The notes under the pieces: model-generated | What the model was told of the DNA's origin: nothing | Database searches by the model: none | The model's input: only the letters and a program-made list of their open reading frames with translations | Translations under genes and position numbers: made by a program | In this document: positions 1 through 64,000 of the stretch, in pieces | Layout of the letters: the number at the start of each line of letters is the position of its first letter | How positions within the stretch are numbered: the stretch's first letter is position 1 | Source: a virus | Lineage: Duplodnaviria; Caudoviricetes | DNA length: 64,000 nucleotides | IMG/VR virus record: IMGVR_UViG_3300029913_000001 | Direction: 5' to 3' (one strand)

Positions 1-393
1 TGAAATTGGTCTATTATTATAATCGGTAATCGAAAAGTATTTATTAAGCTGTATCGAATGCAATAGCCAACGCAACCCCTCGGGTGTTAAATCTTCCGAC
101 GGCCTAATTTTTAATTGCTTTTCGTTGTGCAGAATCGACAAAATAATTATTGTTATTAAGCCTTTTTTATGAGAAATATTTTCCATTCGAATGAGTTCGT
201 TATTTAATGTTGTTATTGCTAATGCCGTTAAACATTCATTCTCATCGAGAGTAAAATACGAAATAAAAAATGCATCTATACTTTTGTAAATTTTTTCTAG
301 ATCTACTATCTTATATAACGTAGAATTTTCTGGCTTCTTTTTCCCCTTTGCGCTCACTAATTCTACAGATCGAGTAATTTCATTTATTTTCAT
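1..393 (-). CDS. Partial ORF (runs off the window), GNAT-like hypothetical protein starting MKINEI
   Basis: Hand translation: ATG at 393, open to position 1 (MKINEITRSVELVSAKGKKKPENSTLYKIVDLEK...RPSEDLTPEGLRWLL). GTAAATA late-promoter motif at 399-405. The SEDLTPEG..W motif resembles SDVSLSDEGYAIW in ORF 22611-23219. Confidence 0.6.
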   Translation of the reverse strand, partial: MKINEITRSVELVSAKGKKKPENSTLYKIVDLEKIYKSIDAFFISYFTLDENECLTALAITTLNNELIRMENISHKKGLITIIILSILHNEKQLKIRPSEDLTPEGLRWLLHSIQLNKYFSITDYNNRPIS

Positions 394-486
394 ATAATTA
401 TTTACTGTTTCTATCCCACACCGGTATACTATAAGTTTCGATCTCGGGCATTACGTTTTCGTTCCGTATAAATTACTGAATCGAAA

Positions 487-801
487 TTATTTTGAAATTA
501 ATTCTAACACAGTGTTAAATGGTTTAATTTTTTTCTTCATAATGGGTAGGGTATTAAACGTCCAATCTTCTGCGCCGTCATATTCAAGACGGCTTAACCA
601 CCAATTATTTCCGACTACGACGAGATCCGCTGCAATTTCTTGACTGCCATATCCGCTATTGTAATTTACATTCCCTATTTTTTCGAACTCTTGCCATGAA
701 ATAACATATTTTCCGTCGCTTGACCCAACCCAATTAACATCCTCTACCGTCTTATCGCAAATAGTAAGATAACCAATTGTTTCTATGAGTAAATTTGTCA
801 T
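487..801 (-). CDS. Hypothetical phage protein (start revised to MTNLL)
   Basis: ORF track. The ATG at 801 abuts the stop of the upstream gene. Confidence 0.7.
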   Translation of the reverse strand: MTNLLIETIGYLTICDKTVEDVNWVGSSDGKYVISWQEFEKIGNVNYNSGYGSQEIAADLVVVGNNWWLSRLEYDGAEDWTFNTLPIMKKKIKPFNTVLELISK

Positions 802-802
802 T

Positions 803-1039
803 TCATTGCCCCAACCTAAAAATTTCGTCATTGGAAAGTTTTCGAACAGTCCGCAAAAATCGAAAAATCCTAAGGACATTGCCATCTTCAGACACATTAA
901 TGTAAACTATCGTTTCGGCTGGATCATATGGATCATGATAATCAATCTTACTCACAATTCCAATATTAATTGAATCGAGTAGACCCCACATTGTATCAAA
1001 TTCAACATGATCCCCGGTCTTAATTTTTACGGTTTGCAT
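803..1039 (-). CDS. Small SH3/KOW-like protein with C-terminal LIxRL-type tag
   Basis: KIKTGDHVEF at the N-terminus; ends DEIFRLGQ. Confidence 0.65.
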   Translation of the reverse strand: MQTVKIKTGDHVEFDTMWGLLDSINIGIVSKIDYHDPYDPAETIVYINVSEDGNVLRIFRFLRTVRKLSNDEIFRLGQ

Positions 1040-1040
1040 T

Positions 1041-1256
1041 CTATTCTGTCAAATTAACGTCGAGAATTGGAAATTTATCCTGCACCTTACCACAATCCAT
1101 GCAGAGATTAAATTCAAGATAATCGCCGCCGCCGATTCCTAAATTATCCGGAACATACCCATCATGCTCAAGCTCTCCAAAAGTAACAAAACATAAATCC
1201 GAACATTTTCCCGAAACCGTTAAAATACGATCACTACTGCACGAGTTGCAAATCAT
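1041..1256 (-). CDS. Small Cys-rich (zinc-ribbon-like) protein
   Basis: CNSC...CMDC pairs. Confidence 0.6.
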   Translation of the reverse strand: MICNSCSSDRILTVSGKCSDLCFVTFGELEHDGYVPDNLGIGGGDYLEFNLCMDCGKVQDKFPILDVNLTE

Positions 1257-1742
1257 TTAATATCTCCTAGTTGAAAATTTCGTTCGAATTGCGCCAATAA
1301 GATCATTAAGATTTTCATAAAGAGGAACATTGTATTTTTTGCAGACGATATCAATATTACCTTTACGATAGTACCCTTTTGGGCAGCATACTAAAACTTG
1401 CTGCGTTTTTGCCTGAAGGCCCAATTCCAATAAAGTAACAGGCGCCTTAGTTAATTTAGCCTGTTCTTCATCTGACCCAAATACATAAATGCACAAATTA
1501 GCTAAATCTTGCCCCGCTAATTCCCATTCAACCTGTTGCCGAAATCGATGATCCTCGATGCTTTGCACCCATGAAGAATCCCAATCATCACGCCTGGGAT
1601 TAAGAAAAATAACATTTAACTCGGTTAATGCATTGACGACTCGCTCTTGCCAATTTTCTGCTTTTCCTTGCTCGATCGCACCGCCAAGAAAAATGACTGG
1701 TCGATCGACGGTATAAGCATTCGGGGCCTTAACTTCAATCAT
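1257..1742 (-). CDS. Nucleoside 2-deoxyribosyltransferase-like protein
   Basis: Motifs IFLGGAI...NWQ, LNPRRDDW, QVEWEL, PVTLLELG, recognised from memory of the family. Confidence 0.8.
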   Translation of the reverse strand: MIEVKAPNAYTVDRPVIFLGGAIEQGKAENWQERVVNALTELNVIFLNPRRDDWDSSWVQSIEDHRFRQQVEWELAGQDLANLCIYVFGSDEEQAKLTKAPVTLLELGLQAKTQQVLVCCPKGYYRKGNIDIVCKKYNVPLYENLNDLIGAIRTKFSTRRY

Positions 1743-2309
1743 TTTTAATTCTAACCTTTAATTTCAACTAAATGCCAATTATATGCATCGTCGCCTGGGC
1801 GGTAACAATACTTATATTGGAAATTACAGTACTCTAGCCAATAAATTATTCCGGATATTGGACACCGACGGGGGAGATACGTAAATCTCTTAACATTTTT
1901 AATATCACCAATAAGAGGCAACGGCTTTGGCTTTGGATAAAATCTCATTTATTCTACCTTCAACTTCTAAAGTTGTTTAGCAAGTTTTAAAACTGCGGGA
2001 CTTATATTCTCGATGAGTTTCAAATATTCCGAATCGACCAAATCTTCTATGTACATACTAATGAAATTAAGCGAGGCCGCTTCGGAAAATGAAATGTTCG
2101 CTGTCTTACTCTTCGTCTTCCCATTCTTCATAATCGTTATCTGGGGTCGTCGCCTGCTTCGTGAACATCGGAAAGAATAAAATTATGCTTCCCACTAACG
2201 AGAGTGCAATACCGATGCGTGGATTAAAACCGAAAATTAGGCAAGCGATAACGATTATAATTCCGCCAAGTCTAACAAAATTATTAAATGATTTATCCGA
2301 AAGTCTCAT

Positions 2310-3731
2310 TTATACCTCCGCCAATTCTCGGATCTCATCCAACGTCTGGTGACGCAGCACAACGCCGTTTCGGAAAACAAGCTCGAGTTGATTACCATAT
2401 ACACCTTCACCATTATCCTGCACCGTACTGAATAACCCAGTATTCTCAGAATAAATTAGCGCTGGACGACCCTTGAAAGATGCCTTTGATGGATCGCCTT
2501 TCGGCGCCTTCCACACAGGAGTATCAATATTGTCGAATCGTACATTGCAGAACTTCATAGCAGACTTCATTGAATCGCGATTAATTCCCTTATGGAGTAG
2601 CCCACCGCCCATACCCACAACAATGTTTTCGACACTCCACCCGGCGTTCTTAACCGTCTCATACAATTTACGGATGGAAAAAATATCCATCCCATCGCCC
2701 CAAAGCAGGCCAACACATGGAGTCAGTACCTTGTATCCTTTACTATTAACAGAATAACCAAACCGATCTCCGAGAATTTCAAGCAATACAGGAACCTTAA
2801 CAGAAGGATCACCAGAATCTGGACGAGCAACAACTTTAGTTTTACCATGAAGAATTTGATCTCGGAAAGTACCACCTAAAATTTCACGAACAAAATATTC
2901 ATCATCGTAACTGTCGATCACGATACTAAGAACGGGCGCATCTTTATATGCTTCTAGAATTCGTGCAACGACATGTCGTTCACCTTCGGGGCCTTCAATA
3001 GTTTGCACAAAATGTTCGGTTGCCGGAACGCTAAATGCACTTACCCTATCTGCTCCGTAATATTGATGCAGCAGACTCATTCCAATAACGGTGTCTGTGC
3101 CCTTAAAATTCATAAGATGCGCGGCGCCGCCAATTGCAGCCTGATGGGGCCCTGAAACAGCACGGCCGCCAAAATCATGCAACATAAACGGTAAAGCAGC
3201 ATAGGAATCGGAGGTCAGTGAGAGATATTCCTTGGCTAGTTTCTTAACTTCGCGACTTTGGGTAGCAACAATACTCCCATACCAATTTCGCATTAGTCGA
3301 GTTTCACACCAACCCGGCAACCAGGCGCATTTTTCATCTGTGCTTTCAACGGTGAAGACGACATTGTTAATGCCATTATTGGCAATATTAAATGGGCGGC
3401 CCTCCTTGATTGCTCGAATTTCAATTGGCAATCGTCCATGATACCTATCCAGAATATACTGCCATTGTGCCTTAGGATAGGGAAAGCCGCCATAAAAATG
3501 AATCTGACTATCTGCATAAGCCTCATCAAGATTTTCCTGCGTAAAGAACTTGCCCTCGAATTCGGCCATTAGCTGATACTGCAATCCGAAAAATACTGCC
3601 TCGCTATAAATTCCACCGCGGTTGCAGTAGTAATTCATTGCCTCGGTTAGATTGCTGGGGAGAACCTGGGGATGAGTATTCTTGTAGCTATCGGTATCCA
3701 GCAGCGGATTAATTACTAGTGGGGTTGGCAT
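2310..3731 (-). CDS. nadV: Nicotinamide phosphoribosyltransferase (Nampt)
   Basis: TDSYK, HDFGGR, GTDT, PATEH, DSYD, RPDSGDP, WGDG and GMGGGL motifs; 473 aa. Confidence 0.93.
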   Translation of the reverse strand: MPTPLVINPLLDTDSYKNTHPQVLPSNLTEAMNYYCNRGGIYSEAVFFGLQYQLMAEFEGKFFTQENLDEAYADSQIHFYGGFPYPKAQWQYILDRYHGRLPIEIRAIKEGRPFNIANNGINNVVFTVESTDEKCAWLPGWCETRLMRNWYGSIVATQSREVKKLAKEYLSLTSDSYAALPFMLHDFGGRAVSGPHQAAIGGAAHLMNFKGTDTVIGMSLLHQYYGADRVSAFSVPATEHFVQTIEGPEGERHVVARILEAYKDAPVLSIVIDSYDDEYFVREILGGTFRDQILHGKTKVVARPDSGDPSVKVPVLLEILGDRFGYSVNSKGYKVLTPCVGLLWGDGMDIFSIRKLYETVKNAGWSVENIVVGMGGGLLHKGINRDSMKSAMKFCNVRFDNIDTPVWKAPKGDPSKASFKGRPALIYSENTGLFSTVQDNGEGVYGNQLELVFRNGVVLRHQTLDEIRELAEV

Positions 3732-3754
3732 TTTAATATTCCTTTCTTAATCTT

Positions 3755-3783
3755 ATTATATATTATTTTTGATAATATTGCAA
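3755..3783 (-). promoter_or_regulatory. Sigma70-type promoter for nadV
   Basis: TTGCAA-17 nt-TATAAT on the minus strand. Confidence 0.7.
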
Positions 3784-3786
3784 GAA

Positions 3787-5569
3787 TTATTTTGGCCATT
3801 TTGAAAAATCAAACGGTTCTTTCGGATTGGCCCAGTCATCGTCCGTTAATCCGTTTTCGGTATAATAACCGGCGAACGCAATTCGAAGATTTTGTACCAA
3901 TGCATCCGGATCGAAGTCATTTTCAGTTCCATCCATTGTTGCACATTTAACGGCGTATCGTCCCGCAGCTACGATTGCTCGATCAAATTGTTCTCGGCTT
4001 AAGGTAATTGTTCTCCCGGGTTCCGATTCGTTCCAAATACTAATATGAATTTCACCGTTGCCGCCCATACGAAACGGCATAGGCGGCGCATTGTACCCAG
4101 TATCTGATTTCTTGTATAACCAATGATCTTTGGGAAGATCCATGGACATTACAGCAAATCCCGAGCCGTCCCCTAAGTCTTGGACTTCGTTAATTTTTCC
4201 ATTGCAGTCTGTTGCGAGTTGTGTTAATGTATCCACGACGGCCATTTCACTCTCCAATTTTAATTTTATTGTTCCAGCCGGTGTACTAATTCTTTCTCAA
4301 TGAAATCTAATGCCCACAACCAGGCAAAATATTCGGCTTGGACTCCATTTTTATCCCATCGAGTATCGACCATACGCCGGTTGTCGGCATAAATAAATCC
4401 ATCCGAAAAATAAGCCTTTGGATAAGATTGCAACACGATATACTTATTTTTTTCTAATGCGGGAGTAAGCCACGAATTTAGAAAAGATTTATCAAATTTC
4501 ATTTATAGATTTCTTTCATACCGTAAGATAATTTTTCAGCAAGTGCTTTATTTTTATCGATAATTTTATTAATCTTCTCGAGTTTAGCGAGACGATCGAC
4601 TGTTAGCTTTTCAATGGCGGATGTTACACCATCCAATGAATCGGAATATCCGGCTGCATCTGCATTCTGAATTCTCCATCTCCACCCATCTCCGGTGTTG
4701 TCTGGCTCAATTATTACCTTTTCCCAAACAGATAAAAGATTTTTCATTGCGCACCCTTCTTTAATTTTTCAATACAAATTAGACGATATTCATTCGCGGT
4801 GGTTTCATTAACAAATCCTGCAATCCTTTCATCGTCTAGATAAATAGCATATTCTTTAAAGAATATGCTGTTAACATCATATTCTTCCCCAGCAACAACC
4901 CTAACTCGATCTTCCGGAGTTTTTTCGGTTTCTACGAATTTATTGTATATCTTTTGTGCGAAGCCTACGGGGAAGACATATTCCTGGTAGTAGTTTAAAA
5001 GTTCTTCATCGAGAATAATTTTAAAGCGAGTAGCCGCGGTCAACATCGCTGCGGTCATCGAGCGCACTGCTAAAGATTCGGTATCATCTCTAAAATTTTT
5101 GCTATCATTTGCAGCAGCGATCATATCTTTAACTAGGTCATGGCCCACAGCAGACAGCGTATTATCTGAATTTAAAATTCTTTTTAAATCATTAATTAGG
5201 TCTACAAACATATAAGAGTCATCATCTTGATAGCGATAAACCAAATCTTGCGCGGCATCAAATTCTTCTATAATATTCATGTTTCCTCTCGTATTACTCG
5301 ATATTAATTTTTCCAAATAAAGAATATTTTGTTATTTTGTGCTTTCTATACATTGGCGAGATCTTTTTCTGGATCATTTTTAATAGGTCACTTAATAAGA
5401 TGCAAATCACTCCAATAAGAATAACCGCTAGAAAAAATGCCCACCAAATCGGAAAAATAATAACGCCGAACCAATATTCTGCAATGGTTAAATCTAATAG
5501 ATTAGAACCATCCGATAATCCAAATATTGTCATAATTTTATAATGCCATGAATTTTTACGAATTTTCAT
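3787..5569 (-). CDS. Run of hypothetical ORFs (3787-4257, 4266-4502, 4499-4747, 4744-5316, 5294-5569)
   Basis: Tightly packed, co-oriented ORFs with overlapping start/stop codons. 4266-4502 ends ELVHRLEQ (tag family); 5294-5569 has a transmembrane stretch. Confidence 0.65.
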
Positions 5570-6031
5570 ATTATCCTTCCGTGTTCGTTTCCTTCCAACG
5601 CTGCTCCCAATTTTTGTCAACCTGTATTGCTGCGTCCTCTGGATGTCCGGGACGAATCTGTGCGCCGGGATGCCATTGTGGTAATTCGACACTGCCATCT
5701 AGGCGGGCCTTAGGAACATACTCAACCCCATCGATAACAACTTGTTTCATCGTTTCTCCTGATATAACAGTAACAACAGTTGAGTGAATTAACGATAATC
5801 TATCTTGCTAGTTTATCGAGTAATTTCTCATCGAAATATTCACGCCATTTACCAACTCGCCATTTACACGGCAAAATAACATTATAGATGTGATTCATAA
5901 TATATTCAGGTTTACTACAATCGATTACCTCTGCCACTCCGATGTGCATGATAACTTTTCCAAATCGCGTAACAATAATTTCGCTATTGTCATCGGAAAA
6001 ATCCCAGTCGTATTCATTTTCGATTGGCATT

Positions 6032-7021
6032 TTATACTTGCCCATATAGATGATTCTTTAACATTTTGAAAAGAATCTGATGTTCCTTTTCGAACATATC
6101 CTCTGTTACTGCTTCGATCGGGAAAAATCGTGTAGTACTAATATCGTCGCCGCCGGTAGTCTCGAGACTACCTACTTCGCCGAGAAAGAAAATGGTTTTA
6201 ATCGTTTCGGAACTATCTCTATATCGCCAATCGTCAATCTGGGTACTTCCAATATATTCTAATTTTCCGGGAGTGGTAAGCGTTTCTTCCATACTTTCCA
6301 TAGTAGCATCAGATTCATAGCTAACATTTTGCGGGCGTAGTTTGCCCATCGCATGACCACCGGGAAATCTATATCCCTTTTCATCACTCCGCTTCGCTAA
6401 CAACAGTTGAATATCATCTTCAACATTCAACGATACACGCTCTCCTGAAGCTACTCGGAAATCTGGATTCTTAATCTTACTACGATGAATAATTGCTACA
6501 TCAACGGTTGGAATAACTCGATCAAACGTGTTTCTTGTTGCGTAAATAACTCCAGCTCTGAATTCGGGACTATCCAATGCTTCGTTGGCCGCTACATTTC
6601 GAAGAGTGGTACCGGAAATTGTCTGATCTACCGGCATCGTCAATTCAACAACCTTACGACGGCCAGAATAAGATTTCAAGAAACTATCGCGACTTCCATA
6701 CAAAGTGGCCTTGCCGTACGGCACCCTCTCTGTAATTAGTCGATCAAGATCCTGGCTCCATAATTCATCTGTCTTCCGATTATGAATCGGATAAACTTCA
6801 TAATTAGGATATGCTGCATGAATCATTTTTCGCCTAGTATCAAAATCAAGCGGATCATTTTTTGTCGGTGCTATTCCAACCGGCAGGCAGCCTAGGAAAA
6901 CGATGACCCGTGGATGAATTCTACCTACTGCATCGAGTAATGCTCGATGACCCTCGTGCAATTCTGGTAATTGAAACCTAGCAACCAAAACACCATAATC
7001 GGGCTGTGTGATATTACTCAT
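6032..7021 (-). CDS. Bifunctional NMN adenylyltransferase / Nudix hydrolase (NadM-Nudix type)
   Basis: N-terminal ARFQ...HEGH (HxGH) nucleotidyltransferase motif, SGTTLR, PTVDVAI and a C-terminal Nudix-like fold with a degenerate box. Confidence 0.88.
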   Translation of the reverse strand: MSNITQPDYGVLVARFQLPELHEGHRALLDAVGRIHPRVIVFLGCLPVGIAPTKNDPLDFDTRRKMIHAAYPNYEVYPIHNRKTDELWSQDLDRLITERVPYGKATLYGSRDSFLKSYSGRRKVVELTMPVDQTISGTTLRNVAANEALDSPEFRAGVIYATRNTFDRVIPTVDVAIIHRSKIKNPDFRVASGERVSLNVEDDIQLLLAKRSDEKGYRFPGGHAMGKLRPQNVSYESDATMESMEETLTTPGKLEYIGSTQIDDWRYRDSSETIKTIFFLGEVGSLETTGGDDISTTRFFPIEAVTEDMFEKEHQILFKMLKNHLYGQV

Positions 7022-7307
7022 TGTTCTTCCTTTCACTGTCGGTTAAATAATTTTCATATTTTCCATTGTTAGCGTAATATGCGTCCCATGATTCTTTGGA
7101 AATTTGAGTGGTATATGAAGATCCACGTCGCTTTTCCGAAAGAAGTGATCGCCGCTTTTCCCAATAATTAGCACGTAGCACAATAGCAAAAATGAAAATA
7201 GTTAAAAAAGCCAAATACCAATAAAAATTACGATAAACGAAAAACAGTTGAACCGCCAACAGGCAAAATTCTACCGTTAGTACTGTCCAAATAAATTTAC
7301 GCATCAT
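7014..7307 (-). CDS. Small membrane protein
   Basis: Two hydrophobic segments at the N-terminus. Confidence 0.65.
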   Translation of the reverse strand: MMRKFIWTVLTVEFCLLAVQLFFVYRNFYWYLAFLTIFIFAIVLRANYWEKRRSLLSEKRRGSSYTTQISKESWDAYYANNGKYENYLTDSERKNNE

Positions 7308-7746
7308 TTTCTCTTTCTTGCAACTCTTTTCGAATTGCCATCAAAATTTTTCCAAGATGATTTTTACCGACACCCTTGCAAACGCCCCAAAATGTATCAC
7401 CCCAGGTATTACCCTCGATAAGAATTGCATCTTCGGTCGCCAACAATTTTTGTCTTAATTCCGAATTCGTAAACTTTTGGCAAAGCAAATCAACCATTAC
7501 ATTAAGTTTAACGTCATTCCAATCGGATCGGAGGGTAGTCAGCCGCCCTAATCTTTTTGCTTTACCGGGAGTAGTTGCGTCCCGTATTTCGATCCGTTGA
7601 TCTAAATTAAAGGTTTTGCTCGCCTGATATGCGCGTTCAACATCTCGGTACCGAAAATTATCATCTTCGAGCCGAATGCCGCCGGGTACATAAGAAAAAT
7701 TACTTAAAAACTCAAACTCCCCGACAAATTTATCAATAATTTTCAT
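7297..7746 (-). CDS. NADAR (YbiA-like) family protein
   Basis: FLSNF, VERAYQASK, AKRLGR, LLATEDAILIEGN.WGD.FWG and NHLGKILM motifs. Confidence 0.92.
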   Translation of the reverse strand: MKIIDKFVGEFEFLSNFSYVPGGIRLEDDNFRYRDVERAYQASKTFNLDQRIEIRDATTPGKAKRLGRLTTLRSDWNDVKLNVMVDLLCQKFTNSELRQKLLATEDAILIEGNTWGDTFWGVCKGVGKNHLGKILMAIRKELQERENDA

Positions 7747-7755
7747 TACTCTTTT

Positions 7756-7784
7756 ATTATAATACTCGCAGTGAGAATAGTCAA
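7756..7784 (-). promoter_or_regulatory. Sigma70-type promoter upstream of the NADAR / Nmnat-Nudix operon
   Basis: TTGACT-17 nt-TATAAT on the minus strand. Confidence 0.75.
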
Positions 7785-8008
7785 CAGTTAAATATGCAAA
7801 TCAATTTTAATATTATCGCCATCCTTATATTTTGCGAAAAATAGGCAAGGAAGCCATGCAACAACAATAATAAAAAAAATTACTGCCGGACCAAGATTCG
7901 GATATTTTGTAATTGTCGGGCCACTGACGGAACCGAAGTGAAAAACCATCCCAGCCAAGATTAAGCCAAAGACAATATAAACCAAAAAAATAATTCCCAT
8001 AAATCCTT

Positions 8009-8635
8009 TTATTCCGATGCTATTCGGATTTTAAGTTCGGTAATGTAACGTGAAATATTTGTTCTAGCCGCTCGCTCCCAAATTGCACGAGTCTCTGAGC
8101 ACCAGAAAATACAAGGTACCGATAAAAATTTGTTCATTATTGCCATTTGCCCGGCATAAAAATCCTTATCAGTCATCCAGGCAAATTCTTTTCGAATATT
8201 CGAATTATTTTTCAAAAACGTTGTGTACGGGGCAGCCAACGAGCTGAGATCCAGATCAATAAAGAAATTTAAATCCTTGTTAAATCCTGTGTAAAATTCG
8301 TCGTACGATTTATGATTTAAATGGTCGGCAGTACCCGAAATCATCAGGCTAATGATCTCGGCATCGGACTTCGATGTAAAATTCTGGTAGCGGTTGAACA
8401 ACTGAACACTATCTTCAACACTGAAATGATCTGGACGATAATTCCCATTATCAACAGTTTGATAAACTGCATCATGCCAAAAAATTGCGTGCATAATTAA
8501 ATCTGACCGTGTACAGATGCCGGAAAAAATATCTAATTTTGTTAACATATCCTTAACATGACGCCAGCTATGATAGTAACGCAATTCATACCCGGACAAT
8601 GCCGACCAGAATCCATCAAGATAATCGGCCTGCAT
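8009..8635 (-). CDS. HD-superfamily metal-dependent phosphohydrolase
   Basis: RYYHSWRHV, AIFWHDAVY, DLDLSSL and NIRKEF motifs. Confidence 0.85.
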   Translation of the reverse strand: MQADYLDGFWSALSGYELRYYHSWRHVKDMLTKLDIFSGICTRSDLIMHAIFWHDAVYQTVDNGNYRPDHFSVEDSVQLFNRYQNFTSKSDAEIISLMISGTADHLNHKSYDEFYTGFNKDLNFFIDLDLSSLAAPYTTFLKNNSNIRKEFAWMTDKDFYAGQMAIMNKFLSVPCIFWCSETRAIWERAARTNISRYITELKIRIASE

Positions 8636-8870
8636 AAGACTCTTATATTTTTAAATTCATTCCACTCCTATTGGTGCGGCACCATATTTATAATAATTGC
8701 CGGCCAGCACAAAACAATTACTAATAAAAGCGCAGCGGATAGTATCGACCTATCAGAGTTGGTTTTGCTCATTAATTCATCCAGCATTTGATTGATACTA
8801 TCCCATTGCAAATGCAGTAAATATCCTGCGATTAAAAAACCAGTTAGAAAATAAAATAAAAGAAAAAACA

Positions 8871-9851
8871 TTATTTCTCCAATCCGTAAAACTTTTTCAA
8901 CCAAGGAAGAATCCATTCTTCATATTCTTTTCGTAGTTCGACAGTCAATGCCGGTAACTTTGATTCTAGTGAAAGTGTCTTTAATGTATCTACCCCAACT
9001 AAAATCTGCTCACGAATTTTTTCAATAGGATGCTCTCCACGACGAATAGATTTTAAATACTCAGCGTAATCTGATGTGTACGGATATTTAAGTTTCTTTC
9101 CAGACAATAAATCAATGCCCTCATTAACGATCCTTAAAGCATGGGAAACTGCCTTCCAATCGGCGGTAGACTGCGCAGCATCTTTTGCTCGAGTTCCAAA
9201 TTTTGCGACTTGAACATTTACAATATCAAGATTAGTTTCAAATGCGCTCGAATACGGTAAAATCTTTTCCAATAATTTAATACACGGCCGCATATTTTGG
9301 CCGGCCGAATCAATAGCATAATCGGTTATTGAAAAATATTTCGGATAATCTTTTTCAATTTCTACGGCAAGTTCCTCAAATTCAGCTTGATGATCTACAA
9401 TACGATGCAATTTTGGAAATCTTTTAAATAAATCTCTAGCGTCCAGGGCCGCATTTAATCGGTCACCTTTATCAGAATACACTTGGGCCTGGTTGACCGC
9501 ATATCCTACCATTGATTTAATATTAGCCGTCAAAAATTTATCGTGTAATTCGGTGCAAAACAATGGAAATCTTCCATCGTATATCGCCTGCTCACCGTCA
9601 ACACACTCAACCGATGCAGCTAGCTCTAGCGCATATGTCTGCCCCTCCATAAAATCTCTTGCAAAAACCTGTAGAGGAACATTTTCACAATCGATATCGT
9701 TAATAACGGGCCTGGTATTTTTAATCGACTTACCAAGCAACAAGGAATCTAACTCAGGAAGTACAATGTATTTCATATCCCTATCCGATTCGGGTGTAGA
9801 AGTTCCATAAAGTTGTGATCCGTATAGACAAGAAAATAAAATCTTTTGCAT
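8871..9851 (-). CDS. DNA polymerase beta-superfamily nucleotidyltransferase (RlaP/NrdC.11-like)
   Basis: GSQLYGTSTPESDRD (GS...DxD) motif; DWKAVSHALR; LKSIRRG. Confidence 0.8.
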   Translation of the reverse strand: MQKILFSCLYGSQLYGTSTPESDRDMKYIVLPELDSLLLGKSIKNTRPVINDIDCENVPLQVFARDFMEGQTYALELAASVECVDGEQAIYDGRFPLFCTELHDKFLTANIKSMVGYAVNQAQVYSDKGDRLNAALDARDLFKRFPKLHRIVDHQAEFEELAVEIEKDYPKYFSITDYAIDSAGQNMRPCIKLLEKILPYSSAFETNLDIVNVQVAKFGTRAKDAAQSTADWKAVSHALRIVNEGIDLLSGKKLKYPYTSDYAEYLKSIRRGEHPIEKIREQILVGVDTLKTLSLESKLPALTVELRKEYEEWILPWLKKFYGLEK

Positions 9852-9863
9852 ATTATATTCCTT

Positions 9864-12352
9864 TCAATGCGATAATTTCCAAACAAGTGCCTCGTTGTAC
9901 GATATTTTAAAAAGTTTGATTCCCGCAACGTTATATACGTAAGTATTTCCGGAACGAACAGTCATTTTAAACATCAGATTGCCGCTGTTATCAACCTCAA
10001 CTATTCTTCCAAGAAATTCTTCCCCAGTGTAGCTCCTATAAATTGCCCAATCACCCAACTCAAAAATATGTTCGTCGCGTTTAGCCATATCATTTTTCCA
10101 AGTAATGAATTAAAATTTTATCTATGGTTGCTTTTTCAACCCACCGCAGGCTTACAGAAGTCCTATAAGATACTCCTAAAATTTCGGCTGTTTCAAAAAT
10201 AATAGACTCCGAGAATCCTAAATCATCACCGAGGTATATTCCCAAATATCGGTTACCCGACATTCCGGTATAAAAAATAGCGTCCCCCGGATTTAATTCA
10301 TCACCTGTCTTAGTGTAAATCATTTCGATAACCGATGAAGTAAAATCTTATCGGTGGGAACAATCACACATTTTTCGGTAACCATAATTCCGCCGTAGGC
10401 CCCACCCTCTTCAGTAACGAGTACTATTTTCTTTGGACGAATTTCAGATATTTGTAACAATATAAGAGTTTGCCCCTTATAGCCAGGTGTAAGAATCCAA
10501 TCTCCTACTTTAAATTCATCACCGAAAAAATCTACCATTATTGCTCCAATTTATAAATCTAATATCCCGAAATAACACCAGATTGCACCTCTAGATACCA
10601 TGCACCAAAATCGTGATCTTTATTAAGAATATCTTGTTCAGCTTCTGCGTCAAATAATACCTTAGCCTTACTAAGGTATTCATACATCTTCTTCTCATCG
10701 CATTCTTGAAGCATATCAAAATTATGCTGAAATGCTAGGTAATGTCCGATAAGATTCTTTTGCAAGACGAGCTTAATTTCATGCTCGGTTAATTCACGGT
10801 ATTTTAGAACGCGCTTAAGAGTTTCGAGTAACGGATAAAAAGTATTGCCAAAGTCATTATCGCCTAATACAATTGCAATTGTTCTCATATTATCTCCGTC
10901 GTTATTATTCCTCTAGCCGATAAATTAGTGCTTCCGCATCAGTTAATTTTGTTATTATTTCATCCCGTAAACTACACCAGCCAAGGTATTCTGGAAATCG
11001 AATAAGAAAACAATCACGCCGGTAATCGACTACCGAAATAACTATTCCTATTTCGCTAGGCAGTTCATTGAGTCCTTGAACCCGAACATAATCACCAATG
11101 TTAAACATTATCTTCAAAATGGAGCCGGTCAGTCAACCTCTTAATACCGGCGGTATATCTAATTACATCTGCAGAATATTTTGCATAATTATCAGCTGCA
11201 ATACTCCACTCAATATCCGTCAAATTTTCGCCTTTGATACATGCAGAATAATAGGCTTTTTGCATTTCGACATATTTTAATTTCTGTGCCAACGTAGCAA
11301 TTGCTCTCATATTATCTCCGTCGTTATTGCCCGAGTCGCCAAATCAATGCTTCATCATCGGTTAATTTTCTTAATGCTTCCACCACTATTATGTCATAAT
11401 AATCAAAACTATAATAAATTATAGCATACATTCGTCCGCCATATTCATCCTGCCGAAAACGATTTATTTGGCCAACCGTAGTATTTTTAAAAGTATCGAT
11501 AAATTCTACAAAATCATTAACCCGAAGTTCAATTCCATTTTTATCACATATCATATCGATAACTGGTAGATGAAAAGATCATCCGGTGTTAACTTAACAA
11601 GCGACTGAGAATACCAGATATAATTTTCATCCTTAATCTCATATAAATTACAATAGGCAGCGCCAGTGCCATTATCTTTTCCAATAAATTTAACTTTTTT
11701 CGGTAAAATACCAAAAATCGAAACTACCGAAAAGACATAAACCCAGTCGCCTACCGAAAATTTAACGCCATTTCGATCGTGCATTACAACCCCAGTCGAT
11801 AAATTAGCATTTCATCCGGCGAGACCTTCATCAGATCCAAAGGTGACCAGGGAAACTTCGATCCATTTTCATTCTCTAAGATTGCAAGTTCAGGAAAAAA
11901 TTCATTTGCTGCAGGTTTAAAAGAGACAACCTTTCTTGGTAAAAATTGATGCTGCCGTGAAAACGAAACAGAGCATACCCAATCACCAATTTTCAGTGGC
12001 GTATTTAACCGATCGCAAAAAGTAGTTGTAATCTTATTTGTCATTGACTCAACTTCCAAATTAAAAATTCAGCGGGTGAACACCCATGGAACTTCCGACC
12101 GTATTTCATGTTGCAATACATTTCGTACCCGGAAAGAGGAGCATTCGTCCAAGACGAGGAAATATCTTTTCTATTAATCCTCTTTTCGACTCCGATATAA
12201 CTGCCATCAACTAATTCACGAGAGAGCTCGTACGCAATGGCCTTGGCTCGTCGACGAGTACGTGTGAACCCTCGATAATCCAGCCAACGGCCATCTTTGT
12301 CGCACTCAAAAATACTCCACTTTCCGATAATTGCCCAGCTAGGCCGTCTCAT
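9864..12352 (-). CDS. Array of ten small ORFs; seven SH3/KOW-like paralogues plus 12041-12352 carry a shared C-terminal tag
   Basis: 9864, 10090, 10320, 10905, 11324, 11551 and 11784 share D..G..[LF]..GD[WYF]V-like N-termini and LIxRL-like ends. 12041 has only the tag. 10559 and 11101 are unrelated. Confidence 0.75.
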
Positions 12353-12359
12353 TATTTCC

Positions 12360-12773
12360 TCACAGTTTAATTTCTACCGGGTGGCCAAATTCGTTATAAA
12401 ATCGTACACGACGAACACCAGAAAGTTTAATCAAATCCATACAATGCTTGCACGGCCGAGAACATCCAGGTCGTTCGGCGGTTTTACGCGAATTCATATT
12501 CGTGCGAGAAATATATAGAATCAAATTATTCGGCCGATCATAATGAAATCTACGAACAAGTGCCATCATTTCAGCGTGAACATTTCCATTATAGGTTGAA
12601 GAGGACGAACGAGGGGTCGTTTTACCCCAAATATTGTGGCCGACTGAAAGCAAATTCGAACCAGCGTAAAGAGCTGCTCCCAACTGATAACCTACCTGCG
12701 GGCCGTTACTCAACAAACTCGCAGCTTTTGCTGCATCGAAACCTCTTTGCCAACTACCAGACAATGACGGCAT
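12360..12773 (-). CDS. Zinc-dependent cytidine/dCMP deaminase-like protein
   Basis: HAE...PCKHC zinc-binding signature. Confidence 0.85.
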   Translation of the reverse strand: MPSLSGSWQRGFDAAKAASLLSNGPQVGYQLGAALYAGSNLLSVGHNIWGKTTPRSSSSTYNGNVHAEMMALVRRFHYDRPNNLILYISRTNMNSRKTAERPGCSRPCKHCMDLIKLSGVRRVRFYNEFGHPVEIKL

Positions 12774-13245
12774 TCAACCCTTTCTACAGTTACGAATTCG
12801 TTTGATCCTTCACCGCGGCCAAAATAGCATGGGCCAGCGCAGTCGCCATTTCTGTACTAAGATTAAAATCGACCGGTCCCCAAAAACCTCGAGACGCATC
12901 ATCTGGCGTACAAATACGAATAGTATTGAGACTATCGCAATCCGGTACAACTTGAAAATGGGCACCGTCTGCACAGATATCTTCGGAATAAATGTTACGT
13001 ACTACTTCAATTTCTACCGGCATACTCGATCTCCCTTATCGTCAATTCCAAATTTTGTTTTCAACTTTTCACATTCGATATCGCCAAATTGTCGGCGATA
13101 TGTAGCCAAAATGTATCGAGTTTTCATCTTTTGAAACTTGATCCTACACGAAAGCACAAACCATTTTATCCTATAATTATAGAATTAATCCTATAATAGG
13201 CAATCAGCACCCGAAGTGTGAATTTTTCAATCACTGTGTTCTCCT

Positions 13246-13284
13246 CACTGAAATAATTATAGCAAATCCCCCGGGGGAAGTCAA
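13246..13284 (-). promoter_or_regulatory. Early promoter cassette copy 1
   Basis: TTGACT-17-TATAAT within the exact 21-mer TTTGCTATAATTATTTCAGTG, followed by AGGAG. Confidence 0.85.
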
Positions 13285-13340
13285 CCGAAATAAGTCCTTT
13301 AAAATCAGCAAAGTTAAGTCCTTTGTTTTCAAGGCACAAA

Positions 13341-13595
13341 TTAATAGGATAATTGGATGAGTAACGCATCGTTTTCGGTTATTTTTTCAATATTTTTAGA
13401 GGATCGACTTTTCATTACAAAATCTATATTAGGAGAATCTAAAACGGCAATTTCATTTTCTCCATAATAATCATACGCAGCGGTGAAACGAATATTCTCA
13501 ACATCCAATATTTTTCCTATTCGAATCGATGCACCCGGCGAATTATATTTAACCCAATCACCCTTGACAATTAAATTACCGAATTTATCCGTCAT
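13341..13595 (-). CDS. SH3/KOW-like paralogue with C-terminal tag
   Basis: TDKFGNLIVKGDWV; ends DALLIQLSY. Confidence 0.7.
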   Translation of the reverse strand: MTDKFGNLIVKGDWVKYNSPGASIRIGKILDVENIRFTAAYDYYGENEIAVLDSPNIDFVMKSRSSKNIEKITENDALLIQLSY

Positions 13596-13609
13596 TATTT
13601 TACCTCATT

Positions 13610-13643
13610 AAAATAGGGAGGCTTTAAAAAGCCTCCCTATTTT
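13610..13643. terminator. Intrinsic terminator
   Basis: AAAATAGGGAGGC / GCCTCCCTATTTT inverted repeat directly after gene 13654. Confidence 0.85.
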
Positions 13644-13653
13644 ATATCGAGAT

Positions 13654-14244
13654 TTACTTCTTGTGCCGGAGCTGGAGTGCATCCGCTTCGTGCTTCTGAA
13701 AGTCGGTTGTGGTCTTGCCGGACGTCAGAATGGCAAAATCGTCCTGCGATCCATAAGGAATGCCTACACGTAAATGAGGATAATGACCAATCATATTATA
13801 AAATCGGCCAGCCGTGGTTGCGGTAATATATTGATTATACGACTGTTTAAGACTAATAATTCGAGTTTGACTGGTTGAAAACGTGCTATGAAATTCCTCA
13901 ATCTTTTCCTGCACAGCTCGATACAAACTGGGATCAAGATTCGGATTGCTTTCCTTAATAAATTGGAGAACTGCCTGGGAACCGCTTGCTCCGTATCGGC
14001 CAGTAAGAGCAGCTTGCCAAACGGACTTCATATCATCCGTATAATTATCCGGCACCTGGGAAGTTTCCATCACTTCCTTCCAGCCGTTATCATACACATT
14101 CTTCATCTGTTCATATTGTGCAGGAATATCTGCTTCAAACTTATTAGCCTCATTGCTCCAACTAATATATCCGATAAGCAAGACTCCCACACATACCAAA
14201 GGAACTAATACGATTACCGCTAATCCAATTAATACATTCTTCAT
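13654..14244 (-). CDS. Membrane-anchored LemA-like protein
   Basis: Single N-terminal transmembrane helix followed by a helical ectodomain. The resemblance to LemA is loose. Confidence 0.5.
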   Translation of the reverse strand: MKNVLIGLAVIVLVPLVCVGVLLIGYISWSNEANKFEADIPAQYEQMKNVYDNGWKEVMETSQVPDNYTDDMKSVWQAALTGRYGASGSQAVLQFIKESNPNLDPSLYRAVQEKIEEFHSTFSTSQTRIISLKQSYNQYITATTAGRFYNMIGHYPHLRVGIPYGSQDDFAILTSGKTTTDFQKHEADALQLRHKK

Positions 14245-14575
14245 AATTTTCTCTCTTTCTTCAAAGGTTAAAGATTATTTTCTTTCAACTGGTTCGTGGC
14301 AAAATAAACAATTATCATGACAGGAATCGTCACAATCATTATATACGCATATTCCTAATGGACCAGGGCATCCCCAAGTACGGTCAGTTACCAATTCCTC
14401 TTTATTTTCGCCGAGCAAAACTGCCGCTCGGGAAAGTAAAATATTATTTGCTTCGTTTTCTTTAGAATTCGCTAGCAGCAAAATTCTATACGATTCCTTG
14501 CGTAAAACACTGGCTTCGTCTAAAAGAAGTTGCACATCGGTCGCTATCGGTGTTGCCGTTGGTTCCTTACGTTGT

Positions 14576-15649
14576 CTAGCCATTGTCATCCTCAGTCGCT
14601 ATCATTTTAATTACGGGATAGGCAATGCTAACTAAAATACTGAGAACAAAAATAATTGTCATTGCTTTTCGAGACGGCTGATATGCACGAATAAGATATT
14701 TCATATCTTTCATATGCATTCGAACAAAATGGTCTCGAGTGGTATTGAAAATTGCATAATTAATCTGATTTCGCTGATCAAGTGTTCCGATATCCAAAAT
14801 CTGATTCTTCAATGAAACTTTGAAGCTAGGATTTGTCGTCCAACTCATTACCTCAGCAAAATCAATCTTATGACCATCTTTTGAGCCAATGATAATGTCA
14901 ATATCATTTTTCTTGCCGCCGAGCCACGCATCCTTAAGGGCAGCAACATAATCTCGATCTGCTAAAGGAACAAGAATTAAAATAATATTCGCTTGCTTCA
15001 TCGGCCCTAAAATCTTGTTATCCTCGCGGATCAACCAATTCCAGGTCGAAGCATCCAAATTAGGAATCATGTTAATTACTGGATCATGCTGATAATAATC
15101 GTAAACATGATCCGGATACTTTGGAATCCATTGCTTATATTTTTCTACGTCGCCAGTGGTGCCAAGTAGAACACTATCCGGATTTGCCTGAATATAATTA
15201 ACAAATGAATGGGTACTTGAAAAGGGCTGACCGATATATGCGCTACCCCAACGAGCAGGCATATTTAATCCTTGCCGATCAACTCGACTGATAACAACGG
15301 ATTCCCCGGTAGTTGATTTTACTGCCCAGTCAATATCGTAATCATGCTCGTAGCAGGTAGAACAATGAAGAGTAGTATTTCCATCTTTGTCACTCGTAGT
15401 ATAACAATTGCAATCATAACTATGCGAACAACTCACATGATACGACGACTTCGAGCTTACCTTACCATTCCATACTTCGGTATCGGTGATGCTAGATTGA
15501 TAACATACCGTCAGTGCAATTCCAATGAACCCAGCAACAATAGCCGATTGAATGCAAACATCGAGCCAGCCTACCCTCTTATGCAACAGAAAATGAAGAA
15601 TCACCGCTAGCAAGAGGGGAACAATAAACAAAATTAAAAAATTAATCAT
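14576..15649 (-). CDS. Multi-pass membrane protein with a Cys-rich periplasmic segment
   Basis: Two N-terminal and one C-terminal transmembrane segments; CSHSYDCNC...CSTCYEH. Confidence 0.7.
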   Translation of the reverse strand: MINFLILFIVPLLLAVILHFLLHKRVGWLDVCIQSAIVAGFIGIALTVCYQSSITDTEVWNGKVSSKSSYHVSCSHSYDCNCYTTSDKDGNTTLHCSTCYEHDYDIDWAVKSTTGESVVISRVDRQGLNMPARWGSAYIGQPFSSTHSFVNYIQANPDSVLLGTTGDVEKYKQWIPKYPDHVYDYYQHDPVINMIPNLDASTWNWLIREDNKILGPMKQANIILILVPLADRDYVAALKDAWLGGKKNDIDIIIGSKDGHKIDFAEVMSWTTNPSFKVSLKNQILDIGTLDQRNQINYAIFNTTRDHFVRMHMKDMKYLIRAYQPSRKAMTIIFVLSILVSIAYPVIKMIATEDDNG

Positions 15650-16173
15650 TTTACCTTTCTACCTTATTCCGGTGCAAAATCATAACATTTGACGCTGACC
15701 GATTTAATTGGTTTCCGCATATGTTTCATACGATCGAATTCATCCCACGCAAAGGATTTTTCGAAGACCTTATTCAGCCGTTCGCCCACATCAACTGCCG
15801 CCCGAGTATAATTGTCGCTGATCCCTCGTTGTTTTGACCGCAACGCAAGGGAAAACAAAATTGCCTCCGCTTCACGACTATCAATGTCAATTGTAATCTG
15901 CATATTTTTCCTCGACGGATCAATCTTCGCTGCTCGGTCAGCGACCTCATTTTTAAAGAGCAGAATAAGATTTTCAAGAGTGTATTTCATTAAAATTCCT
16001 TTCTTAGTATTCGTCGTCTACGTCAAACCGAAGTAAAAACCCATTGGTCTGAATAAATTGGTCGCCATATTCGAGACTGGCATCGAACTGATCTAAATCA
16101 AACTTCTGATCGGTCACCTGATCAGAAAACATATTTTCAACAACAGTATCTTCGCGCATGATTCCTCCGTTGG

Positions 16174-16459
16174 TTATTGATTCAGTTTTTTCAAAAATAC
16201 CCAATCTGGGCTAACCCCATGTTACCTGCATTGGCCCACGCCAACAGGTTTTATCGTTTGATTTGCAGTTATCTTGAAAAAATTCCCTAGTTAGCCGCAA
16301 CCCAATTCCAGAACCATATTTCGCTTTCTCAAAATTTTTCACTTTGAATAACGCAACTTCACCTGCCGACCATACTGCGGTAACATAATCCCCAATTTCG
16401 ACAGGATGGCCGATTGCATCATCAATCTCCGAAATATTAAGTTACGTTTTCTCTGTCAT
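16174..16459 (-). pseudogene. Disrupted SH3/KOW paralogue (in-frame TAA at codon 6 and an extra G in a GGGG run)
   Basis: Reads MTEKT*LNISEIDDAIGHPVEIGDYV... Removing one G at 16215-16218 restores the ending VSPDWVFLKKLNQ*. Could be an assembly error. Confidence 0.6.
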
Positions 16460-16497
16460 GTTTAAAGTATAGCACAGCCTTCGCTTCAAATAAAGAA

Positions 16498-16968
16498 TTA
16501 TTTATACAATTCTAAATGGCCAATCGCATTTTCCAATATTTCTCGAGAAATCGGGCCAACAACGGTTGCGGTGTGCACCGTTTCGAATGTTCCGTAAACA
16601 TCTTGATTTGTATCGTAAAATTCTTCGTAGTATAGGCCGTCCCTCCCAATTAAATTCAATTGCCGATCCGATATCGTATTTTTAATTTCTGCACTAACTT
16701 TTTTTAATTCTTTGGTATTACGCACGCTTAGATCAATCGCGGTGATTTCGGTATACGGCAGAAAGCCCACGGCACTCATAAGAGCTCGAGTATTTTCGAT
16801 CTTTCGACCAATATGAAATGCCTGCGCAATCAGGCGCCCAGCACTCATCTTAACAGACTTGATATGTTCTTCATCCGAGGAATCACCCGTAAGAAGATCA
16901 TAATGTGTAACTTTTGAGGTAATCTGAACTGTTTCCGGCACCAAGATATAAAATCGCTTTTCTTCCAT
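16498..16968 (-). CDS. Peptidyl-tRNA hydrolase PTH2-like protein
   Basis: KMSAGRLIAQAFH matches the PTH2 pattern KMSxGKxAAQxxH; C-terminal TATVVGP...IGHLELY matches TxxxxGP...tghLkLl. Confidence 0.7.
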   Translation of the reverse strand: MEEKRFYILVPETVQITSKVTHYDLLTGDSSDEEHIKSVKMSAGRLIAQAFHIGRKIENTRALMSAVGFLPYTEITAIDLSVRNTKELKKVSAEIKNTISDRQLNLIGRDGLYYEEFYDTNQDVYGTFETVHTATVVGPISREILENAIGHLELYK

Positions 16969-17371
16969 GTTATTCTTCTCCAATTTTAGCAATCAAATAA
17001 TCAAGCAGGGTAGACATTGCGCCGAGGGCTGCATTTGCCCGTAACAGTAATGATTCTAATCTTTCATTTTCTTTGCGTAATTGCATAACTTCTGCATTAC
17101 TATCGGGTGGTTGAATATATTCAGCCTCCGAAATATTATCATACGGCGGCACGACGCGCGGCTGAAAAATTGCAAGTTCTGTATCTCTATAATCACCAGC
17201 CGCGCTATTGAGAGGCATTTATTCCATCTCCACAATAATATTTGAGTCAGCAATTTTATGCTGCTCTTTTCGTATCGACTTCGCCGAAAACAAGTTGGCA
17301 ATGTCATTCCACGTAGTTTCGTCACGCAATTCCATCGTTAAAGTCAATTTCAATTCATCACCTCAATTACA

Positions 17372-17400
17372 AGTATACAGTTTCGATCAGTAGATGTCAA
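17372..17400 (-). promoter_or_regulatory. Sigma70-type promoter (leftward half of a divergent pair)
   Basis: TTGACA-17-TATACT. Confidence 0.8.
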
Positions 17401-17644
17401 GAAAACAGCCGTTGAAAATAAAGGACTTACAATTTATCACAGGAAAGAACCAAAAAATTTCCACTTTTCTTGCGATAAATCTTATTGATTTTAAAAGGTT
17501 TATCGACCTTTGTGGTGACGATGATTCCCGAAAAAACACCGCTGATAAATTCACGTTTTACGCGATACTTCATCTTTTTAGGCATAATTAATGATAGCAA
17601 GAATTATTCACCCTGTCAATTGGTATTTTCTTTAAAGATTTCAC

Positions 17645-17683
17645 TTGTATTCGGTGCCGGAGTTTGCTATAATTATTTCAGTG
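17645..17683 (+). promoter_or_regulatory. Early promoter cassette copy 2 (rightward)
   Basis: TTGTAT-17-TATAAT with the exact 21-mer at 17663-17683; ATG at 17696. Confidence 0.8.
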
Positions 17684-17695
17684 AAGGGAACAAAA

Positions 17696-17926
17696 ATGAT
17701 TACAGAGGAAGCGGCTCGTGATTTTCAGTTGGGGTTTATCGAAGGGATGATAACCGAAGCGGCAGAAAACGGAGGCACGACTATTCGTGTTACAGATCCG
17801 TTTTGGGTAGTAGATGGCCGAGTACAGAATAAAATTTTCGATATCCTTAGAAATGCAGGATACGTGGTAAAATTTAATCACATGCAAGGAGATGGGCCCG
17901 TACAGATTGTTAATATTTCCTGGTAA
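17696..17926 (+). CDS. Hypothetical early protein
   Basis: ATG directly after the promoter cassette and RBS. Confidence 0.7.
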   Translation: MITEEAARDFQLGFIEGMITEAAENGGTTIRVTDPFWVVDGRVQNKIFDILRNAGYVVKFNHMQGDGPVQIVNISW

Positions 17927-18229
17927 CGAGAATTATATAAACCATGTGGGAATTGTATTGCAATTCCCACTGCTACTTCGATGTGTGGAGGAATGATGGA
18001 TGAGCCTAGGTGGTTGCAGCAGAATTATTATGATGGGTTGCGTGAGGCAAAACGCCTGATTTTACAAAACGGAAATGTTCAAGATGCTCTGAGCGAGATC
18101 GATGAAGCGTTGCAGAAATCTATTCCTACACAGCTATCCGACTCATTGTCATTTGCACACCGTAAAGATCCAGTGATATAACGAAAAGGATTATATACAA
18201 AACATTATATTCTATTCTTTAAATTTTAT

Positions 18230-18269
18230 AAACGAAAACGGTGAGCAGAGATGCTCACCGTTTTCGTTT
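18230..18269. terminator. Bidirectional terminator between convergent genes
   Basis: 18-bp perfect stem AAACGAAAACGGTGAGCA / TGCTCACCGTTTTCGTTT with a GAGA loop. Confidence 0.85.
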
Positions 18270-19095
18270 AATACATTAATTTTGCTAAAAATCGAGCTTG
18301 CGTACACGGCTGCTTAATAAACATAATTGCGCTCTTTCTTCCTTGTACTGCCAGCATTTGAACTTCTTCATCTGGATTTTTAATGAATTGAATAGCGGTT
18401 GGCGCTTTTCGTACCGCGGCTAATTGAACATCCTTACTCGCGTTAGGAAATAGTGCTATTGTTCCACCAAACTTTGTAACCATCTCCAATTGAATCTCTT
18501 CTGCCGGATTATCAATATAATGTATAGCATTCTTATTTTTTGCAATAGCCGCTCGTTGTACCTCAACACACGGATTCTTAATATATCTAATATTTTTCCC
18601 ATTTTTATTCACAGCAGCAAATTGCACAGGTAGCGATGGCGTAAAAAATTTCATTCTCTTTGGATCTTTTATAGCGCAATACTCTTGTACCGATTCTGGA
18701 ATATCTTTAAGAAATTTCAATGCGGCCATACTCTTTTTCACAGCAATTAATTGAAGAATTTCGCTAGGATTTTCGAACAATTGGAGTAATTCATAGTTTC
18801 GTTTTACTGCCAACCCGATAAGTTTATCACTGGGAGAATCAATAAATTTAATCGCATATCCTGTTTGTGATATCGCAGCGATTTTCATTTCTTCTGTTGG
18901 ATTTTCTACATAACGAATAGCAAGACCCGTTTGCGTTAGCGCGGCCAATGTTACTCGAGGAGAAGGATTCGATATGAATTCTAGAAGAAGACCATTTTTC
19001 TGAACGGCTAAAAGTTGCGCCGCTTCGGACGGAGATTTATCGATAAGAATTGAATATGGATTTTTTGGTACTCGTTTCTTTTTTGAATATGCCAT
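18268..19095 (-). CDS. Tandem ~23-aa repeat protein (DUF4116-like)
   Basis: Repeats of the type A[VI]xxnGxAIx[FY]IxNPxxE[VI]QxA. Confidence 0.8.
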   Translation of the reverse strand: MAYSKKKRVPKNPYSILIDKSPSEAAQLLAVQKNGLLLEFISNPSPRVTLAALTQTGLAIRYVENPTEEMKIAAISQTGYAIKFIDSPSDKLIGLAVKRNYELLQLFENPSEILQLIAVKKSMAALKFLKDIPESVQEYCAIKDPKRMKFFTPSLPVQFAAVNKNGKNIRYIKNPCVEVQRAAIAKNKNAIHYIDNPAEEIQLEMVTKFGGTIALFPNASKDVQLAAVRKAPTAIQFIKNPDEEVQMLAVQGRKSAIMFIKQPCTQARFLAKLMY

Positions 19096-19105
19096 TGATT
19101 ACATT

Positions 19106-19135
19106 AGGAGACACGATTTGAAAATCGTGCCTCCT
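19106..19135 (-). terminator. Probable terminator after nrdJ
   Basis: AGGAG-A-CACGATTT / AAATCGTG-C-CTCCT hairpin. Confidence 0.55.
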
Positions 19136-19151
19136 ATCCTTTATTAAGATA

Positions 19152-20741
19152 TTAAGAACACTTACTTGATCCGCAACTCGCGCAATGATAGCATCCGGAT
19201 TCATATATTAACTGGCCGCCGCATTGGGTACATTTTTCGCCATCAACTTTTTCTCCATCTCGAATATATCCAGCAAGTAATTTTTTAACATGAAAAAGAA
19301 AACTAGCAAAAGTTACACCTTCAACTTTATCGAGCTCTGCAACAACATTCTTAATTCGAACGCCATGCCGTAATAATAGTCCGATAGTTCTAGCAATTTT
19401 TACACTGTTTGAATCATTGCCGCACTTTCGTACTGTTGATTCTATATATTGTGCGGGAATACCTTTTACTCGAGCTAAATTAATTAATCGATCGACCACA
19501 TCGTTCGTAGTCACCGATTTTTCTATGGCATTAGTTTGCACAAAAATTGAAATTGGTGCCTTATTGGCATTCAACCCGATTGTACAATACCATTTTCTTG
19601 ATCCGCCGGATTCATGATCTCTAAGAACTTTCATTTCGGCCGTGGTCGTATCCGGCAATTTAACATCATCTAGAATAATTTCTTCATCAGAACTTTCATC
19701 TTTTTGATCTACAGCCGAAAGAACTGAACTCATCGTTCCTGCGCGATATGTCGTAATTCCTTTTATATATCCTGTTTCAAAAGCATCAAGATAAATATTT
19801 TGAAATTTTTCAAACATATAATCACTGGGTAAATTGACAGTTTTACTACAGGCAGAGTCCGCGCACTTGCACCAACCCTTAAGGTCAGTAATATGCTCTT
19901 CAACAGATAATTGGGTGGTGGTAGCCGCCCAATCCGCAGTTGGGTCCCACTCGCCGATCTTTGAGAGATATCGAACCCCATAATCCTGGCATAACACTTC
20001 CTTTGTTAATCCTCGATTTTTATCAATTTTATAAACGGTACCATATTTATCTACGCCTCGTAAAATTTGCTCGTCGCCTTCTTGTGCAAATTTAAACATT
20101 TCCGTTTCAAAAAATTCACCTTGACTCCAAACCGGAGTAACTAATCGGATATGATCTGGCATATGTGAAACAATAACCGTTCGAGTATATTCTGGTAGGA
20201 AAGCGGGCTCAATCCCACCCGTAACAACCTGTGCTAAACAACCACTATTTCCATTCGGTTGATTCGAAAAAAGCGCCGAATTTCGTATACCATTCTTTTT
20301 CATACGATTTCGCAAGTTAACTGGTAAATCAATATTATCCCAGAAAGGACTTAATACATGATTATCTGGTTCGCATAATGGGAACATTCCCTTTTCATCG
20401 GCGAGATTTAATGAGGCTTCAACTCCGGCGTGAGTGAAAACTGTTAATAATTCATGCTGAATTTTAAGCGCCTCTTTTGATCCATATCGAATCTTCATCA
20501 TAATAAGAGAACTACCCCAGCCCATTACGCCGCATCCTATCCGCCGTTTATTTCTCATAGTACTTACATATTCGGGTAATGGTGCATCACTATACTCATT
20601 TACATTATCTAGAAAACGAACAAGGTAGCCTACATATTTTTTAACTCTATCTAAATCAAACCCAATTCTATCTTTATTTACAAATTGGGTAAGATTCATT
20701 GTGCCTAAACAGCAAACACCCCCGGGTGCTAACATTTGCTC
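19152..20741 (-). CDS. nrdJ: Class II (B12-dependent) ribonucleotide reductase, exon 2
   Basis: Begins EQMLAPGGVCCLG; contains RRIGCGVMG, GIEP, SKTVNLP, GITTYRAG and a C-terminal zinc ribbon CTQCG...GCYHCASCG. Confidence 0.88.
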   Translation of the reverse strand, partial: EQMLAPGGVCCLGTMNLTQFVNKDRIGFDLDRVKKYVGYLVRFLDNVNEYSDAPLPEYVSTMRNKRRIGCGVMGWGSSLIMMKIRYGSKEALKIQHELLTVFTHAGVEASLNLADEKGMFPLCEPDNHVLSPFWDNIDLPVNLRNRMKKNGIRNSALFSNQPNGNSGCLAQVVTGGIEPAFLPEYTRTVIVSHMPDHIRLVTPVWSQGEFFETEMFKFAQEGDEQILRGVDKYGTVYKIDKNRGLTKEVLCQDYGVRYLSKIGEWDPTADWAATTTQLSVEEHITDLKGWCKCADSACSKTVNLPSDYMFEKFQNIYLDAFETGYIKGITTYRAGTMSSVLSAVDQKDESSDEEIILDDVKLPDTTTAEMKVLRDHESGGSRKWYCTIGLNANKAPISIFVQTNAIEKSVTTNDVVDRLINLARVKGIPAQYIESTVRKCGNDSNSVKIARTIGLLLRHGVRIKNVVAELDKVEGVTFASFLFHVKKLLAGYIRDGEKVDGEKCTQCGGQLIYESGCYHCASCGSSKCS

Positions 20742-20985
20742 CATCGGTTATTTCAACGCGCTTTATCGTTGATCTCCTCATTTCTAAGGAGTGTCGGACT
20801 ATATCTTCATACTATGTATGTCGGGCGCTCGTGGTAGGATTATTGATTTAGTTTCTCACCTACTAGTCTCTACGCTTTTCAGAATACTGTTATACTATTT
20901 CTTCTGACTTAGCTCGGTATTTCCAGTTTAAAGGATTCACCGAATTCACCCAATGATTATACTGAGGCCAGCTTTACGCAATTTG
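20742..20985 (-). ncRNA. Group I self-splicing intron (244 nt, no ORF) in nrdJ
   Basis: The 5' exon ends in U (GGT) and the intron ends in G. P1 pairs GGU/CA with UGGCC through a U.G wobble at the splice site. Core elements GGGUGAAUUCGGUGAA (P), AAUACCGAGC (Q), GCGUAGAGACUA (R) and GAAGAUAUAGUCC (S) are present, with P7 GACUA/UAGUC. Removal restores TNPCG|EQML in frame. Confidence 0.93.
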
Positions 20986-22005
20986 ACCACAGGGATTCGT
21001 TGTCGCAATTTTCTCTAAATAATTAAGTTGATTAAATTTATTTGAACGATCTAAAAATAAAATTCCTGGTTCGTTTCTATTATAGGTTGATTGAGTAATC
21101 AAATTCCATAACCATTCAACTTTAACCGTTTGATAAATTTTAATTGGATATCCTTTTGATACCCACGATGTTAGATCCCCAAACCATTCCTTTTTATATT
21201 GCGGATGAGTAGTTTCTGGATAAACCAAATCCCAAGTAATTGCATTAATTTCATTTTGGGGTGCCCCATCACGTTTTAATTGAGATAAATTTAATACTTT
21301 TTCCATAAATTTATCGGTGCAATTGACACTCATATTAAATTTGGATAATCTGCCGGGAGTTTGTTTTGCTGTAATAAATTCAATAATGTCCGGATTCCAA
21401 ACAGACATACACAACATCTGGGCGCCTTTTCGGATTTTACCTTTTGCTTTTTTATTTAATGATTTTTTACCAGAGCCTGAAGTAATAATTTCTGAACTGC
21501 GGTCAAAGAGCTCGAAAAATTTAACAGCCCCAGGCGTTTCCACCCCTATACCATTGATAAATGTGCCGCGTGGTCGAATAAAATCTGCGACGGCTCCTGC
21601 TCCCCCTTCAGACTTAAGAGTGAATGATTGATATTTAAGATACTCTAAAATGCCTTCTAAACTATCGGCATCATATTTAGGATTCGGGAGAACAAAGCAA
21701 TTAATTAAGGTTGTTCCCTTAAATTCTGTTCCGGCATTTGCCAAAATTCTACCACCGGGAACTACTTTGAATCCTGTAAGCATATCATAAAAATTGTATG
21801 CCCATTTAACTCGTAATTCTTCTGTTGCCTCCACGCTTGCAATTGCTTTTGCAACACGCCAAAAATTATCATTAATATCGGCGTCTTTATAATCTTTATA
21901 AGTAGCAGACCAGACCTCTTCACTAAAGCTATCTTCAAATTTCGTTGTTTGTTCTGGTCTGGGGAGATAAGAAAGTCCTTTCATTGTTTCTTGTGTTGTG
22001 TTCAA
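20986..22005 (-). CDS. nrdJ: Class II ribonucleotide reductase, exon 1
   Basis: VPGGRILANAG, TLINCF, EGGAG, RKGAQM, KFNMSV, NEPGILFLDR and ATTNPCG. The start may be the TTG at 22005 or an ATG seven codons later. Confidence 0.88.
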
Positions 22006-22044
22006 AATTAAACCTCTATTTTGTATACTGAATTTGTCTTGTAT

Positions 22045-22608
22045 TTACCGCGGATAAACTACATATTGATAACATTTTTTTTCTTTTCCATAAAAACTTA
22101 CCATTTCTTCTACCGACACTATTTCATTCATATCGGGCGAAACCGACATCTTATATCCAGCATTTAGCAATGTTTGCCATGCCGTATTATCTTCGGATAT
22201 CATGCTTTTACTACTTTTAATTGCGCAGTTATCATTGTCTAAGATAGCGACATATAAATCGGCTAATTCCCCATATGTTATAAAAGAACTAATTCTGGCA
22301 TTTATCACTTCTAGTTCAGTACCGACTTTTTCCAATTCGACTATCTGCGTCATCGTTTCATTTTGCTCTGTCCAATAATAAACGCAGGTAGATAATTCTA
22401 TTTTTCTAGTGGTATCATTAATAATAATTGGTTGTTGCCCGAATTTTAATAAATCTCGAATATTATATTGTAAGATATCGAACATTCTAAATTGCCAAAA
22501 GCTTTTACCAGGCATCTCTAAAAAACTAACTTCCATTCGATGCATATCTTCGAGACAGTATAGCTTTTCATAATTGCACATATCTATTATATCTTGTTGA
22601 CCTATCAT
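22045..22608 (-). CDS. GNAT-like hypothetical protein (paralogue of 22611-23219)
   Basis: Shares KIELSTCVYYW and the overall layout with its neighbour. Confidence 0.55.
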   Translation of the reverse strand: MIGQQDIIDMCNYEKLYCLEDMHRMEVSFLEMPGKSFWQFRMFDILQYNIRDLLKFGQQPIIINDTTRKIELSTCVYYWTEQNETMTQIVELEKVGTELEVINARISSFITYGELADLYVAILDNDNCAIKSSKSMISEDNTAWQTLLNAGYKMSVSPDMNEIVSVEEMVSFYGKEKKCYQYVVYPR

Positions 22609-22610
22609 GT

Positions 22611-23219
22611 TTATACTCCAGCCAATTCTCGATATCTTTGGGTATTGAAAAAGTTTCTAGTCTCGGCTAATATTTTTGTTTCCGTTAAAATATATTGATA
22701 ACGTTTATAATCGGTATTATCGTTCTCAAAATAATTATCAAAATCGTTAATTGTTAAAAATGTTTTAAAAGTTCTTCCCGGATTTAATGCGTCATAAATT
22801 GAAATCTTATGACCCATTTTAAACAACCTTTTCCAAATAGCATATCCTTCATCGGACAGGGATACGTCGCTCAAAATTCTTACACCTTTACCGCAATCTT
22901 TTAGAATAACATCGTATAAAGAGCTAGCATATGGCTTTCTTCCCCGCCAATTAGAATTTTTTCCTGTAATTCTAACTACTAATCCTTGAGGTTTCTTTTC
23001 TAATTCCGAGCCTAAAATAATTTCATTATCTATTTCATACCAGTAATAGACACAAGTAGATAATTCTATTTTTCGATAACCATTGCCCATATCAATAGAA
23101 ATCTGGCCGTTTCTTTTAAGATCAGCAATATTATATATAAACATATCATATAGTTCGGTTTTACCGATTCCTTCCGGGGATTCGGTTAACCATGTTTCGT
23201 TGAATTCTAACTGGCTCAT
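22611..23219 (-). CDS. GNAT-like hypothetical protein
   Basis: WRGRKPYASSLYDVIL resembles GNAT motif A, followed by SDVSLSDEGYAIWKRL. Confidence 0.55.
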   Translation of the reverse strand: MSQLEFNETWLTESPEGIGKTELYDMFIYNIADLKRNGQISIDMGNGYRKIELSTCVYYWYEIDNEIILGSELEKKPQGLVVRITGKNSNWRGRKPYASSLYDVILKDCGKGVRILSDVSLSDEGYAIWKRLFKMGHKISIYDALNPGRTFKTFLTINDFDNYFENDNTDYKRYQYILTETKILAETRNFFNTQRYRELAGV

Positions 23220-23234
23220 AATGCTCCTATATAA

Positions 23235-24233
23235 TTATATATTCCAGCTCTCATATAATAACTGCGATCCTAAATTCTTTGATTTAAGTTCGCACATAAT
23301 ATCGGCCCAATTCCAATGGCCATACGCCCAAGAATTAACCGCAGAATTAGTAAAATACTCACTGTGCCCACGTAATTGTTGTTTTTTAATACCGGAGGCT
23401 ACTAAAATTGAAAGATCAGGTAACGAAGATAAACTTGAATTAACTACGTCCGGTCGGCATTGACTATAATGAATTACGGGACGAATTCCTCGCCAACTAT
23501 CTTTAACTTTTGTAATTCGAGCATCGGATGGTAAAATATATTCTCCCGTTTTAATAAAATGATGATGCAGATCGATTACCAACGGAAGGCAATCTGCTAA
23601 TTTTAAAGTATCATCTAAGCCCCAACTAATTTCGTCATTTTCAATAGTAAGTGTGTTTCTTGCAGTAGAACTTAATTTAGGTAATATGTTTCTAATCGCT
23701 GTTGGCCCTACGCGACCGCCAACATGAATATTACATTTGAAATCCTGCCACGATTTTCCGTAACCCATCCAACGTATCATATCACTGTGGTATTCGATTT
23801 CTAGCCGACTATTCTCGACTACTTCCGTTCGATCACTAGAAAGACAGCAAAATTGTCCAGGGTGCATACTTAGCCGAACATTTAGATTACGTGCTACTTC
23901 ACCAATAATAGAAAAATTACTTTCACAATAATTCCGCACATCGGGTCGTTTCCAAAATGTTGACCAAACACCCTCCGTATACATCGGTAGAATATCAGAC
24001 GATAATCGCACCATTCTTAATTGATCCGTTAGCGATCCTACTTTTTTCACTAATTGCAATGATGCCGTTAAATTATGCTGCATTATATCCCAGAGTCGTT
24101 GCTCGGCATCTAACTTAGTTTGCCGATTTAGCCAAGATACCGTTGTTACTCGATTGTTCAGTTCGGCGACTGATTCGATCCTATTATTTGTATTTTTAAC
24201 CCATTTACATGCAAATCCAATGCGTTTAACCAT
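23235..24233 (-). CDS. uvsE: UV damage endonuclease (UvsE/UvdE)
   Basis: RIGFAC, RLSSDILP, RLSMHPGQF, IENDE, DLHHH and RGHS motifs. Confidence 0.93.
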   Translation of the reverse strand: MVKRIGFACKWVKNTNNRIESVAELNNRVTTVSWLNRQTKLDAEQRLWDIMQHNLTASLQLVKKVGSLTDQLRMVRLSSDILPMYTEGVWSTFWKRPDVRNYCESNFSIIGEVARNLNVRLSMHPGQFCCLSSDRTEVVENSRLEIEYHSDMIRWMGYGKSWQDFKCNIHVGGRVGPTAIRNILPKLSSTARNTLTIENDEISWGLDDTLKLADCLPLVIDLHHHFIKTGEYILPSDARITKVKDSWRGIRPVIHYSQCRPDVVNSSLSSLPDLSILVASGIKKQQLRGHSEYFTNSAVNSWAYGHWNWADIMCELKSKNLGSQLLYESWNI

Positions 24234-24266
24234 ATCTTAATTATACCAACTTTGTATTGGATAATC

Positions 24267-24300
24267 AAATGGCCGTTATATTTTAATATAACGGCCATTT
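24267..24300. terminator. Intrinsic terminator
   Basis: AAATGGCCGTTATATT / AATATAACGGCCATTT. Confidence 0.8.
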
Positions 24301-24302
24301 GA

Positions 24303-26120
24303 TTACTTATTCGTTAACTTTTGGATTTGCTCGTCGCTCATATTATTAACCCGAGAGCGAATTGAATTTGCATCTTCGTGAGTTTCTTTCGCTGCTCTAG
24401 TATCATCAACTTTCGTCTCTATAACTTGCTGATCTTGACTACTGCTTAACGGCAGACTTTCATTATCAAAATCATGAATCGGCAAAACCGATTGTTCCGA
24501 ATAATAATAGGTTAACGTAATTTTGTCACCGATATGTGATACCGGTAACTTAATCGATGTTGAGACGTCACCATTAAATAAATGATCTATACCTGCAACA
24601 TGAATATAATAAATTGTTCCTGTATTTGTATTGTTAAAACCAATTCTATCGATTGAACCGGTAATTGAATTTAATTCTCGATTCTTGTCAAGAGAACTAT
24701 TGATTCCTTTGCCCGATAGACTCTTTTGGAATTGTGACATTGCGGCGGACATTGTTGAGCCAAACGATACCTGTTGGATATTATTAATCTCAACAATTGC
24801 AACGCCTTGAAACGCACTATTCTCATTTACCACCGGAAGAATATCAACCATCTCTCCATAAAGATTATAAAGTTGTGGATCAACGCCGGTTAACTTTCGA
24901 TATGAAATATCTTGATTTCTATTAACCGCATTTACTACTGCCTTATTGGTCCCGCCGCCTGGCACCTGATAAAAGATTGTCTTCCCGGTATGCGCATCGG
25001 TGTAAATTACACCTACCATAGAGTCGTCGTTGGCACTCATTGAGGTTACGTCGGTGACCCAGGTTGCATCTCCATTATTACCATAAATCAAGGTTGTATT
25101 ACCTGGATGCAAACGCCCAACCTTGCCGCCAAAAATTGAACTGTTCCACCACCCATTTTTCAGGTCGCCCCAGTATGCGATATTGTCGTTAACCACCGAA
25201 TCTGGAACAACTCGATCAATCCATGCTGGTACACTGCCAATAGGATAAAAGGTGCTACTGCCCGATGCCGGATCTACAACTACAATACCATCAATCTTAA
25301 TACCCCACCATCCAATTGTCGGGGTGAATACAGATACAACCCACCAAGGATGATAATTTTCGTCTAGCTCAAATGAAAAATCAGTTAATCCTTTGGAGAA
25401 ATACCCATTAGTCCTTAGATGCCGTTCGAGATTATTACCGAAATAAGCGGATGGTGAATACACCATTTCGGCGCCGGATGCAAACTTTACAAACTTCGGC
25501 TGTTCCTCGGGATTTTCCGCTGACACCATCACGTAACCTGGAATTGAACCCGTTGAATTGGCAACCATCAGACCATCATATTCTAGAGGAAATACATACC
25601 AAAGTTCGCCCTTAATAAGTTGCAATGTCGACTCGCCTAGGTGAAACTGACTGCCAATCGATCCATCCTGACCCATTGCTTTAGTGGCGAGAAAATTAGC
25701 ATTATTCGAACTAACAAGACGAATATGATTCGGATCCTTGGGTTGAATATCTTGACTCCATTGGCGGGTTTCAACATTACCAATAAGGGCTGAATAATGC
25801 GCGGCATTTAATGCCTCACCAGAACTAACTAGCATAAAAAGATACAAAAAAATTGTTGAGATACCTAATGCCCACACGATAGCATAATGGTCATCATCCA
25901 TTGCGGTTAAAACAATGGAGTCGGTCAAAAATAAAATCGCAACAAATAGACCGGGCAAGCCGAATAATGGCCAAACCGTCGAAACATTATTTACGTAAAA
26001 AATCATCCATTGTAACGGCAAAAAGATCGATGCTACTATGGTCGCAGCCGGAATCCTCTTAAAGAGCAGAAGCGGCAAAATACCGATTAACGTGCTTACA
26101 AATGCAATCGCAAAAATCAT
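24303..26120 (-). CDS. Membrane protein with four N-terminal TM helices and a large soluble domain
   Basis: 605-aa ORF with a hydrophobic N-terminus; TTGATT-17-TACAAT-type promoters in the flanking intergenic regions. Confidence 0.75.
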   Translation of the reverse strand: MIFAIAFVSTLIGILPLLLFKRIPAATIVASIFLPLQWMIFYVNNVSTVWPLFGLPGLFVAILFLTDSIVLTAMDDDHYAIVWALGISTIFLYLFMLVSSGEALNAAHYSALIGNVETRQWSQDIQPKDPNHIRLVSSNNANFLATKAMGQDGSIGSQFHLGESTLQLIKGELWYVFPLEYDGLMVANSTGSIPGYVMVSAENPEEQPKFVKFASGAEMVYSPSAYFGNNLERHLRTNGYFSKGLTDFSFELDENYHPWWVVSVFTPTIGWWGIKIDGIVVVDPASGSSTFYPIGSVPAWIDRVVPDSVVNDNIAYWGDLKNGWWNSSIFGGKVGRLHPGNTTLIYGNNGDATWVTDVTSMSANDDSMVGVIYTDAHTGKTIFYQVPGGGTNKAVVNAVNRNQDISYRKLTGVDPQLYNLYGEMVDILPVVNENSAFQGVAIVEINNIQQVSFGSTMSAAMSQFQKSLSGKGINSSLDKNRELNSITGSIDRIGFNNTNTGTIYYIHVAGIDHLFNGDVSTSIKLPVSHIGDKITLTYYYSEQSVLPIHDFDNESLPLSSSQDQQVIETKVDDTRAAKETHEDANSIRSRVNNMSDEQIQKLTNK

Positions 26121-26203
26121 TCTCTAACCTTTCAAAGTACACGACAAAATTTTGTCCACATATACATTGTAGCATATATGTGGGCAAAAATCAAGAATTT
26201 AAA

Positions 26204-27166
26204 TTATTTAACCGAGTGAAATTGTTCAAACTTACGATTGTAGAAAGAACAAACATCTAAACATTGCTTCGAACAAATCGGATCAGTTTTGGTATTATGT
26301 GTCTTATACCATTCAGCCCGTTCTTCTCGCATATGAGGTCCGACTTTTCCGATCGGCCGACCACCTTCTCGAAAATAAATTACACAGGGAAAGTGATAGT
26401 TACCGTTGACAATCATATCATCATGCACAAGGCCGCATTTCGAAACATCTGAGTCTAATAATCCTCTTACGGTTGTGCCTTCTTTTAGATTTGCAATTCG
26501 ATATGCTAAAATAGGATGTCTAGACAAGATATCAGGCGATACTACGACATTGCTCAACTTATTCGATTCTTGAGCGGCAGGAATAATTCGAATATCCGCA
26601 ACCCCTAAGCTATCGGCAAACGTAATAATCTCATTCACCTTTTCAGCATTAATTCCGGCATTTAAAACAACTCCGACCGAAACATATGTCTTAGCCGACA
26701 AATATCGAATATTCTCTACGACTGTTTCCCATTTGCCAGCTCCCCCATCAAGAATGTCGCCGTCTGATGCGCAACAGGCATCGAGCGAAATGCTCAGATC
26801 ATTTGCACCGGCAGCAAGCAACGAATCATACAATTCCTTTGATGCCGAGCCATTCGTTGAAATTGCAATACGTTCACACCCTACTTCCTTTGCAATCGCA
26901 ATCAACTTATCCAATCCCTTATATAATGTGGGTTCCCCACCGGAGAATCGAATATTCTTAAGATGCTGCGCGCCCCATAGACGAACAATGTTTTCTGCAT
27001 CTACAAAAGGAATATCCGGCCCGCCTACCCGCCTACAATAGGGGCATCGAAAATTACAGGCCGAGGAAACGATAAGTTCACATCGCTGTAAATCAGAAGA
27101 TACCGATGCATTACGGCAACGATTGTTGCTAAGAGTATAAAATCCAATTTGTGTTAAGTCTTCCAT
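26204..27166 (-). CDS. Radical SAM enzyme (MoaA/NifB/PqqE-like) with extra C-terminal Cys residues
   Basis: CNFRCPYC (CxxxCxxC), FSGGEP, ISTNG and SISLD motifs. Confidence 0.9.
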   Translation of the reverse strand: MEDLTQIGFYTLSNNRCRNASVSSDLQRCELIVSSACNFRCPYCRRVGGPDIPFVDAENIVRLWGAQHLKNIRFSGGEPTLYKGLDKLIAIAKEVGCERIAISTNGSASKELYDSLLAAGANDLSISLDACCASDGDILDGGAGKWETVVENIRYLSAKTYVSVGVVLNAGINAEKVNEIITFADSLGVADIRIIPAAQESNKLSNVVVSPDILSRHPILAYRIANLKEGTTVRGLLDSDVSKCGLVHDDMIVNGNYHFPCVIYFREGGRPIGKVGPHMREERAEWYKTHNTKTDPICSKQCLDVCSFYNRKFEQFHSVK

Positions 27167-28319
27167 CTATCTTTCCTTTCTAATTAATCAACGTGAATAC
27201 TTTGAGATCCACTCATATCACCGCATACTACACCAGTTACATTCTCACCATTTGGAGCAACAGCTCGGAATGCCGTTTTAGTGAATGCACTATCACAACC
27301 AAGATATCGATGTCCAGTAATTTGAATATTATGATAATTATTAATCGTTAATACATGAGTTGCCGCAGCAGGATTAATATATGGATAGCAGGCTGCGATA
27401 ATAATACCTACACAAACTGCTACTATACCGGCTAATACTAGAAAGGATGAAATACCTTCCATTATCGAATTATCTTTTTCTACAGACTCAAACATATTAT
27501 TCCTTTTCTTGAAAAATCTTTTCGAATTCATAATCTCTAAGGTGAAACCAAAATTCCTTATAATCTTTAAAAAACATAACGGCGATATGGTTTGCCTTAG
27601 GACGGCAGATTAAATTTTCACCATAGCACCAACCAACTGCATACTTCTTAAGAATTTCACGATTTTCGATAAGAGCATTCGTGCGGCAAGGAATGTGAAA
27701 TTCATTCCACACATCGCCACTTCTCCAAGTGCTCCAATCAAACGCGCTTGAATCCAATTTTTCGATCATTAATTTTACTTTCGAGGAATTTTAATTTTAC
27801 GTTTAGAGGTAATAACCGGCGGATTCGGATCGTAATCTTTTTTGTAAATTCTTTTATACTCTTCCAAAAAATTAAATGGGCCGATCACCTTAACAAAATT
27901 TTCCGGAGGTATAATCCGGGTGGTCCGATAATGACGATTAATATTCGAAAATGGATCATTCGAAATATCATACGGATCATCGAGTTTAACGGTAATTACG
28001 TAGTAATCAGGAAAATGCATTGATTCTTTATATTGCCATTTTCGAGCTGAAATATGAGCGAAGGCATACCTTACCAATATCTATTACTTCTTGCTGCAAG
28101 TCTCACCTTCTAATTTGTATTTGCCCCATTCCGGGGTATCATTATGCGTTCGAAACCTTCGTTCCGCATGTCCACGAGTTTTCTCTAGAATGATAAAAAA
28201 TGAATCGGATTGCCAATTATATTCCCACCATCCGTTAAGAGTAGTTTTTCCATCTGTCCATTTCGCAGTCTTCATCCTATCGGTTATTGGTCGAAACATC
28301 ATTCCAGCAAAATCAACCA

Positions 28320-30368
28320 TTACTTTCCCAAAGCCTCAGTTAACCAATCATCTCCAACGATGTTGATACCCAACTTCTGTGCCTTTGCAAGTTTTGATCC
28401 CGCCGCCTCTCCGCAAATCAAAAGGTTAACATCCTTTGTTACGGAACTATGCGCAATTGCACCCAACTTTTCTAAATCAGCCGTGATACCAGGACGGGAA
28501 CCACGAGCAAACGATCCAGTAATGCAAAAGTCGACTCCCTCTAACTTCTTACCGGCTGTTGGAACTGTAACCAACCCAGTAGGACGAACGCCCGCCGCAT
28601 GAAGCCGATTGCACAAATTAACGTTATTCTTATTCTTTGCCCAATCAACAATTGAAGCGGTCTTTACAGGACCGAGTTTTTCAATATTCAGCGCAGGTAA
28701 AGTAAGTAGCAACTTGGGCAACTTACCCATATCGTCGGAGGTAAGATTCAATGCCTTTGAGATGTCTTCCCCAAGCGAATGTCCAACCATTGGAATGTTA
28801 AGTGACGCAATCCAACGTTCCCAAGTTGCGGTCTTTGCAACTTCTAAACTCTTAACCATCTTCAGAGTGTTAACACCGGAACGAAAGCCGGCATTTTTAA
28901 ATGAGGATACCAGAGCAAGATCATTTTGCTTCGACTTCGAAAAACTTGCAGCGGAATTTAATGATGCATTTCCAAATTCAAATAAATCCGCAATATTAGT
29001 AATATCGAAATCAACTAATTCAGCCGACATACTAGCGCCGAGATTATCAATTTCTAAAGTATCACGATGGCCAATGTAAACAAACTGTTGTGCCGCCTTT
29101 CCTGGGCACGCACTATTATCGCAAAATCGTTGCGCAATACCGGAATCATTTTGAATTCGCAAAATGGAATTGCAAGAGGGGCAATGTGTCGGAAACGGCA
29201 ATTTCCTTGCTCCCTTATTATTCACAACACCGGTGATATAGGGAATCACGTCGCCCGAACGCAAAATCTTGACTATTGATCCAATCATTATGTCAAGATT
29301 TTCCATGTAAGTTTCGTTACAAAGATTAGCGCGTGAAATCATCGCACCGCCGAGGTCAACCGGCTCCAAAATTGCCACCGGAGTGACCTTTCCCGTGCGG
29401 CCTAGGCCAAATTCGATGCCCGCCAACTTTGTTTGGGCAGACAAATTTTGGGGCTTAAAGCAATGCTGATAGCGGGTAAATTTTTCAGCGACCCCAAGTG
29501 TATTTCGAACTTTGTGTGAATCGGCTTTAATTACTACACCATCGCAAACAACGTCGGTAGTCTTAATAAATTCGAGCAGCTTGTTTAGTGCACCTTCAAT
29601 CGCACCTTTTGCAGAAGTTGCAACCGCAATGCCTTCATACTTAGGAAAGCCCAGAGCATATGCGAGATTCATACGCGCAATAGCGCTATCCGGGAGCAAA
29701 TCATCTTGATCTGGGCTATACATATCCCAGGGCATTAGCAGAATTTCGCGACTTGCAACAATAGACATATCTTGCTGTTTCATTGTGCCCGCAACAAGAT
29801 TTCGTGTGTTTGAATACTGCTTACCTCCCAATGCGTTAATGCGAGCTAGTTCACTCTTTCGCATCACTAGTTCACCGCGAATTCGAAGATCGCTGGGCAA
29901 ATTCTTCGGAAGATTTTTCCCACCAAAGTATTGCGGAATATACTTGCAGGCATGAACCTGCTCGGTCATATCTTCTCCGGCTTCTCCATCGCCGCGTGTT
30001 ACAGCACGGATCAGCCGGCCATTCTTGTAAGAAAGCTCGCAGCTAATCCCATCCCGTTTCGGCTCCTCGAGAACAACATCACCATAATTCTTGGCAGCGG
30101 CAATATAACTTTCGGGCGTGTAATAATTCTCAATACTCAACATTGGCCGATCGTGCTTAATCCGAGTAAGAGAATTCTTTGAATCCCCCACACGAGTGAG
30201 GACGGTCGCAAGATTCGCAAAATTCGAATTTGCATTAACCAGCGAAATCAACTGCGCTTCTAGCGCATCATATTCACCATCGCTCAAAATTGGATCGCCG
30301 GCGTAATAGGCTACCTGCGCGTCAATCAACTGCGAATTAAGTGTTTCAATCAACTTGCCTGCTTGCAT
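28320..30368 (-). CDS. ligA: NAD-dependent DNA ligase (start revised to MQAGKL)
   Basis: KRDG adenylation motif, TRGDG, RGE, DGVVIK, GRTG, CPSC zinc finger, HhH and BRCT (FCITG, AGSKLAKA). Confidence 0.95.
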   Translation of the reverse strand: MQAGKLIETLNSQLIDAQVAYYAGDPILSDGEYDALEAQLISLVNANSNFANLATVLTRVGDSKNSLTRIKHDRPMLSIENYYTPESYIAAAKNYGDVVLEEPKRDGISCELSYKNGRLIRAVTRGDGEAGEDMTEQVHACKYIPQYFGGKNLPKNLPSDLRIRGELVMRKSELARINALGGKQYSNTRNLVAGTMKQQDMSIVASREILLMPWDMYSPDQDDLLPDSAIARMNLAYALGFPKYEGIAVATSAKGAIEGALNKLLEFIKTTDVVCDGVVIKADSHKVRNTLGVAEKFTRYQHCFKPQNLSAQTKLAGIEFGLGRTGKVTPVAILEPVDLGGAMISRANLCNETYMENLDIMIGSIVKILRSGDVIPYITGVVNNKGARKLPFPTHCPSCNSILRIQNDSGIAQRFCDNSACPGKAAQQFVYIGHRDTLEIDNLGASMSAELVDFDITNIADLFEFGNASLNSAASFSKSKQNDLALVSSFKNAGFRSGVNTLKMVKSLEVAKTATWERWIASLNIPMVGHSLGEDISKALNLTSDDMGKLPKLLLTLPALNIEKLGPVKTASIVDWAKNKNNVNLCNRLHAAGVRPTGLVTVPTAGKKLEGVDFCITGSFARGSRPGITADLEKLGAIAHSSVTKDVNLLICGEAAGSKLAKAQKLGINIVGDDWLTEALGK

Positions 30369-30380
30369 ACCTGTTTTCCT

Positions 30381-30419
30381 CACTGAAATAATTATAGCAA
30401 ACGCCGGGTTAAGTGTCAA
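30381..30419 (-). promoter_or_regulatory. Early promoter cassette copy 3 (ligA)
   Basis: Perfect TTGACA-17-TATAAT plus the exact 21-mer. Confidence 0.9.
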
Positions 30420-30617
30420 CCGATAAATTTGTAGGTGCCGTCCGGGTTCTGTTCAAATGTTCCACGGCGAACACCGGTAGCAATAACCAATTTTGCAAAC
30501 CACCCCCAATGAAAAGGATAAATTAGCTCCACAATTTCATTGAACGTTATATGCTCGGTATCCATCTTGCTCAACGTGTCTGCAATTCTCATATACCGTT
30601 TATTCAGCCGAGCTCCT

Positions 30618-30656
30618 CACTGAAATAATTATAGCAAAATCCGGTACCGAATGCAA
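30618..30656 (-). promoter_or_regulatory. Early promoter cassette copy 4
   Basis: TTGCAT-17-TATAAT plus the exact 21-mer. Drives a 58-aa ORF starting MRIADTLSK. Confidence 0.85.
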
Positions 30657-30722
30657 GAAAAAAGTAATCGCTGAAAACAAAGGGCTTATTCGATGAGGAA
30701 TAAGCCCGTTGTAATCAAAGTA

Positions 30723-30953
30723 TTACTCCTTGGTCTTAAGACGACTCTTATTTGCTTCCAGAAATTCATCGAGCTTAGGGGTTGCTTCAATCAGCCGCTT
30801 CCACTGACTGTAATATAGCGTAACGGGGAAACGCCCCATTCCGTAAACCGAAACCCCGCCCTTTTCGCCGACCTTAAACGTTAATGCCTTAACGGATTTT
30901 TCGGCCTGTAACGCCTCGAGCTGCGCTTTCAATTCTTCGTAAGTTGGTTCCAT
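30723..30953 (-). CDS. Small hypothetical protein (start revised to MEPTYEEL)
   Basis: ATG downstream of promoter cassette copy 5. Confidence 0.75.
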   Translation of the reverse strand: MEPTYEELKAQLEALQAEKSVKALTFKVGEKGGVSVYGMGRFPVTLYYSQWKRLIEATPKLDEFLEANKSRLKTKE

Positions 30954-30971
30954 TTTAACAACCTTTCTTCC

Positions 30972-31010
30972 CACTGAAATAATTATAGCAAAGTTAGCCA
31001 TCAAATGCAA
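30972..31010 (-). promoter_or_regulatory. Early promoter cassette copy 5
   Basis: TTGCAT-17-TATAAT plus the exact 21-mer. Confidence 0.85.
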
Positions 31011-31074
31011 GAAAAAGTTTGTACTCAAAACAAAGAACTTAACGATTTTTACTCGTTAAGTTCTTTGTAATCAG

Positions 31075-31776
31075 CTATTTTGCCAGTTTAACGAAATTAA
31101 GCTGGGTTGTGTTCCCGGTGAATCGCTTAACTTTTCCGGTAACCTGATATATTTGACCAGGATTCCAGCCGTTTCCGTTAAAAAAGAATAGTAGATGTGT
31201 ACCAGACGTTGCATTAATTACATTTACATTGTATTTTGCGCTGAACGAGCACGAAATAACCGTAATCTGCAGGGCAACTTTAGAACCTACTATTACCCCA
31301 GGAAGTGGAGAACTAGCAGACTCGGCATCAATTTTGGTGTTCTGCGCTATCTGACGCTTCACATCTCGTTCATACCATGAGGGTAAGCAAGCCGTAAGGC
31401 CAAAATTGAGGCCACGATCTCCAAGCTCTAAGAGTTGAGTGATTGCGACAACCTTTTTAGTAAACTCATTTGCGGTATCGTCAAAAATCTGGGTCAGCAT
31501 TCCAGAATAATGCAGGCGAATCGCTTCACCCTGTTCAAAATCTTCCTTGGTAAGATCTGTAGGATTAGCGAGCAGGGTGCGCATCAGTTTAGAATTGAGC
31601 GGCTTCGTTCCCCCGGCCTCGCCAATTGCGGACGCAGACCCCCACTTTACATATTCCCCATTGATTCTCTGGGCAGCTACCGCAGCAGCGAAAACCGTGC
31701 TAATCGGGAACATTTTGCTAGGAACGTTCATTGGTCCTGACTTCCGTACGGGATGCCGATAATAACCATAACTCAT
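31075..31776 (-). CDS. Hypothetical protein with a probable C-terminal OB fold
   Basis: C-terminal beta-rich segment ending VTGKVK...TQLNFVK. Confidence 0.55.
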   Translation of the reverse strand: MSYGYYRHPVRKSGPMNVPSKMFPISTVFAAAVAAQRINGEYVKWGSASAIGEAGGTKPLNSKLMRTLLANPTDLTKEDFEQGEAIRLHYSGMLTQIFDDTANEFTKKVVAITQLLELGDRGLNFGLTACLPSWYERDVKRQIAQNTKIDAESASSPLPGVIVGSKVALQITVISCSFSAKYNVNVINATSGTHLLFFFNGNGWNPGQIYQVTGKVKRFTGNTTQLNFVKLAK

Positions 31777-32016
31777 AACCGCCTCTTTCTCATCAACATA
31801 TTCAGTTTAACGTACTCGGATGCAAAAGTCAACCGAAAATTAGAGTGTTTTTGAATTTTGGCTGATCTGGCGAGCGACTACTTTCAAAAACGCCGCGATC
31901 GCTGGGTTCTGTTCAGCATAGCTCTCAACCACCCTAATCGCAGCGGAAATGCCCGCGTTATATGCATAAAACTGATCGATTTCGCGCATTGAATGTTTAG
32001 CCATATCTGAGCTCCT

Positions 32017-32055
32017 CACTGAAATAATTATAGCAAAGTTCGGTACCGAATGCAA
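32017..32055 (-). promoter_or_regulatory. Early promoter cassette copy 6
   Basis: TTGCAT-17-TATAAT plus the exact 21-mer; ATG at 32004. Confidence 0.85.
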
Positions 32056-32213
32056 GCGAAATCAGCCGAAAATACCAAAAATCTTGTTTTTGAAAACAAA
32101 GGACTTATATCGCCCCAATATGACCCCACTATAATGATGGTACTCAGCTACTCCTGGGGTCATATTGGGGCCATACGGCGCCATTTTCGTTAAATCCCCC
32201 CTTTAAAATCAAC
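32017..32213. repeat. ~200-bp non-coding element, inverted homologue of 60049-60246
   Basis: Colinear similarity by eye, including TTGAAAACAAAGGACTTA and GGCCATACGGCGCCAT. Perfect 17-bp inverted repeat at 32112-32128 / 32155-32171. Confidence 0.85.
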
Positions 32214-33627
32214 GCTTTACAAAACTTTTTAAGAGGATCGTGCTCGCGTGCTGTATATAGTGCCAATTCTTTTTATTGCTATTAACGAGCGGCAAGTAGG
32301 GCTTCGATCAGAAAATGAGCTCTTAACGCATCGAAATCGCTCAATTTGCAGAGCAATGTATCCAATTCCTTGCGGGCATCTTCACTTGAAATTATTCGCC
32401 GCTTAACCTTGATCTCCATGTTTCCTCCTATCGCCACCGTGCATACAGTTCAAATCCTTATTTTTGATTAATAGGCAAAGCATTTTCAGGCGCTTATCTC
32501 ATTGTCACAACTAGTGCCTACGACAATCCTAGCGGCATCGCTGTTGGCGGCCGAGTGAATGTTCGATAAGTGGGCGATTTATCGGCAACCGCCTCAACCG
32601 CTCTTTGCGCATCGGCTAATGAGTTGGCGTATCCAGACTAACGTTTTGCTCGGGCGGCAATGCGGGTTTAACCGTCTGCGCATCTCGTGGATTCTTACCG
32701 GGATGCCACGAGCAATCGTTGACCTCGTAATAAGCGCCCAGACCGTGACCGGCTATAACAGCGGCCTTTGCTTGCTCAGTCAGGTCTACATTGGTATGAC
32801 AATTCTGCGCCGAGCATACGCTCGTAGCCAATACAAACAGAATAATTGATAGATACTTTATTGCTGTGCTCCTTTTGATATTAATAGATACTTCATTGCT
32901 GGGCCCGATTTTAGAGCGGCCAAATCTTCCACTATGTCCAATCCTCTGGTATATCCCTACTCCGAAGTTGCCTCCGGAATTCGACCCAATCTTCGTCTTC
33001 TTCGAACTGGACCGTAATCATCTCAGCCGCTTTGTCTACGGCGGTGTGAACAATAAAAGTTGTCCCAAATAGTTCCCCCCTTCGTTCGAGGAACGACCCG
33101 GCAAACAGGACAATATCCGAAAGTGGGTCATTATTTCTCAAGCTGAATTCGCTTATTAACATATTGTCTCCTATTCCGCCTTCACATATCCATTGTCTTC
33201 TGCCCAGCTTTCGAGTACTCGAAAGTCATTGTTTAGCGCATTACTTAAATCAGGTCGCATACTTCCTCTTTAAACGTAAACTGCGGATTCAACAGCAACG
33301 AATGATAAAGTCAGTTCTTCCGGGTCTCGGAAAAAATCAGCACGGAACCCACCAGTTGACGCCCATTGGGTCTGGCTGCCGGCAACCTCTGCAAGCAAAC
33401 GTCGGGCAAGCTTCTTAAGGTCTTCGATAGTAGGAGTGGTTTTCCCCGAATCATGGTATGTCCATCCCGTCAAGGCCATATAAATATGCACCTTTTCGAA
33501 ATCGAAAGTGTCGATCACCTGATCGATTGCCTTTTGGTATTTGTCTATCATACTTCCTCCTTGTGCTTCTAGTGATATTGATATATACTTCACCGCGCTT
33601 CTTTTATCTTACTCAACGAGAAGGGTT

Positions 33628-33859
33628 TCACTCCTCAAATTTCTTAATTAACTCGTTTTGAATATTTTCATATGCCAATTTCCATATATGCCTACTGTAT
33701 TCATTCTTGTATACATATGTGTACTCACTCGGCTATCAAACGTCCGTCATACTTCGATTTATGAGGCGTAATCCATACATAGACACCAAAAACTGTATCT
33801 GTTTGCCATAGTTTCGCATATGGATAAATTGTTTTAACAAGCGTTTTATAATTTATCAT
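33628..33859 (-). pseudogene. Frameshifted tandem paralogue of 33856-34131
   Basis: MINYKTLVKTIYPYAK...RLI, then a frame shift near 33730 giving PSEYTY...WKLAYENIQNELIKKFEE*. Confidence 0.65.
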
Positions 33860-34131
33860 TCTGACAATTTCCAGATTAGTTCTCGTTGAATTTTATCCCA
33901 CGCCAACTTCCATAAATTTGGACGATCCTTTGGTGACATATAATCGTATCTAATAGGCGCTGTTATAAAACGAGATCGATGCCAATCGATTGATAACAAA
34001 GTATCGCACCAACCGTTAGAATAATCCCATGCAGAATAAATCTTGGCATCGGGGTAAACATTTTTCACTAATGTTTCATAATTAATTGAAGAAATTATAT
34101 TTACCATTAGTTTCGATCTCGACCATAGCAT
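33856..34131 (-). CDS. Small 'YPDA...W..AW..I' family protein with C-terminal tag
   Basis: VKNVYPDAK...WKLAWDKIQRELIWKLSE. Confidence 0.7.
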   Translation of the reverse strand: MLWSRSKLMVNIISSINYETLVKNVYPDAKIYSAWDYSNGWCDTLLSIDWHRSRFITAPIRYDYMSPKDRPNLWKLAWDKIQRELIWKLSE

Positions 34132-34360
34132 TTTGCCAGGCCAGTTTCAGTTTGTGCATATTACGCATCCAGATCATCTTTGCATCCGGATTGGTCGTAT
34201 TTTTTAGAAGGCGTTCGGTTTTTTCAATAGCCTTAGCAATCGAGTCGACATCGATAATTGTGGAAGAGATCTGGGCAACTTGTTGCTTGTGAAGTTTAAT
34301 CATCATATAATTATAATAGCAAAGAAAAAAGGAATTGTCAACCGACAATTCCCAATAATT

Positions 34361-34801
34361 TTATGTTTTTGAAAAAAATTGCATTCGTCCAATTTTACAA
34401 TAAAAATGATATTTTCGAGATCGAAATCGAAAATTGTTAAAATACAAAATATTTCGTGGCAATCGAATTGGATCCGATCTTTTTAAAATTGTCGCTGCCA
34501 AACTAAAAAATTTTGATTGTGTTTTGAAATTAACCTGATGTTGGGAAAACTTATGAAATCCAAATTGCCAGTGGTTACCAACGTGGTCGTTAACAATTGA
34601 ACACACAGTAGCCTTTGGTAAGGTGTTAAGCCGATTCATAATTACTTCGCCGACAGCGTATTGTCCTAGTAATGGTTCTCCACCGGCTTCTCGAAAAATA
34701 GCATTCGCCAAACAAGTTTGATCACGCGAAGGTGGCTCTGCATATAAAACCGCAGAGACAAATAGAACCCCGCATAGTATGGTAGTTGTTATTTTAGTCA
34801 T
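34361..34801 (-). CDS. SleB-like cell wall hydrolase (Hydrolase_2)
   Basis: CLANAIFREAGGEP..GQYAVGEVIMNR, CSIV, WQF motifs; signal/anchor N-terminus; TATAAATA at 34808-34815. Confidence 0.88.
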   Translation of the reverse strand: MTKITTTILCGVLFVSAVLYAEPPSRDQTCLANAIFREAGGEPLLGQYAVGEVIMNRLNTLPKATVCSIVNDHVGNHWQFGFHKFSQHQVNFKTQSKFFSLAATILKRSDPIRLPRNILYFNNFRFRSRKYHFYCKIGRMQFFSKT

Positions 34802-34907
34802 AGTATATATTTATACCAAAAATAACAACTTATGTCAAGTGATTAATTAGTATCGAAATGCATCCTCTAGCGTAGTGAACTTCCGGGGTATCTTTTTCTT
34901 TCTGGCT

Positions 34908-36908
34908 TTACCCTTTTATTAATCCCCCGCCTAGCGTATTAATTCCTGTGGGCAATGTCGGCAAAATATTTGAATTTGGCATTAATGATGTAGGTATTAA
35001 TCCGGAGGCCGATAGCGTCTGATTATTGACCGCTTCGGTTATCGTCGCGGATAATGCTTGCCCAGAAATCGTTGTTTTATCTATTAAATTTGAAGTCAAC
35101 CCTAAACCGGTAGTCTCGTCAATCCCGGGAATTTGCGAAAGTGCCGATAAACTCGGCAGGGCGGATAGATTAGTTTGTGAAGCAACCGATGCCGCCATAC
35201 TAGATAATTGGGAGGGAAATGCGGTTAACGCCGATGGACTAGGAGTCTGTAAAAATATAGCCGACTGGGAAGGTAAATCAATATTAGTCTTTGTACTCGG
35301 AGCATGAAAGCGCTGTACAACACTCATAATAATTCCGGTTAATCCTGATAATTTAGTAATTGCTGCCAATGAATCTGAGGCGAACCCAGCAATATTTGCC
35401 GGCGTTAACCCAACAGTCGGAGCCAACGCAATACTATTATTATGGGTTTCCGCAATACCATTATACGCCGATAACAACGAAACATTTGCCAATGTTGGGG
35501 CAACATTTTCTAAACTAGCAGATGTACTATTAATTAGAACTACACCATTAGCACAGAGCGAATTAATATCAGAATAACTATTGCCGTTACTCAGATATAC
35601 CGGGGTTGAAATTCCATTCACCAAAGCATTCGCAATATTACCGGTATCAGAACTAATATTGCCGTACTGAGTTGTTCCCATTAATTGTTTAATAACCTGA
35701 ATGGTCGAATATAATGCGTCGTTATAATTAGTCGACCCTAATATATCATCAACTGTTGGATTACCATTCGCACCAGAACCCGGACCCACCGATGCCTTAA
35801 GATTTGAAAAATCAGACACCGATACGGGGGCAGGCATTGCCGAAATATTCGGTGTGCCAATCAATGGAATAATTTTATACATCGTTCGTCCTAAATCACC
35901 AATTGACGCAATATTATTAAGTCCGGTTATATTTACACTTAATGCTTTAAGTAACGCATATGAATCGAGAGGAGTCACACCGATAGAAGTTTCGATAGAA
36001 TTTGTAGCCGCGCTTCCTAAAATTATTGGTAACGATAAACAATCCGTCCACACATTAATTTGCGATCCCGACACTCCGAAAAAAGTTATAACGGCATCTA
36101 GATCGTTTGTATCTACTAACGCTGCGTTTGCCGCAATTCCAACCAATGCATCAAATGGATTTAGGGAAGCTACCTGAAAAGTATCATCCGGTGTTTTTCC
36201 CATCGGAGCATCTAAAATCATAGTAAATAAATCTTTATCAATTATATATGAATTTCCTGTCGATGGATCAACAATAGATTTTCCGAAGAAATTAAGATGT
36301 AAATTACCAATTGTATTATCCCCAGCATTTAATAATTGTAAAAAACAGCCTGCATTACTAAACCCATCGAGCCCATTATATATATCTGACGGTGTCATAA
36401 GAGACCCGCATTGTATAAAGGCTTCCGCTACACCAGATATATTATTACCGGCTATTTCTGAAAACCCACCCGTGACAGATGCATTTGCTCCATTCGGCCA
36501 TTGAGCCGAAGCTGCGCTGTTAATTGTTAATGCTGCCTGAGCCGCATAACTTTGAGCCTGACCTAGCGTTTGTAGGAACACATTGGCCGTAGAACTACCC
36601 GCAAATAAATTTGAAGTACGAGCACTTGTTATACTAATTAGTGGTCCGGTTCCTAGGTTAGAACTAAAATCATTGGGAACTTGCCCAAATAACTGGGGAA
36701 AAGAATTTGATCCAATACTACGCAACGCGATAGTATTGCTGGCAGTAACCCCTACTTCGGCCGCATTGTTATAGATAATATTCCAATTATTAACTGTTTG
36801 AATGGAATTATATGCAGAAAGATTGGCGCTAATATTCGGCGGCGCCAATCCTTCACCTGCTTGTAATCCTGCGGCTGCTATTAATTGCACACCTGATAAT
36901 GAGTTCAT
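34908..36908 (-). CDS. Probable virion structural protein (S/A/G/N-rich, 666 aa)
   Basis: Long low-charge ORF with a GTAAATA late motif upstream. Function inferred only. Confidence 0.55.
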   Translation of the reverse strand: MNSLSGVQLIAAAGLQAGEGLAPPNISANLSAYNSIQTVNNWNIIYNNAAEVGVTASNTIALRSIGSNSFPQLFGQVPNDFSSNLGTGPLISITSARTSNLFAGSSTANVFLQTLGQAQSYAAQAALTINSAASAQWPNGANASVTGGFSEIAGNNISGVAEAFIQCGSLMTPSDIYNGLDGFSNAGCFLQLLNAGDNTIGNLHLNFFGKSIVDPSTGNSYIIDKDLFTMILDAPMGKTPDDTFQVASLNPFDALVGIAANAALVDTNDLDAVITFFGVSGSQINVWTDCLSLPIILGSAATNSIETSIGVTPLDSYALLKALSVNITGLNNIASIGDLGRTMYKIIPLIGTPNISAMPAPVSVSDFSNLKASVGPGSGANGNPTVDDILGSTNYNDALYSTIQVIKQLMGTTQYGNISSDTGNIANALVNGISTPVYLSNGNSYSDINSLCANGVVLINSTSASLENVAPTLANVSLLSAYNGIAETHNNSIALAPTVGLTPANIAGFASDSLAAITKLSGLTGIIMSVVQRFHAPSTKTNIDLPSQSAIFLQTPSPSALTAFPSQLSSMAASVASQTNLSALPSLSALSQIPGIDETTGLGLTSNLIDKTTISGQALSATITEAVNNQTLSASGLIPTSLMPNSNILPTLPTGINTLGGGLIKG

Positions 36909-36915
36909 ATTGTAT

Positions 36916-37227
36916 TTACCCCATTAAATTTTGCTTACCAGGCAAAACAATATTACTAATAGCACTAAGATAAGCAGTCTTAAGAGCGTCCCTTACATTA
37001 GCCGTGTAGCAAACAATCGCTGACTTCTTAAGAATAATCGGCTTATCTGGATTGGCACCTATTAATGCCAAGCCTAAACTTAGTCTATCATTAACTGGCA
37101 TAATTGACCGTGGATTATCCAAGGAAAAAGTATCGGTGTTCGGTTCCATATAATCTAGGGCAGGAGTAAGGCGTGAAATAATCTCTTCACCGGTTACTAA
37201 CTTAAAACAATAAATTGTATCTTCCAT
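36916..37227 (-). CDS. Conserved T4-like phage hypothetical protein (Sm-like fold suspected)
   Basis: FKLVTGEEII motif. Confidence 0.55.
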   Translation of the reverse strand: MEDTIYCFKLVTGEEIISRLTPALDYMEPNTDTFSLDNPRSIMPVNDRLSLGLALIGANPDKPIILKKSAIVCYTANVRDALKTAYLSAISNIVLPGKQNLMG

Positions 37228-37670
37228 ATTATCCCTCTAACTTCTTTAAAATATTTTCTCTTTTAATCATAGTCACTACATTCAAATTTGTCAATGGAAA
37301 ATTATCCAACACAATTGCACCATTTATACCCTGAATTACATCATCGATAATGGCTAAACTAAAATCATGTTTTTTGACGTGTTCTGATAATAGTAATGTA
37401 TAGAATGCGCCTACCACCTGAGAGTTAGCACAAAAAATTGTCTGACTGAATAATTCCCACGGCGTTGGCCAATGGGTAATATCTTGTAATTCAAATTGAA
37501 ACTTTTTGATCTTTGGACTATTGTTCCAATTTTTTTGAACTAACTTTACAGCTTCCTCAAACGAAATGGTATCGATATATTTACGAAAGGCTCTGATACT
37601 TAAAATCCGCGCCTCAGGTTTGCCTAGCCAGGCCACTTTAACTTCTTTATTTTTTTCCATATTTCCTTTT

Positions 37671-38357
37671 TCACCACGGAATATTATAATATTCTGCGAC
37701 TCTAATCCACCACTGGTCGCTATATTTGTCAAAATTTGTTTCATCAACTTCAAATCTTTGAAACTCTAAATCACCAGAACACATTAAAATTATACCACGA
37801 CGTATATTAGTTCCGTATAATTCATTATGAGCCAATGCGTATGCGCATAATTGACATCGATAATCTTCAACCCAGGCTTCCTTCTTCGGCCTGTTGGTTT
37901 GCTTGTAGTCTAAGATGGCTAATTCGCCATCTTTCATTTTTCCGACTAAGTCGGTTGCGCCGGCAAAAAGACCAGGAAAATACAAACTAACTTCCGAACC
38001 CAAAAAAATATCTACATCGGATAATCCTTTTTCTACAATAACTTTTGCCATATGATAGGCTTGAATTGAATAAGGATTGGTTCCGGGTTCACCCATATAA
38101 TCGGTTTGCACATAATTTTCAAGATATTTGTGCATTCTTGTGCCCCTAGAACCCGCGATGGCCGTAATCTCGGCCGGTTTCTCGGCACCTTTATATTTTC
38201 GCCAATTATTTAATGCTTGTATTGACTCTTCAGATTTTGTTGCGGAAAGTATCGTAGTAACTGATGGGAGACGTTCTCCGTTAGGGCAAGAATATAATCT
38301 CTTGCCATTAACAGATTCGCGATGCAATGTTTTATAAGGGAACTTTTCAACAACCAT
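37671..38357 (-). CDS. PD-(D/E)XK (Cas4-like) exonuclease
   Basis: LPSVTTIL, RGTRMH, SEVSLY, AGATDL and LDYKQT motifs. Confidence 0.88.
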   Translation of the reverse strand: MVVEKFPYKTLHRESVNGKRLYSCPNGERLPSVTTILSATKSEESIQALNNWRKYKGAEKPAEITAIAGSRGTRMHKYLENYVQTDYMGEPGTNPYSIQAYHMAKVIVEKGLSDVDIFLGSEVSLYFPGLFAGATDLVGKMKDGELAILDYKQTNRPKKEAWVEDYRCQLCAYALAHNELYGTNIRRGIILMCSGDLEFQRFEVDETNFDKYSDQWWIRVAEYYNIPW

Positions 38358-38392
38358 AAGTAATTATAGCAGTTCTGTTAGAGATATACAAG

Positions 38393-38875
38393 CTACTTTC
38401 TAGAGGCCGCGCGTTTGGCCATAGATTGAACCAAACCACCGGATGATATACTAACGTCTTCTCGCTCTTGATCTTCATCAGAAGTATCTGCCGATGCACT
38501 TTCTCCCTCGTCCGGGGCCTGAAAATCTTCAGGATTAAATTCTTCCTCGGATTCCTCTGGAACTTCATCTGAAGGTTCATTTTCAAAATCATTTGGAGAA
38601 AATTCATCAGGTACTGCCATCGGAATTTCCTCTTCCCCTAAGGAAAGGGTAACCTGATTCTTATTAATAGATTTAATTTCGTGGGAAATACTAGGGTCCT
38701 TAGTTAACTCGGCCAATTGGGAATACGTAATATGTATTCCCAAAAGATCGATTAATTTCTTGACCGAAATCACCGGCTCTAACCCCTTATCTTCGGCTTT
38801 ATGCTTCAAAAATGACAAGACAGTAATTAGTTTATTCCGTAATAATGGATCAGTTTTAGTTTGCGGCATTGGCAT
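38393..38875 (-). CDS. Hypothetical protein with an acidic C-terminus
   Basis: ORF track; E/D/P-rich tail. Confidence 0.7.
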   Translation of the reverse strand: MPMPQTKTDPLLRNKLITVLSFLKHKAEDKGLEPVISVKKLIDLLGIHITYSQLAELTKDPSISHEIKSINKNQVTLSLGEEEIPMAVPDEFSPNDFENEPSDEVPEESEEEFNPEDFQAPDEGESASADTSDEDQEREDVSISSGGLVQSMAKRAASRK

Positions 38876-38886
38876 GATTTTTATCC

Positions 38887-40929
38887 TTACTTCTTTTCAA
38901 TCTTTTTTTGATGAATGGCCTTGCTTTTTGCTCCTAGGCAAATTTTGCAATTTTTTGCAAATGTTTTTCCAGGAACAAACGCATGTGGCTTATCCGATGA
39001 TGCGTTCTTGTTCTCCGTTTTAACTGCTTCCGTTGCAAGCTGTCTAATAGCTTCAGCTAATCTACGAGCAGCCTTGGGATTTTTCTTAACATCGGTTTTC
39101 TTTAATGCCTCATTAAGAGCGACAATTTTAGCATCTATTGTTTTCTTTGATTCAATCAACTTTTTAGTTTTAACTTTCATACCAAGACATTCCGCTAATT
39201 CTTTTTCAAGGTTAATAAGACTTTCTGATGCAGGCATACGAGTCTCTCTTCCTAAAGGATTCTTTTTCTTAGTAACCGGGGCATCAAAAGCAGATGAATC
39301 AATATCTTCATCGCCTTCTGCCGGTACTTCCTCAGGTAATGCTAAATCGGTAGCAGCAGTTGGCTCGTCGCCCGATAAAACAAGAGTTGCGTTTTCTAAT
39401 TCAGTCTTCTTTTCCTTAACTGAAGTTAATAAATCATTAATAACTGTATTTGCAGTCGTCTGATACCTATCCGCTTGTTCTGCTCCTAAACTAGTTCGAA
39501 TTGAATCTACTAGGGCAGGTAATTCATCGTTAGACATCTTACCCAATTCAGAAATAGTATCGGCTAATCTATCAACCAAATCTTTTGCCGCTAGTACAGA
39601 TTGCGCAGATTCAATCTCGCCTTCTTTTAATAATTTTCTAGCTCGGGACTTCAGGGCATTTTCTACAATCTTTGTCTTTTTCATATAGATGCTTTCTCCA
39701 ACTTTATTTACCGGCTGATTTTCAGTTCGGCCGCCGTGCAATGCTACTTTGAATAATTCGTTAAAATTATTTGCTGCTTCCGGATTTGATTTAATTGCGG
39801 CATCAATAGCTCGAGCAGCATCTTGCTTTTTAAAGCCTTGATTACACAATGCACTATACACATCCTTTTCTATCTTTGTCGGAACATGTTTAGTGGGAGC
39901 GGGATTACTATTTGCGGCTGGCGCCTTAGCCGGGGGGTTATTTGCCTGCGTGGTTGCTGCCGGAGGCGTGGGGGCCGCGGGTGAAGCTGCGTTCGGAACG
40001 GGAGCGGCTGGTGTTTTCGAGGTAAGATAATCTGTTACTTTTTCAAGTTCGGTTGTTACTGATTTTTTTTCATTGGGAGTTGCTCTAGAAAACGCCGGAT
40101 CCCTTTGCAATAACGTAGTAATATCATTAGGGTTTGGCGCAGTCCGAGTTTTGGCGATTCGAGAAATATAATCTGATAATTTTTGTTTAGCAGCCTGAGA
40201 CAAATTTTTAAAAGAAGGATCCTGTAAAATCTTAGTTGTGTACGAAGAAATTTCAGTAGTTGTCCTCGGCGGTCTAATGGGATTTCCAGCAGCATCAGTG
40301 TTAACAACCTTACCCCAATCTTTATGAATTGTATTGCCCTTCATTCCTTGTACAAATGCTCCTAATGCAGAGCCCGCAGTGTGAGCAATTCTAGAAATAG
40401 CTGGGCTCGCTACCGCGTGTGCTGCAGAAGCGGCCGACTTAACTCTATTTCCTAAAGTTGGTCGTATCGAGCCTGTAGTGGGAGTCTGAGTTTCTACGCC
40501 GGTGGGCTCGGGTTGAGTTTCTGGCGCGGGCTCTTGCTGCGCCGGCGCAGCAGCCACCGGTTGATTTCCTTCAGGCGCAGCCGTAGGAGGTGTTCCTTCT
40601 GGCTCGGCTGAAGTTTCTGCAGGGGATTCCGGCTGAGCCGCTTGCTCATCGGGAATAGCTTGAGTAGCAGGATTAATTGATCGGCGCGCGGCGTACTTCC
40701 CAGGAGATCGCTCAGTTAGCAAATTTTCCAGTGTTAATAATCCCATGTAAGTTTTATCGCGCTCACTTGTATGGAATCTATTACTATTTCTAATAACATC
40801 TAATTTTTGTCGTGTCGTTTCCAAAAGGTGGCTAATCTTATTAGGAGTAAGATTGGATACCGAAATATCGAAATATTCTGTCAACAATGATTCTAAATTA
40901 ACGGGTTTTTGTAATTCATTTAATATCAT
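38887..40929 (-). CDS. Probable head core/scaffold-like late protein with a Pro/Ala-rich insert and a RuvA-CTD-like domain
   Basis: MILNEL start, GTAAATA motif at 40938-40944, coiled-coil regions and PA-rich linkers. Confidence 0.6.
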   Translation of the reverse strand: MILNELQKPVNLESLLTEYFDISVSNLTPNKISHLLETTRQKLDVIRNSNRFHTSERDKTYMGLLTLENLLTERSPGKYAARRSINPATQAIPDEQAAQPESPAETSAEPEGTPPTAAPEGNQPVAAAPAQQEPAPETQPEPTGVETQTPTTGSIRPTLGNRVKSAASAAHAVASPAISRIAHTAGSALGAFVQGMKGNTIHKDWGKVVNTDAAGNPIRPPRTTTEISSYTTKILQDPSFKNLSQAAKQKLSDYISRIAKTRTAPNPNDITTLLQRDPAFSRATPNEKKSVTTELEKVTDYLTSKTPAAPVPNAASPAAPTPPAATTQANNPPAKAPAANSNPAPTKHVPTKIEKDVYSALCNQGFKKQDAARAIDAAIKSNPEAANNFNELFKVALHGGRTENQPVNKVGESIYMKKTKIVENALKSRARKLLKEGEIESAQSVLAAKDLVDRLADTISELGKMSNDELPALVDSIRTSLGAEQADRYQTTANTVINDLLTSVKEKKTELENATLVLSGDEPTAATDLALPEEVPAEGDEDIDSSAFDAPVTKKKNPLGRETRMPASESLINLEKELAECLGMKVKTKKLIESKKTIDAKIVALNEALKKTDVKKNPKAARRLAEAIRQLATEAVKTENKNASSDKPHAFVPGKTFAKNCKICLGAKSKAIHQKKIEKK

Positions 40930-40936
40930 GATACAC

Positions 40937-41215
40937 CTATTTACCTAAAAACAACGGAATAAGAACTTTTAAGATTAATGCGCCGAGTGTTGCTAATAAC
41001 GAAATAATTATTGCACTTCCCCATCTTATTAACTGAGCATTTCTATTTTCTTCTATGGTGTCAATTCTAGAACTTAACCCCGATATTTGTACAGTTAAAT
41101 CATCTATCCGAGATGTGTGGCTAGTTAATTCTTCATGAATCGAGATTATTCGCATATCGGCTAGCTCGACATGCACTTCAAGGTTTTTCTTCTCTAGTTC
41201 GGTTGTCCCCATCAC
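40937..41215 (-). CDS. Coiled-coil plus C-terminal TM protein (holin/XhlA-like architecture)
   Basis: Heptad-like segment followed by a 20-aa hydrophobic tail. Confidence 0.5.
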   Translation of the reverse strand: MMGTTELEKKNLEVHVELADMRIISIHEELTSHTSRIDDLTVQISGLSSRIDTIEENRNAQLIRWGSAIIISLLATLGALILKVLIPLFLGK

Positions 41216-41706
41216 TCACCCCATACCACCAATGCGACGTTCATATATATTTATGGAAAATACAAATTAATGGATAAATTTGTATTGGGTCCGCTAGTTG
41301 AAAAAATAGGAGAAGATATTTTCACCGATTCGTTTAACGACGTTATAATAGGTATATTATTAAAATCTTCAAGTAACAAATGTATGGGTATATAATGCTC
41401 AAATGAAACAAAAAATTTCCATACTGATAATTTTTGATTATTATATGCACTAAATTTATAATCTGAATTTTCTAATAAAATAGGATCGGTAATGTTATTT
41501 GGCTGCGAACGTAGGCCTAATAATTGAACTACTACGTCCCAATTACGTTGTTGATTTCGAAGGAAATCCCATTGTATCTGCGTTAGAGGTGAGCCCTGAG
41601 ATTTAAAATTTCTCGTAATATTTGTTTTAGTTATATCAACCAAGGTATAAATTTCTAATTCCATTATAATGATATTTATTATATCAGAATCAATTATTGC
41701 GGGCAT

Positions 41707-41738
41707 AAAAATTGGGAGCCGTCAGGCTCCCAATTTTT
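41707..41738. terminator. Intrinsic terminator
   Basis: AAAAATTGGGAGCC-GTCA-GGCTCCCAATTTTT. Confidence 0.85.
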
Positions 41739-41753
41739 ATATATTCGGTTAGA

Positions 41754-42155
41754 TTAAAAAGTAAAATATGAAACGGTAGTAGCCGCAAGGTTAACATTTG
41801 AAAACCCGACTGTAGAATTACCAACCACATAGTTTCCTAGTGACTGAATAGCGGTCTGAACAGTTGCGGGAAGAGCTGCATCAACACCAGAAGTTAGCAT
41901 ACGAACACCAACATTACCGTTTGCACCATTTTGACTAACTAATGCAATATTTGCAGTTAGCTGGCCAAGCATTTCGATGGTAGCTACCTGTTCGACTTGC
42001 TGAATAACCGCATCCCATGCACCGGTAGGGCCAGTTGAAGTTAGAATGCCATTACCTGTTGGACCAAAGTTAAACTCTAAACCATCTACTGCCTTACCAA
42101 AAAAACTACCTGCATTGCCGTCAATTGCCGGATTTACCTTATTCCATTGAGCCAT
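41754..42155 (-). CDS. Small probable virion protein
   Basis: Own TATAAATA promoter (42207-42214), RBS and terminator; G/N/A-rich. Confidence 0.6.
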   Translation of the reverse strand: MAQWNKVNPAIDGNAGSFFGKAVDGLEFNFGPTGNGILTSTGPTGAWDAVIQQVEQVATIEMLGQLTANIALVSQNGANGNVGVRMLTSGVDAALPATVQTAIQSLGNYVVGNSTVGFSNVNLAATTVSYFTF

Positions 42156-42266
42156 TATAATTCTCCATTACCACATTAATTTTGAATTTTTCAATTCATT
42201 TGATAGTATTTATACAGATCAATTAAAAACTACTATTTAAGTGATTTTACACCACTTCGGTTTAAT

Positions 42267-42821
42267 CTATTCTTCACGTGTATCCATCAATTTTTGTAGT
42301 AACACTAGAACATCGCATCGATAATTTTGCTTACGTAATTGCTGATATAATCTATCTCCTTTTTGCTTTTTTTCTGACCATGTTAGATATTCGCCGCTAT
42401 CAACAATATCACGCCTCAGGGAAATCAATGTATTATTTTTAATCTTTAAAATACTTTGCAATTTAATAAAAAGTGTGCGTTTCATTGTATTCGGCATAGT
42501 ATCATACTTAAAATTTTTAAGATACCTCTTCAACTCTAATACCGGAATAGAAACATCGCGTTCATCAAGATATTGTTTTGCATTCTTCAACGTTGCAATT
42601 ACATTACATAGATCGGTTCCGGAAAGATAAATTCTATCGAACATTGGATATTTAACCGAATCAAGTGCATAGGCGTCGGTTTCACGAATAAATCTTGTTA
42701 GCCCCAATAAATGCAACGTTAGCAGCATTGTAAAAAATATTTCGGATAATTCAGCAACCGAATAATTTTCCATTGTTTGCTCGTTACGAAATGCTTTAGA
42801 TTCAGAAATAAATTCAAACAT
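42267..42821 (-). CDS. Hypothetical late protein
   Basis: MFEFISES start; translationally coupled to the upstream gene. Confidence 0.7.
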   Translation of the reverse strand: MFEFISESKAFRNEQTMENYSVAELSEIFFTMLLTLHLLGLTRFIRETDAYALDSVKYPMFDRIYLSGTDLCNVIATLKNAKQYLDERDVSIPVLELKRYLKNFKYDTMPNTMKRTLFIKLQSILKIKNNTLISLRRDIVDSGEYLTWSEKKQKGDRLYQQLRKQNYRCDVLVLLQKLMDTREE

Positions 42822-43972
42822 TAAAGATGCCTCATAAACGTCGGACGATCAACTAATTTAATCTTACCGTAAGGAGTAGAACTTACAAACCCCTCGTGAC
42901 CGGGAATTCCATTTAATGATGCGGTAATGTTTCCTGGAACCTTATCAAATTCGTGTTTAATAATATTCTTAATCATTACTGTTGCTAGAATTATTTTGCA
43001 AATTGCCAGGTACCCATCTTTATTTTCTAGTAAATATTTTTTAATATTTTCGGCTTTTGTTTTAGATACCTTTCTATCCAAAAAAGATTTAAATTCAAAA
43101 GTAATATTTTTATCTGGCTTTTTTCCTTGACTAGCTAAATTTGCTAAAAACGATTTTAACAAACTGCCTAAATCAGTTATTTTTAAACTACTAAGAAGGG
43201 TCTTATTAAGAAATGCATCAATTACGGTCTGCTTTGAGTTAATAAATTGTAATAAATCCCGGCAGGGTTTTAACGCAGACGGAACAATTTTTTCTCCGAC
43301 CGTAGTTGGGCCAAGTATAACTAGTCCGGGAGAGGGGTTAAGGTGCAATTCTTTTAAGTCTGTTATTGCAATTGGTTCCATTTCTAGAGGGGAATTAAAA
43401 TAACTATGCACCACAATTCCCATCTGAGAATTAGCTATTTTAATTCCCATCTCAGAATTTACAGGCACTGAGTAATTAATTTTATTTGGTTTAAATTTAA
43501 AGGTTCTATTATCATCTTTTCCATACTGTATCGGACGAGTGAACCATAGAACATCAAACTGAATAAACCCCTTAAAGTTAACAGGTAATGCTCGATCCAA
43601 TAAAGGAAATAATCCTGCAAAACTTTTACTAAAAATATCTCTGCCGGGTGAACCGGGAAATCGATCAAACATCATATTATATAAATCTTTTTCGGACATA
43701 GGCAAGCCGCCCATATCATATTTTGCAAATCCTTTTTTATCGGTAAGTGTAAATTTTCCGTGTACTCTTCCTGCAATTCCAGCAGGGGCGCCGTCCCACT
43801 TAATTTGAGATAATTTTGGAGTTGTCGCCGCAGCAAGTAAGGAATTAACAGCGGACTTAGCGCCCAACGAACCATCGCTGCATACTAAATCTTCCGGATG
43901 TTCTATTCTCGATTTCGCTTCGAATAATATTTGCTTCGGCCCATATTGTTTTTGTATCTCTGTTAGTATCAT
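42821..43972 (-). CDS. ATP-dependent ligase-fold (covalent nucleotidyltransferase) hypothetical protein
   Basis: KWDG (motif I), HEGFV (motif IV) and KLVDR (motif V). Confidence 0.6.
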   Translation of the reverse strand: MILTEIQKQYGPKQILFEAKSRIEHPEDLVCSDGSLGAKSAVNSLLAAATTPKLSQIKWDGAPAGIAGRVHGKFTLTDKKGFAKYDMGGLPMSEKDLYNMMFDRFPGSPGRDIFSKSFAGLFPLLDRALPVNFKGFIQFDVLWFTRPIQYGKDDNRTFKFKPNKINYSVPVNSEMGIKIANSQMGIVVHSYFNSPLEMEPIAITDLKELHLNPSPGLVILGPTTVGEKIVPSALKPCRDLLQFINSKQTVIDAFLNKTLLSSLKITDLGSLLKSFLANLASQGKKPDKNITFEFKSFLDRKVSKTKAENIKKYLLENKDGYLAICKIILATVMIKNIIKHEFDKVPGNITASLNGIPGHEGFVSSTPYGKIKLVDRPTFMRHL

Positions 43973-44245
43973 TTACTTGCTCTCTTGAATTTTCTTGATT
44001 CCACGACAAAACTTATTAGAATTTCTATGACGAATACTGCTCAATAAATTCTTTTCTAATTCTTCCGAGGTGGCAGCATCATAACATTCGGCAATAGTAT
44101 CTAATAATGCAATTGCGCTAGCGATAATGTGAGATCCGCGAGATTCAATTACAAAAGAATTATCTCGTTCGGAAGATAACTCGATGAGTGACTCAAGAAG
44201 TGATTTGGTTTGACTATGCATAATTGTATTTATATTAGCAAATGA

Positions 44246-44275
44246 AAAAGGACAACCAGTACTGGTTGTCCTTTT
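44246..44275. terminator. Intrinsic terminator (perfect 30-bp palindrome)
   Basis: AAAAGGACAACCAGTACTGGTTGTCCTTTT. Confidence 0.8.
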
Positions 44276-44288
44276 GTTGAAATTTAAA

Positions 44289-45143
44289 TTATTTTTCGAA
44301 AAATGTATCGATAACTCCAGATGCTATATTAAGTCTAGGATGATCTTTATGCACAAAAAATCTATCAACCGTTCCTTTAACCAATTCAAACTTATCCGGC
44401 AAAACTGTTCCGTCTCTCAAAAGCATCTTGTAATCTCGGTCAACGAAAAATTTAACAATTTCGTCAACGGTATGACCATACCTCTTAAACTGAGCAGGAA
44501 TCATTTCGGCTTGAACAATTGGCTTCCACTTGGCAATAGTATCTTCCGCACCCTGTAATACATTATACTCGAATCCTTCAACATCCATCTTAATTATATC
44601 AACATCTTGAAAATTATATGAATCTAAAGTTTCGATTGTAATCGTATACTTTTCTGGCTCTACTTTTGGTGCTCGAGAATTAATTCTCGACGGTGTTACA
44701 AAATTATGGCCAGAATTATTCTTTTGCACAACAATTTCTGAAGTCGTATGTGTATTTCCAACACCAACCTGGTATGTATGGATATTAGCGGTGATTGTCA
44801 TATCAGCCCAACTTTCTCCGACTTTATACCAACCCTTTTTAAAATCTGATTGCGGTTGCGCTTTAGCAATATCGATATTTGCCCTAGCAATATCGTACGT
44901 TTGCGGTGTTGGTTCAAAACTATGAACATCCTTGGCCCATGTACCATATTCAATGGTATTAGTTCCGATGTTCATGCCAACATCAATAATAGTTCTTGCG
45001 TCAGGGCAAAAATCACGCAAAAATTTTAAATTTTTACCCTGAAACGGGCCGCCCGCTAATCGCTGCCTAAAAAATGTATCGTTCTGATAGAACCAGAATT
45101 TTCTACCGCATGAATTTGTTATTTGATCAATTAGTTCCTGCAT
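44289..45143 (-). CDS. FkbM-family SAM-dependent methyltransferase
   Basis: IDVGMNIG, SFEP, TLDSY, IKMDVEGFEYNVLQGA. Confidence 0.9.
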   Translation of the reverse strand: MQELIDQITNSCGRKFWFYQNDTFFRQRLAGGPFQGKNLKFLRDFCPDARTIIDVGMNIGTNTIEYGTWAKDVHSFEPTPQTYDIARANIDIAKAQPQSDFKKGWYKVGESWADMTITANIHTYQVGVGNTHTTSEIVVQKNNSGHNFVTPSRINSRAPKVEPEKYTITIETLDSYNFQDVDIIKMDVEGFEYNVLQGAEDTIAKWKPIVQAEMIPAQFKRYGHTVDEIVKFFVDRDYKMLLRDGTVLPDKFELVKGTVDRFFVHKDHPRLNIASGVIDTFFEK

Positions 45144-45150
45144 TTATCTC

Positions 45151-45555
45151 CTAATGAATTACAATTTGCCTACGATTATCACACCCGGTCCCAAATAAAT
45201 TAACTCCTTTTTGCGAATAAGATCTACAATCGTCTGTGGATTATTTTCAAAATATAGCCACAGATCATCTTCCGTTAAGTCGAGACTTGTGCTTATCGAA
45301 TAAATTTCATAACTACGTTGACCATTAAATCTTGCTCGCAGCTTAAGCATATGAATTATTTCGCTTCGTTCTCGAGTATATTTATCATATACAATTGGAG
45401 GCTCATCCGATGGTAGCCCATCAGAACAGTCTTCCGAAAAAACGAGCAATAAGGAGTTGGGATTCTTCTTCCTTGATAATATTCATATCAATCGGAACAA
45501 TAGCATCGAGCCCCTCTTCGCACCACATTACAACAAATAGATTTTCAGTTTTCAT
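45151..45555 (-). pseudogene. Conserved hypothetical gene broken by two homopolymer indels
   Basis: An extra base in the run at 45437-45442 and a missing base in the run at 45208-45212 join MKTENLFVVMW... to ...LRARFNGQRSYEIY...KKGVNLFG...QIVIH*. Confidence 0.55.
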
Positions 45556-45797
45556 AATTTTCTTTCTATATTCAAGAGGTAAGTAATAAGCAGGACAACA
45601 ATCAGTCGACGAGATATTTCGTCTTTCAACAGCCAAAATGCAATAAACAACGATGTGCGTATTCCTAGGAGCAATAATCAAATTTTTATTTGGCCTAGAT
45701 ATTGCACGCAAGTTGAATTCATCGTATCCCAAAGGATCGAAGATAGCCTATCCTCATCCCCTCTTAAATATATCGCGGCAGTAAACTGCCGAGATGT

Positions 45798-46358
45798 CTA
45801 AATGATATTATACTTCGATAATAACGCAGCGGTTTCTACCGAAAGATCGATAGAATTAATAATATTAATCCCGAGAATTTCGTCATTCAATTTCTGCTTT
45901 TCTTTAGTAAAGGTTGCGATATTAGCTTCAAACTCAGCAATCTTACTCTGGGTAAGAACGCCGGTTTGTAGAGTATCCCGATACGCATAATTTACCGAGT
46001 CGGCATTTTTAAGACGGGACAATTTTCCGTCAACCACGGTGGAATCCTCTCTAGCCGAGGATGCTGCGAGCAATCGATACATTAGAATTTTCTTTTCAAG
46101 TGAGACTAATGCAGCTAACTTTCGATTAACACCATACGATGCATTAGCGCTTCCCAATGAGGTTCGAATCTCGTAAAACGCATCGAATAGATCCTCTTTT
46201 AGCTTAATGTTGGCCAGCAACTTATCCGAAGCGGCACGAATTACTTCCCCCGGTGCTTGAAACTCATTAATCGATACAGTCGTTGCGAGCTCGATCGAAT
46301 TAATTTTATCCATAATTACTGCCTGAACTGCTGAAGCCTTACGCAAGGTCAAATTCAT
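45798..46358 (-). CDS. Coiled-coil hypothetical protein
   Basis: MNLTLRKASAVQ start; TTGACA-17-TATACT promoter upstream. Confidence 0.7.
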   Translation of the reverse strand: MNLTLRKASAVQAVIMDKINSIELATTVSINEFQAPGEVIRAASDKLLANIKLKEDLFDAFYEIRTSLGSANASYGVNRKLAALVSLEKKILMYRLLAASSAREDSTVVDGKLSRLKNADSVNYAYRDTLQTGVLTQSKIAEFEANIATFTKEKQKLNDEILGINIINSIDLSVETAALLSKYNII

Positions 46359-46408
46359 GTTATTCTCCTAAACTTATGAAATAAGTATACATCATGTTAA
46401 TTGATTTG

Positions 46409-47785
46409 TCAAGAATTAGATTTATTAATCTGTGCCATTAATGTTTTAAGCAAATCTTTTTTATCGCCCATCGACGTAACCTGCGGTGTCGATTTTGGCG
46501 CATTCTTTATCTGTGCTAAAATATTGGTTCCAGTCATTGCCGATTCGGATGGCTGCCCACCAGTGGCATCGGTAATTCTGAGTGAATCGACGTTAAAATC
46601 TAAATCAACCTTATTGCCTACACCAGAACTATTTCTAGTTTTAAGCATCTGGAGTTGAATTAATCCTCTTTCTTTCATTATTCTGCTGGTATAGATACCG
46701 AACATGTTATCGCATGAATTTGCTTTGGAAATACCACCGGCAACATTACCAAGATTAAAATCGATCTCGTCAAACGAACTACGATTTAATTGGCTCGCTG
46801 AAGCGATGACTGCTTTTAATTCAATCCCAAAATTACGAAGCCCTTCCGACACAAGTTTGTCCTTAACAAAAAAATCCCCAAGATCAATTTTTGAGTTTGG
46901 ATTAATCAAATCAAGATAATCGACACAAATAAAATCAGGTTTATAATTTTCTTGAATCATTAATTCTTTTACATAAGCCCGAATATCATTTACCGTACTA
47001 CCGGATGGTAAAAATTTAATCTTTAACCTTCCTGATTTTTTACCGGCTATTGCAACTTTTAACTCAACATCATCCAATTTGCGGAAAATTTCCTTACTAC
47101 TAATACCGGTAATCATACTATCAATGCGCATTGCAACTAATTCTTGGCTTAGTTCGAGCGTAATATAAATTCCGTTCATGCCTTTAGATATCCAATTACA
47201 TGCTAGATTTTGAAGCACGACGGATTTTCCACTTCCAGGTCCACCACAAAAAATTTCTAGCTCGCCGCGATTAAATCCACCAAAAATAAAACGATCAATT
47301 TCAGTCCAACCGGTTGACACCTGCCCATTACTGTCTTTCAATTTTAATAGTCTAGCCTTGGGATCCTCAAAATAATTAATGCCCAAATCTCTAGTAAGAC
47401 TAATTTGAACTGCGTCTTTAATTAATTTTTCTACGGATCCAAAATCATCTTTATCTAATAGATCAACTGATTTAACAATAGCTCTAGTTAATTCTGCTTT
47501 TTTTGTAAATTGCTCAAAATCATCTAGTAAAAAATTTTCAGCCGATTCTTGAATATTATCAATCAAGGTCAGATTCGTTCCGGTTTTAACTAATACCTGT
47601 TCAACCGACGGAATAGCCGAATATTTTTGTGTATATTCTTGTATAAAGGTGGCTGCACCTTTAAGAGATCTATCAAAATTTTCAGGGTTAAAAATATTTT
47701 GAGCCCGTGTAAAAAGTTCGCCGCTACTAAGAAAAAAGTCTAAATAATATTTTTGTGTCTCAACATTGGTTTCTTTTACTGCCAT
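46409..47785 (-). CDS. Replicative DNA helicase (T4 gp41/DnaB-like)
   Basis: STGW, GGPGSGKS Walker A, ITLEL, VDYLDL, ASQLNR, KTRNSSG. Confidence 0.93.
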   Translation of the reverse strand: MAVKETNVETQKYYLDFFLSSGELFTRAQNIFNPENFDRSLKGAATFIQEYTQKYSAIPSVEQVLVKTGTNLTLIDNIQESAENFLLDDFEQFTKKAELTRAIVKSVDLLDKDDFGSVEKLIKDAVQISLTRDLGINYFEDPKARLLKLKDSNGQVSTGWTEIDRFIFGGFNRGELEIFCGGPGSGKSVVLQNLACNWISKGMNGIYITLELSQELVAMRIDSMITGISSKEIFRKLDDVELKVAIAGKKSGRLKIKFLPSGSTVNDIRAYVKELMIQENYKPDFICVDYLDLINPNSKIDLGDFFVKDKLVSEGLRNFGIELKAVIASASQLNRSSFDEIDFNLGNVAGGISKANSCDNMFGIYTSRIMKERGLIQLQMLKTRNSSGVGNKVDLDFNVDSLRITDATGGQPSESAMTGTNILAQIKNAPKSTPQVTSMGDKKDLLKTLMAQINKSNS

Positions 47786-48780
47786 TCGTTTTTGCCCGCC
47801 CGCAATCGATTCAACATTAATTTCTGAGTTACCTTAATTTTTGTTGGACTGTTAGTTGCATTATTCAAAATATGCTTTATAACAAACAGCCGTCCATATT
47901 TAACATATGCTTTATTAATATCTTTAAAATCCCATTCCGGAAAAGATACAGCCCAATCATTGTCAATTGCGGTTTCAATTAAACTTGTTTTTGTATTTGA
48001 TAATCCCGTGATATCTAAATCAGGAACTACAATAATTCTAGTGTGTAAATCATGAATAAGATTTGTTTGCGCATCATTAATTTCGTTATGCATTACCGCC
48101 AACCCATTAACGCTTAATGCGTCGAATAACCCTTCCGACAAAATTACCCATTCATATTTGGGTTTTACAAAATCTAACCCAAATACAAAATCAGTGGTTT
48201 GTTTCATTATGAAACGTTTTTTATCGGCTGGTATAATGGATCTAGCAGAATATCCAATGATAGTATCTTGCAAAATAAAAGGAAGTATAACTCGATTTCG
48301 ATACCCTACATCATCGGAAACTAAGAACGGGAAATCATCGTACGAAAATCCGCGCGATTCTAAATATTCAATGTGCTTCTTATATGCTGATGGGTTTTCG
48401 TATAATAATGAAGAATTTGGCAAATCAATCGATTTGATTTGCTGTGTTGGTTTAACAACAACTGCATTTGAGCCAACGATCTTAAGATTTGCTAATTTTA
48501 ACTGAGCAATAGTATTTTCATCTACACCGAGCCAAGTTAGAAATTTTTCAAACTTAGGATATAATGATCTGCCCGATTGATAAGAACAAGAATAAGAACA
48601 GTTAAAACAGTGGTAAACTATTGTATCGCCATCTATCTTTAACCCGCCACGACCTCGTTTATCAATGGTCTGGCCACGATGTTCGCAGCAAACAGCATTA
48701 CGGCAACTCCACCCATTCGGACTGGTTTTAACTTTTGCATTATTCCAGTAATTCAACACGGTCTGAGTTATTGCGTTCAT
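47776..48780 (-). CDS. DNA primase (T4 gp61-like)
   Basis: Cys zinc-binding region (CC...CFNC), TOPRIM SEGLFDAL, PDLD, KDIN. Confidence 0.9.
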   Translation of the reverse strand: MNAITQTVLNYWNNAKVKTSPNGWSCRNAVCCEHRGQTIDKRGRGGLKIDGDTIVYHCFNCSYSCSYQSGRSLYPKFEKFLTWLGVDENTIAQLKLANLKIVGSNAVVVKPTQQIKSIDLPNSSLLYENPSAYKKHIEYLESRGFSYDDFPFLVSDDVGYRNRVILPFILQDTIIGYSARSIIPADKKRFIMKQTTDFVFGLDFVKPKYEWVILSEGLFDALSVNGLAVMHNEINDAQTNLIHDLHTRIIVVPDLDITGLSNTKTSLIETAIDNDWAVSFPEWDFKDINKAYVKYGRLFVIKHILNNATNSPTKIKVTQKLMLNRLRAGKNEWQ

Positions 48781-48816
48781 TTAACAATGATAACATAACT
48801 CAGTAACAGAAGTCTA

Positions 48817-49608
48817 TTAAATTCTTATATTACCATTGGTAACAAAAGTTGAAACAATAACGTTACCGTTACCAGTTGGATCCGCGCTATCTAGAAGAAA
48901 TCTAGTCCAGGCAAACGACCCGATAACTGATTGCATCACATAACCAGATGTATTCGAATAATATGTAGCCGAAACATTACCCCAATCTAAATTCGTTGGA
49001 ATTGATGTTAGTGTTCCTTGTGCTACCACATTTCCGGTATAAGCGATCAGATTGCAAGACATTGTAGCAACTGTCGAATTTATAGGTCTAGTCATTAAAT
49101 TAATTTGATTACTAACTACCCCTATGCCCGGGGTATCAAGAAAAGTTAATGGCATTGGATCCTGCATTCCCATCGTGGGCCCTTTCCGGAGAGATGTCTT
49201 TAATCTACTGCCAAAGAAATCATTAATATAAACTGGATAAACATTTCCGGTATTATCTAGAGCAGACAATGCAATCTCATAATCACCTACTTCAAACGGT
49301 GCGAGATCAGAGGAGGTCAACGTTGCTTGAACAACGCCGTTTGCAGTATCTATCGGAGATGCAATAATTGAAACTAATTCATTCTCGGTATTCGGTTCAA
49401 ATAGGCCAAACTGAATTGACACATTCGACACATCGATTTTCTTTTGATCAGAATTTAAACAAGTAATTTTAATAGGATTATTCACGCCCGTATAAATTAC
49501 AATAGGATTCGAATACATAAACACCTCTGAGCACTCTGCAATATTATCGAAACCGACCACCTGAGCTCTTATATGGTTCTTCTCGGGATATACCTTAATC
49601 GTTTGCAT
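48817..49608 (-). CDS. Probable virion (baseplate/Ig-like) protein
   Basis: Beta-rich sequence; ATAAATA late motif at 49613-49619. Confidence 0.5.
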   Translation of the reverse strand: MQTIKVYPEKNHIRAQVVGFDNIAECSEVFMYSNPIVIYTGVNNPIKITCLNSDQKKIDVSNVSIQFGLFEPNTENELVSIIASPIDTANGVVQATLTSSDLAPFEVGDYEIALSALDNTGNVYPVYINDFFGSRLKTSLRKGPTMGMQDPMPLTFLDTPGIGVVSNQINLMTRPINSTVATMSCNLIAYTGNVVAQGTLTSIPTNLDWGNVSATYYSNTSGYVMQSVIGSFAWTRFLLDSADPTGNGNVIVSTFVTNGNIRI

Positions 49609-49690
49609 ATATTATTTATCCAAACAAAATTTTAAATGACAGATATAAATACTTCGGTTACACATTAAATCTTAATTATAACGGAAGATA

Positions 49691-50068
49691 ATGAATCCTA
49701 ATCTATTTGAAACCCTTACCGCAAAATTTCCATTCCTATCGGTTATTTTATATGGGGTAAAGCAAGACGAATTTATCGGTATTGTGCAAAACATCGATAC
49801 ATCTATTACTAGTTTCTATGATGTTAACAAATTAAAAACAGATGACGAAAAACGTTTATTTCTGTTACTCGGAGAGAAATGGTATTTTGAATCTAATCGG
49901 CAACTGCCTATTAATATCTATCTTAAAGATGAATGGCTACCATTTAAAAAAATATTTCGAACTTTTATATCTAAAGAAGTCACCATAATTCATGGGCCAG
50001 TTACGAGTTTATCAAATCTTGCGCAAAAGAAACGGCGACGCAATATAACAGTTATCAAAAAATTATAA
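49691..50068 (+). CDS. Conserved hypothetical protein
   Basis: TATAAATA at 49644-49651, RBS, convergent with 50063. Confidence 0.75.
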   Translation: MNPNLFETLTAKFPFLSVILYGVKQDEFIGIVQNIDTSITSFYDVNKLKTDDEKRLFLLLGEKWYFESNRQLPINIYLKDEWLPFKKIFRTFISKEVTIIHGPVTSLSNLAQKKRRRNITVIKKL

Positions 50069-50635
50069 CTCTTGCTCTTCTAATAATCGAATATTTAAAC
50101 CAACGAGTATGGAGTATGCTAGACCGTGACTACGTTTAAACATATATCCATCGGCATCTCTGTCCCATACGGTCTTTTCAACCTCGGACCAAGGTTTACC
50201 TAGCAAATGTTTTTTGCCAGGTCGGATACACGAAAGAAACATCGATAATTTTTCTATAGAATTAATCGGCTCCGGCAATCGTTGAATAATTTCTGCATAA
50301 TTACCGATATGAATAAGTTTAGATACAAAGTTCTTATCCAATAATTTTTCCCAATGAATCGGACGTGCAAGCAATTCATCTAAGTGTTCTGGATTTTTAA
50401 CTAAACTATATAAATGATTATTAAGTATATCTAATTTTACATATCCTAACTCTTCAGCTACCTTATAATTAATACTAGCTGTTCCGGTTATAATATTTTG
50501 TGGAATAATCGTTACATAAATTCCGGAATTGTGTCGCTCGCCGTTCTCTAACGACGCCGGAGTATAATCAATACAAGATAAAATCTTATTTCGATCACCG
50601 AAATCAAGATCGACATCGCTACTAAAATGGGTCAT
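50063..50635 (-). CDS. Miniature DnaE (C-family polymerase palm-like) protein
   Basis: SDVDLDF, HNSGIYV, GYVKLDILN, IRPG and FKRSHGLAY correspond to DnaE motifs PDFDVDF, HAGGV, GLVKFDFLG, RPG and FNKSHSAAY. Confidence 0.8.
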   Translation of the reverse strand: MTHFSSDVDLDFGDRNKILSCIDYTPASLENGERHNSGIYVTIIPQNIITGTASINYKVAEELGYVKLDILNNHLYSLVKNPEHLDELLARPIHWEKLLDKNFVSKLIHIGNYAEIIQRLPEPINSIEKLSMFLSCIRPGKKHLLGKPWSEVEKTVWDRDADGYMFKRSHGLAYSILVGLNIRLLEEQEL

Positions 50636-51420
50636 AATCCCGCTTCTGAACATATGGCAGTTATCTGGTTTTTTGAATCTTTTAAATTATTAAATCGAAA
50701 ATTCCATCGTTCAATATTAATAACCGGCCAAATAATCTCTAAATCATTAGAAGTAATTGTAGAAAGCCATCCTTGCCCGCTTTGGCAACAATACACAACC
50801 CACCCACTAACAAGTGCGCGTGATATATCAAATAAAATTCTAGCGCCTCCTGCTAGGCGAAAATAATTTTCGTATGGTTGCTTATTTTCTTCTGCCCACA
50901 CGATCATAGTCTTGATCGACCTATCTAATGCATCCCATTCATCTTCAATGAATACCATATCTTGTAGCCAGCAATTATATATTGCATCTAAATTCCATCG
51001 ATCGATAGATACTTTCGAATCTATAAGCCATTTAAGATACGATGTAGGATTGAAACAATGCACGTCAATAATAAATCTACCCCATCTCATGCAGGCAAGA
51101 TAAAATTCACTATGGCGGAATTCTTCCTCGGTAAAATTGTCATTACCGTGAAAAGAACGGATCGCCATGTAGGCTTGACGACCATATCGACCATGTACAG
51201 TATCTTTTTGATCAAATCGTCTTCGCTGCTCACATAAATGAACAATTAACGTTTTTTCCTGGGAAAAAGATCTTTTGCAAAATTTACAGGTAAATTTTCC
51301 ATCCTGCCCTAGTACAACGGGAGATTTTTTAACTTTTGGGTTAATATATTTAGGCTTACGTATCTTTACCTCAATTTTTTCAGCGTCTCCGGCTGAATTC
51401 CCTGCTCTTCGTCCAGCCAT
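50632..51420 (-). CDS. C2H2 zinc-finger-containing hypothetical protein
   Basis: CKFCKRSFSQEKTLIVHLC. Confidence 0.75.
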   Translation of the reverse strand: MAGRRAGNSAGDAEKIEVKIRKPKYINPKVKKSPVVLGQDGKFTCKFCKRSFSQEKTLIVHLCEQRRRFDQKDTVHGRYGRQAYMAIRSFHGNDNFTEEEFRHSEFYLACMRWGRFIIDVHCFNPTSYLKWLIDSKVSIDRWNLDAIYNCWLQDMVFIEDEWDALDRSIKTMIVWAEENKQPYENYFRLAGGARILFDISRALVSGWVVYCCQSGQGWLSTITSNDLEIIWPVINIERWNFRFNNLKDSKNQITAICSEAGL

Positions 51421-51857
51421 TTAATAATTTCCTCTTTACTCTTAATCTTAAGAATCAAATCAATATCGCTTGTTTTACTCATTGGTAATAATTCTAGCAA
51501 TAACTTTTTCAATGGATTAATTGAATCCCGCTTGTTTGCGCCAAGCCAATAATGTTTCTGCTTACCCAATCCTGGAGATATCGCGCATAAACTCAACCAA
51601 CCAATTTTCTTATCTTTACTTAAATCCCAAAAATTCTGATTTGAAAATGTGTTCGCCGCCATGACATAATATTTTGATAATTCATCCCCGCCTTGAACTG
51701 ACGCAGCCCAACGTAGCAGAATATACGGTGAAAAGATTTTCTTTTCCTCGTCAGTTAATCGATCATAAAAAGTGTAATCCTTTTTATCTAAAGCCGACAT
51801 TTCGTTCCAAATTGCAAGTGGAGAATTGGAATCTTGTTTGCCTTTTTCTTTTGCCAT
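51366..51857 (-). CDS. Probable clamp-loader small subunit (gp62-like)
   Basis: FSPYILLRW...NTFSN...HYWL pattern and replication-module context. Confidence 0.5.
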   Translation of the reverse strand: MAKEKGKQDSNSPLAIWNEMSALDKKDYTFYDRLTDEEKKIFSPYILLRWAASVQGGDELSKYYVMAANTFSNQNFWDLSKDKKIGWLSLCAISPGLGKQKHYWLGANKRDSINPLKKLLLELLPMSKTSDIDLILKIKSKEEIIKWLDEEQGIQPETLKKLR

Positions 51858-51909
51858 ATACTAATTATAACTAATTCCTTTTTCTACGTCAAGAGATAAA
51901 TATTGTATA

Positions 51910-52527
51910 ATGAAAATTACCGAATTATATCGACCAAAACTCGGAAAAAATTTAGAAGCCCCGGCATTTGATTATTTTAAAAAGAGCCACAAAACATCAG
52001 ACTATGACTATGAGAAGCGACAAGACCTTCAACAAGAGTTGAGAGATAAATTAAAATCCCTCGGGTGGAAACATTTAAATTCCGGAGTCTATAGTTCAGT
52101 GTTTTCAAATCCAACAAAATCTTTTGTACTTAAAATTAATAAGCGCCCAGATCCCGGCTATCAACGATACGTTAATATTGTTAAATCTCATCGAAATAAA
52201 CATTTTCCAATTATAAGCGATATTAAAAAGATGGAAATAGCCGGTAATATCTATTATGTTTATTTAATTGAAAAATTAATATCCATTCCAGCTAAAATGG
52301 CATTTAATTATGAACGCTGGTTCGACTCTATTATAACAAAACCCGGTATTCCATTGGAAAAATTATTTTGGAATAATGTTCCAATTATATTTAAAAAACA
52401 ACCAGGATTATTGAAAGCACTTCAAATAGTAGAACAATCGGCTATCTCGGAAAGCATTGACCTACACAGTAAAAACATGATGAAAAGGGCCGATGGCACT
52501 ATTATTATTACTGATCCATATGTTTAG
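51910..52527 (+). CDS. Protein-kinase-like protein (T7 gp0.7-like), paralogue 1
   Basis: SGVYSSVF glycine-loop-like segment, VLKI, IEKL, DLHSKN catalytic loop, ITDP. Confidence 0.8.
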   Translation: MKITELYRPKLGKNLEAPAFDYFKKSHKTSDYDYEKRQDLQQELRDKLKSLGWKHLNSGVYSSVFSNPTKSFVLKINKRPDPGYQRYVNIVKSHRNKHFPIISDIKKMEIAGNIYYVYLIEKLISIPAKMAFNYERWFDSIITKPGIPLEKLFWNNVPIIFKKQPGLLKALQIVEQSAISESIDLHSKNMMKRADGTIIITDPYV

Positions 52528-53048
52528 ATTGCATTTCCAATATTAATTATTTCTAAAGACTTCGGAATGTCCCGTACTAGATAAATACACGGCGGTCGAT
52601 AACCGCCACACAACGGAATACAGAGTAACTGGCCCGGAACGGTCTTAGGCACAAACCACTTTGTTGTCTGATAAACATCTTCAACATCCACAGACAAATA
52701 ATCCGCAGTAAATGAACTCATTGGATTTAAAGAAAATGCGCTAAATCCCCTGCCACTTATACTGGTAACCGGATTAATTTCTAAATCGCCGTGAGTAGAT
52801 TCCCCAATCAAAATCTGATGATCTGCAGGAACATTAAGAAAATATGTTTCCTTCTTTCGGCCCAACGATAAATCAAAGCGTAATTTAAGAGTTGCCGCAT
52901 AGAATGACTCTAACATAATTAATGGTTGACAATAATAATCCGCTTCTTCTTTCTTAACCGAATTTTGATAAACCCAAAAGTGAATATCAGCTTGCTCTGG
53001 AATAAGATTTAAATCTACAGCAATATTATTTTCGTCTAAAATATACAA
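52524..53048 (-). CDS. Conserved hypothetical protein
   Basis: ORF track; RBS present; lies between the two kinase genes. Confidence 0.75.
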   Translation of the reverse strand: MYILDENNIAVDLNLIPEQADIHFWVYQNSVKKEEADYYCQPLIMLESFYAATLKLRFDLSLGRKKETYFLNVPADHQILIGESTHGDLEINPVTSISGRGFSAFSLNPMSSFTADYLSVDVEDVYQTTKWFVPKTVPGQLLCIPLCGGYRPPCIYLVRDIPKSLEIINIGNAI

Positions 53049-53088
53049 AATTGTTCTCCTGTGTGAACCTGTTATAAATAATTATATC

Positions 53089-53709
53089 ATGCTTATTACT
53101 GAATTCGCGCCAAATAAATTACGCCCCGCTATTGTCGCTCCAACCTACGATTATTTTACTTCGATTCCGCGGTGGAATGATGTAGATTATAATACCAAAA
53201 AAGCGGACGCCAACAAAAAGTTACGAGACTCATTGAAAAGAAATGGCTGGACATATCTCGACGAAGGCTATTATAGTATGGTTTTTGCCAATCCTAAAAA
53301 GTCATTTGTTCTAAAAATTAACAGCAAACCCGATACCGGGTATGAAAGATATGTTTCTGTTATTAAAAAACATAAAAATAAGCATTTTCCAATAATTAGC
53401 GATATGAAAATTGTGAAGATTGACGATCAAAATTATTACATTTATCTCATTGAAAAATTAACTAAACTACCAGCTCTTCAGGCTTTGAGCAATTCAGATT
53501 TTTTCGCTATAATAATACGGCGGGCATATAGCTCATTAGACGTTATATTTAACCACGATATACCTACAATTTTTAAAACCGATCCATCTTTAGTTAGAGC
53601 CCTACGTATTGTAGGTCAGTGTGCAGATGATTGCGGCCTTGATATGCACAGCGGAAATATCATGCAACGAACAAATGGGACTATTGTTATTACCGATCCA
53701 TATTCTTAA
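53089..53709 (+). CDS. Protein-kinase-like protein (T7 gp0.7-like), paralogue 2
   Basis: EGYYSMVF, VLKI, IEKL, DMHSGNIM, ITDP; TATAAATA at 53073-53080. Confidence 0.82.
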   Translation: MLITEFAPNKLRPAIVAPTYDYFTSIPRWNDVDYNTKKADANKKLRDSLKRNGWTYLDEGYYSMVFANPKKSFVLKINSKPDTGYERYVSVIKKHKNKHFPIISDMKIVKIDDQNYYIYLIEKLTKLPALQALSNSDFFAIIIRRAYSSLDVIFNHDIPTIFKTDPSLVRALRIVGQCADDCGLDMHSGNIMQRTNGTIVITDPYS

Positions 53710-53710
53710 A

Positions 53711-55141
53711 TTATTTTTGCCACTCAATCTTCTCAATCTTAAAGGGAAATAACTGTTCCTTATAATATTTTTTCCGAGAGGTAAGGTGATTTTTTGAAAA
53801 TTTGCATGTACTAGTAATATCCCATATCTGCGCAAAATTTTTATCTTTTGCGATACGTATCGCCCGGCCAACGCTCTGAATTGTACGAACGAAACTCTTT
53901 CCCACCTCAATTAAAAATAAATGATTAATTCTAGGAATATCTAGGCCGACCGCAGCAATTCCTGATGTAGCAATAATAACTTTATCATCAGAAGTAGCCA
54001 CTAAATCATATTGCTCTTTACGCAATGTTGAATTTGAAGCACCTGATAAGAAAATTGACCCAGGTATTAATTCTTCTAACAATACTCCTGATTTCTTTCT
54101 ACCAACCAATACAAGAACATTGCCGGTTTTCGCCGCATCTGTAATTAACGTAGAGATGAACTCAATTCTATCCGGATCGGTGACTAGATAAGTTAACTCG
54201 GCAGGATAATCATTAAATGACATTGTATCAATTAATTGTAATATCTTCACATCACATTTGCTGATTAATCCCTTATCCTGTAGTGTGGCGGTAGTTAACC
54301 GATGCAAAACTTCTCCCATTGAAATAGTAAGATTTACTAAATCAAAATCTTCCTTTGGTATAGTTCCTGTAAATGCCCATCGAATTGGAATTTTATTTAA
54401 TACTGTATCGCAAAGTATCGATTTAAGAATATTTCCTTTCAGGCCGTGACATTCATCCACAATTACTGCAACAACGCCTTGTACAAATTTTTCAAATGTA
54501 ATCGGCTCTGGTAATCCAATATCGATCGGAGAATCTTTTAATCTTGACAAACTTTGCCAGGTGCAAATCGTATGAGTCTTAAAAAAATCTTTTCGATCGC
54601 CATAATAAACACCCACGTCCATGCCAAGGTCGATATAATATTTTTCTGTCTGTGTAATCAGATCTTTATTAGGAACAATGACAATACTTCGACCATATTT
54701 TTCAACTTTTTTAGACAAAACCGCCGTCAAAAGACTATTATGATGGATGATTCCTATATGATCCACATAGACATGCGGAGATGGCAAGGTTACGTCATAA
54801 AAATCTTGCTCCGGAACCGACTCAATTTTGTCAATACGTAAAATTCCAGTTCTAGTTCGAATAATATCTCCCGCCACTAATGCGCTCGCATGTATCGGTA
54901 AATAAAATTTATTATACAAAATATGTTTATCTGCACATATTAAGTGCGATTTATCAAACGTTAATTTAACTCCCTCGCTTTGCTTTTTAATAATATATTG
55001 AATTGGAACATATTCATCGGATGGGCTTTTAATTCTGACCGTTAATTCATCCACCGATAACTCTTCATTATAAATTAATGAAGAATTTTTATACGATTGC
55101 ATTGCTGACAATAAGGTGCCAATTTTCATCGACAATTTCAT
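53711..55141 (-). CDS. uvsW: UvsW helicase C-fragment fused to IntC of a split intein (intein part 54737-55141)
   Basis: 135-aa IntC with CADKH (block B), FYDVTL (block F) and HHN|S (block G), followed by SF2 motifs VDECH, FTGT, GLDIP and QSVGR. Own AGGAG RBS. Confidence 0.9.
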   Translation of the reverse strand: MKLSMKIGTLLSAMQSYKNSSLIYNEELSVDELTVRIKSPSDEYVPIQYIIKKQSEGVKLTFDKSHLICADKHILYNKFYLPIHASALVAGDIIRTRTGILRIDKIESVPEQDFYDVTLPSPHVYVDHIGIIHHNSLLTAVLSKKVEKYGRSIVIVPNKDLITQTEKYYIDLGMDVGVYYGDRKDFFKTHTICTWQSLSRLKDSPIDIGLPEPITFEKFVQGVVAVIVDECHGLKGNILKSILCDTVLNKIPIRWAFTGTIPKEDFDLVNLTISMGEVLHRLTTATLQDKGLISKCDVKILQLIDTMSFNDYPAELTYLVTDPDRIEFISTLITDAAKTGNVLVLVGRKKSGVLLEELIPGSIFLSGASNSTLRKEQYDLVATSDDKVIIATSGIAAVGLDIPRINHLFLIEVGKSFVRTIQSVGRAIRIAKDKNFAQIWDITSTCKFSKNHLTSRKKYYKEQLFPFKIEKIEWQK

Positions 55142-55482
55142 ATAACTCCTGTAATTGTTCTACTGTATAATCTGATCGTGGTCCTTTTGAATGATTTTCT
55201 TTAGCTGAAATTACTCTTAAATTTATATATGACCCTATTATTTCGGGTGGGATCGAAAACATAAATCCGTGATGTCTTGAAAATATATGATCTACATGAT
55301 TATCGTTGTATGATATTTTTAAATTCTCGGGATTCACGGTATCATAAAAATAAGTTAATGATTGTGCGGTAAACCTTACTTCCTAAATAATCTACTAGAT
55401 CCCAGCAATCAATATTATTTCTTCGACAAATATTCAGCCAAATTTTCTCACTATATTTTTTAATTAATTCGCTAATTTCCAT
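55089..55482 (-). pseudogene. HNH-like homing endonuclease, frameshifted near 55383
   Basis: MEISEL...DYL, then a +1 shift giving EVRFTAQSL...HVDHIFS...GF...IPPEIIG...NLRVISAKENHSK. Confidence 0.7.
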
Positions 55483-55512
55483 ATCTTCCTGCTCCTGTTG
55501 GTAATAATGCTA

Positions 55513-56079
55513 TTAAGCAGGATTAATAAAATTTAATAAATATTTGCCAAAATCAGAATTTTCATCAATTTCAATATCGAGCAGGGTATCAAAATCTAAA
55601 CATTTCCCGGAACTCGTTGGTAATTGGGAAATTCCTTGTAAATTTTGTAAGAAAATATTAATTGCGGTAGTCTGATGATCTCTTAAAATGACCGTCTCGC
55701 CTGCCATTTGATGCTCTTTCGGCCATACTTGTCCAGCGAAAAAATTATTATCAATAGGATCAAATTGAAAATCACGATTATATGTTCGTTTATCTTCAAT
55801 TTCAACATCATATCCTTTATATATCAGATATTCAAGTTGCTTCGGTAGCAAATTAACAAACGTTTTCCCGCCCATAGTAAAAAAGGCTTGCTTACCATCA
55901 AAGCGTCCCATTCGTACGGCAGGAATCCAACGATTTGCTGGATTAAAAATCTTGCTTTTTTCGTATAAATATTTTCTAATTTCTGGAGGCAATCCAATAA
56001 AGGTGCATTCCACCTCATTATGAATTTGCAAAATGCAATGTTTATTTTCTGCTGTCATGTTATTAATTATAACATTCAT
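55513..56079 (-). CDS. uvsW: UvsW helicase N-fragment fused to a 29-aa IntN (55516-55602)
   Basis: LRDHQ, LPTSSGK|CLDFDT... then TAA TAG; TTGACA-17-TATAAT promoter upstream. The true start may be MTAENK. Confidence 0.9.
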   Translation of the reverse strand: MNVIINNMTAENKHCILQIHNEVECTFIGLPPEIRKYLYEKSKIFNPANRWIPAVRMGRFDGKQAFFTMGGKTFVNLLPKQLEYLIYKGYDVEIEDKRTYNRDFQFDPIDNNFFAGQVWPKEHQMAGETVILRDHQTTAINIFLQNLQGISQLPTSSGKCLDFDTLLDIEIDENSDFGKYLLNFINPA

Positions 56080-56139
56080 GTACTACTATGTCAAGACGTT
56101 ATACATAGAGGTGGGCGGCTCACAAAATATTAAGAAAGT

Positions 56140-56170
56140 AAAATGCCAGTGATTAACTCACTGGCATTTT
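56140..56170. terminator. Intrinsic terminator
   Basis: AAAATGCCAGTGA / TCACTGGCATTTT. Confidence 0.8.
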
Positions 56171-56173
56171 TAA

Positions 56174-56965
56174 TTAGAATAAAATTAAAGAAGTACCGCA
56201 TTCGGAACAAAATTTATTTGTTGCTCTATTTAATTTACCGCAAGTAATACAAGTAGGTTTAACATCAACGGTAATAGGGTTAACAACTTCTTGATTTGAA
56301 ATTTTTCCAACTAATTGAAAAACAAATACGACCGATTCCTGTTCCGTTTCGAACCAAGCACCTTCAACAAATTTCTGATCGCTCTTACTACCGGGCACGG
56401 TTATTCCTTGTGCAGTAATAGTGCTAGCCGAAGATGAAAAATTTTGTGTGGAAAGAGTGGTAGATTGCTCATCCGCACATTTTGCATAAACATAATCCGC
56501 TTGGGGAATTACTGACCGGCACATTGTATATCTACCCCAATGTGGATAGTTAGGATAATCTGTATTTTTAGTGGACCAAATATCTGAGTTCCACTGCGGA
56601 ATTGGCTTAATTTTTTCTGTCCAAAATTCAATTCGAATCAGGCCATCAGAAGCACCGATACCTCGATTTTTCTCGATAGTCTCTGTTCTTTCAATAAATT
56701 TAAATTTATTGCCAGCATCGAAATTTCGATTTCGAATAGTTCGTTCAAAATCTAATTCAGAATTTGGTTGAAGGATTAATTTTTCCCCACCGGTAGCTGA
56801 TTCACCATCGATTGTTACTTCAACAAGTGCTCGCACAGATTTCAAGTTCTTAAGCAAAATTGTATATTCTGCTCCGAACGGGAGAGCTACGGTTGAATTG
56901 TTTTCTCTTAGAATTTTTCCATGAACTTTAATTGCAGATACAAATTGATTACTATAAGACATCAT
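56174..56965 (-). CDS. Hypothetical protein with a C-terminal double zinc ribbon
   Basis: LPFGAEYTILLKNL; CITCG...FCSECG. Confidence 0.75.
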   Translation of the reverse strand: MMSYSNQFVSAIKVHGKILRENNSTVALPFGAEYTILLKNLKSVRALVEVTIDGESATGGEKLILQPNSELDFERTIRNRNFDAGNKFKFIERTETIEKNRGIGASDGLIRIEFWTEKIKPIPQWNSDIWSTKNTDYPNYPHWGRYTMCRSVIPQADYVYAKCADEQSTTLSTQNFSSSASTITAQGITVPGSKSDQKFVEGAWFETEQESVVFVFQLVGKISNQEVVNPITVDVKPTCITCGKLNRATNKFCSECGTSLILF

Positions 56966-57049
56966 ACCGCTCCTTTAGCATTCCGAATAAAATGCTTATA
57001 CAAACTTTAATTCGATTTTTATTTTGACACACTCTATTTAGCTTTTAGT

Positions 57050-59430
57050 TTACTCCGACAGTCTAAAAATTAAAACGTCATTATTTAAAATATCAATATC
57101 AGTTGAAATTTTCCGATAATTAATATTCCGATCTTTTTTGCTCATATTGCAGCATGTTCGAAAAAACTTATCGGCACTTTTTTTGTGTGTCATAAATCTT
57201 TCAAAAAGAATATGCTTCCTCCACAGAGAAATTTTCACGCCGGTTTCCCAATAATAGGTGGGGCAAATTAGCCGAATGCTTTTTTCTAGGTCATTAACTT
57301 TACTACGCAATTCCTGGAGGTGTTCTTTTTTTACCATTGCATCCTTTCAATTAATATTTTGCTATACAGGTCGGCAATAATTGAATTAATATATTCGATA
57401 TCGTATGGGCTGATAAGATTGAACAATCTGCATTTCGAAATTACGCATGTAATTTTATATAAATCGGTATTAATAAATAGCACGCCATCCGCAATTTCGA
57501 GTAAATTATGTAAGATTGCCGGCCAGTCTGATAAGTTGGTAATTGTATAATTTGTCATGTTGATAATTTTGCAACGAGAAATTCAGAAAGTTCGATAATC
57601 ATAACTTCCTTTGCAATTCGAATAAGTAGCAGCATCGCTATATCCTTATTCTGTAAATCCGGCAATAGTCTTCAGCCGAATTCGATCGCCCAATGAACGA
57701 TTATCGAATTGCTTTACAGAAGTACGAGGGGGTGAGCCAAACATTCCATTGTCAACGCAAATACAATCACCGATGTTATCCTTCAACGCTTGCACGGCTT
57801 CTTCCTTGGTCCATAAATACAAATCGTTAACCGGATTTCTTACTTCTCGTGCCAGCCCCAATGAATTAAGGAAGGAGGCATGTTCTTCATCATTCTTCCA
57901 ATCAATATTTTCACCATGCCGATACTTCCAGACATTTCCGCGCCGAACAAGAGTTAGTTGCAATTCTTCTGCATGATTAATTCCCGAAGTCCAACTATTT
58001 GGCTCGTTTGTGAGACTATACGTAGGCATGGGTGTTACCCCGTCTGCGCAAAATTGACCGATATAATCGTAATGAACCTGGGCAATAATAGCTTCATTGT
58101 TGGGATAGTCAACTGATGCAATAATATCCGGGGAAGTTACAAAATCTCCCTCAATGAAAGCGGTCATGGGAAGATCGCTTAATCGCTTCTTAACATATTG
58201 CAGCCGACCTTTAGTATCACGCATGGATTTGTCGCGACGTTTGGCTTCGGCGGCATCGAGCATTTCAGCTCTTCCGGTATATTCGCAAATTTCCTCACAA
58301 TTTTTTCGAAAATATGCCCACGATGTATTTTCATACATTCCAGGCTCAACGCCATAAAAGTTTGCCCAGCCGTAAGCAATTTCAGAAAATCTGAGAAATG
58401 TAGCGATGGTGCCATCAGGATAGGGATTATATCCCCATTCACGATTTTCCTGCGGCACGTTAAGAACAACCATATCTCCGACTTGTAAAATTTCGCCTAG
58501 CATTCTATTTCCTTTTCAATTCGAATATGTAAAATATTAGCGTCCGATACATCGGTATGCACTATCGCATATAACCCGCAATGAGAAAAAACTCGTACAA
58601 ATCCAAACAACGCTTTTCTTTTAGATATCCGCTTCCAGTATCGTTCTTGAAAAACAAAACCATTAGCAACCCAGTCTACGTGACCGCCCATTAGCTCGCA
58701 AGCTAGTCGATTAACCTCATCTGGTTCACTCCTACAGGTATCGACAATAATTCTCTTAATTTCGTTCGAAGTCATTACTTCATCCCCATTGCTAGAAAAA
58801 CTTTGAGAGAACGACGATATGCCTTTTCGTATTTCGCCTGCCAAATCGATTTATCCCAATGATACACTTCTCCTGAATAAAGGTGGTCAAAAATGTTAGC
58901 AACAAACGCCGCATATTCGGTTGCCGCCTTTTTTGCGGATACGTATGGGCCAATCGTACACAAATGCCCCGGTTCGTTAGTTCGATAATGATAAGATCGC
59001 AAAGCAAATCTTACAGAAAGTGCAGAATGCATTTTTGCCATTACTTCACCAGTCCATTCCGAACCTGTTCAGCGGTGAACTTAAAACGGCGGCCAGTAGA
59101 ACTAACGGCACTAACAGGATACTTACGCCGAGAAGATTTCAATCCAGCAATAGTAAACATCTTGCCCAGCGACATAAACGTCTTTCCCAACCCATCCTTT
59201 GGCAAGTTGAACATATATGCGAGCGACTGATATTCACGCGCTTCCGGTGAATCTACAACCGAGGAGGACCCGGCAGTTACGATAGTAGCAATCGATTTCG
59301 GATGAACGATCAACTTTGCAAAACGTGCTTCGGTTAACGTGAACCGACAATTGCCCAACGAAATATTAACCCCGTGCTTTGCGGCAACAGCAACAAGGGC
59401 AGCATCAATATCACGCCGAAGAGTTTGCAC
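57050..59430 (-). CDS. Run of accessory hypothetical ORFs (57050, 57331, 57646, 58497, 58775, 59041)
   Basis: Co-oriented ORFs. 57050 and 57331 carry the C-terminal tag. Confidence 0.65.
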
Positions 59431-59743
59431 ATCGTACCTTGAAAAAGAGTTCATTTTGAAACCTTTCTGCTGCTTCTGCAGCAATTACCGTGTTACCCAA
59501 TCAACATAATCAGTATAGCAAACTACCGATTAAATGTCAAGCTCGATCAGTGCAATATGACCAGGATTTTCGATTTGTTGAATATCTTGCTCGGCCAATT
59601 CTCATTTCGTGCTCTAATCTCAACATTGCAAGTTCGGAGCCAAAAGCATACACCACGCCCCCGATAATATTGACTTCGATCGGCTCTTTTGCAAGTGGTT
59701 CCCAGGAGTCTTTTACTTTGGCAAGCGTCATATCTGATCTCCT

Positions 59744-59782
59744 CACTGAAATAATTATAGCAAATACCGGTACCGAATGCAA
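59744..59782 (-). promoter_or_regulatory. Early promoter cassette copy 7
   Basis: TTGCAT-17-TATAAT plus the exact 21-mer. Confidence 0.85.
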
Positions 59783-60048
59783 CCGAAAAGTTTACCAGGC
59801 CATATACGCCCTGGCTTCTTCATCAGTAATAATCATATCGCAATCCACATCCATATATGCGTGGTTTCCTGTTCTGGGCTGGTACATATATTGCAATCGT
59901 TTTCCAGAGCGTGAAATGAATGGGGTTTCGGTACCACCGCAAGCAGGATACCAATTGCCTTGTTCCGGAGACTTCATATCAATGACCATATAAAAAGTAT
60001 AGCGCACTTCGATACCGTTTGCAACCGTTATTTTTCGGATTGCAGGTT

Positions 60049-60246
60049 GTTGAAAACAAAGGCCCGATTTCACGAATATGGCGCCGTATGGCCCTTTAAG
60101 GGGTCTGGGCATGGCTAGGTACTGCTAAAATAGCAGGGGCGCATTAGGGCGATTTAAGTCCTTTGTTTTCAAGGGCAAGATTTTTTGGTATTTTTCTTTG
60201 TTTTCGGTTGCATTTGGTACCGGTATTTGCTATAATTATTTCAGTG
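60049..60246. repeat. ~200-bp element (inverted homologue of 32017-32213) including promoter cassette copy 8 (+ strand, 60208-60246)
   Basis: TTGCAT-17-TATAAT, the exact 21-mer at 60226-60246 and TTGAAAACAAAGGACTTA at 60155-60172 (minus strand). Confidence 0.85.
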
Positions 60247-60264
60247 AGAGGAAAGAAGGCGTAT

Positions 60265-62123
60265 ATGAGCAATTCGAGAATTGACCCAATGAGTCGTGAA
60301 ATTTTAACAAATCCCAATTTTGATTTTTCCCAGGTTACCTGGGAAAATATTGTTGAGATGACCTCTTTCTGGCGGTGCCGATTTGCGAAACCCTCTCGTG
60401 CTTGCAGAGCCTGGGTAGTTATGATACGGTCGAAATGTCCAACCTTATATAATCGGCTCGGTGGCGCCTTGCTAGACGGCATCACTATTCAACAACGAGA
60501 AGATTACAATAAATATTTTTCTCATCTATGGAGAAAGAAATTCTACTCAACGCATAGCAAGGACCAAGTACCCGTTCTCGAAGATTTCGATGAAGTCGAA
60601 GCCGAAAAGCAATATGGAATTTGGATAATTCAGGAGGTTAACTAAATGAATAATGGAAAATGCGGCTATGTATGTTTTTATGGAAGCAAGCGAATTGAAA
60701 TCTATGCCAATTCAACGTACGAAGCGCAAAAACTTGCCGCCGAGCAATTGAAAGTAAAGCCCAAGTTCGCTTATAAGATCAGCGTTAATCTTTGCGAACG
60801 GGCCGATGGCAGTGAAGTAATTCATACCACTAGTTAAGAAAGGAATAGAAATGCCTGACGATTTTCTCAATGGAATGAAAAATTTTGTTAACGGCTGGTG
60901 TGAGCGTGAAGCTCGAATTCGGCGTGCTAATGAAGGTCGGCGGCGATGTGTACATGAAATTGGCTGGATGCAGAATAAAATTTCTGAACTAGAAAAGAAA
61001 CTCGTTAATCGACCTTCAACTATCAAAGAAATTAATAATTTAAAACATCAGATTCGAGAGCATGAGGTTAAACTCGCTTTCGATCCCTATCTCAACCCCG
61101 ACTGGAAATGCGATGAAAATTAGTGACGTACGGAAAATTTATCCAGATGCGATTGCCGTTCACTATTCTTTTTGGCGAAATAGTAATTTTGCAATTTGTG
61201 CCGGCATTCCAAATTTCGAAAAATATCTTCGTGACGTATTTATATTTTCCTCTCGAGACTATAGTGTATATAAAGGCATGCTTCGATTATCTGAATGGTC
61301 TGAGAACGCCGATAGCGCATGGCAGTCTGCATTCGAACGAATTGACCGAGAATTAATTAATAGGTTATCGGAATGATAGAACGCTCTTCATCCGAAAAAG
61401 TAAACGCCGACTTCTGGAATGTCAGCAACCAAGAAGAGTATCTGAAAATACGAGGCTATCTTTTAGAGAAAAGTTTTCTAATTTACTCATTAGACAATGC
61501 GGATCCGAGATTTAAACTCTTTAGAAATAAATTTAACCGGCTCGACAATATGTTTGATTGCGGTATTTTCTTCACCAATAGAACAAAATTTAATACAAAT
61601 CGAACCTTCTCAAAAAAAGAACTCGACAAAGCAAATCGTATTTTACAATCAATTCGAGATCTTTTATTAATCATACGTATAGAACAATAATGCGCATTGA
61701 AAATAAAAAAGAATACTATGATAAAATCCGGCCATATTTATTCGGTCTCTATACCTGCGATAGTGTCGCCTCCTTAGATCTCGGACGGCTATGCGATTTT
61801 ATTCAATTTATCGATTATAATGTTGATAATAATCAAATGAAAAAAGCAAATAGCAGGCTACAAGAAATGTTAAATTTTCTTTTAATTATCAAATTATCGA
61901 GGTAATAATGAAAAAACGTGAAATAAAATTCCTTGCTTGCGAAAAATTATTAGGTAAAATGGATCGAATCTTAGAAAATATTATTGTTGATTCAGCTAGA
62001 AATCATCCTAGAGCAGTCTATTTAAATACCCGAGCACTTCATCGTTATGCTACGGAATTACAGCAGAGGTTTCCAAATGCTACCCGACTCGACCTTGAAT
62101 TAATTAATAAACTTTCGAGCTAA
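60265..62123 (+). CDS. Plus-strand island of small early ORFs (60265, 60646, 60851, ~61108, 61373, 61690, 61908)
   Basis: Co-oriented and coupled ORFs downstream of promoter copy 8. The last four end in the LIx[RK]L-type tag. Confidence 0.7.
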
Positions 62124-62185
62124 AATATGCAACTAAAAAATTACAAGAAATGTTAAACCTGTTATTAATACTTAAATTAGAACGA

Positions 62186-62215
62186 GAAAAAGCCACTCCT
62201 AGGAGTGGCTTTTTC
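62186..62215. terminator. Bidirectional terminator (perfect 30-bp palindrome)
   Basis: GAAAAAGCCACTCCTAGGAGTGGCTTTTTC at the strand switch. Confidence 0.85.
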
Positions 62216-62447
62216 GTATGTTTATAATTTTAATCCACACGCCGATAAACTCCGGCGGCAATTACTAACTCCTCCGGTACAAGCATTTCTTTAACTGGAA
62301 CACCATTGGCATACCCCGTAAACCGTCCCAATGATTCTAAACCAACTATATTCTGCGTACCAACTCCGCCCAGATAAATTCCTGTAATCCGAAAGGAATT
62401 ATGACTAACAATTACAATATCACCCACTTTCATCTAATGCTCTTTTT

Positions 62448-62906
62448 TCATTCATTAATTGAAATATCTTCTAATCCAGCCGCACGAAGTTTTGCAATCG
62501 CACTTAAAGAATAACTCTTAGATTCAAGCCCTTTCATGATAGAAAGATACTTATTTCGAATTAGAGCAACTTCATTAATAGCTTCCTCAAAATCACAAAC
62601 CTCTTTTTCGCCTTCTGCATAGCGTTCTGCATCTCGAGAGGTTAACGCTTTATTATAGGTTTCGAGATATTTTTTAAAATTAGTTTGCTTGATTTGTTTT
62701 AGTTGAATATTAAGATAGACCAATATAGCTTCGATTTCTTGTAATTGAGTGAACCGCCACTCGGTTACTCCAGGCAATGCGGCCAAATTTTTTTCCACAT
62801 TGCCTTTTAATTGAACCTCAACTCGAGCTTCGGATAATTCTTTATTGTAGTAATCCATCATTGCATCTAAAAAACTTAGGTCTTTAGATATTTTTTGAAA
62901 CCACAT
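62448..62906 (-). CDS. uvsY: Recombination mediator UvsY-like protein
   Basis: RDAERYAEGE...VALIRNKYLSIMKGLESK...KLRAAGLED. Confidence 0.8.
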   Translation of the reverse strand: MWFQKISKDLSFLDAMMDYYNKELSEARVEVQLKGNVEKNLAALPGVTEWRFTQLQEIEAILVYLNIQLKQIKQTNFKKYLETYNKALTSRDAERYAEGEKEVCDFEEAINEVALIRNKYLSIMKGLESKSYSLSAIAKLRAAGLEDISINE

Positions 62907-62908
62907 TA

Positions 62909-63556
62909 CTATTCCTCATCTTCCGAAGGATCCCAATAGGCATCATCCGCATCTTCCTCTTCTGCAACAATCTGATAGGCTTCATTCAAATCAGAATCTA
63001 AATCGGCTACGGCTCGTAATTCATCCTTATCCAAAATAGAATTAAGATAGCTAACTAATTGTTCTGCGGCCGAGGTATGATCGCGGCGCGGAATATATTC
63101 TACTAACAACTGCCAACATTCAGAAATTAATTCAGGCGTTTCTTTCGTCATAATGATCCTTTATTATCTGCTAGTTACATTATAGGCAGTACTCTTATCA
63201 TGCAAATCTGCTGCCCAATTATTCATTTGCATGATAGTAGTCCCTTCATCCATAACGTTAATAATTTGATTATCCTTAAGGGCCGTTAAATCGGGTGAAT
63301 TTGCAGTTAATCTTTCGACAACTCCATGCTCTTCCATTGCCGCAACAGCAAGCGCGGCAATTTTTCTCAAATCAGGTAATGCACTATAATCACCATTAGT
63401 TGTACTGACTAATTCCATAGCATGTTTTATATAATGATCTAGGTAAACCAAATATTCTGTTACGCTATGATTATGCGCTGGGCGTGGCCATCTAATGTCC
63501 TGGTAGTCACGCTCAGTAGAAATTATGTTAAATACTTCTTGTCGTATATTAGTCAA
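62909..63556 (-). CDS. Two hypothetical proteins (62909-63151, 63164-63556)
   Basis: ORF track. 63164 contains a ERDYQD.RW...DLRKIAALAVAAMEEHG (MazG-like helical) pattern. Confidence 0.65.
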
Positions 63557-64000
63557 TAAGTTCTCCTTTCTGTTTTTCTTTAGATGTCCACAGCCAGCTA
63601 TCTTGCCCGCAATCCCAAATTCTATCTAGATTAAGTATATTTTTTGTTATTTGAGATTCGGTATAAATCGACCAGTCTTCGTTTAGAGGATTTAATTTTG
63701 GATCTGCACTTAATTTAAGCAGCTTCTTTTTAGTGAATTTACTACGATGCCATCTGGTTAAATAATCTGTATACCAATAGATAGGTTTACCATTAGATAT
63801 CTTATTAAAACCCAATTTCGCATATACTTTACCGGTGAACCAGCGTCTGTCACAATAACTTATAATCGACTTTGGCTGTAACTCAGAGAGCATAAATTTC
63901 CATAATTTTTCAACTCCGCCAATAATAATTGTATCATTCTTAAATACCAATCTCAATAATTCCCATTCAGAAGTTTTATTGTATCGTGGTCTGCCAAAAG
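63549..64000 (-). CDS. 3' part of a Hef-like (PD-(D/E)XK) free-standing endonuclease; begins outside the window
   Basis: FGRPRYNKTSEWELLR...IIGGVEKL...IISYCDRRWFTGKVY..LGF...YWY...RIWDCG. Confidence 0.7.
   Translation of the reverse strand, partial: FGRPRYNKTSEWELLRLVFKNDTIIIGGVEKLWKFMLSELQPKSIISYCDRRWFTGKVYAKLGFNKISNGKPIYWYTDYLTRWHRSKFTKKKLLKLSADPKLNPLNEDWSIYTESQITKNILNLDRIWDCGQDSWLWTSKEKQKGELID

Follow-up and report, generated by a model that had tools for sequence, protein, structure and literature searches.

The DNA analysed here, a stretch of 64,000 nucleotides from a virus (Duplodnaviria; Caudoviricetes; IMG/VR record IMGVR_UViG_3300029913_000001) referred to below as the window, raises the question of why so many of its small proteins finish in nearly the same seven residues. 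The first-pass annotation proposed a modular tag on about 18 proteins of unrelated folds, selected as a peptide and possibly acting as a docking helix for one hub, a sorting signal or a degron.

Results

Enrichment and position of the C-terminal motif

In its loose form the ending is h-h-x-[RKQY]-[LIM]-[SGEQ]-x-stop. The corresponding pattern, [LIVMF][LIVMF].[RKQY][LIM][SGEQ].$, is matched by 18 of the 122 proteins called in the window, compared with 0.06 expected from the 9 matches of the same loose pattern in ~18,900 internal positions, and the strict pattern L[LIVF].[RK]L[SGE]. is found at 13 C termini and at 0 internal positions of the window proteins. Moreover, a matrix trained on the nine tails of one family only (family A, listed below) gives scores of 10–15.5 bits to seven non-A C termini, which outscore all 18,116 internal windows of the non-A proteins (maximum 8.7 bits). 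As a control, an even looser pattern was run on the 92 ORFs of the initial 50 kb of phage T4 and matches 0 of them. The shared ending noticed by the first-pass annotation is confirmed, and its 18 C termini are all present in the ORFs to which they were assigned, the + strand genes having been cited by start coordinate.

A 19th carrier is a 36-aa ORF on the − strand (57555..57665), absent from the earlier list. The carriers comprise nine family A paralogs, three members of a second family (family B) and seven orphans (at least five sequence groups), so the 18 do not count as independent cases, nine of them being a single paralogous family. They are tiny proteins of a giant peat phage, located in arrays among nucleotide-metabolism genes.

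Family A (predicted Tudor/SH3-like barrel plus end helix), with evidence from an HMM built from non-window relatives:
803..1039, − strand: ends DEIFRLGQ; whole protein E 1.5e-7, body alone E 5.7e-5
9864..10088, − strand: ends EALVWKLSH; first gene downstream of the tandem array; body alone E 2.5e-10
10090..10323, − strand: ends KILIHYLEK; body alone E 1.2e-4
10320..10538, − strand: ends KILLHRLSK; stop overlaps the next start (ATGA); outsider-only HMM; a related phage has an ortholog (62% identity) with the ending MVKKLEQ
10905..11117, − strand: ends EALIYRLEE; public calls begin at ATG and give 67 aa; outsider-only HMM
11324..11554, − strand: ends EALIWRLGQ; chosen for modelling (AF2, Foldseek)
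11551..11784, − strand: ends DLFIYQLSI; outsider-only HMM
11784..12059, − strand: ends EMLIYRLGL; public call of 86 aa; outsider-only HMM
13341..13595, − strand: ends DALLIQLSY; outsider-only HMM

Family B:
4266..4502, − strand: 'YPKA...AW' protein, ends KELVHRLEQ; B model E 4e-10, plus alignments
33856..34131, − strand: ends RELIWKLSE; public call of 83 aa; B model E 2e-17
61062..61376, + strand: ends RELINRLSE; public call of 87 aa; B model E 2e-17
33725..33859, − strand: tail-less, truncated fragment (44 aa) whose start overlaps the preceding gene's stop; matched at positions 11-37 of the B model only (E 8e-4)

Orphans:
12041..12352, − strand: 103 aa, bordering the A array; the body is an orphan, the cap and tail (SPAEFLIWKLSQ) are of A type
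57050..57337, − strand: 95 aa, ends DVLIFRLSE
57331..57558, − strand: 75 aa, ends KILIERMQW, the weakest match
57555..57665, − strand: 36 aa, ends EFLVAKLST
61373..61690, + strand: first member of orphan pair C1, ends LLLIIRIEQ; weak similarity to 61690-61905 only
61690..61905, + strand: second member of C1, ends FLLIIKLSR; weak similarity to the first member
61908..62123, + strand: ends LELINKLSS

Relics and a weak variant:
4499..4747, − strand: ALAEKLSY 7 residues before the end (8.0 bits, the second-highest internal score)
58497..58844, − strand: ILHIRIEK followed by 4 residues, from the family A tail matrix
5800..6045, − strand: weak variant ending EKLLDKLAR

A possible counterpart of the last protein is an 84-aa protein of a related phage with the similar ending EKLVKKLEQ. 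The three orphans spanning 57050-57665 are not among the gene calls of the public contig.

The distance from the motif to the stop codon is fixed in 19 of 19 window carriers and in 32 of the 38 family B copies of a related 360-kb genome. In relatives, the motif is sometimes trailed by 4–50 extra residues, which indicates that strict terminal placement is not essential. Within the window, the motif is absent from larger enzymes and structural proteins.

Family A, a predicted barrel followed directly by the end helix

A profile search with family A against 1.84 billion proteins gives 78 matches, of which about 50 are proteins of 65–100 aa aligned over their full length; EEAMIYLLEN, EEAMLWKLENV and EEAMIWKLSQ are examples of their tails. 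Also, an HMM built from outsiders only recovers all nine window members, bodies alone included. The AlphaFold2 model of 11324..11554 (59-row alignment, pLDDT 95.7) places strands at residues 15-57 and a helix at 66-75, the tail helix following the last strand directly, with no linker and with pLDDT >90. Family A bodies are thus predicted to be five-stranded small barrels of the Tudor/SH3-like type. Foldseek comparisons give TM scores of 0.6–0.71 to Tudor, chromo-barrel and Hva1-TUDOR entries, among them MSL3 (PDB code: 3m9q), MRG701 (5in1), 53BP1 (2g3r), CarD (4xax) and the AFDB entry 'Hypervirulence associated protein TUDOR', and some chromo-barrel matches align over 74–77 columns, near full length and with the helix included. 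With 12–24% identity and Foldseek E values of ~1e-2 to 1e-3, this is a match at the level of the fold only and not one of family membership.

These observations contradict the idea of a detachable tag. In family A, the ending is a high-confidence helix right after the last barrel strand, inherited in about 50 relatives, and in family B it is predicted to be the end of a long helix. The opposite picture, one homologous fold with the tail as an integral helix, is therefore found in part, paralogy covering 12 of the 19 carriers. As for the "unrelated folds" of the first-pass annotation, the bodies of A, B and several orphans do lack detectable sequence homology; the fold is confidently modelled for A only.

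Regarding annotation, neither family has a Pfam name. Among 59 family A members, no Pfam family matches more than one member at E 0.01 or better, three families matching one each, and the Pfam scans did not yield the "DUF7205" label that had been precomputed for two relatives. In PHROGs, 14 of the 59 match phrog_2251 and others match three more groups, all of unknown function. Family A or B proteins, queried singly, recovered only themselves in word-based homolog searches. Near searches and protein searches of deposited phages gave no close relative of the window phage or of family A, and exact 42-mer and 31-mer look-ups gave nothing in viral and metagenome contigs.

Family B and the orphans

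Family B consists of ~70-aa proteins of the type MTDKEFV-x-S-x-YPDA ... AW-x-x-A, in which the motif ends a long helix and reads ML[REK]KLES in the expanded copies described below. The AlphaFold2 model of 33856..34131, built from four sequences, has an overall pLDDT of 47.7, with an 18-residue helix (73-90) at ~70, and is too poor for fold comparison. A homolog search with the four-row family B alignment returned its own rows only, the Atlas gave no usable match for a family B member, and a complex prediction with two copies of a family B protein scored 0.18 against a mark of 0.42, a score that speaks neither for nor against pairing.

Among the orphans, 12041..12352 is matched by the A model (E 0.003-0.006) through its tail region only, the body alone giving E 2.3, and has no homolog among the related genomes examined. 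Nor do the two members of the C1 pair have a homolog there beyond their weak mutual similarity; for 61690-61905, a low-confidence Atlas model (pLDDT 0.52) has uL29 among its nearest structural matches. The first 13 bases of the tail DNA are identical in 61908..62123 and 61062-61376. A frameshift origin of the orphans was considered and rejected, as no other frame in six-frame translations matches the A or B model.

Expansion in related jumbo phages from peat

A related phage genome of 359,890 bp (the 360-kb genome) encodes ~27 family A and 46–47 family B copies, which represent ~75 of ~700 ORFs, the total coming from a deliberately generous greedy call. Beyond these, it has 13 further carriers, with a near-terminal rate of 0.0103 versus 0.00027 elsewhere. 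Family B is also common in peat contigs, with 31–32 copies in fragments of 37–49 kb. A and B are very large multigene families in a clade of T4-related jumbo phages from peat. The tail leucine is the second most conserved column in family A and in family B, and together with the next Glu it is among the most conserved columns of both, some family members lacking the motif or running past it. A and B copies are unpaired in number and position, and in metagenome contigs a family A gene is almost never found within 10 kb of a family B array, so that these contigs add no lineage with both families to the comparison of tails below.

Codons of the tails

The first-pass annotation argued from variable codon use that selection acts on the peptide. 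Codons do differ among copies, and between A and B tails codon identity is at chance both in the 360-kb genome (P 0.72) and in the window (P 0.14), so the claim fits this pair, whose motif sharing is at the peptide level only. However, identical codons between families number 162 versus 103–116 simulated (P 0.0005–0.005), beyond what codon usage predicts, and the excess is limited to pairs that include orphans (P about 0.001). This indicates, for orphan tails, shared DNA descent rather than pure peptide-level convergence; they look recently inherited or recombined, judging from these codons. The tails are enriched in TCG and TTA-ATT codons, the Ser codon TCG being used in 7 of 10 tails versus a background of 18–22%. 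Strain loci, at 99.99–100% identity to the window, are too alike for dN/dS.

Lineage flavour of the tail

In the window lineage, the tails of A, B and orphans carry L-I, with Ser in the window phage, and in the lineage of the 360-kb phage those of A, B and others carry M-L and Glu. A 127-kb relative breaks this pattern, with L-I...E in family A and [LM]-E-x-K-L-[SA] in family B. Tail flavour thus partly tracks phage lineage across families, an imperfect co-variation based on two or three lineages, and this hints at a common constraint. Since the flavours are common to families, docking onto one hub, as the first-pass annotation had suggested, would be possible and weakly favoured. Nonetheless, the family A body-only tree lacks resolution and an AU test does not reject monophyly of the window lineage (p 0.37), so founder effects could explain the flavour within each family. 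A parallel change of tails in old family A paralogs was also considered and is unsupported by the same tree and test.

Discussion

An integral helix with a possible common contact surface

The explanation we tentatively prefer, at somewhat less than an even chance, is that the ending is an integral end helix that also presents a common contact surface to one putative shared partner, the orphan tails coming from the 3' ends of resident genes. The so-called tag would be the last helix, of ~8–10 residues, of small single-domain proteins, with an N-cap [ST]-x-[DE]-[DE] and a core h-h-x-[KR]-L-[ESG] finishing one or two residues before the stop, and it would be a built-in part of families A and B. 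The orphans would most likely have been born, or remade, when a resident gene's 3' end was retained or recombined along with the stop/start overlap at its junction. The h-h-x-x-L residues common to the families lie on one helical face, and this face plus the nearby free C terminus may form the contact surface. Such a surface is inferred because the same final seven residues occur on two unrelated bodies despite scrambled codons and because the flavour partly shifts jointly between phage lineages. The shared face could, however, simply be the buried, core-facing side. What the data show directly is the enrichment, the family structure, the integral helix of family A, the expansions and the codon sharing; the partner and the birth of genes by tail retention are inferred.

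The next explanation is unlikely but carries real weight: the ending would be structural and historical only, a closing amphipathic helix passed down within families and transferred to orphans through recombination or through replacement of part of a gene, with no common partner, and the likeness of A and B would reflect either an old 3' module that both share or convergent evolution toward a sequence well suited to ending a helix. The predicted helices, integral in A and part of a long one in B, agree with it, as do the 12 carriers explained by paralogy, the codons that orphan tails have in common with other families, the conserved positions, which suit an i, i+1, i+4 buried face, and the 127-kb relative, where B tails do not follow A tails. 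However, amphipathic helices are ubiquitous, yet no internal window of the proteome equals the seven non-A C termini. Moreover, the same seven residues, including the charged residue and the Glu/Ser near the terminus, are unexpected on two bodies after codon randomization, and the tail Leu and next Glu rank among the top conserved columns of both families.

The model of the first-pass annotation in its strict form, a modular address peptide (short linear motif) that docks or sorts unrelated effectors at one host or phage machine, is improbable. The fixed distance to the stop codon, the sequence-unrelated bodies and the lineage flavour common to families would suit it. Against this, the family A helix comes straight after the last strand with no linker, none of the window's larger enzymes or structural proteins carries the ending, and some family members lack it or extend beyond it. 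Nothing is in favour of a sorting signal or a degron.

A wider version, about as improbable, would be a virus-wide interaction code: in one jumbo phage, upwards of 70 small proteins, which make up over a tenth of the genes and have apparently unrelated folds, would be directed by h-h-x-[KR]-L-[ES]-x-COOH to one receptor, possibly the family A barrels. New members would arise by fusing fresh bodies to an existing tail, as a bacterial-virus counterpart of the poxvirus ankyrin/PRANC proteins.

Alternatively, the signal could be in the nucleotides, the gene end serving the downstream gene (ribosome binding, translational coupling) or acting as a recombination site, with the peptide as a by-product. 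This is very improbable. Most carriers do directly precede another ORF, with ATGA/TAATG overlaps or a gap of a few bases, and the bias toward TCG and TTA-ATT would be expected. However, codon choice varies at the conserved Leu, Arg/Lys and Ile, TCG, the most frequent codon at the penultimate position, is not rich in purines, the carriers with ATGA overlaps lack a Shine-Dalgarno-like run, and the A and B tails of the 360-kb genome have no codons in common beyond chance. Two minor options share this low standing. As a C-terminal degron, proposed by the first-pass annotation, the ending is at odds with its last two residues (SE, GQ, EQ, SK and others), which vary, are polar and do not resemble ssrA-type ends (LAA), and with the folded helix that the segment is predicted to form. 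As a membrane-targeting helix of the MinD/FtsA type, it would need to be basic-hydrophobic, whereas the acidic cap [DE][DE] and the Glu after Leu in most relatives make it net negative. Regarding expression, a scan of the array for sigma-70-type promoters gives 23 versus 16.4 in shuffles, slightly above, and coverage by one peat metatranscriptome run is confined to three short pieces (58158-59296), none of which lies in a tagged gene.

Finally, that the tail is a putative ligand of the family A barrels, their own helix being held in cis and B and orphan tails competing in trans in a small-protein network, is the least probable reading, for although the same genomes show expansions of both A and B and Tudor and SH3 domains are peptide-binding modules, an analogy from fold class, A and B copies are unmatched in number and position and in many contigs the 10 kb around a B array contain no family A gene.

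The distinction between our preferred contact-surface explanation and descent alone has practical consequences. In giant phages, hundreds of genes are tiny and of unknown function, and here a large share of them fall in two unnamed families. If the ending marks a common partner, one pull-down could reveal what dozens of dark-matter genes target in the cell; if it marks descent only, it would be a rare, datable case of new phage genes built on old 3' ends. In either case, families A and B merit names and profiles, lest annotation pipelines keep calling their members unrelated hypotheticals.

Comparison with known systems

Sliding-clamp tails, with the consensus QL[SD]LF or the T4-type [ST]LDFL[FY], are found on replication proteins. 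They were discarded as a match, since the sequences do not agree and no replication or repair enzyme of the window ends in the motif (the polymerase lies outside the window). Other C-terminal docking modules are known, such as the PRANC/F-box-like end of poxvirus ankyrin proteins, the ClpX-docking peptide of the SspB type and the clamp-binding tails of T4 gp43, gp33 and gp55. As in these systems, which dock onto one hub, one short C-terminal element is found on different proteins of one virus. However, in those systems the element is a module of its own or a flexible tail, and its receptor is known, whereas here it would be an integral helix of tiny folds, with a sequence matching none of them. 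The N-terminal capsid-targeting sequence of T4 is likewise a short terminal peptide common to otherwise different proteins of a T4-type phage, but it occupies the opposite terminus and belongs to a different gene class, and no processing site is seen here.

A closer parallel for the gene arrangement may be the hyperplastic regions of T4-type phages, where small early genes are reportedly shuffled via conserved intergenic promoter-stem-loop cassettes. Both cases would involve arrays of small, fast-evolving early-region ORFs whose boundaries are swapped by recombination, and the codon sharing of the orphans would fit such a process. Unlike the intergenic cassettes, the element here is coding and conserved as a peptide, the A and B tails sharing no DNA beyond chance. 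In terms of copy number, phage G of Bacillus has ~35 zinc-ribbon copies, a lineage-specific expansion of a small domain in a jumbo phage (Iyer et al. 2021, PMC7824862), and the likeness is in the dozens of diverged copies of a tiny protein in one giant genome, often in tandem arrays. In the phages described here, by contrast, two families that appear unrelated in sequence have expanded together, and these and the orphans have one C-terminal motif in common.

Enrichment of the ending at C-termini

The 18 C-termini listed by the first-pass annotation were all confirmed in the sequence, and a 19th carrier was found at 57555-57665. Relics of the ending were also recovered at 4499-4747 and 58497-58844, where a few extra residues come after the motif. 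Among 122 proteins from a simple set of non-overlapping ORFs, the loose pattern h-h-x-[RKQY]-[LIM]-[SGEQ]-x is found at 18 C-termini, whereas it is found at only 9 of about 18,900 internal positions, a rate at which 0.06 C-terminal matches would be expected. For the strict pattern, the counts are 13 C-termini and no internal position. Because the original cases had been chosen by eye, a scoring matrix was trained on the nine tails of one family (family A, below) and everything else was then scored with it; seven C-termini outside this family score 10-15.5 bits, whereas the best of 18,116 internal windows has 8.7 bits. As a control, none of 92 ORFs from the first 50 kb of phage T4, a region rich in small early genes, matches an even looser pattern.

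Families and orphans among the carriers

The carriers are not independent of each other, nine of them being members of one family. A second family has three carriers, and seven belong to neither (orphans).

Carriers of the ending and one tailless family B copy, by gene coordinate
803, 9864, 10090, 10320, 10905, 11324, 11551, 11784, 13341: family A, Tudor/SH3-like barrel proteins with shared start and end motifs
4266, 33856, 61062: family B, with a 'YPDA' start and an 'AW-x-x-A-x-x-x-I' helix
33725-33859: truncated fourth copy of family B, without the tail
12041, 57050, 57331, 57555, 61373, 61690, 61908: orphans

The nine family A members share the start M-x-D-x-x-G-x-x-L-K-x-G-D-W-V and the end K-h-[ST]-x-[DE]-E-x-L-I-x-R-L. 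A profile of this family gives 78 matches among 1.84 billion proteins, about 50 of them being proteins of 65-100 aa aligned end to end, and tails such as EEAMIYLLEN, EEAMLWKLENV, and EEAMIWKLSQ are observed among the metagenomic relatives. A hidden Markov model built exclusively from relatives outside the window recovers all nine members, and their bodies alone still match it (E from 1e-13 to 1e-4), whereas the bodies of the other carriers do not (E above 0.1).

The orphans match neither family in any reading frame, and no homolog of them was detected in about 700 kb of collected related-phage DNA. Among them, resemblance is observed only between 61373 and 61690, and 12041 has a cap and tail of the family A type on a body with no family A match. 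The minus strand at 57050-57665 has three tail-bearing ORFs that overlap (95, 75, and 36 aa); they are uncalled in a public assembly of identical sequence and may be missed or decaying genes.

Also, a two-gene cassette formed by a family A gene and a small gene after it is duplicated at 10559-11117 and 11101-11554 (minus strand), and the spacers after both family A genes have CGACGGAGATAATATGAGA in common. In a related phage genome (G001, loci L020-L037, e.g. 245.8-261 kb and 266-268 kb), the start M-[TK]-D-K is frequent in families A and B, so that the genes of both families look similar at either end but differ in the middle.

Genomic setting and spread in related phages

The window has a G+C content of about 38%, with most genes on the minus strand, and encodes NAMPT, ribonucleotide reductase, an NAD-dependent ligase, and a DnaB-type helicase along with many tiny ORFs. 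No close relative was found among deposited phages, and its ligase has about 30% identity to jumbo-phage ligases. The same DNA is present at 99.99-100% identity in many peat and bog metagenome assemblies, in contigs of up to 292,778 bp, and contigs related to the window carry a T4 baseplate gene.

The large subunit of the ribonucleotide reductase (19152-22005, minus strand) is divided into two ORFs of 343 and 530 aa, about 230 bases apart, the second beginning at position 225 of the barrel-domain profile; the interruption may represent an intron, the remnant of an intein, or a split gene. Near-identical ends (…GTIIITDPYV and …GTIVITDPYS) are shared by two paralogs of about 205 aa encoded on the minority strand at 51910-52527 and 53089-53709, with a minus-strand gene between them. 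At 2310-3731 and 6032-7746 (minus strand), syntenic with loci L009-L012 of related phages, there is a conserved block of dCMP deaminase, small-gene array, RlaP-like protein, NADAR, NUDIX, and NAMPT, which looks like a set for NAD salvage and ADP-ribose handling; in three related phages this set adjoins the family A array. In one related phage (L009, 4202-6833, minus strand), the genes immediately upstream of the small-gene array encode a DUF2201 protein and an AAA+ ATPase of the MoxR type; the genes at this place are different in another strain.

Families A and B are hugely expanded in related IMG/VR and metagenome contigs. In a related genome of 359,890 bp (CheckV completeness of 90%), a six-frame search gives 35 family A places, and ORF calls count 26-28 genes for family A and 46-47 for family B. 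Family A is present in 19-21 copies on a 65-kb fragment and family B in 31-32 copies on fragments of 37-49 kb; the latter family is also common in peat contigs, with a typical tail ML[REK]KLES. Family B matches nothing in Pfam and PHROG, and family A matches four PHROGs, all of unknown function.

In both A and B, only one column is more conserved than the tail leucine, the neighboring Glu and Lys being also high. One or two residues separate the motif from the stop in nearly all cases; a few members lack the motif or run on for 4-50 residues. One family B member of G001 (L032:11241-11633, minus strand) extends beyond the motif by about 50 residues, acidic and basic, showing that the helix need not be terminal. 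Moreover, in the 360-kb genome, 13 more proteins outside both families, of up to 234 aa, carry the ending at the usual distance of one or two residues from the stop; its rate is 0.0103 near the terminus versus 0.00027 elsewhere.

Conservation of the peptide and of its codons

The earlier proposal that selection acts on the peptide rather than on the DNA is sustained for families A and B, but not fully for the orphans. The codons of the conserved tail residues differ between copies. However, the tail Ser codon is TCG in 7 of 10 cases, compared with a background of 18-22% (P of about 0.0004-0.0015), and identical codons across families, given the amino acids, number 162 versus 103-116 in simulations with four codon-usage backgrounds (P 0.0005-0.005). 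This excess is confined to pairs that include orphans (A-orphan, P 0.011; B-orphan, P 0.0075; orphan-orphan, P 0.007), whereas A-B pairs are at chance both in the window (P 0.14) and in the 360-kb genome (P 0.72). This indicates two layers of resemblance: that between A and B tails is, on the codon evidence, old and kept at the peptide level, whereas orphan tails look as if they had recently descended or recombined from existing ones.

Nearly every carrier directly precedes another ORF, frequently with ATGA or TAATG overlaps. Despite these adjoining ORFs, a ribosome-binding role of the underlying DNA was rejected because the conserved-residue codons differ and no Shine-Dalgarno-like run was found in the tails.

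Variation of the motif between phage lineages

The flavor of the motif varies by phage lineage, and to some extent the families change together. Family A tails have L-I at positions -7/-6 from the protein end in the window and in relatives syntenic with it, and the family B and orphan tails of the window likewise have L-I; only in the window phage is Ser at -2 common to A, B, and orphan tails. M-L with Glu is observed in family A, family B, and the extra carriers of the 360-kb phage and of phages related to it. L-[IVL]-x-R-L-S is the form of the family B tails in a 52-kb contig whose G+C content is similar to that of the window. The exception is a 127-kb relative, with L-I...E in family A and [LM]-E-x-K-L-[SA] in family B. 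The tree of family A bodies alone is unresolved and a single window-lineage clade is not rejected, so founder effects within each family are possible, and the cross-family covariation of these tail sequences is suggestive only.

Predicted structure and interpretation

The AF2 model of the 11324 protein (59-row alignment, pLDDT 95.7) has four or five strands and, immediately after the last of them, a helix at residues 66-75 that corresponds to the tail. Foldseek with the family A model retrieves Tudor, chromo-barrel, CarD-RID, and 'Hva1 TUDOR' barrels (TM 0.6-0.71), and the chromo-barrel alignments span 74-77 columns, nearly the whole model with the helix included. Since the helix directly follows the last strand and takes part in these alignments, the family A tail is, in the predicted fold, an integral secondary-structure element and not a linker-borne peptide. 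For family B, the model from four sequences has a pLDDT of 47.7, and only one of its elements is better supported, a helix at 73-90 that has the motif at its end.

We tentatively favor a reading in which the integral end-helix would double as a contact surface common to the carriers, and new genes would arise on tails that were retained, because paralogy alone leaves several facts unexplained: two bodies without sequence similarity keep the same seven residues after codon randomization, no internal helix of this proteome scores as high, and orphan genes retain or acquire the ending. A purely structural and historical origin of the resemblance is the main rival and somewhat less probable. The detachable tag, or strict address label, of the first-pass 'addressed effector library' fails because its structural premise does, the family A tail being an integral helix in the model. 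For a degron, a membrane helix, a clamp tail, and a ribosome-binding signal alike, a defining feature is missing.

A literature search found no description of families A and B or of a C-terminal motif shared across families. Expansions of small domains are known in jumbo phages, and the approximately 35 zinc ribbons of phage G (PMC7824862) are, like families A and B, an expansion of this kind.

Follow-up and report, generated by a model that had tools for sequence, protein, structure and literature searches.

An ORF-less group I intron in the active-site loop of a class II ribonucleotide reductase gene of a giant T4-related peat phage

Introduction

Group I introns in phage ribonucleotide reductase (RNR) genes are textbook cases. 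The T4 nrdD (sunY) intron (NC_000866, 45612–45840, annotated as 'group 1A intron in nrdD') resides in a class III gene and carries a GIY-YIG ORF (I-TevII) after its core. The two introns of orf142 of Staphylococcus phage Twort (NC_007021, 17003–17229 and 17281–17538) are short and ORF-less, have an IA-type core and interrupt a structural gene; they are IA2 introns, for which self-splicing has been demonstrated and a ribozyme crystal structure exists. Group IA introns are also known in nrdE and nrdF from bacteria of the Bacillus cereus group (PMC2248736) and, as cited in PMC3653736, from Bacillus prophages (Lazarevic 1998). These self-splicing introns, with or without endonuclease genes, interrupt conserved parts of class Ib RNR genes and are polymorphic in presence and absence among close relatives.

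Class II, B12-dependent RNR genes and the active-site loop of RNRs are likewise targeted by selfish elements. Meng, Zhang and Liu (2007, J Bacteriol 189:2150) published a group I intron that interrupts the class II RNR gene of Nostoc punctiforme PCC 73102; according to the accounts of that work in PMC2853384 and PMC12702839, it lies on a bacterial chromosome, carries an insertion sequence and is spliced to give a functional gene. Inteins of class I and class II RNRs most often sit immediately on the N-terminal side of the thiyl radical active site (PMC2677866), and RNR genes are a classical example of the coincidence of introns and inteins (PMC3653736, PMC2814812). RNR genes may also be split without a ribozyme, as in the T4-like phage Aeh1, in which mobE parts the active-site residues of nrdA, the catalytic Cys and Glu both remain on the first half and assembly of the halves is mediated by tails (PMC3045599). 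A 2013 survey of phage RNR genes listed a split nrdJ in just two phages, phiYS40 and P60, both without an intron (PMC3653736).

The locus described here lies in a 64,000-nt stretch of viral DNA (Caudoviricetes; IMG/VR record IMGVR_UViG_3300029913_000001), hereafter the window, in which a first-pass annotation had proposed a group I intron between two RNR ORFs. The window intron resembles that of T4 nrdD in occupying an RNR gene of a T4-related phage and in the plan of its core, which includes an additional hairpin after P7, but differs in the class of the gene, the insertion site and the lack of an ORF. It is comparable to the Twort orf142 introns in length, ORF-less state and core, but not in its host gene. 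The IA type, the location in a conserved part of an RNR gene and the presence/absence polymorphism are shared with the Bacillus nrdE/nrdF introns, which occupy a different gene class and other sites. The Nostoc punctiforme intron, as far as its published accounts go, is the counterpart in a B12-dependent RNR gene, differing in its chromosomal location and its insertion sequence. RNR inteins target the same loop, but are excised from the protein, and their insertion point lies 6 nt upstream. As in Aeh1, active-site residues of a T4-like phage RNR are parted by an element, which in the window has the form of a ribozyme. The Twort nrdE introns were considered as same-site analogues and ruled out, their NLCCE motif being intact within one exon.

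The interrupted gene and the exon junction

The interrupted gene is a minus-strand nrdJ, encoding a class II (B12-dependent) RNR, which the ORF list and its translations give as two in-frame halves. Its parts and the neighbouring genes with Pfam families are as follows.

18268–19095, minus strand: DUF4116 repeat protein (Pfam), neighbour of nrdJ
19152–20741, minus strand: nrdJ exon 2, 529 codons and stop, EQMLAPGG at its start and a CxxC...CxxC tail at its end
20742–20985, minus strand: ORF-less group I intron, 244 nt (Rfam RF00028, 59.8 bits); intron nucleotide i is position 20986 - i
20986–22005, minus strand: nrdJ exon 1, 340 codons, ending ...TTNPCG (ORF list)
23235–24233, minus strand: UvdE-type UV endonuclease (Pfam), neighbour of nrdJ
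26204–27166, minus strand: radical-SAM protein (Pfam), neighbour of nrdJ
28320–30419, minus strand: NAD-dependent DNA ligase with BRCT domain (Pfam), neighbour of nrdJ

The two adjoining ORFs at 22045–22608 and 22611–23219 matched no Pfam family. Exon 1 probably starts at the TTG at 22005, which has GAGG upstream. Both exon lengths are multiples of three and that of the 244-nt spacer is not; the spliced product would be a protein of 869 aa. The G+C content of the intron (40%) is close to that of the window (38%).

Both exons are long open frames which together contain every conserved RNR motif. In Pfam, exon 1 matches Ribonuc_red_lgN and positions 2–213 of lgC (the first 213 positions of the barrel domain), while exon 2 continues with lgC positions 225–523. 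TIGR02504 (NrdJ_Z, NCBIfam) is the top family for both halves, with 171.5 bits for exon 1 and 206.4 bits for exon 2, against 84 and 92 bits, respectively, with the class I model NrdE_NrdA. The class II identity rests on this ranking of families, since the TIGR02504 scores of the halves, obtained separately, total about 378 bits and thus fall just under the curated whole-protein cut-off of 399.95. That the two ORFs are exons of one NrdJ, as the first-pass annotation had it, is borne out by their coverage of TIGR02504 (22–283 and 284–603, with nothing missing or doubled at the 283/284 boundary) and by the best PDB match of both halves, the B12-dependent RNR of Thermotoga maritima (1xje). The NPCG end of exon 1 corresponds to residue 323 of 1xje, and exon 2 aligns to residues 332–635, its own residue 9 lying opposite residue 332, so that residues 323 and 324 are contiguous across the join.

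Joining of the exons gives ...TTNPCG^EQMLAPGG... (^ here and below marks an insertion site or join) and restores the Asn-x-Cys-x-Glu finger loop; the resulting TTNPCGEQML parallels ATNPCGEQIL and GTNPCGEQTL of uninterrupted homologues. At the nucleotide level, the predicted join is TGTGGT-GAGCAA (...CCC UGU GGU followed by GAG CAA AUG...), or, in a longer form, CCCUGUGGU joined to GAGCAAAUG, and the predicted ligated-exon cDNA is CCCTGTGGT joined to GAGCAAATG. In 10 homologous loci, at least 11 copies of nrdJ have no insertion at NPCG^E, two of them in L211. The gene reads through with ATNPCGEQILPIGG in the huge-phage record LR756502 (L001) and with GTNPCGEQTLPP in the IMG/VR and metagenome contigs L004, L005 and L205–L207; L203, L209, L210 and L211 read through as well, and the NPCGEQ reading is found in L001, L004, L005, L203, L205–L207 and L209. 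Since these homologues read straight across the join and reproduce NPCGEQ, the TGTGGT-GAGCAA junction anticipated in the first-pass annotation appears to be right. Shifting both splice sites by one base would leave the protein unchanged and would lose both U-1 and the terminal G; the chosen sites are the sole option that keeps U-1, the terminal G and NPCGEQ without an extra residue.

Identification and architecture of the intron

The RF00028 (group I intron) score exceeds the Rfam gathering score of 50, with E-values of 9.4e-15 in a 501-nt search and 1.2e-12 in the whole window. An Rfam gathering run on the whole window with the default fast filters returned no match, and the intron emerged only under laxer filters. 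This failure of the fast run explains why the introns at this site in viral contigs and in public genomes of Lentibacillus had likewise escaped recognition by that route. Matches to the mir-553 and sau-59 families scored far under their gathering scores and were dismissed as chance. The Rfam alignment placed P3–P9 correctly and P1 incorrectly, and the 5' end of the intron was accordingly folded by hand. The minimum-energy (MFE) fold of the intron has a z-score of -3.31, with none of 200 shuffled sequences folding as well, and recovers P1, P4, P5, P6, P6a, P7, P7.1, P8, P9 and P9.1 without constraints. The longest open frame in any of the six frames of the intron does not exceed about 31 codons. 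The structural elements (intron nucleotides are abbreviated nt) are listed below.

20962–20992, minus strand: P1, exon CUGUGGU and intron CA with UGGCCUCAG (nt 16–24), read from the sequence and the MFE fold
20974–20976, minus strand: in-frame UAA, three codons into the intron, which would end translation of unspliced RNA
20821–20953, minus strand: P3, nt 33–39 with 159–165, enclosing P4–P6 and P7.1
20874–20943, minus strand: P4-P5-P6-P6a domain, nt 43–112 (Rfam alignment)
nt 43–48 with 67–72: P4
nt 51–53 with 62–64: P5, short (3 bp)
nt 73–75 with 110–112: P6
nt 79–84 with 101–106: P6a
20797–20868, minus strand: P7 pseudoknot, GACUA (nt 118–122) with UAGUC (nt 185–189) (MFE fold)
20834–20863, minus strand: P7.1 hairpin, nt 123–152 (123–127 with 148–152), between P7 and P3'
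20808–20820, minus strand: P8 hairpin, nt 166–178 (166–170 with 174–178)
20753–20791, minus strand: P9 (nt 195–212) and P9.1 (nt 214–233) (MFE fold)
nt 195–201 with 206–212: P9, GAAA loop
nt 214–219 with 228–233: P9.1, conserved loop AUAAAG
20742, minus strand: terminal G (omega G), nt 244, directly before the 3' splice site

These results agree with what had been claimed from the letters: an ORF-less group I intron at 20742–20985, P/Q/R/S-type core segments (which align to the Rfam consensus), a U.G wobble in P1, the P7 pairing GACUA/UAGUC and a terminal G; the covariance-model search proposed as a check has given its match once the filters were relaxed. P1 comprises 8 bp and one U:U mismatch, and the wobble is formed by U-1 (20986) and G18 of the guide sequence, the core of which, GCCUCA, is common to the same-site introns L152, L220 and L256. 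P2 is absent, as it is across the whole family. P10 is limited to 3 bp (exon +2 to +4 with nt 14–16) with a G-G mismatch at +1; its pair at exon +3, read by hand, is G:C in the window and A:U in Lentibacillus, a single compensatory change. P7 is presumed to contain the guanosine-binding site, and the P7.1 hairpin is the extra element of IA-type phage introns, which places the intron in subgroup IA (T4/Twort type).

Intron family and covariation

The window intron is a member of a large family of phage introns. The P7.1-P3' motif AATAATCCT..CA.GAG.GCCC was found at 59 IMG/VR loci and the J8/7-P7 core motif at more than 117 IMG/VR loci or contigs. The pattern AGAGACTANTAGGTGAG was found at 7 loci, only two of which, L008 and L011, are homologous. 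A megablast search with the 3-kb locus gave no match among phage records. The nearest DNA relatives found among phage records by blastn sit in other genes, namely the large-terminase gene of Proteus phages (76% identity over intron nt 115–236; 73.6 bits with RF00028), the DNA polymerase I gene of Felixounavirus and the capsid gene of a marine podovirus. In the Proteus phage vB_PMG_YP1 (L006:2355-3093), the family intron with this RF00028 score splits a gene annotated as 'terminase large subunit 2_1 / 2_2'; a 146-aa ORF without a Pfam family follows the intron core, a layout like that of T4 nrdD with I-TevII.

Covariation was assessed in a MAFFT alignment of 28 distinct family members with a hand-made structure. 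In this alignment, 85.5% of the cells are paired, compared with 32–46% when the partners are slid by 1–3 columns; 33 of the 53 pairs show compensatory changes, and the covariation score reaches 0.472, whereas the controls do not exceed 0.164. None of 500 shuffles reached any of the covariation measures. P3 and P7 are paired in 100% of the cells, with 2 compensatory pairs and 2 covarying pairs, respectively, and covariation is also seen in P4, P6 and P6a. P8 (93% paired) has compensatory changes in 4 of 5 pairs and P9.1 (91.5% paired) in 5 of 6; the closing pair of P7.1 covaries as well (CG in 12 members, UA in 10, AU in 5). In a larger set of 58 sequences, to which T4, Twort and Lentibacillus contribute, compensatory changes are seen in 45 of 47 pairs (6 of 7 in P3) and 84.9% of the cells are paired, in an alignment that was itself fitted to the model. 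All core helices are intact in the window intron, and the positions that are invariant in the family are retained.

The covariance model built from the 28-member alignment, R1, finds a single copy in the window, which scores 177 bits and thus falls within the range of the seed members. Among characterized phages, R1 was applied to the complete T4 and Twort records, in which the best matches were the T4 nrdD intron (58.1 bits) and the two Twort orf142 introns (61.8 and 58.1 bits); since these are the best characterized matches, the family is assigned to the IA kind. With 58 bits against 177, the relationship between the T4 nrdD and window introns is distant. A FastTree tree of 50-odd members groups the window intron loosely with L019 and L215 (the latter in a Neobacillus prophage terminase gene) rather than with the Lentibacillus same-site introns, a grouping given without support values in a set in which all identities are 56–61%. 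In three other IMG/VR loci, R1 matches are clustered within a few kb (six to seven in L042, six in L039 and three in L070), which suggests that these genes are heavily intron-ridden.

Proposed splicing and alternative explanations

On the evidence of its model match, fold and family, the 244-nt element is very probably a genuine IA-type group I intron, complete in structure and without an ORF, in nrdJ of an uncultured peat phage. We infer its catalysis, splicing in vivo and history of mobility, and the two-step transesterification is read from its anatomy. The transcript would fold and free guanosine would dock in P7 and attack the phosphate after U-1 (20986), which would be held in P1 by the guide sequence during this first step. 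The terminal G (20742) would then take the place of the guanosine, and the 5' exon would attack the 3' splice site. Joining of the exons would restore the Asn-x-Cys-x-Glu loop of a single 869-aa class II reductase. Ribosomes on unspliced RNA would be expected to halt at the UAA three codons into the intron; such an early in-frame stop fits the pattern of other bacterial RNR introns (PMC2853384).

The earlier claim that no active RNR could be made without splicing is an inference. A split class Ia RNR works in the Aeromonas phage Aeh1, and the Thermus phage phiYS40 has nrdJ-a/b, so that functional split RNRs exist (PMC3045599, PMC3653736), and the halves of the window gene might in principle be translated apart and assemble in the manner of NrdA-a and NrdA-b. 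An AUG overlapping the last three bases of the intron indeed causes the ORF caller to report a 530-aa 'gene'. However, this AUG has no Shine-Dalgarno sequence upstream, whereas the TTG start of nrdJ and those of several neighbours have one. The tails that are essential in Aeh1 (PMC3045599) are also missing, exon 1 gaining only Gln-Ile-Ala and exon 2 only Met. Moreover, the spacer has the sequence of a complete ribozyme, and its boundaries restore the loop to the residue. The chance that the two halves work as a split enzyme is thus considered very slim. As exon 2 lacks a Shine-Dalgarno sequence and neither half has Aeh1-like tails, separate translation is unlikely, and an active enzyme probably requires splicing.

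It is also conceivable that the intron has decayed and lost splicing, nrdJ being a pseudogene and deoxynucleotides being supplied by another reductase or by the host. The ORF-less state is the stage of the homing cycle that precedes loss or decay, and the 64 kb examined are part of a much larger genome that may encode a second RNR elsewhere. Contigs of four peat or permafrost metatranscriptome runs correspond to 19341–19497, 20467–20695, 21013–21163 and 21202–21502; these are exon pieces which all stop short of the junction and are silent on splicing. Nevertheless, the intact core helices and retained invariant positions, an R1 score typical of the seed members, the two long open exons with all RNR motifs and the presence of the stretch, unchanged, in many peat metagenome runs make decay very unlikely. 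Given that the window is a metagenome assembly, an artefact could be suspected as well. Yet 14 DNA runs, some of which may be the source sample, hold 74–100% of the words of the intron-containing 2.85-kb stretch, and homologous introns occupy the same site in cultured Lentibacillus genomes. Chance resemblance is excluded by the covariance-model E-value (about 1e-12), the MFE z-score and the covariation in homologous introns; the probability left to an artefact or a chance match is negligible. A group I intron whose removal would restore NrdJ is therefore the reading followed below.

Other occupants of the finger loop

The NPCG^E loop is a hot spot for insertions: six elements occupy four insertion points within 8 nt of the finger-loop codons of nrdJ. 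At exactly the window site (NPCG^EQ), the IMG/VR locus L152 has an 828-nt family-type intron with a LAGLIDADG_2 ORF (71 bits). The NrdJ of L152 is about 29% identical to that of the window; the guide of its intron is almost the same (GCCUCAC) and the J8/7-P7-P9 strand is identical over 22 nt. ORF-less introns of 257 and 259 nt are located at NPCG^E in the chromosomal nrdJ of Lentibacillus salicampi (L220) and L. salinarum (L256), respectively. These score 104–108 bits with R1, outside whose seed they lie, and have the guide core, the P9 strand and a 3' end in ...GAUG in common with the window intron. The Lentibacillus gene encodes a vitamin-B12-dependent reductase, its exons matching NF005991 positions 93–480, 481–653 and 653–858; the L. 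salicampi gene is interrupted once more, by about 470 nt (L220:2076-2549), at NF005991 position 653.

The neighbouring points are occupied by both introns and inteins. In the IMG/VR locus L353 (reverse strand), a LAGLIDADG family intron is inserted at NPC^GE (TGT^GGT), 3 nt upstream of the window site, and its endonuclease resembles that of L152. Two inteins are found at NP^C in relatives of the window nrdJ: a LAGLIDADG-type one with Ser as its first residue in an IMG/VR locus whose host protein is 59–63% identical to that of the window (L003:2918-3991), and an HNH-type one in nrdJ of the 735-kb huge-phage record LR756501 (L002:2062-2994). A sister nrdJ on a metagenome contig (ERZ795041 NODE-438; L204:2766-2998), with exons 84–88% identical in DNA to those of L003, has an insertion of about 233 nt which splits the Cys codon (CCC T^...G^GT GGT GAG). 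This insertion keeps the rule of U-1 and terminal G and contains GACUA/UAGUC; it has no Rfam match and only a weak R1 score (17.8 bits). Judged from these sequence features, it is a probable group I intron.

Mobility and competition between elements

The first-pass annotation had stated that the intron has no homing ORF and that any mobility would need an endonuclease in trans, and this statement holds: no homing endonuclease ORF was found in the six frames of the intron, no endonuclease family was found by Pfam in the ten neighbouring ORFs, and tblastn of the window with six endonuclease and intein queries gave no match. Among the marks of a homing intron, presence and absence at one site and an endonuclease-bearing version elsewhere (L152) were observed, whereas an intron-encoded endonuclease was not. 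The lack of an endonuclease gene implies that the intron either no longer moves or relies on an endonuclease provided in trans; collaborative homing, as cited in PMC2814812, provides a precedent for a trans-acting enzyme.

The intron probably descends from, or was spread by, relatives carrying LAGLIDADG ORFs at the same site of nrdJ. It may further be speculated, as a rather unlikely possibility, that the ORF-less intron is kept as a cheap immunity against inteins and endonuclease-bearing introns of the neighbouring sites during co-infection, or that a free-standing or co-infecting endonuclease spreads it by collaborative homing. The idea of immunity derives from the fact that the target sequence of the neighbouring-site endonucleases is broken up when an intron occupies G^E.

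Conclusions

Though real and cleanly delimited, the intron represents a further phage element of a well-known sort at a known hot spot. The first-pass annotation had described a group I intron in the active site of a B12-dependent NrdJ as less familiar, which is fair; the case is not new, given the Nostoc punctiforme intron, at least as it is reported in the papers cited above, and the introns at the same site in Lentibacillus and viral contigs. The known workings of group I introns are unchanged by this case.

For annotation, the finding matters in that nrdJ would, without it, be taken for a pair of gene fragments or for a pseudogene, and routine fast-filter Rfam annotation would overlook the intron. 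The known hosts of RNR introns now include a giant T4-related peat phage. The nrdJ finger loop, empty in some alleles and occupied in others by either of two intein types or by introns at three positions, offers a compact natural series, which may be used to study the competition between selfish elements and the specificity of nrdJ-targeting LAGLIDADG enzymes.

What the first reader, a model, noticed from the sequence alone, without database searches (positions are those of the whole stretch)
51896..53709. Two T7-gp0.7-like protein kinases under late promoters, inserted antisense into the replication module
Both plus-strand ORFs (205 and 206 aa, clear paralogues) have a Gly-loop-like segment, VLKI lysine, D[LM]HSxN catalytic loop and ITDP. 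Each has its own (T)ATAAATA box about 8 nt before the ATG and starts M[KL]ITE[LF]. They flank one minus-strand gene. T7 kinase is an early host-takeover and anti-defence enzyme. Late-expressed copies with a capsid-targeting-like N-terminus would instead suggest kinases packaged into the head and injected.
Basis: partly seen in the sequence, partly recalled or inferred. Interest (0 to 1): 0.7.

Follow-up and report, generated by a model that had tools for sequence, protein, structure and literature searches.

The report
Late-made, tagged T7-type phage kinases
An uncultured giant peat phage carries two stripped-down copies of the phage T7 protein kinase that appear to be made late and carry a short head-loading-type tag, so they may be injected with the DNA rather than made early as in T7; neither timing nor packaging has been measured.

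Summary
Two plus-strand ORFs, K1 (51910-52527, 205 aa) and K2 (53089-53709, 206 aa), are 49% identical. They flank one minus-strand gene inside a minus-strand replication block.

They belong to the T7 gp0.7 kinase family. Evidence: PHROG 15752 at E 1e-12 to 1e-14, hhalign against T7 gp0.7 at 97%, homologues carrying PF27024 Phage_T7_kinase, and an AF2 model (pLDDT 91) that best matches T7-like phage kinases. All catalytic motifs are intact. The T7 shut-off domain is absent.

Each gene sits 7-8 nt behind an ATAAATA box. In this phage clade the same box-to-ATG arrangement precedes tail sheath, terminase, virion-protein and endolysin-like genes. It is also the predicted late promoter of the related phages CBB and GAP32.

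Cultured relatives (CBB, PA5oct, Atu_ph07) keep the same gene order without kinases, so these are antisense insertions.

The N-terminus MxITE[LF] matches the T4 Alt propeptide (MELITE, cut at ITE-6). It is not conserved among T7-like kinases. In PA5oct it is enriched among mass-spectrometry virion proteins (6/9, P 0.012).

Late expression is likely. Head packaging is plausible but unproven.

This scan has already noted late, tagged T7-type kinases on other genomes. I found no published description.

The parts
51896..51902 (+). ATAAATA late-promoter-like box of K1, 7 nt before the ATG
   Evidence: The same cassette, GTCAA-N3-4-ATAAATA-N2-3-GTATA-ATG, precedes the first kinase gene of arrays in L007, L008 and L015.
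51910..52527 (+). K1, a 205-aa minimal T7-type protein kinase. It has an N-terminal tag MKITE|L, Lys in VLKI, catalytic loop IDLHSKN and Mg-binding ITDP at the C-terminus.
   Evidence: phrog_15752 E 3e-12; 289.7 bits, the top score against the A1-derived HMM, of which K1 is itself a member.
52524..53048 (-). Conserved replication-block gene (phrog_11279, function unknown) lying between the two kinases. It is context, not part of the kinase system.
   Evidence: E 8e-32; 88 jumbo-phage records; synteny.
53073..53080 (+). TATAAATA late-promoter-like box of K2, 8 nt before the ATG
   Evidence: It is identical in the related contig L041.
53089..53709 (+). K2, a 206-aa minimal T7-type protein kinase. 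It has tag MLITE|F, Lys76, D185-M-H-S-G-N190 and I-T-D203-P.
   Evidence: phrog_15752 E 2e-14; pLDDT 91.4.
51864..51892 (-). Sigma-70-like promoter (TTGACG-17-TATAAT, then 6 nt to the ATG) for the neighbouring minus-strand gene 51366-51857. It lies back to back with the K1 late box.
38887..40929 (-). 680-aa late protein that begins MILNELQKP, the same tag. It is preceded by TAAATA-N8-ATG and has a region matching a virion structural protein family.
   Evidence: (phrog_14154).
42821..43972 (-). 383-aa DUF6267 protein that begins MILTEIQK, the same tag
43976..44221 (-). 82-aa virion structural protein gene with ATAAATA-N5-ATG. It is a marker that the box is a late signal.
   Evidence: phrog_11854 E 7e-18. 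The same box precedes its homologues in L007, L008 and L016.
48817..49608 (-). 263-aa gene with ATAAATA-N4-ATG beside the primase gene. It is the positional and weak sequence counterpart of the MS-verified virion proteins PA5oct EST35_0222 and CBB_289.

Best explanation
K1 and K2 are catalytically competent, minimal Ser/Thr/Tyr protein kinases of the phage T7 gp0.7 family. They consist of the kinase core only: the chain ends right after the Mg-binding Asp, and there is no shut-off domain.

Unlike T7, this RaK2/PA5oct-like jumbo phage appears to transcribe them late. Each gene has its own T4-type ATAAATA box placed so close to the ATG that the mRNA would be leaderless or nearly so. Each runs antisense to the early/middle replication genes into which it was inserted.

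Their first residues, M-x-I-T-E followed by a hydrophobic residue, form an I-x-E prohead-protease-type site like the six-residue propeptide of T4 Alt.

The most likely mechanism is that the kinases are loaded into the prohead through this tag and trimmed. They would then be ejected with the DNA and phosphorylate host proteins (defence systems, transcription or RNA machinery) before any phage gene is expressed. That would be the kinase counterpart of T4 Alt.

Confidence by step:

- Shown: family, fold, motifs, box position, synteny and tag similarity.
- Inferred: late timing about 0.7, activity about 0.8, packaging and injection about 0.4-0.45.
For: **Family**
- PHROG 15752 (T7 kinase) E 3e-12 and 2e-14.
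- Homologues carry PF27024 Phage_T7_kinase.
- hhalign of the family alignment against T7 gp0.7 gives 97% probability, E 8e-11, over T7 residues 64-218. DMHSGNIM and ITDP align.
- The AF2 model has pLDDT 91.4.
- The best BFVD matches are T7-like phage protein kinases, E 1e-10, TMq 0.6-0.69.
- PDB matches are eukaryotic-type kinases such as PknB, CaMKI and CDKs, E about 1e-4.
- Lys76, Asp185, His187, Asn190 and Asp203 are invariant or nearly so across 17 homologues.

**Late signal**
- 6 of 26 ATAAATA sites abut an ORF start, against 28 of 1063 controls.
- The same arrangement precedes tail sheath (L016, L017), TerL (L007), virion proteins (window 43976-44221 and 38887-40929) and an endolysin-like gene.
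- The box also works at a distance with an SD in between (window 8691 and 49645; PA5oct_0221; CBB_289). It is therefore a promoter, not a ribosome site.
- ATAAATA is the predicted late promoter of CBB and GAP32, and CBB has a gp55-like sigma (PMC5259590).
- The box is conserved before first-of-array kinase genes in five other contigs.

**Insertion**
- Synteny without kinases in CBB, PA5oct and Atu_ph07.
- The K2 orthologue sits in the same slot in L041.

**Tag**
- It is present in 109 of 139 family representatives.
- T4 Alt begins MELITELF behind a TATAAATA box and loses six residues at ITE-6 (PMC5694885). The gp21 motif is L/I-x-E (PMC9026906).
- The tag is shared with non-kinase late proteins here.
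- In PA5oct, 6 of 9 tagged non-early proteins are MS virion proteins, against 90 of 341 background (P 0.012).
- Untagged kinases of fENko-Kae01 and DLP6 sit in early-type gene clusters with SD sites. The fENko-Kae01 kinase is absent from the one supplementary file held as text, which lists proteins found in that particle preparation.
Against: - No measurement of timing, cleavage, virion content or activity exists for this phage or for any phage with a tagged kinase. No cultured phage in the collection carries this subfamily.
- The tag pattern is short and loose. T7 gp0.7 itself starts MNITDI by apparent chance, which shows such matches do arise.
- AF2 leaves residues 1-6 unplaced (pLDDT below 50). 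That fits a flexible tag but also a disordered end of no function.
- The PA5oct enrichment is modest and rests on 9-14 proteins.
- A gp21-like protease and a gp55-like sigma were not looked for in this genome, because no whole genome is held.
- A box 7-8 nt from the ATG implies leaderless translation. That is unusual for T4-type late genes and untested here.
- Metatranscriptome contigs cover parts of both genes but carry no strand or timing information.
Confidence: 0.5

Rival explanations
1. The kinases are made late but are not packaged. They act inside the producing cell late in infection. Possible roles are silencing defence systems that sense late products such as capsid, terminase or portal, or regulating host or phage proteins during assembly. 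The conserved N-terminus would then serve stability, translation of leaderless mRNA or a protein contact, not head targeting.
For: - The late-type box evidence is the same as for the main reading.
- T7 kinase is promiscuous and disarms several defence systems (bioRxiv 10.1101/2024.12.20.629319; PMC12345140).
- No proteomic evidence places any kinase of this subfamily in a virion.
- Residues 1-6 are unplaced in the model.
Against: - Synonymous positions of the first six codons vary between homologues (GAA/GAG, TTA/TTG/TTC/TTT), so selection acts on the peptide.
- The same peptide heads unrelated late proteins, including one with a virion-protein family region.
- The tag fits the gp21 cut motif and the Alt propeptide.
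- The tag is enriched among PA5oct virion proteins.
Confidence: 0.3
2. The ATAAATA boxes are incidental AT-rich sequence, and the kinases are early or middle host-takeover genes like T7 gp0.7. They would be read from unrecognised plus-strand promoters or by read-through.
For: - TATAAATA is not over-represented in the window overall: 10 sites against 10.8 expected.
- Relatives in fENko-Kae01 and DLP6 lie in early-type clusters.
- T7-family kinases characterised so far are early (PMC12345140).
Against: - No plus-strand sigma-70-like promoter was found upstream of either gene.
- Both genes are antisense to all their neighbours, so read-through from the replication operons is impossible.
- The box-to-ATG spacing is non-random (P 9e-5). 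It is shared with tail sheath, terminase and virion genes and is conserved before kinase arrays in five other contigs.
Confidence: 0.1
3. They are kinase-fold proteins that do not phosphorylate proteins. They could be small-molecule, lipid or nucleotide kinases (the D-x-H-x-x-N loop recalls aminoglycoside and choline kinases) or pseudokinases used as binders.
For: - The chain stops right after the Mg-binding Asp. There is no activation segment and no substrate-binding helices aF-aI.
- PDB matches include the pseudokinases MLKL and TYK2 JH2 at similar scores.
Against: - T7 gp0.7 has the same DMHSGNIM...ITDP layout. It is an experimentally proven, highly promiscuous Ser/Thr/Tyr protein kinase.
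- The catalytic Lys, Asp, Asn and Asp are invariant or nearly so across homologues, which argues against a pseudokinase.
Confidence: 0.1

Closest known systems
Phage T7 gp0.7 protein kinase (T7K; PF27024 Phage_T7_kinase; phrog_2828/phrog_15752) and JSS1_004
   Same: - Same kinase core and motifs: G-x-x-S-x-x, V-x-K, DMHSGNIM and ITDP.
- hhalign probability 97%.
- Best structural matches.
- A phage-only family with no close cellular homologues.
- Expected to be a promiscuous host-protein kinase that disarms defences.
   Different: - No C-terminal shut-off or nucleic-acid-binding domain: 205 aa against 359 aa.
- Two paralogues here and up to eight in relatives, instead of one.
- A late-type ATAAATA box and antisense placement instead of early class I expression.
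- A conserved N-terminal I-x-E tag that T7-like kinases lack.
- Found in a jumbo myovirus, whereas the literature states the family is almost exclusive to Autographiviridae (PMC12345140).
T4 Alt (head-packaged, injected ADP-ribosyltransferase) and the capsid-targeting sequences of T4 internal proteins IPI-III
   Same: - A late promoter (TATAAATA) upstream.
- N-terminus MELITE|LF against MKITE|L and MLITE|F.
- The propeptide ends in the gp21 motif I-x-E and is removed at ITE-6.
- A host-modifying enzyme delivered with the DNA.
- The tag is shared among unrelated cargo proteins.
   Different: - A different enzyme class: kinase against ART.
- Alt has an SD-containing leader, whereas these genes would be near-leaderless.
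- Cleavage, packaging and a gp21-type protease are not shown for this phage.
- The IP capsid-targeting sequence (MKTYQEFIAE) is 10 residues and differs in sequence.
ATAAATA predicted late promoters of RaK2-like jumbo phages CBB and GAP32
   Same: - The same heptamer precedes structural genes.
- A gp55-like sigma is present in CBB (PMC5259590).
- PA5oct virion protein gene EST35_0222 has ATAAATA-N5-ATG.
   Different: In this clade the box usually abuts the start codon (10 cases of TAAATA-N3-9-ATG in 64 kb). In PA5oct only 6 of 609 TAAATA sites do so. None of these promoters has been mapped experimentally.
Kinase-PolyVal (PF18762) domains of phage polyvalent proteins (Iyer et al. 2017, PMC5512222)
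   Same: Kinase-fold domains. Multi-kinase fusion proteins do exist in this family (P0022 with 5 repeats, P0069 with 4).
   Different: There is no Pfam match to PF18762 at E up to 1. These are stand-alone single-domain proteins and match the T7 family instead.

Membership tests
T7 gp0.7 kinase family (PF27024 Phage_T7_kinase / phrog_15752) | Significant sequence-profile match to the family | tested here: met
   phrog_15752 gives E 3e-12 for K1 and 2e-14 for K2. hhalign against T7 gp0.7 gives probability 97%, E 8e-11. Homologues carry precomputed PF27024. The local Pfam copy returned no significant family and no PF27024 row for the window proteins. It may not hold that model, so they were not scored against it directly.
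T7 gp0.7 kinase family (PF27024 Phage_T7_kinase / phrog_15752) | Protein-kinase-like fold with ATP-binding Lys, catalytic Asp/Asn loop and Mg-binding Asp | tested here: met
   The AF2 model has pLDDT 91.4. Foldseek matches T7-like phage kinases at E 1e-10 and PknB, CaMKI and CDK at E about 1e-4. K76, D185, H187, N190 and D203 are conserved and align with T7 DMHSGNIM/ITDP.
T7 gp0.7 kinase family (PF27024 Phage_T7_kinase / phrog_15752) | C-terminal basic shut-off domain (defines gp0.7 orthologues, not the kinase family) | tested here: not met
   The proteins end at ITDPY, and T7 residues 219-359 have no counterpart.
T7 gp0.7 kinase family (PF27024 Phage_T7_kinase / phrog_15752) | Early expression from host-RNAP promoters | tested here: not met
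   No plus-strand sigma-70-like site lies upstream. A late-type ATAAATA box is there instead. This is motif evidence only.
T7 gp0.7 kinase family (PF27024 Phage_T7_kinase / phrog_15752) | Ser/Thr/Tyr protein kinase activity | not testable with these tools
   Needs an enzyme assay or phosphoproteomics.
T4-type capsid-targeted, protease-trimmed head cargo (Alt, IPI-III) | Short N-terminal propeptide ending in the prohead-protease motif L/I-x-E | tested here: met
   K1 has M-K-I-T-E|L and K2 has M-L-I-T-E|F. T4 Alt has M-E-L-I-T-E|L-F, cut at ITE-6. The motif is L/I-x-E.
T4-type capsid-targeted, protease-trimmed head cargo (Alt, IPI-III) | Same tag on several unrelated late proteins of the same phage | tested here: met
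   The tag heads the 680-aa protein (MILNELQKP, with a virion-protein family region), the 383-aa DUF6267 protein (MILTEIQK), a 131-aa protein (MKINEITR) and a 76-aa protein (MLISEF).
T4-type capsid-targeted, protease-trimmed head cargo (Alt, IPI-III) | Tag predicts virion proteins where a proteome exists | tested here: inconclusive
   In PA5oct, 6 of 9 tagged non-early CDS are ESI-MS/MS virion proteins against 90 of 341 background, P 0.012. With five small early ORFs included the figure is 6 of 14, P 0.043. The numbers are small, the pattern is loose and PA5oct is a distant relative.
T4-type capsid-targeted, protease-trimmed head cargo (Alt, IPI-III) | gp21-type prohead protease encoded by the phage | not tested
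   No whole genome is held for the window, and I recognised none in the 64 kb.
T4-type capsid-targeted, protease-trimmed head cargo (Alt, IPI-III) | Protein present in virions, N-terminally trimmed and ejected | not testable with these tools
   Needs virion proteomics with semi-tryptic N-terminal peptides. No cultured phage with this subfamily was found.
Kinase-PolyVal (PF18762) | Pfam profile match | tested here: not met
   PF18762 is not among the Pfam hits at E up to 1.

The most novel reading that the evidence does not exclude
A large, uncultured clade of T4-related jumbo phages uses a head-delivered kinase arsenal. Diversified T7-type mini-kinases, one to eight per genome, would be made late from leaderless ATAAATA transcripts and loaded into the prohead by a five- or six-residue I-x-E tag. 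After trimming they would be injected with the DNA and phosphorylate host defences before any phage gene is expressed. The tag would then allow the injected enzyme cargo of such phages to be predicted from sequence alone.
Probability: 0.4. Interest if true: 0.8.

Novelty: new variant of a known kind. Interest (0 to 1): 0.6.

Why it matters
T7 kinase has recently been shown to be a broad counter-defence enzyme that works by mass phosphorylation of host proteins. The literature treats it as an early protein found almost only in T7-like podoviruses.

This window shows three things about the kinase core:

- It is very widespread: 4126 cluster representatives in metagenomes.
- It is often multiplied into arrays.
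- In one clade of giant phages it has been re-wired to a late promoter and a T4 Alt-like head-loading tag.

If the kinases really travel in the capsid, phages would have a second class of pre-made injected host-modifying enzymes besides ADP-ribosyltransferases. The tag would also give a sequence-only way to list the injected cargo of uncultured phages.

The near-leaderless layout of both early-type and late-type promoters is a useful rule for annotating this clade.

Tried and rejected
- **T7 origin of the tag.** I first thought the N-terminal motif was an ancestral part of the kinase, because T7 gp0.7 starts MNITDI. I rejected this. T3-like, PP81, SRT7 and K1F-like gp0.7 proteins start quite differently. 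The fENko-Kae01 and DLP6 kinases also lack the motif.\n- **Box as a ribosome site.** I rejected the idea that ATAAATA replaces an SD site, because the same box occurs 22-43 nt upstream of other genes with an SD in between.\n- **Local Pfam scan.** It gave no significant hit for either kinase. That copy may not hold PF27024, so this says nothing against membership.\n- **PDB sequence search.** No hits.\n- **Own genome.** Not held, so gp21 and gp55 homologues and further kinase copies could not be sought.\n- **Cultured relatives.** The A1 profile found no kinase in CBB, PA5oct or Atu_ph07. No cultured carrier of the tagged subfamily is available for a proteome check.\n- **fENko-Kae01 proteome.** The one supplementary file held as text, which lists proteins found in the particle preparation, does not list the untagged kinase ENKO_502. 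The preparation was ultrafiltration only and is not decisive either way.\n- **DUF6267 in T4.** None found.\n- **Metatranscriptomes.** Four peat or permafrost RNA libraries hold read-length contigs identical to bits of both kinases and their neighbours. Contigs give no strand, ends or timing, and DNA carry-over cannot be excluded, so I draw no conclusion on expression.\n- **PA5oct paper.** It reports sigma-70-like promoters only and defines no late promoter.
Full report
**1. The observation**

The window is a minus-strand-dominated piece of a large phage. It encodes NAMPT, ribonucleotide reductase, NAD-ligase, DnaB-like helicase, primase, UvsW-type helicase and UvsY.

Two plus-strand ORFs stand out. 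K1 is 51910-52527 (205 aa) and K2 is 53089-53709 (206 aa). They are 49% identical end to end, E 1e-70. In a tree of 64 family members K1 is sister to K2 plus its 79%-identical orthologue P0001 (UFboot 96 / SH-aLRT 71; the bootstrap had not fully settled).

They flank one minus-strand gene, 52524-53048, and are packed tightly. K1's stop overlaps the 3' end of that gene by four bases. K2 ends two bases before the 3' end of the helicase gene.

The boxes are gATAAATA at 51895-51902, 7 nt before the ATG, and TATAAATA at 53073-53080, 8 nt before the ATG.

**2. What the proteins are**

Several lines of evidence agree:

- PHROGs places both in phrog_15752, the T7 protein kinase family, at E 3e-12 and 2e-14. 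There is a weaker match to phrog_2828, the PHROG of T7 gp0.7 itself (for that assignment).
- The local Pfam copy gave nothing significant. Homologues in the large protein collection carry precomputed PF27024 Phage_T7_kinase.
- A 17-sequence alignment (A1) compared with T7 gp0.7, fetched from NC_001604, gives hhalign probability 97%, E 8e-11, over T7 residues 64-218. FDMHSGNIM and ITDP are in register.
- AlphaFold2 on A1 gives a confident model, pLDDT 91.4 and pTM 0.85. Only residues 1-6 are unplaced.
- Foldseek against viral models returns T7-like phage protein kinases first, E 1e-10 to 1e-8 and TMq up to 0.69.
- Foldseek against the PDB returns eukaryotic-type kinases such as PknB, CaMKI and CDKs, together with pseudokinases, at E about 1e-4.
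- Lys76, Asp185, His187, Asn190 and Asp203 are invariant or nearly so.

The chain stops two residues after the Mg-binding Asp. This is a kinase core without an activation segment or C-terminal helices, and without the T7 shut-off domain.

T7K is a proven promiscuous Ser/Thr/Tyr kinase that disarms retron, DarTG and other defences. JSS1_004 does the same for Dnd and others.

**3. How common the family is**

A profile search of 1.84 billion representatives found 4126 proteins at E up to 1e-3 and 1395 at E up to 1e-10. Most are about 200 aa. A few chains carry 2-5 kinase repeats.

In related viral contigs the genes form arrays:

- eight in a row in L015
- seven in L007
- five in L008
- four in L001
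- two in the 360-kb genome behind L016

Paralogues within an array are scattered over the tree, so the arrays are old.

The literature I could read says the T7-type kinase is found almost exclusively in Autographiviridae (PMC12345140). The jumbo-phage comparative review does not discuss it.

**4. The ATAAATA box**

TATAAATA is not over-represented in the window, but its position is not random. 6 of 26 ATAAATA sites lie 3-9 nt before an ATG that opens an ORF of 80 or more codons. Other 7-nt offset windows give 0-2. Composition-matched 7-mers give 28 of 1063 (P 9e-5).

The genes behind such boxes are classic late genes:

- an 82-aa virion structural protein (window 43976-44221; its homologues in L007, L008 and L016 have the same box)
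- a 680-aa protein with a virion-protein family region (38887-40929)
- an endolysin-like gene (34361-34801)
- tail sheath (L016, L017)
- large terminase (L007)

The 263-aa gene beside the primase (48817-49608, ATAAATA-N4-ATG) is the positional and weak sequence counterpart of PA5oct EST35_0222 and CBB_289. Both are mass-spectrometry virion proteins. EST35_0222 itself has ATAAATA-N5-ATG.

Elsewhere the box sits 22-43 nt upstream with an SD in between. It therefore behaves as a promoter element, not as a ribosome site.

For CBB and GAP32, ATAAATA was already proposed as the late promoter, and CBB has a gp55-like sigma (PMC5259590).

The box is conserved before the first kinase gene of arrays in L007, L008, L015, L020 and L034. 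A wider shared cassette, GTCAA-N3-4-ATAAATA-N2-3-GTATA-ATG, includes K1.

With the T4 rule that transcription starts about six bases after the box (my own knowledge), these mRNAs would have leaders of 0-3 nt.

This fits a habit of the phage. Six minus-strand genes have TTGACx-like -35 hexamers, a 17-nt spacer, TATAAT and 5-9 nt to the ATG. One of them (51892-51864) lies back to back with the K1 box.

No plus-strand sigma-70-like site precedes either kinase.

**5. Insertion**

CBB, PA5oct and Atu_ph07 keep the same order: helicase, small gene, phrog_11279 gene, three or four genes, one opposite-strand gene, structural protein, primase. All are co-oriented and no kinase is present. The family profile finds none anywhere in those genomes.

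A Logan contig (L041) from another sample has the K2 orthologue in the same antisense slot, with an identical intergenic region. A JGI contig has two tandem kinases antisense to both neighbours.

"Inserted antisense into the replication module" is therefore right.

**6. The N-terminal tag**

M-x-[ILVM]-x-[ED]-[hydrophobic] heads 109 of 139 family representatives. In multi-kinase chains that pattern, which begins with Met, occurs only at the true N-terminus. Synonymous codon positions vary, so the peptide is what is conserved.

I fetched T4 alt. It begins MELITELFDE behind a TATAAATA box. Alt is known to lose six residues at ITE-6 (PMC5694885), and gp21 cuts after L/I-x-E (PMC9026906). K1 (MKITE|L) and K2 (MLITE|F) fit this closely.

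The T7 start MNITDI looked like a counter-argument, but other gp0.7 proteins start MTFTEA, MNNSSP, MNPMNA and MCADSK. The untagged kinases of fENko-Kae01 and DLP6 lie in early-type clusters behind SD sites.

In the window the tag also heads the 680-aa late protein, a DUF6267 protein and two or three small proteins.

As an independent test I took PA5oct, whose GenBank record marks MS-detected virion proteins. Outside its early region, 6 of 9 CDS with the tag are virion proteins, against 90 of 341 overall (P 0.012). Counting five small early-region ORFs gives 6 of 14 (P 0.043). This is supportive but thin.

**7. Reading**

| Status | Items |
|---|---|
| Shown | family, fold, intact catalytic motifs, paralogy, antisense insertion, box position and its association with late genes, tag similarity to Alt |
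| Inferred | late timing (about 0.7), activity (about 0.8), head loading, trimming and injection (about 0.4-0.45) |

The main rival is a late kinase that acts in the producing cell.

Metatranscriptome contigs from peat contain identical fragments of both genes but give no strand or timing.

**8. Relation to earlier notes of this scan**

After I had reached the Alt comparison, the look-ups showed two things. The same genome has GNAT-fold and ART-fold arrays noted with the same leader. Late, tagged T7-type mini-kinases have also been noted on several other genomes.

These are unchecked AI notes. They prompted the PA5oct test, which I ran myself. The finding is therefore not unique within the scan, although I found no published description.

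Noticed in passing
window 56058, 51857, 38357, 34303, 24233, 7746 (minus strand): Canonical sigma-70-type promoters (TTGACx-like -35, 17-nt spacer, TATAAT) end only 5-9 nt before the start codon of replication and other early-type genes. Early-type as well as late-type transcripts of this phage would therefore be leaderless or nearly so. This hints at a host that translates leaderless mRNA well. It also moves the likely start of the helicase N-fragment gene from 56079 to 56058.
   Followed up: partly
L015:2359-7184; L007:4268-5366 and 8854-11362; L008:660-1938 and 5979-7235; L001 (four copies): Related uncultured phages carry tandem arrays of the same mini-kinase, eight copies in L015. Only the first gene has the ATAAATA box. 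Later genes follow with SD sites or overlapping stop/start codons. Array members are scattered across the family tree.
   Followed up: partly
P0022 (1021 aa), P0069 (813 aa), P0043 (838 aa), P0102 (1769 aa), P0016 (399 aa): Single predicted proteins contain 2-5 repeats of this kinase domain. The pattern as searched, which begins with Met, occurs only at the very N-terminus. I did not check whether they are true fusions or gene-calling artefacts.
   Followed up: no
window 51885-51912; L007:8825-8857; L008:5950-5982; L015:2330-2362: A roughly 25-nt cassette, GTCAA-N3-4-ATAAATA-N2-3-GTAT(A/C)-ATG (GTAAA in L015), is shared upstream of kinase genes in different phages. This is more than the bare box and suggests that promoter and gene move together.
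   Followed up: no
window 53711-56079 (minus strand): The UvsW-type helicase is in two pieces (188 aa and 476 aa), with a small HNH-like ORF and a faint intein-splicing match between them. The L041 relative has an uninterrupted 492-aa helicase.
   Followed up: no
window 49691-50068 (+) and 48817-49608 (-): This is a divergent gene pair with ATAAATA boxes on both strands of the intergenic region. The pair is conserved in position in CBB (CBB_288/289), PA5oct (0221/0222) and Atu_ph07. It forms a small late island inside the replication block.
   Followed up: partly
window 52586-52612 (minus strand): A strong 12-bp GC-rich hairpin, scored as terminator-like on the minus strand, lies inside the 3' part of the phrog_11279 gene, 60-85 nt beyond the K1 stop on the plus strand. 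It could stop convergent transcription, but I did not examine it.
   Followed up: no
PA5oct MK797984.1 179881-180267 (EST35_0271): The annotated start is probably five codons too far upstream. ATAAATA-N5-ATG at 180252 gives a protein starting MKIKEIIL, which carries the tag.
   Followed up: no

Follow-up and report, generated by a model that had tools for sequence, protein, structure and literature searches.

To our knowledge, the characterised natural split inteins whose N fragment is short number only a handful (AceL-TerL, GOS-TerL, VidaL and PolB16). Such inteins are valued for the semisynthesis of proteins, since their N fragment is accessible to chemical synthesis, and VidaL is a fast intein. 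VidaL (PDB 6vgv) is naturally and atypically split at the S1 position and has a 16-aa IntN. AceL-TerL, GOS-TerL and the consensus 'Cat' are terminase inteins of phage origin with an IntN of 25-37 aa and a long IntC, and the S2 break of AceL-TerL is located after helix α1 (PMC13014065). GOS-TerL was described as one odd 'fractured' terminase with a 122-aa C part (Dassa 2009, PMC2677866). In the fractured genes of that work, which have their hosts in phage DNA metabolism, an N part, a short spacer, an endonuclease gene and a C part lie on one strand; the 3' end of the endonuclease gene runs 6-69 bp over the IntC start, the endonucleases are GIY-YIG or Vsr-like, and all but one of the breaks are at the canonical site. 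The gp41-1 intein (PDB 6qaz) comes from a fractured gene for a phage DnaB-type helicase and has a canonical split (88 + 37 aa). The DnaB-b, MCM-a and RFC-a inteins lie in the Walker A P-loop of replication ATPases (Novikova 2015, PMC4760082), and are contiguous and often equipped with LAGLIDADG domains.

The window, by which we mean the whole 64,000-nucleotide stretch of DNA analysed, belongs to an uncultured jumbo phage from peat. Its UvsW-like helicase gene is very probably (rough probability 0.86) a fractured gene with a split intein that trans-splices, the split having been made by the entry of an endonuclease gene that later decayed. The element shares with VidaL the Cys1 nucleophile, a CAxxH block B, a break after β2 and before β3/α1, and an IntC that holds blocks B, F and G, but the identity is only ~22%, the +1 residue is Ser, and the IntN has 29 aa because a clade-specific amphipathic helix is kept after β2. 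It has a short IntN, a long IntC and phage origin in common with AceL-TerL, GOS-TerL and Cat, and differs from them in its break and host, their profile match being weaker (CatC 3e-6). The sequence-only reading had likened it to short-IntN inteins such as AceL-TerL, which held for the short IntN and for block B lying in the C fragment, but its nearest relative is VidaL and the break is at S1 rather than S2. The layout on one strand resembles that of the fractured genes of Dassa 2009 (PMC2677866), the overlap of endonuclease and IntC being 53 nt here, but the break is atypical, the endonuclease is HNH-like and decayed, and a UvsW-type helicase is absent from the hosts named there. The second-best profile match, gp41-1 (2e-12), resembles the element in that it sits in a fractured phage helicase gene; its block B reads CSxxH. 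The P-loop inteins of replication ATPases (PMC4760082) share the Walker A location but belong to other intein lineages.

The helicase locus occupies 2369 bp of the minus strand (53711-56079), and its features are listed in Table 1. The ORF list and the letters showed the earlier description to be right to the nucleotide, and together with the alignment they bear out a split intein at the Walker A motif of a UvsW-like helicase, with an IntN of 29 aa and an IntC of 135 aa. The longest ORF of the N-gene has 188 aa from 56079. Its ATG at that position is overlaid by a 12/12 sigma-70 consensus, however, and M8 is where the gene call for P0120 (181 aa) begins, which makes 56058 (M8, giving 181 aa) the probable start. 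The Cys1 codon (TGT, 55602-55600) stands directly after ...LPTSSGK and is followed by 28 further IntN residues. The C-gene (55141..53711, minus strand) encodes IntC and then the SF2 helicase core; IntC ends in IIHHN, and the Ser+1 codon (54736-54734) opens the core.

Table 1. Features of the fractured helicase locus, in window coordinates.
Feature	Position	Strand	Basis
Sigma-70-type promoter consensus upstream of the N-gene (TTGACA, 17 nt, TATAAT, with TG)	56066..56094	-	Consensus match only
N-gene: N-extein (UvsW-like N-terminal domain plus Walker A as far as GK), then IntN	55513..56079	-	ORF, homology, PHROG DNA helicase matches
IntN, 29 codons: Cys1, strands β1/β2 (CLDFDTLLDIEID), then amphipathic helix with clade motif sDFGKY	55516..55602	-	
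Tandem stops TAA (55515-55513) and TAG (55512-55510), N-gene end	55510..55515	-	Same in independent assemblies and one metatranscriptome contig
Spacer: RBS of the endonuclease gene and conserved element CCRACAGGAGMWGGA, out-of-frame reading P-T-G-A/D-G	55483..55509	-	
5' remnant of free-standing homing-endonuclease gene, 46-aa ORF	55342..55482	-	Homologous to residues 1-40 of relatives' intact 371/376-aa genes
3' remnant, other frame, 82-aa ORF from GTG 55337; nuclease domain with HxDH...N...N motif	55089..55382	-	
AGGAG RBS of the C-gene, within the endonuclease remnant	55146..55150	-	
IntC, 135 codons: β3/α1; block B C69 A70 D71 K72 H73; block F Y115 D116; block G H133 H134 N135	54737..55141	-	
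C-extein: Ser+1 and SF2 helicase core (ResIII, Helicase_C), 341 aa	53711..54736	-	

The Pfam domains ResIII and Helicase_C were significant in the C-extein, and UvsW_N gave a faint or weak match, on relatives. The closest listed phage homologues were 45-47% identical, some of them annotated UvsW. The helicase gene of Escherichia phage ph0011 has genes annotated RecA and UvsY in its vicinity and carries a contiguous Ala1 intein at the same Walker A site; a RecA-like gene is also present in XbC2. The label T4Lh we take to mean T4-like helicase. That the helicase is essential had been assumed rather than established, and T4 uvsW mutants are viable.

Against the unsplit helicase of XbC2 (P0001: ...STSSGK|TLITAAMSKSVEKYGRS), the extein homology is interrupted exactly at Walker A GK|S/T; in P0122, the nearest homologue without a split, the junction reads LPTGSGK-SILTAVLSKK. 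Apart from the window's own entry, the 118 closest extein homologues on the list included 104 that are unsplit and intein-less; three besides P0006 were IntC-first among the matches listed. An intein-less allele ~98% identical to the locus was present on a contig of freshwater run X15 (depth 9.4), beside an IntC-bearing contig (depth 3.1) in the same run. It encodes PTSSGK-SILTAV; positions 54722-55615 are skipped with 28 other nt in their place, and the net loss of 866 nt corresponds exactly to Cys1..Asn135. This natural, 866-nt-shorter allele and the unsplit homologues show that the insertion is precise and in frame, and the allele reads the very GK-S junction that removal of Cys1-Asn135 had been expected to rebuild. 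In the 28 nt around the insertion site, 13 positions differ between the empty and the filled allele, nearly all of them synonymous, a pattern that would fit co-conversion or target-site immunity.

The 2369-bp locus was 100% identical in ENA contig L013 and Logan contig L014, the N-protein was present on 7 contigs (up to 293 kb), and all sampled sequence words of the locus were present in at least 8 peat runs. Contigs from run X9, a sample not flagged as a possible source of the window, matched 53711-55285 and 55330-56079 with zero differences. The stops are therefore genuine. For an assembly or sequencing artefact we found no supporting point, and the identical sequence across independent assemblies and runs, with the same architecture in five other lineages, refutes it as far as the contigs show, which makes it extremely unlikely. 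Megablast of the locus and the surrounding 24 kb against the phage collection gave no match, i.e. no close relative of the phage is in that collection.

Metatranscriptome contigs ran colinear with the DNA over both the stops and the beginning of the C-gene, although contigs of an RNA library could be carried-over DNA. These contigs bear on the reading in which an intron or a bypassed segment makes up the gap and repair at the RNA or translational level yields a contiguous intein precursor. Group I introns do occur in T4-like and jumbo phages, but an Rfam scan of 54900-55700 gave no family at E < 0.5 (a chance snoRNA match only, E 0.53), the joint was seen in no RNA contig, and one RNA contig spans the stops unchanged. 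The endonuclease ORF also extends 53 nt into IntC in every lineage, and relatives without the endonuclease gene keep the stop and the restart. Repair of this kind is accordingly very unlikely.

Several features of the sequence support the assignment of the element as a naturally split class-1 intein at the Walker A motif of a UvsW-like SF2 helicase. Cys1 directly follows GK and is invariant in the 18 clade members, which comprise 6 split and 12 contiguous helicase inteins; C1, E56, K82, A99, H102, Y144, D145, G159, H162, H163 and N164 are invariant in all of them, and all are present here. In IntC, His73 of block B is invariant, as are Y115-D116 and H133-H134-N135 of blocks F and G, and the +1 residue (S136) is S or T across the clade. 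The Thr position of block B is taken by Ala70, an invariant Ala as in VidaL, with the Cys one position upstream of it. The CxxxH form of block B, which had been singled out as an anomaly, is thus ordinary for the group: the Ala at -3 and the His are invariant in the 18 members, and VidaL (CAFNH) and gp41-1 (CSEEH) are alike. A clade HMM scan of the window found no second intein of the clade.

A model of the contiguous clade member P0027 (pLDDT 96.3) showed a HINT domain. It had 59 matches in the PDB at E ≤ 0.001, the best 50 of these 59 being inteins or intein-like BIL (HINT) domains, with VidaL 6vgv first (Foldseek E 8e-9, TMt 0.81). The clade profile also matched VidaL best among PDB sequences (8.8e-14), with gp41-1 second; CatC, the engineered consensus atypically split intein of PDB 6dsl, was a weaker match. 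The standard Pfam model, PF14890 Intein_splicing, stayed below threshold (E 0.083; score 13 bits, cut-off 35.8 bits). We read this shortfall as a sensitivity limit of the PF14890 model; with the clade profile, solved inteins are matched at 1e-13.

The break maps to the loop at residues 27-31 of the P0027 model, between an extra helix (17-26) and β3 (32-36), and in the 18-member alignment the breaks of all six split inteins lie within this one variable loop. This corresponds to the S1 position, where the break separates β2 from β3/α1, IntN is short and IntC includes block B; because the extra clade-specific helix follows β2, the split is a variant of S1. The S2 position of the AceL-TerL and GOS-TerL type was ruled out, as α1 (model residues 37-48, 'TLLSAMQSY' here) lies in IntC.

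The gap of ~370 bp between the intein halves is not empty but holds a broken endonuclease gene. The sequence-only reading made no mention of this degraded gene, by which the locus counts as fractured as Dassa 2009 uses the term. Relative to intact relatives, this gene lacks ~0.74 kb and is frameshifted; a one-base frameshift as the sole cause of the break was rejected, as ~0.74 kb is also missing. The 3' remnant carries the RBS of IntC and overlaps the IntC start by its last 53 nt. Its HxDH...N...N motif is conserved, and a PHROG match was obtained (PHROG 1035 'endonuclease VII', 1.8e-5). Pfam and NCBIfam gave no significant endonuclease match (Pfam HNH E 0.2), and an AlphaFold model of the nuclease domain from 4 sequences was poor (pLDDT 68), with no PDB match by Foldseek, so that the label 'HNH-like' rests on the motif and the one PHROG match. 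The locus thus has the layout of a fractured gene, with two ORFs on one strand, a stop after IntN, and an RBS and ATG before IntC.

The split layout is common to five other diverged lineages, with an IntN of 27-34 aa across them. A free-standing endonuclease gene is intact in three: L005 and L009 have a 371/376-aa gene with the same 53-nt overlap with IntC, and L019 has a Vsr-like endonuclease gene between the intein halves. L015 and L017 are split without any endonuclease gene, the stop and the restart still being present. The IntN of the window ends 5 residues earlier than those of L005 and L009, its two nearest split relatives. Its net charge is -6, against about -2 in L009; no claim of charge complementarity is drawn from this. 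An exhaustive search showed that the clade has at least 109 clusters at 50% identity, ~80 of them IntC-first, and that its members sit at Walker A sites of many ATPases and are mostly split. The remark in the sequence-only reading that few such inteins are known consequently holds for characterised inteins only.

The decayed endonuclease gene and the intein-less allele found in nature might also be expected if the insertion had killed both intein and helicase and the locus were now a pseudogene in the course of being lost. The two long ORFs are intact, however, and dN/dS stayed under 1 for each intein half and each extein (IntN 0.2-0.5, IntC 0.2-0.47, exteins 0.04-0.3; rough values, because synonymous sites are saturated). 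A consensus promoter stands before the N-gene and an RBS before the C-gene, and the split occurs with intact catalytic residues in six diverged lineages, two of them without any endonuclease gene. We therefore consider a decaying gene improbable.

The modelled complex of IntN and IntC passed its controls, with an ipSAE of 0.72 (best control 0.01). In the reference set, 51 of 78 solved complexes attained the pass mark, as did 2 of 108 mismatched pairs; the score expresses likeness, not proof of binding, and memory of solved split inteins may be its source. From this model, the anatomy, the homology, the conservation and the empty allele, we infer both the splicing itself and the following order of events. 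An ancestral contiguous mini-intein would have occupied Walker A GK|S/T, and a free-standing homing-endonuclease gene would have entered its β2-β3 loop, supplying a stop upstream and an RBS and ATG downstream. Two polypeptides would result, the N-extein with the 29-aa IntN and the 135-aa IntC with the C-extein. IntN would dock on a largely pre-formed IntC via the β1/β2 hairpin and the amphipathic helix, and the reconstituted HINT domain would follow the class-1 route: N-S acyl shift at Cys1, transesterification to Ser+1, cyclisation of Asn135 and an O-N shift. The predicted product is a helicase of ~493 aa with its P-loop intact. The endonuclease gene would later have lost ~0.74 kb and its reading frame, leaving the split in place; from this loss it follows that the element would be immobile on its own.

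The helicase might instead work in two pieces, either held together non-covalently by the intein halves or unlinked. Fractured genes without inteins can be functional, as reported for the HNH-fractured NrdA of phage Aeh1 (cited in PMC2677866), and here the association of the halves is modelled while the splicing chemistry is predicted only. The break, however, separates the Lys of the P-loop motif GK[ST] from the Ser/Thr, and a folded domain of 164 aa left at that point would disrupt ATP binding; moreover, the splicing residues are invariant in the 18 clade members, including lineages in which the endonuclease was lost long ago. A two-piece helicase is for these reasons quite unlikely, and we prefer trans-splicing.

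A broader proposal is possible, although we hold it as tentative and rather doubtful: the intein of the window may belong to a very large and mostly uncharacterised clade of phage inteins that target Walker A (GK|T/S). In this clade the β2-β3 loop, and not the canonical site, may be the natural point of endonuclease entry and breakage, and the clade-specific IntN helix may serve in docking. The conserved P-T-G-A-G element before the HNH-like endonuclease gene could be a copy or mimic of that gene's Walker A homing site, either an operator like that of I-TevI or a scar of invasion, with collaborative homing on intein-less P-loops. I-TevI provides the precedent for an autoregulatory operator.

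The locus is a further example of a known arrangement, real and evolutionarily instructive. It adds a Cys1/Ser+1 relative of VidaL, and for comparison or consensus design there are five homologous pairs from nature (IntN 27-34 aa) as well as a dozen contiguous cousins. Because the standard Pfam intein model misses the clade, annotation will record fractured genes of this kind as truncated helicases. At this one site, the set of relatives represents most steps in the life cycle of the endonuclease: an empty site, a contiguous mini-intein, and split inteins whose endonuclease gene is intact (HNH-like or Vsr-like), decayed (the window) or absent.

The split helicase locus lies wholly on the minus strand, and its features are collected in the table below. 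Residues 1-135 of the C-gene product, ending IIHHN, had no counterpart in unsplit helicases, and the sequence from Ser136 onward aligned to the helicase core. When aligned to P0001, an unsplit helicase from Xanthomonas phage XbC2, the extein pieces of the N- and C-genes met exactly at GK-S/T. The ORFs and this alignment bear out the sequence-only reading, which had proposed a 29-aa IntN and a 135-aa IntC split at Walker A, with a TAA TAG stop and an AGGAG ribosome-binding site. Because a sigma-70 consensus covers the ATG at 56079, the N-gene probably starts at 56058, and its transcript is possibly leaderless. A trio of genes (two of ~205 aa, one of 174 aa) lies directly downstream of the C-gene. 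The 859-aa annotated "helicase" of Escherichia phage ph0011 (P0002) carries an intein of ~365 aa at the same GK-T position; with Ala as first residue and two LAGLIDADG-like motifs, it is of another lineage than the window intein.

Features of the split helicase locus, its surroundings and related loci (window positions unless a contig is named)
Feature	Position	Strand	Remarks
N-gene ORF	56079..55513	minus	N-terminal third of UvsW-like SF2 helicases, up to Walker A (...LPTSSGK)
IntN	after ...LPTSSGK	minus	Cys and 28 further residues, then TAA TAG
46-aa ORF	55482..55342	minus	30-nt spacer after N-gene stops; frame differs from 82-aa ORF
82-aa ORF	55337..55089	minus	overlaps C-gene start by 53 nt
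C-gene ORF, 476 aa	55141..53711	minus	AGGAG four bases 5' of ATG
Conserved CCRACAGGAGMWGGA element	55484-55519; L009:5555-5580; L005:2725-2748	minus (window)	in spacer, before endonuclease start
Sigma-70 consensus	56066-56094	minus	perfect, 12/12 with TG
Terminator-like hairpin, 13 bp	56140-56170	minus	ends gene upstream of N-gene
Paralogous ~205-aa genes	51910-52527; 53089-53709	plus	faint T7-kinase-like Pfam matches
174-aa gene	52524-53048	minus	between the two paralogues
ph0011 helicase with intein	L003:1573-4152		P0002
Split helicase intein, TAG read as Gln	L015:703-2635		same split intein in a recoded phage
Vsr-like endonuclease and intein halves	L019:2010-4940		motif FDGNYWHH; same break point, overlapping both halves

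The 2369-bp locus was 100% identical to an ENA contig (L013, 92 kb) and a Logan contig (L014), and all sampled words of it occurred in at least 8 peat-metagenome runs. Contigs of run X9, whose sample is not marked as one from which the window might come, matched it without difference, also at the stops. The stop codons, which would have counted against the earlier view had they been sequencing errors, were identical in independent assemblies, and the locus is not an artefact. The N-protein was present on seven contigs, the largest of 293 kb, and the host of the split helicase is therefore a jumbo phage. The phage collection contained no DNA closely matching the locus or the 24 kb around it; the best protein matches were jumbo-phage helicases, e.g. 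that of Sinorhizobium phage Phosso (51%).

An intein-less allele was found in a freshwater run from 2025 (X15). Its 1177-nt contig (depth 9.4), ~98% identical on both flanks, skips 54722-55615 and has 28 other letters instead. The net loss of 866 nt corresponds exactly to Cys1 (55602) through Asn135 (54737), which defines both ends of the intein with single-nucleotide precision. On the gene strand the contig encodes ...QLPTSSGK-SILTAVLSKK, and this allele shows that the natural protein is the one predicted from splicing. Within the 28 flanking nucleotides 13 positions differ from the window, compared with 1-3% elsewhere; the changes are synonymous except one (Leu to Ile), and three are Ser AGY/TCN switches, each needing at least two substitutions. 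We read this divergence as co-conversion from a diverged donor or target-site immunity, either of which implies mobility. The same run also yielded a 196-nt IntC-bearing contig (depth 3.1), which puts the two alleles side by side in that run. Of the 118 nearest extein homologues that were listed after the window's own, 104 were unsplit and intein-less; the 492-aa P0122, 85% identical, is unsplit and reads LPTGSGK-SILTAVLSKK. Such a sporadic distribution is as expected of a mobile element.

The Pfam intein model gave E 0.083 on the window intein, under threshold; a profile of the clade of IntC-matched relatives matched PDB sequences of VidaL (8.8e-14), gp41-1 (2e-12) and CatC (3e-6). An exhaustive HMMER search with IntC returned 109 clusters at E<=0.001. 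In ~80 of these the IntC-like domain began at residue 1 of the ORF, marking them as split; in ~29 it was internal. The majority ended HHN-T/S and continued with the post-Walker-A sequence of ATPases (UvsW-like helicases, clamp-loader/RFC-like, RecA/UvsX-like, DnaB-like or AAA+). Twelve clusters were contiguous mini-inteins of 151-170 aa at the GK-C...HN-T site of UvsW-like helicases. Contiguous clade inteins were also seen at Walker A of clamp-loader/RFC-like and RecA/UvsX-like proteins (P0023, P0045, P0063, P0064, P0097; P0065, P0084, P0117), and dozens of IntC-first ORFs continued as other ATPases.

Six split and 12 contiguous helicase inteins were aligned by residue, numbered on the joined window IntN and IntC. 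C1, E56, K82, A99, H102, Y144, D145, G159, H162, H163 and N164 were invariant, all of them present in the window intein, and the six natural breaks fell within one variable loop. The predicted fold of a contiguous member (P0027, pLDDT 96.3) places β1/β2 at residues 2-12, a clade-specific helix at 17-26 (FGKF motif; SDFGKYLLNF in the window), the break-point loop at 27-31, β3 at 32-36 and α1 at 37-48. Foldseek ranked VidaL (6vgv) first for this model (E 8e-9, TMt 0.81), and many inteins came after it. Natural atypical breaks occur right after β2 (S1: VidaL, PolB16) or after α1 (S2: AceL-TerL, GOS-TerL) (PMC13014065). Since α1 lies inside IntC, the window break is S1-type, IntN retaining an additional helix; the likeness to AceL-TerL suggested earlier thus holds for the short IntN and fails for the position of the break. 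Block B reads C-A-D-K-H, which had been taken as an unusual CxxxH in place of TxxH. It is no anomaly: the clade invariably has Ala in place of this Thr, as does VidaL.

The gap between the two genes holds remnants of an endonuclease gene. The 46-aa ORF aligned to residues 1-40 of intact endonucleases of relatives, and the frame of the 82-aa ORF (open from 55382) to their last ~95 residues (53-58% identity), with all invariant H/D/H/N residues retained. In blastn against L009, a relative's contig, the match ran in window gene-coordinates to 710 (L009 to 5690) and resumed at 722 (L009 from 6440), a jump indicating that ~0.74 kb is missing; the two remnants are out of frame. One frame reads the nucleotides AAGGTTTAC as K-V-Y and the other reads them as (V)-R-F; both readings match the intact protein, pointing to a deletion between short repeats. 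By motif and a PHROG "endonuclease VII" match (1.8e-5) the family is HNH-like, an assignment that Pfam, NCBIfam and a fold search of the endonuclease did not confirm. The survival of the 3' end is explained by the IntC ribosome-binding site that it carries, which fits the model of Dassa et al. 2009 (PMC2677866).

Out of frame, the CCRACAGGAGMWGGA element reads P-T-G-A/D-G, i.e. Walker A, and is kept in L009 and L005. The L005 copy reads H-I-P-T-G-A-G-V-C, next to the resident H-Q-V-P-T-G-A-G-K-C; its V-C resembles the GK-C junction, and most of its differences from the resident sequence are in the third base of a codon. The pattern hints at a relic of coding sequence or a mimic of the homing site. 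The same element includes a GGAG ribosome-binding site and could be only that.

Relatives were found by searches with the IntC and IntN regions, and their contigs were inspected. The order N-gene, endonuclease gene, C-gene was common to them, except in two lineages. L004-L007 (IntN 34 aa) have an intact 371-aa endonuclease gene, and L009-L012 (IntN 34 aa) one of 376 aa, intact in L009, both with the same 53-nt overlap onto IntC; in a third lineage (L008) the N-gene is off the contig and only the endonuclease 3' end is on it. No endonuclease gene is present in L017 (IntN 27 aa, 26-nt spacer) or in the TAG-recoded phage L015 (IntN 30 aa), whose N- and C-genes overlap by 11 nt. L019 (IntN 28 aa), from more distant IntC-first helicases, has a Vsr-like gene (weak Vsr/DUF559 matches) at the same break point, and one intein loop is therefore used by two unrelated endonuclease families.

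Between lineages, dN/dS was 0.2-0.5 for IntN, 0.2-0.47 for IntC and 0.04-0.3 for the exteins, rough values as dS was saturated. Split pairs kept intact catalytic residues in lineages that had lost the endonuclease gene altogether. A complex model of IntC(1-145) with N-gene residues 150-188 gave ipSAE 0.72 in three runs (best control 0.01); 51 of 78 solved complexes attained the ipSAE mark, as did 2 of 108 mismatched pairs. The modelled interface comprised GK, Cys1 to IntN residue 14 and one helix face (F177, Y180, L181, F184, I185 of P0003, the N-gene product), and IntC residues 1-17, 33-38, 67-74, 112-116 and 125-133. As solved structures of split inteins exist, the model is evidence of resemblance and does not prove binding. 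The gap region had no Rfam match to an intron, and metatranscriptome contigs, which could be carried-over DNA, were colinear across the stops, the IntC/extein junction and the C-gene start. We infer that the window intein splices.

The arrangement is of the same type as the "fractured genes" of Dassa et al. 2009, whose named hosts are gp41 helicase, IMPDH, DnaE, NrdA, NrdJ, DNA ligase and terminase, with GIY-YIG or Vsr-like endonucleases and an unusual break in terminase only (PMC2677866). Atypically split inteins with an IntN of 15-37 aa are already known and in use, and the P-loop is a known insertion preference of inteins (PMC4760082). No paper in the literature searched paired "split intein" with UvsW. 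The window intein extends these known cases by a new host gene, a decayed endonuclease gene of HNH-like type and an S1-type break with an added helix, together with an unusually complete comparative series.
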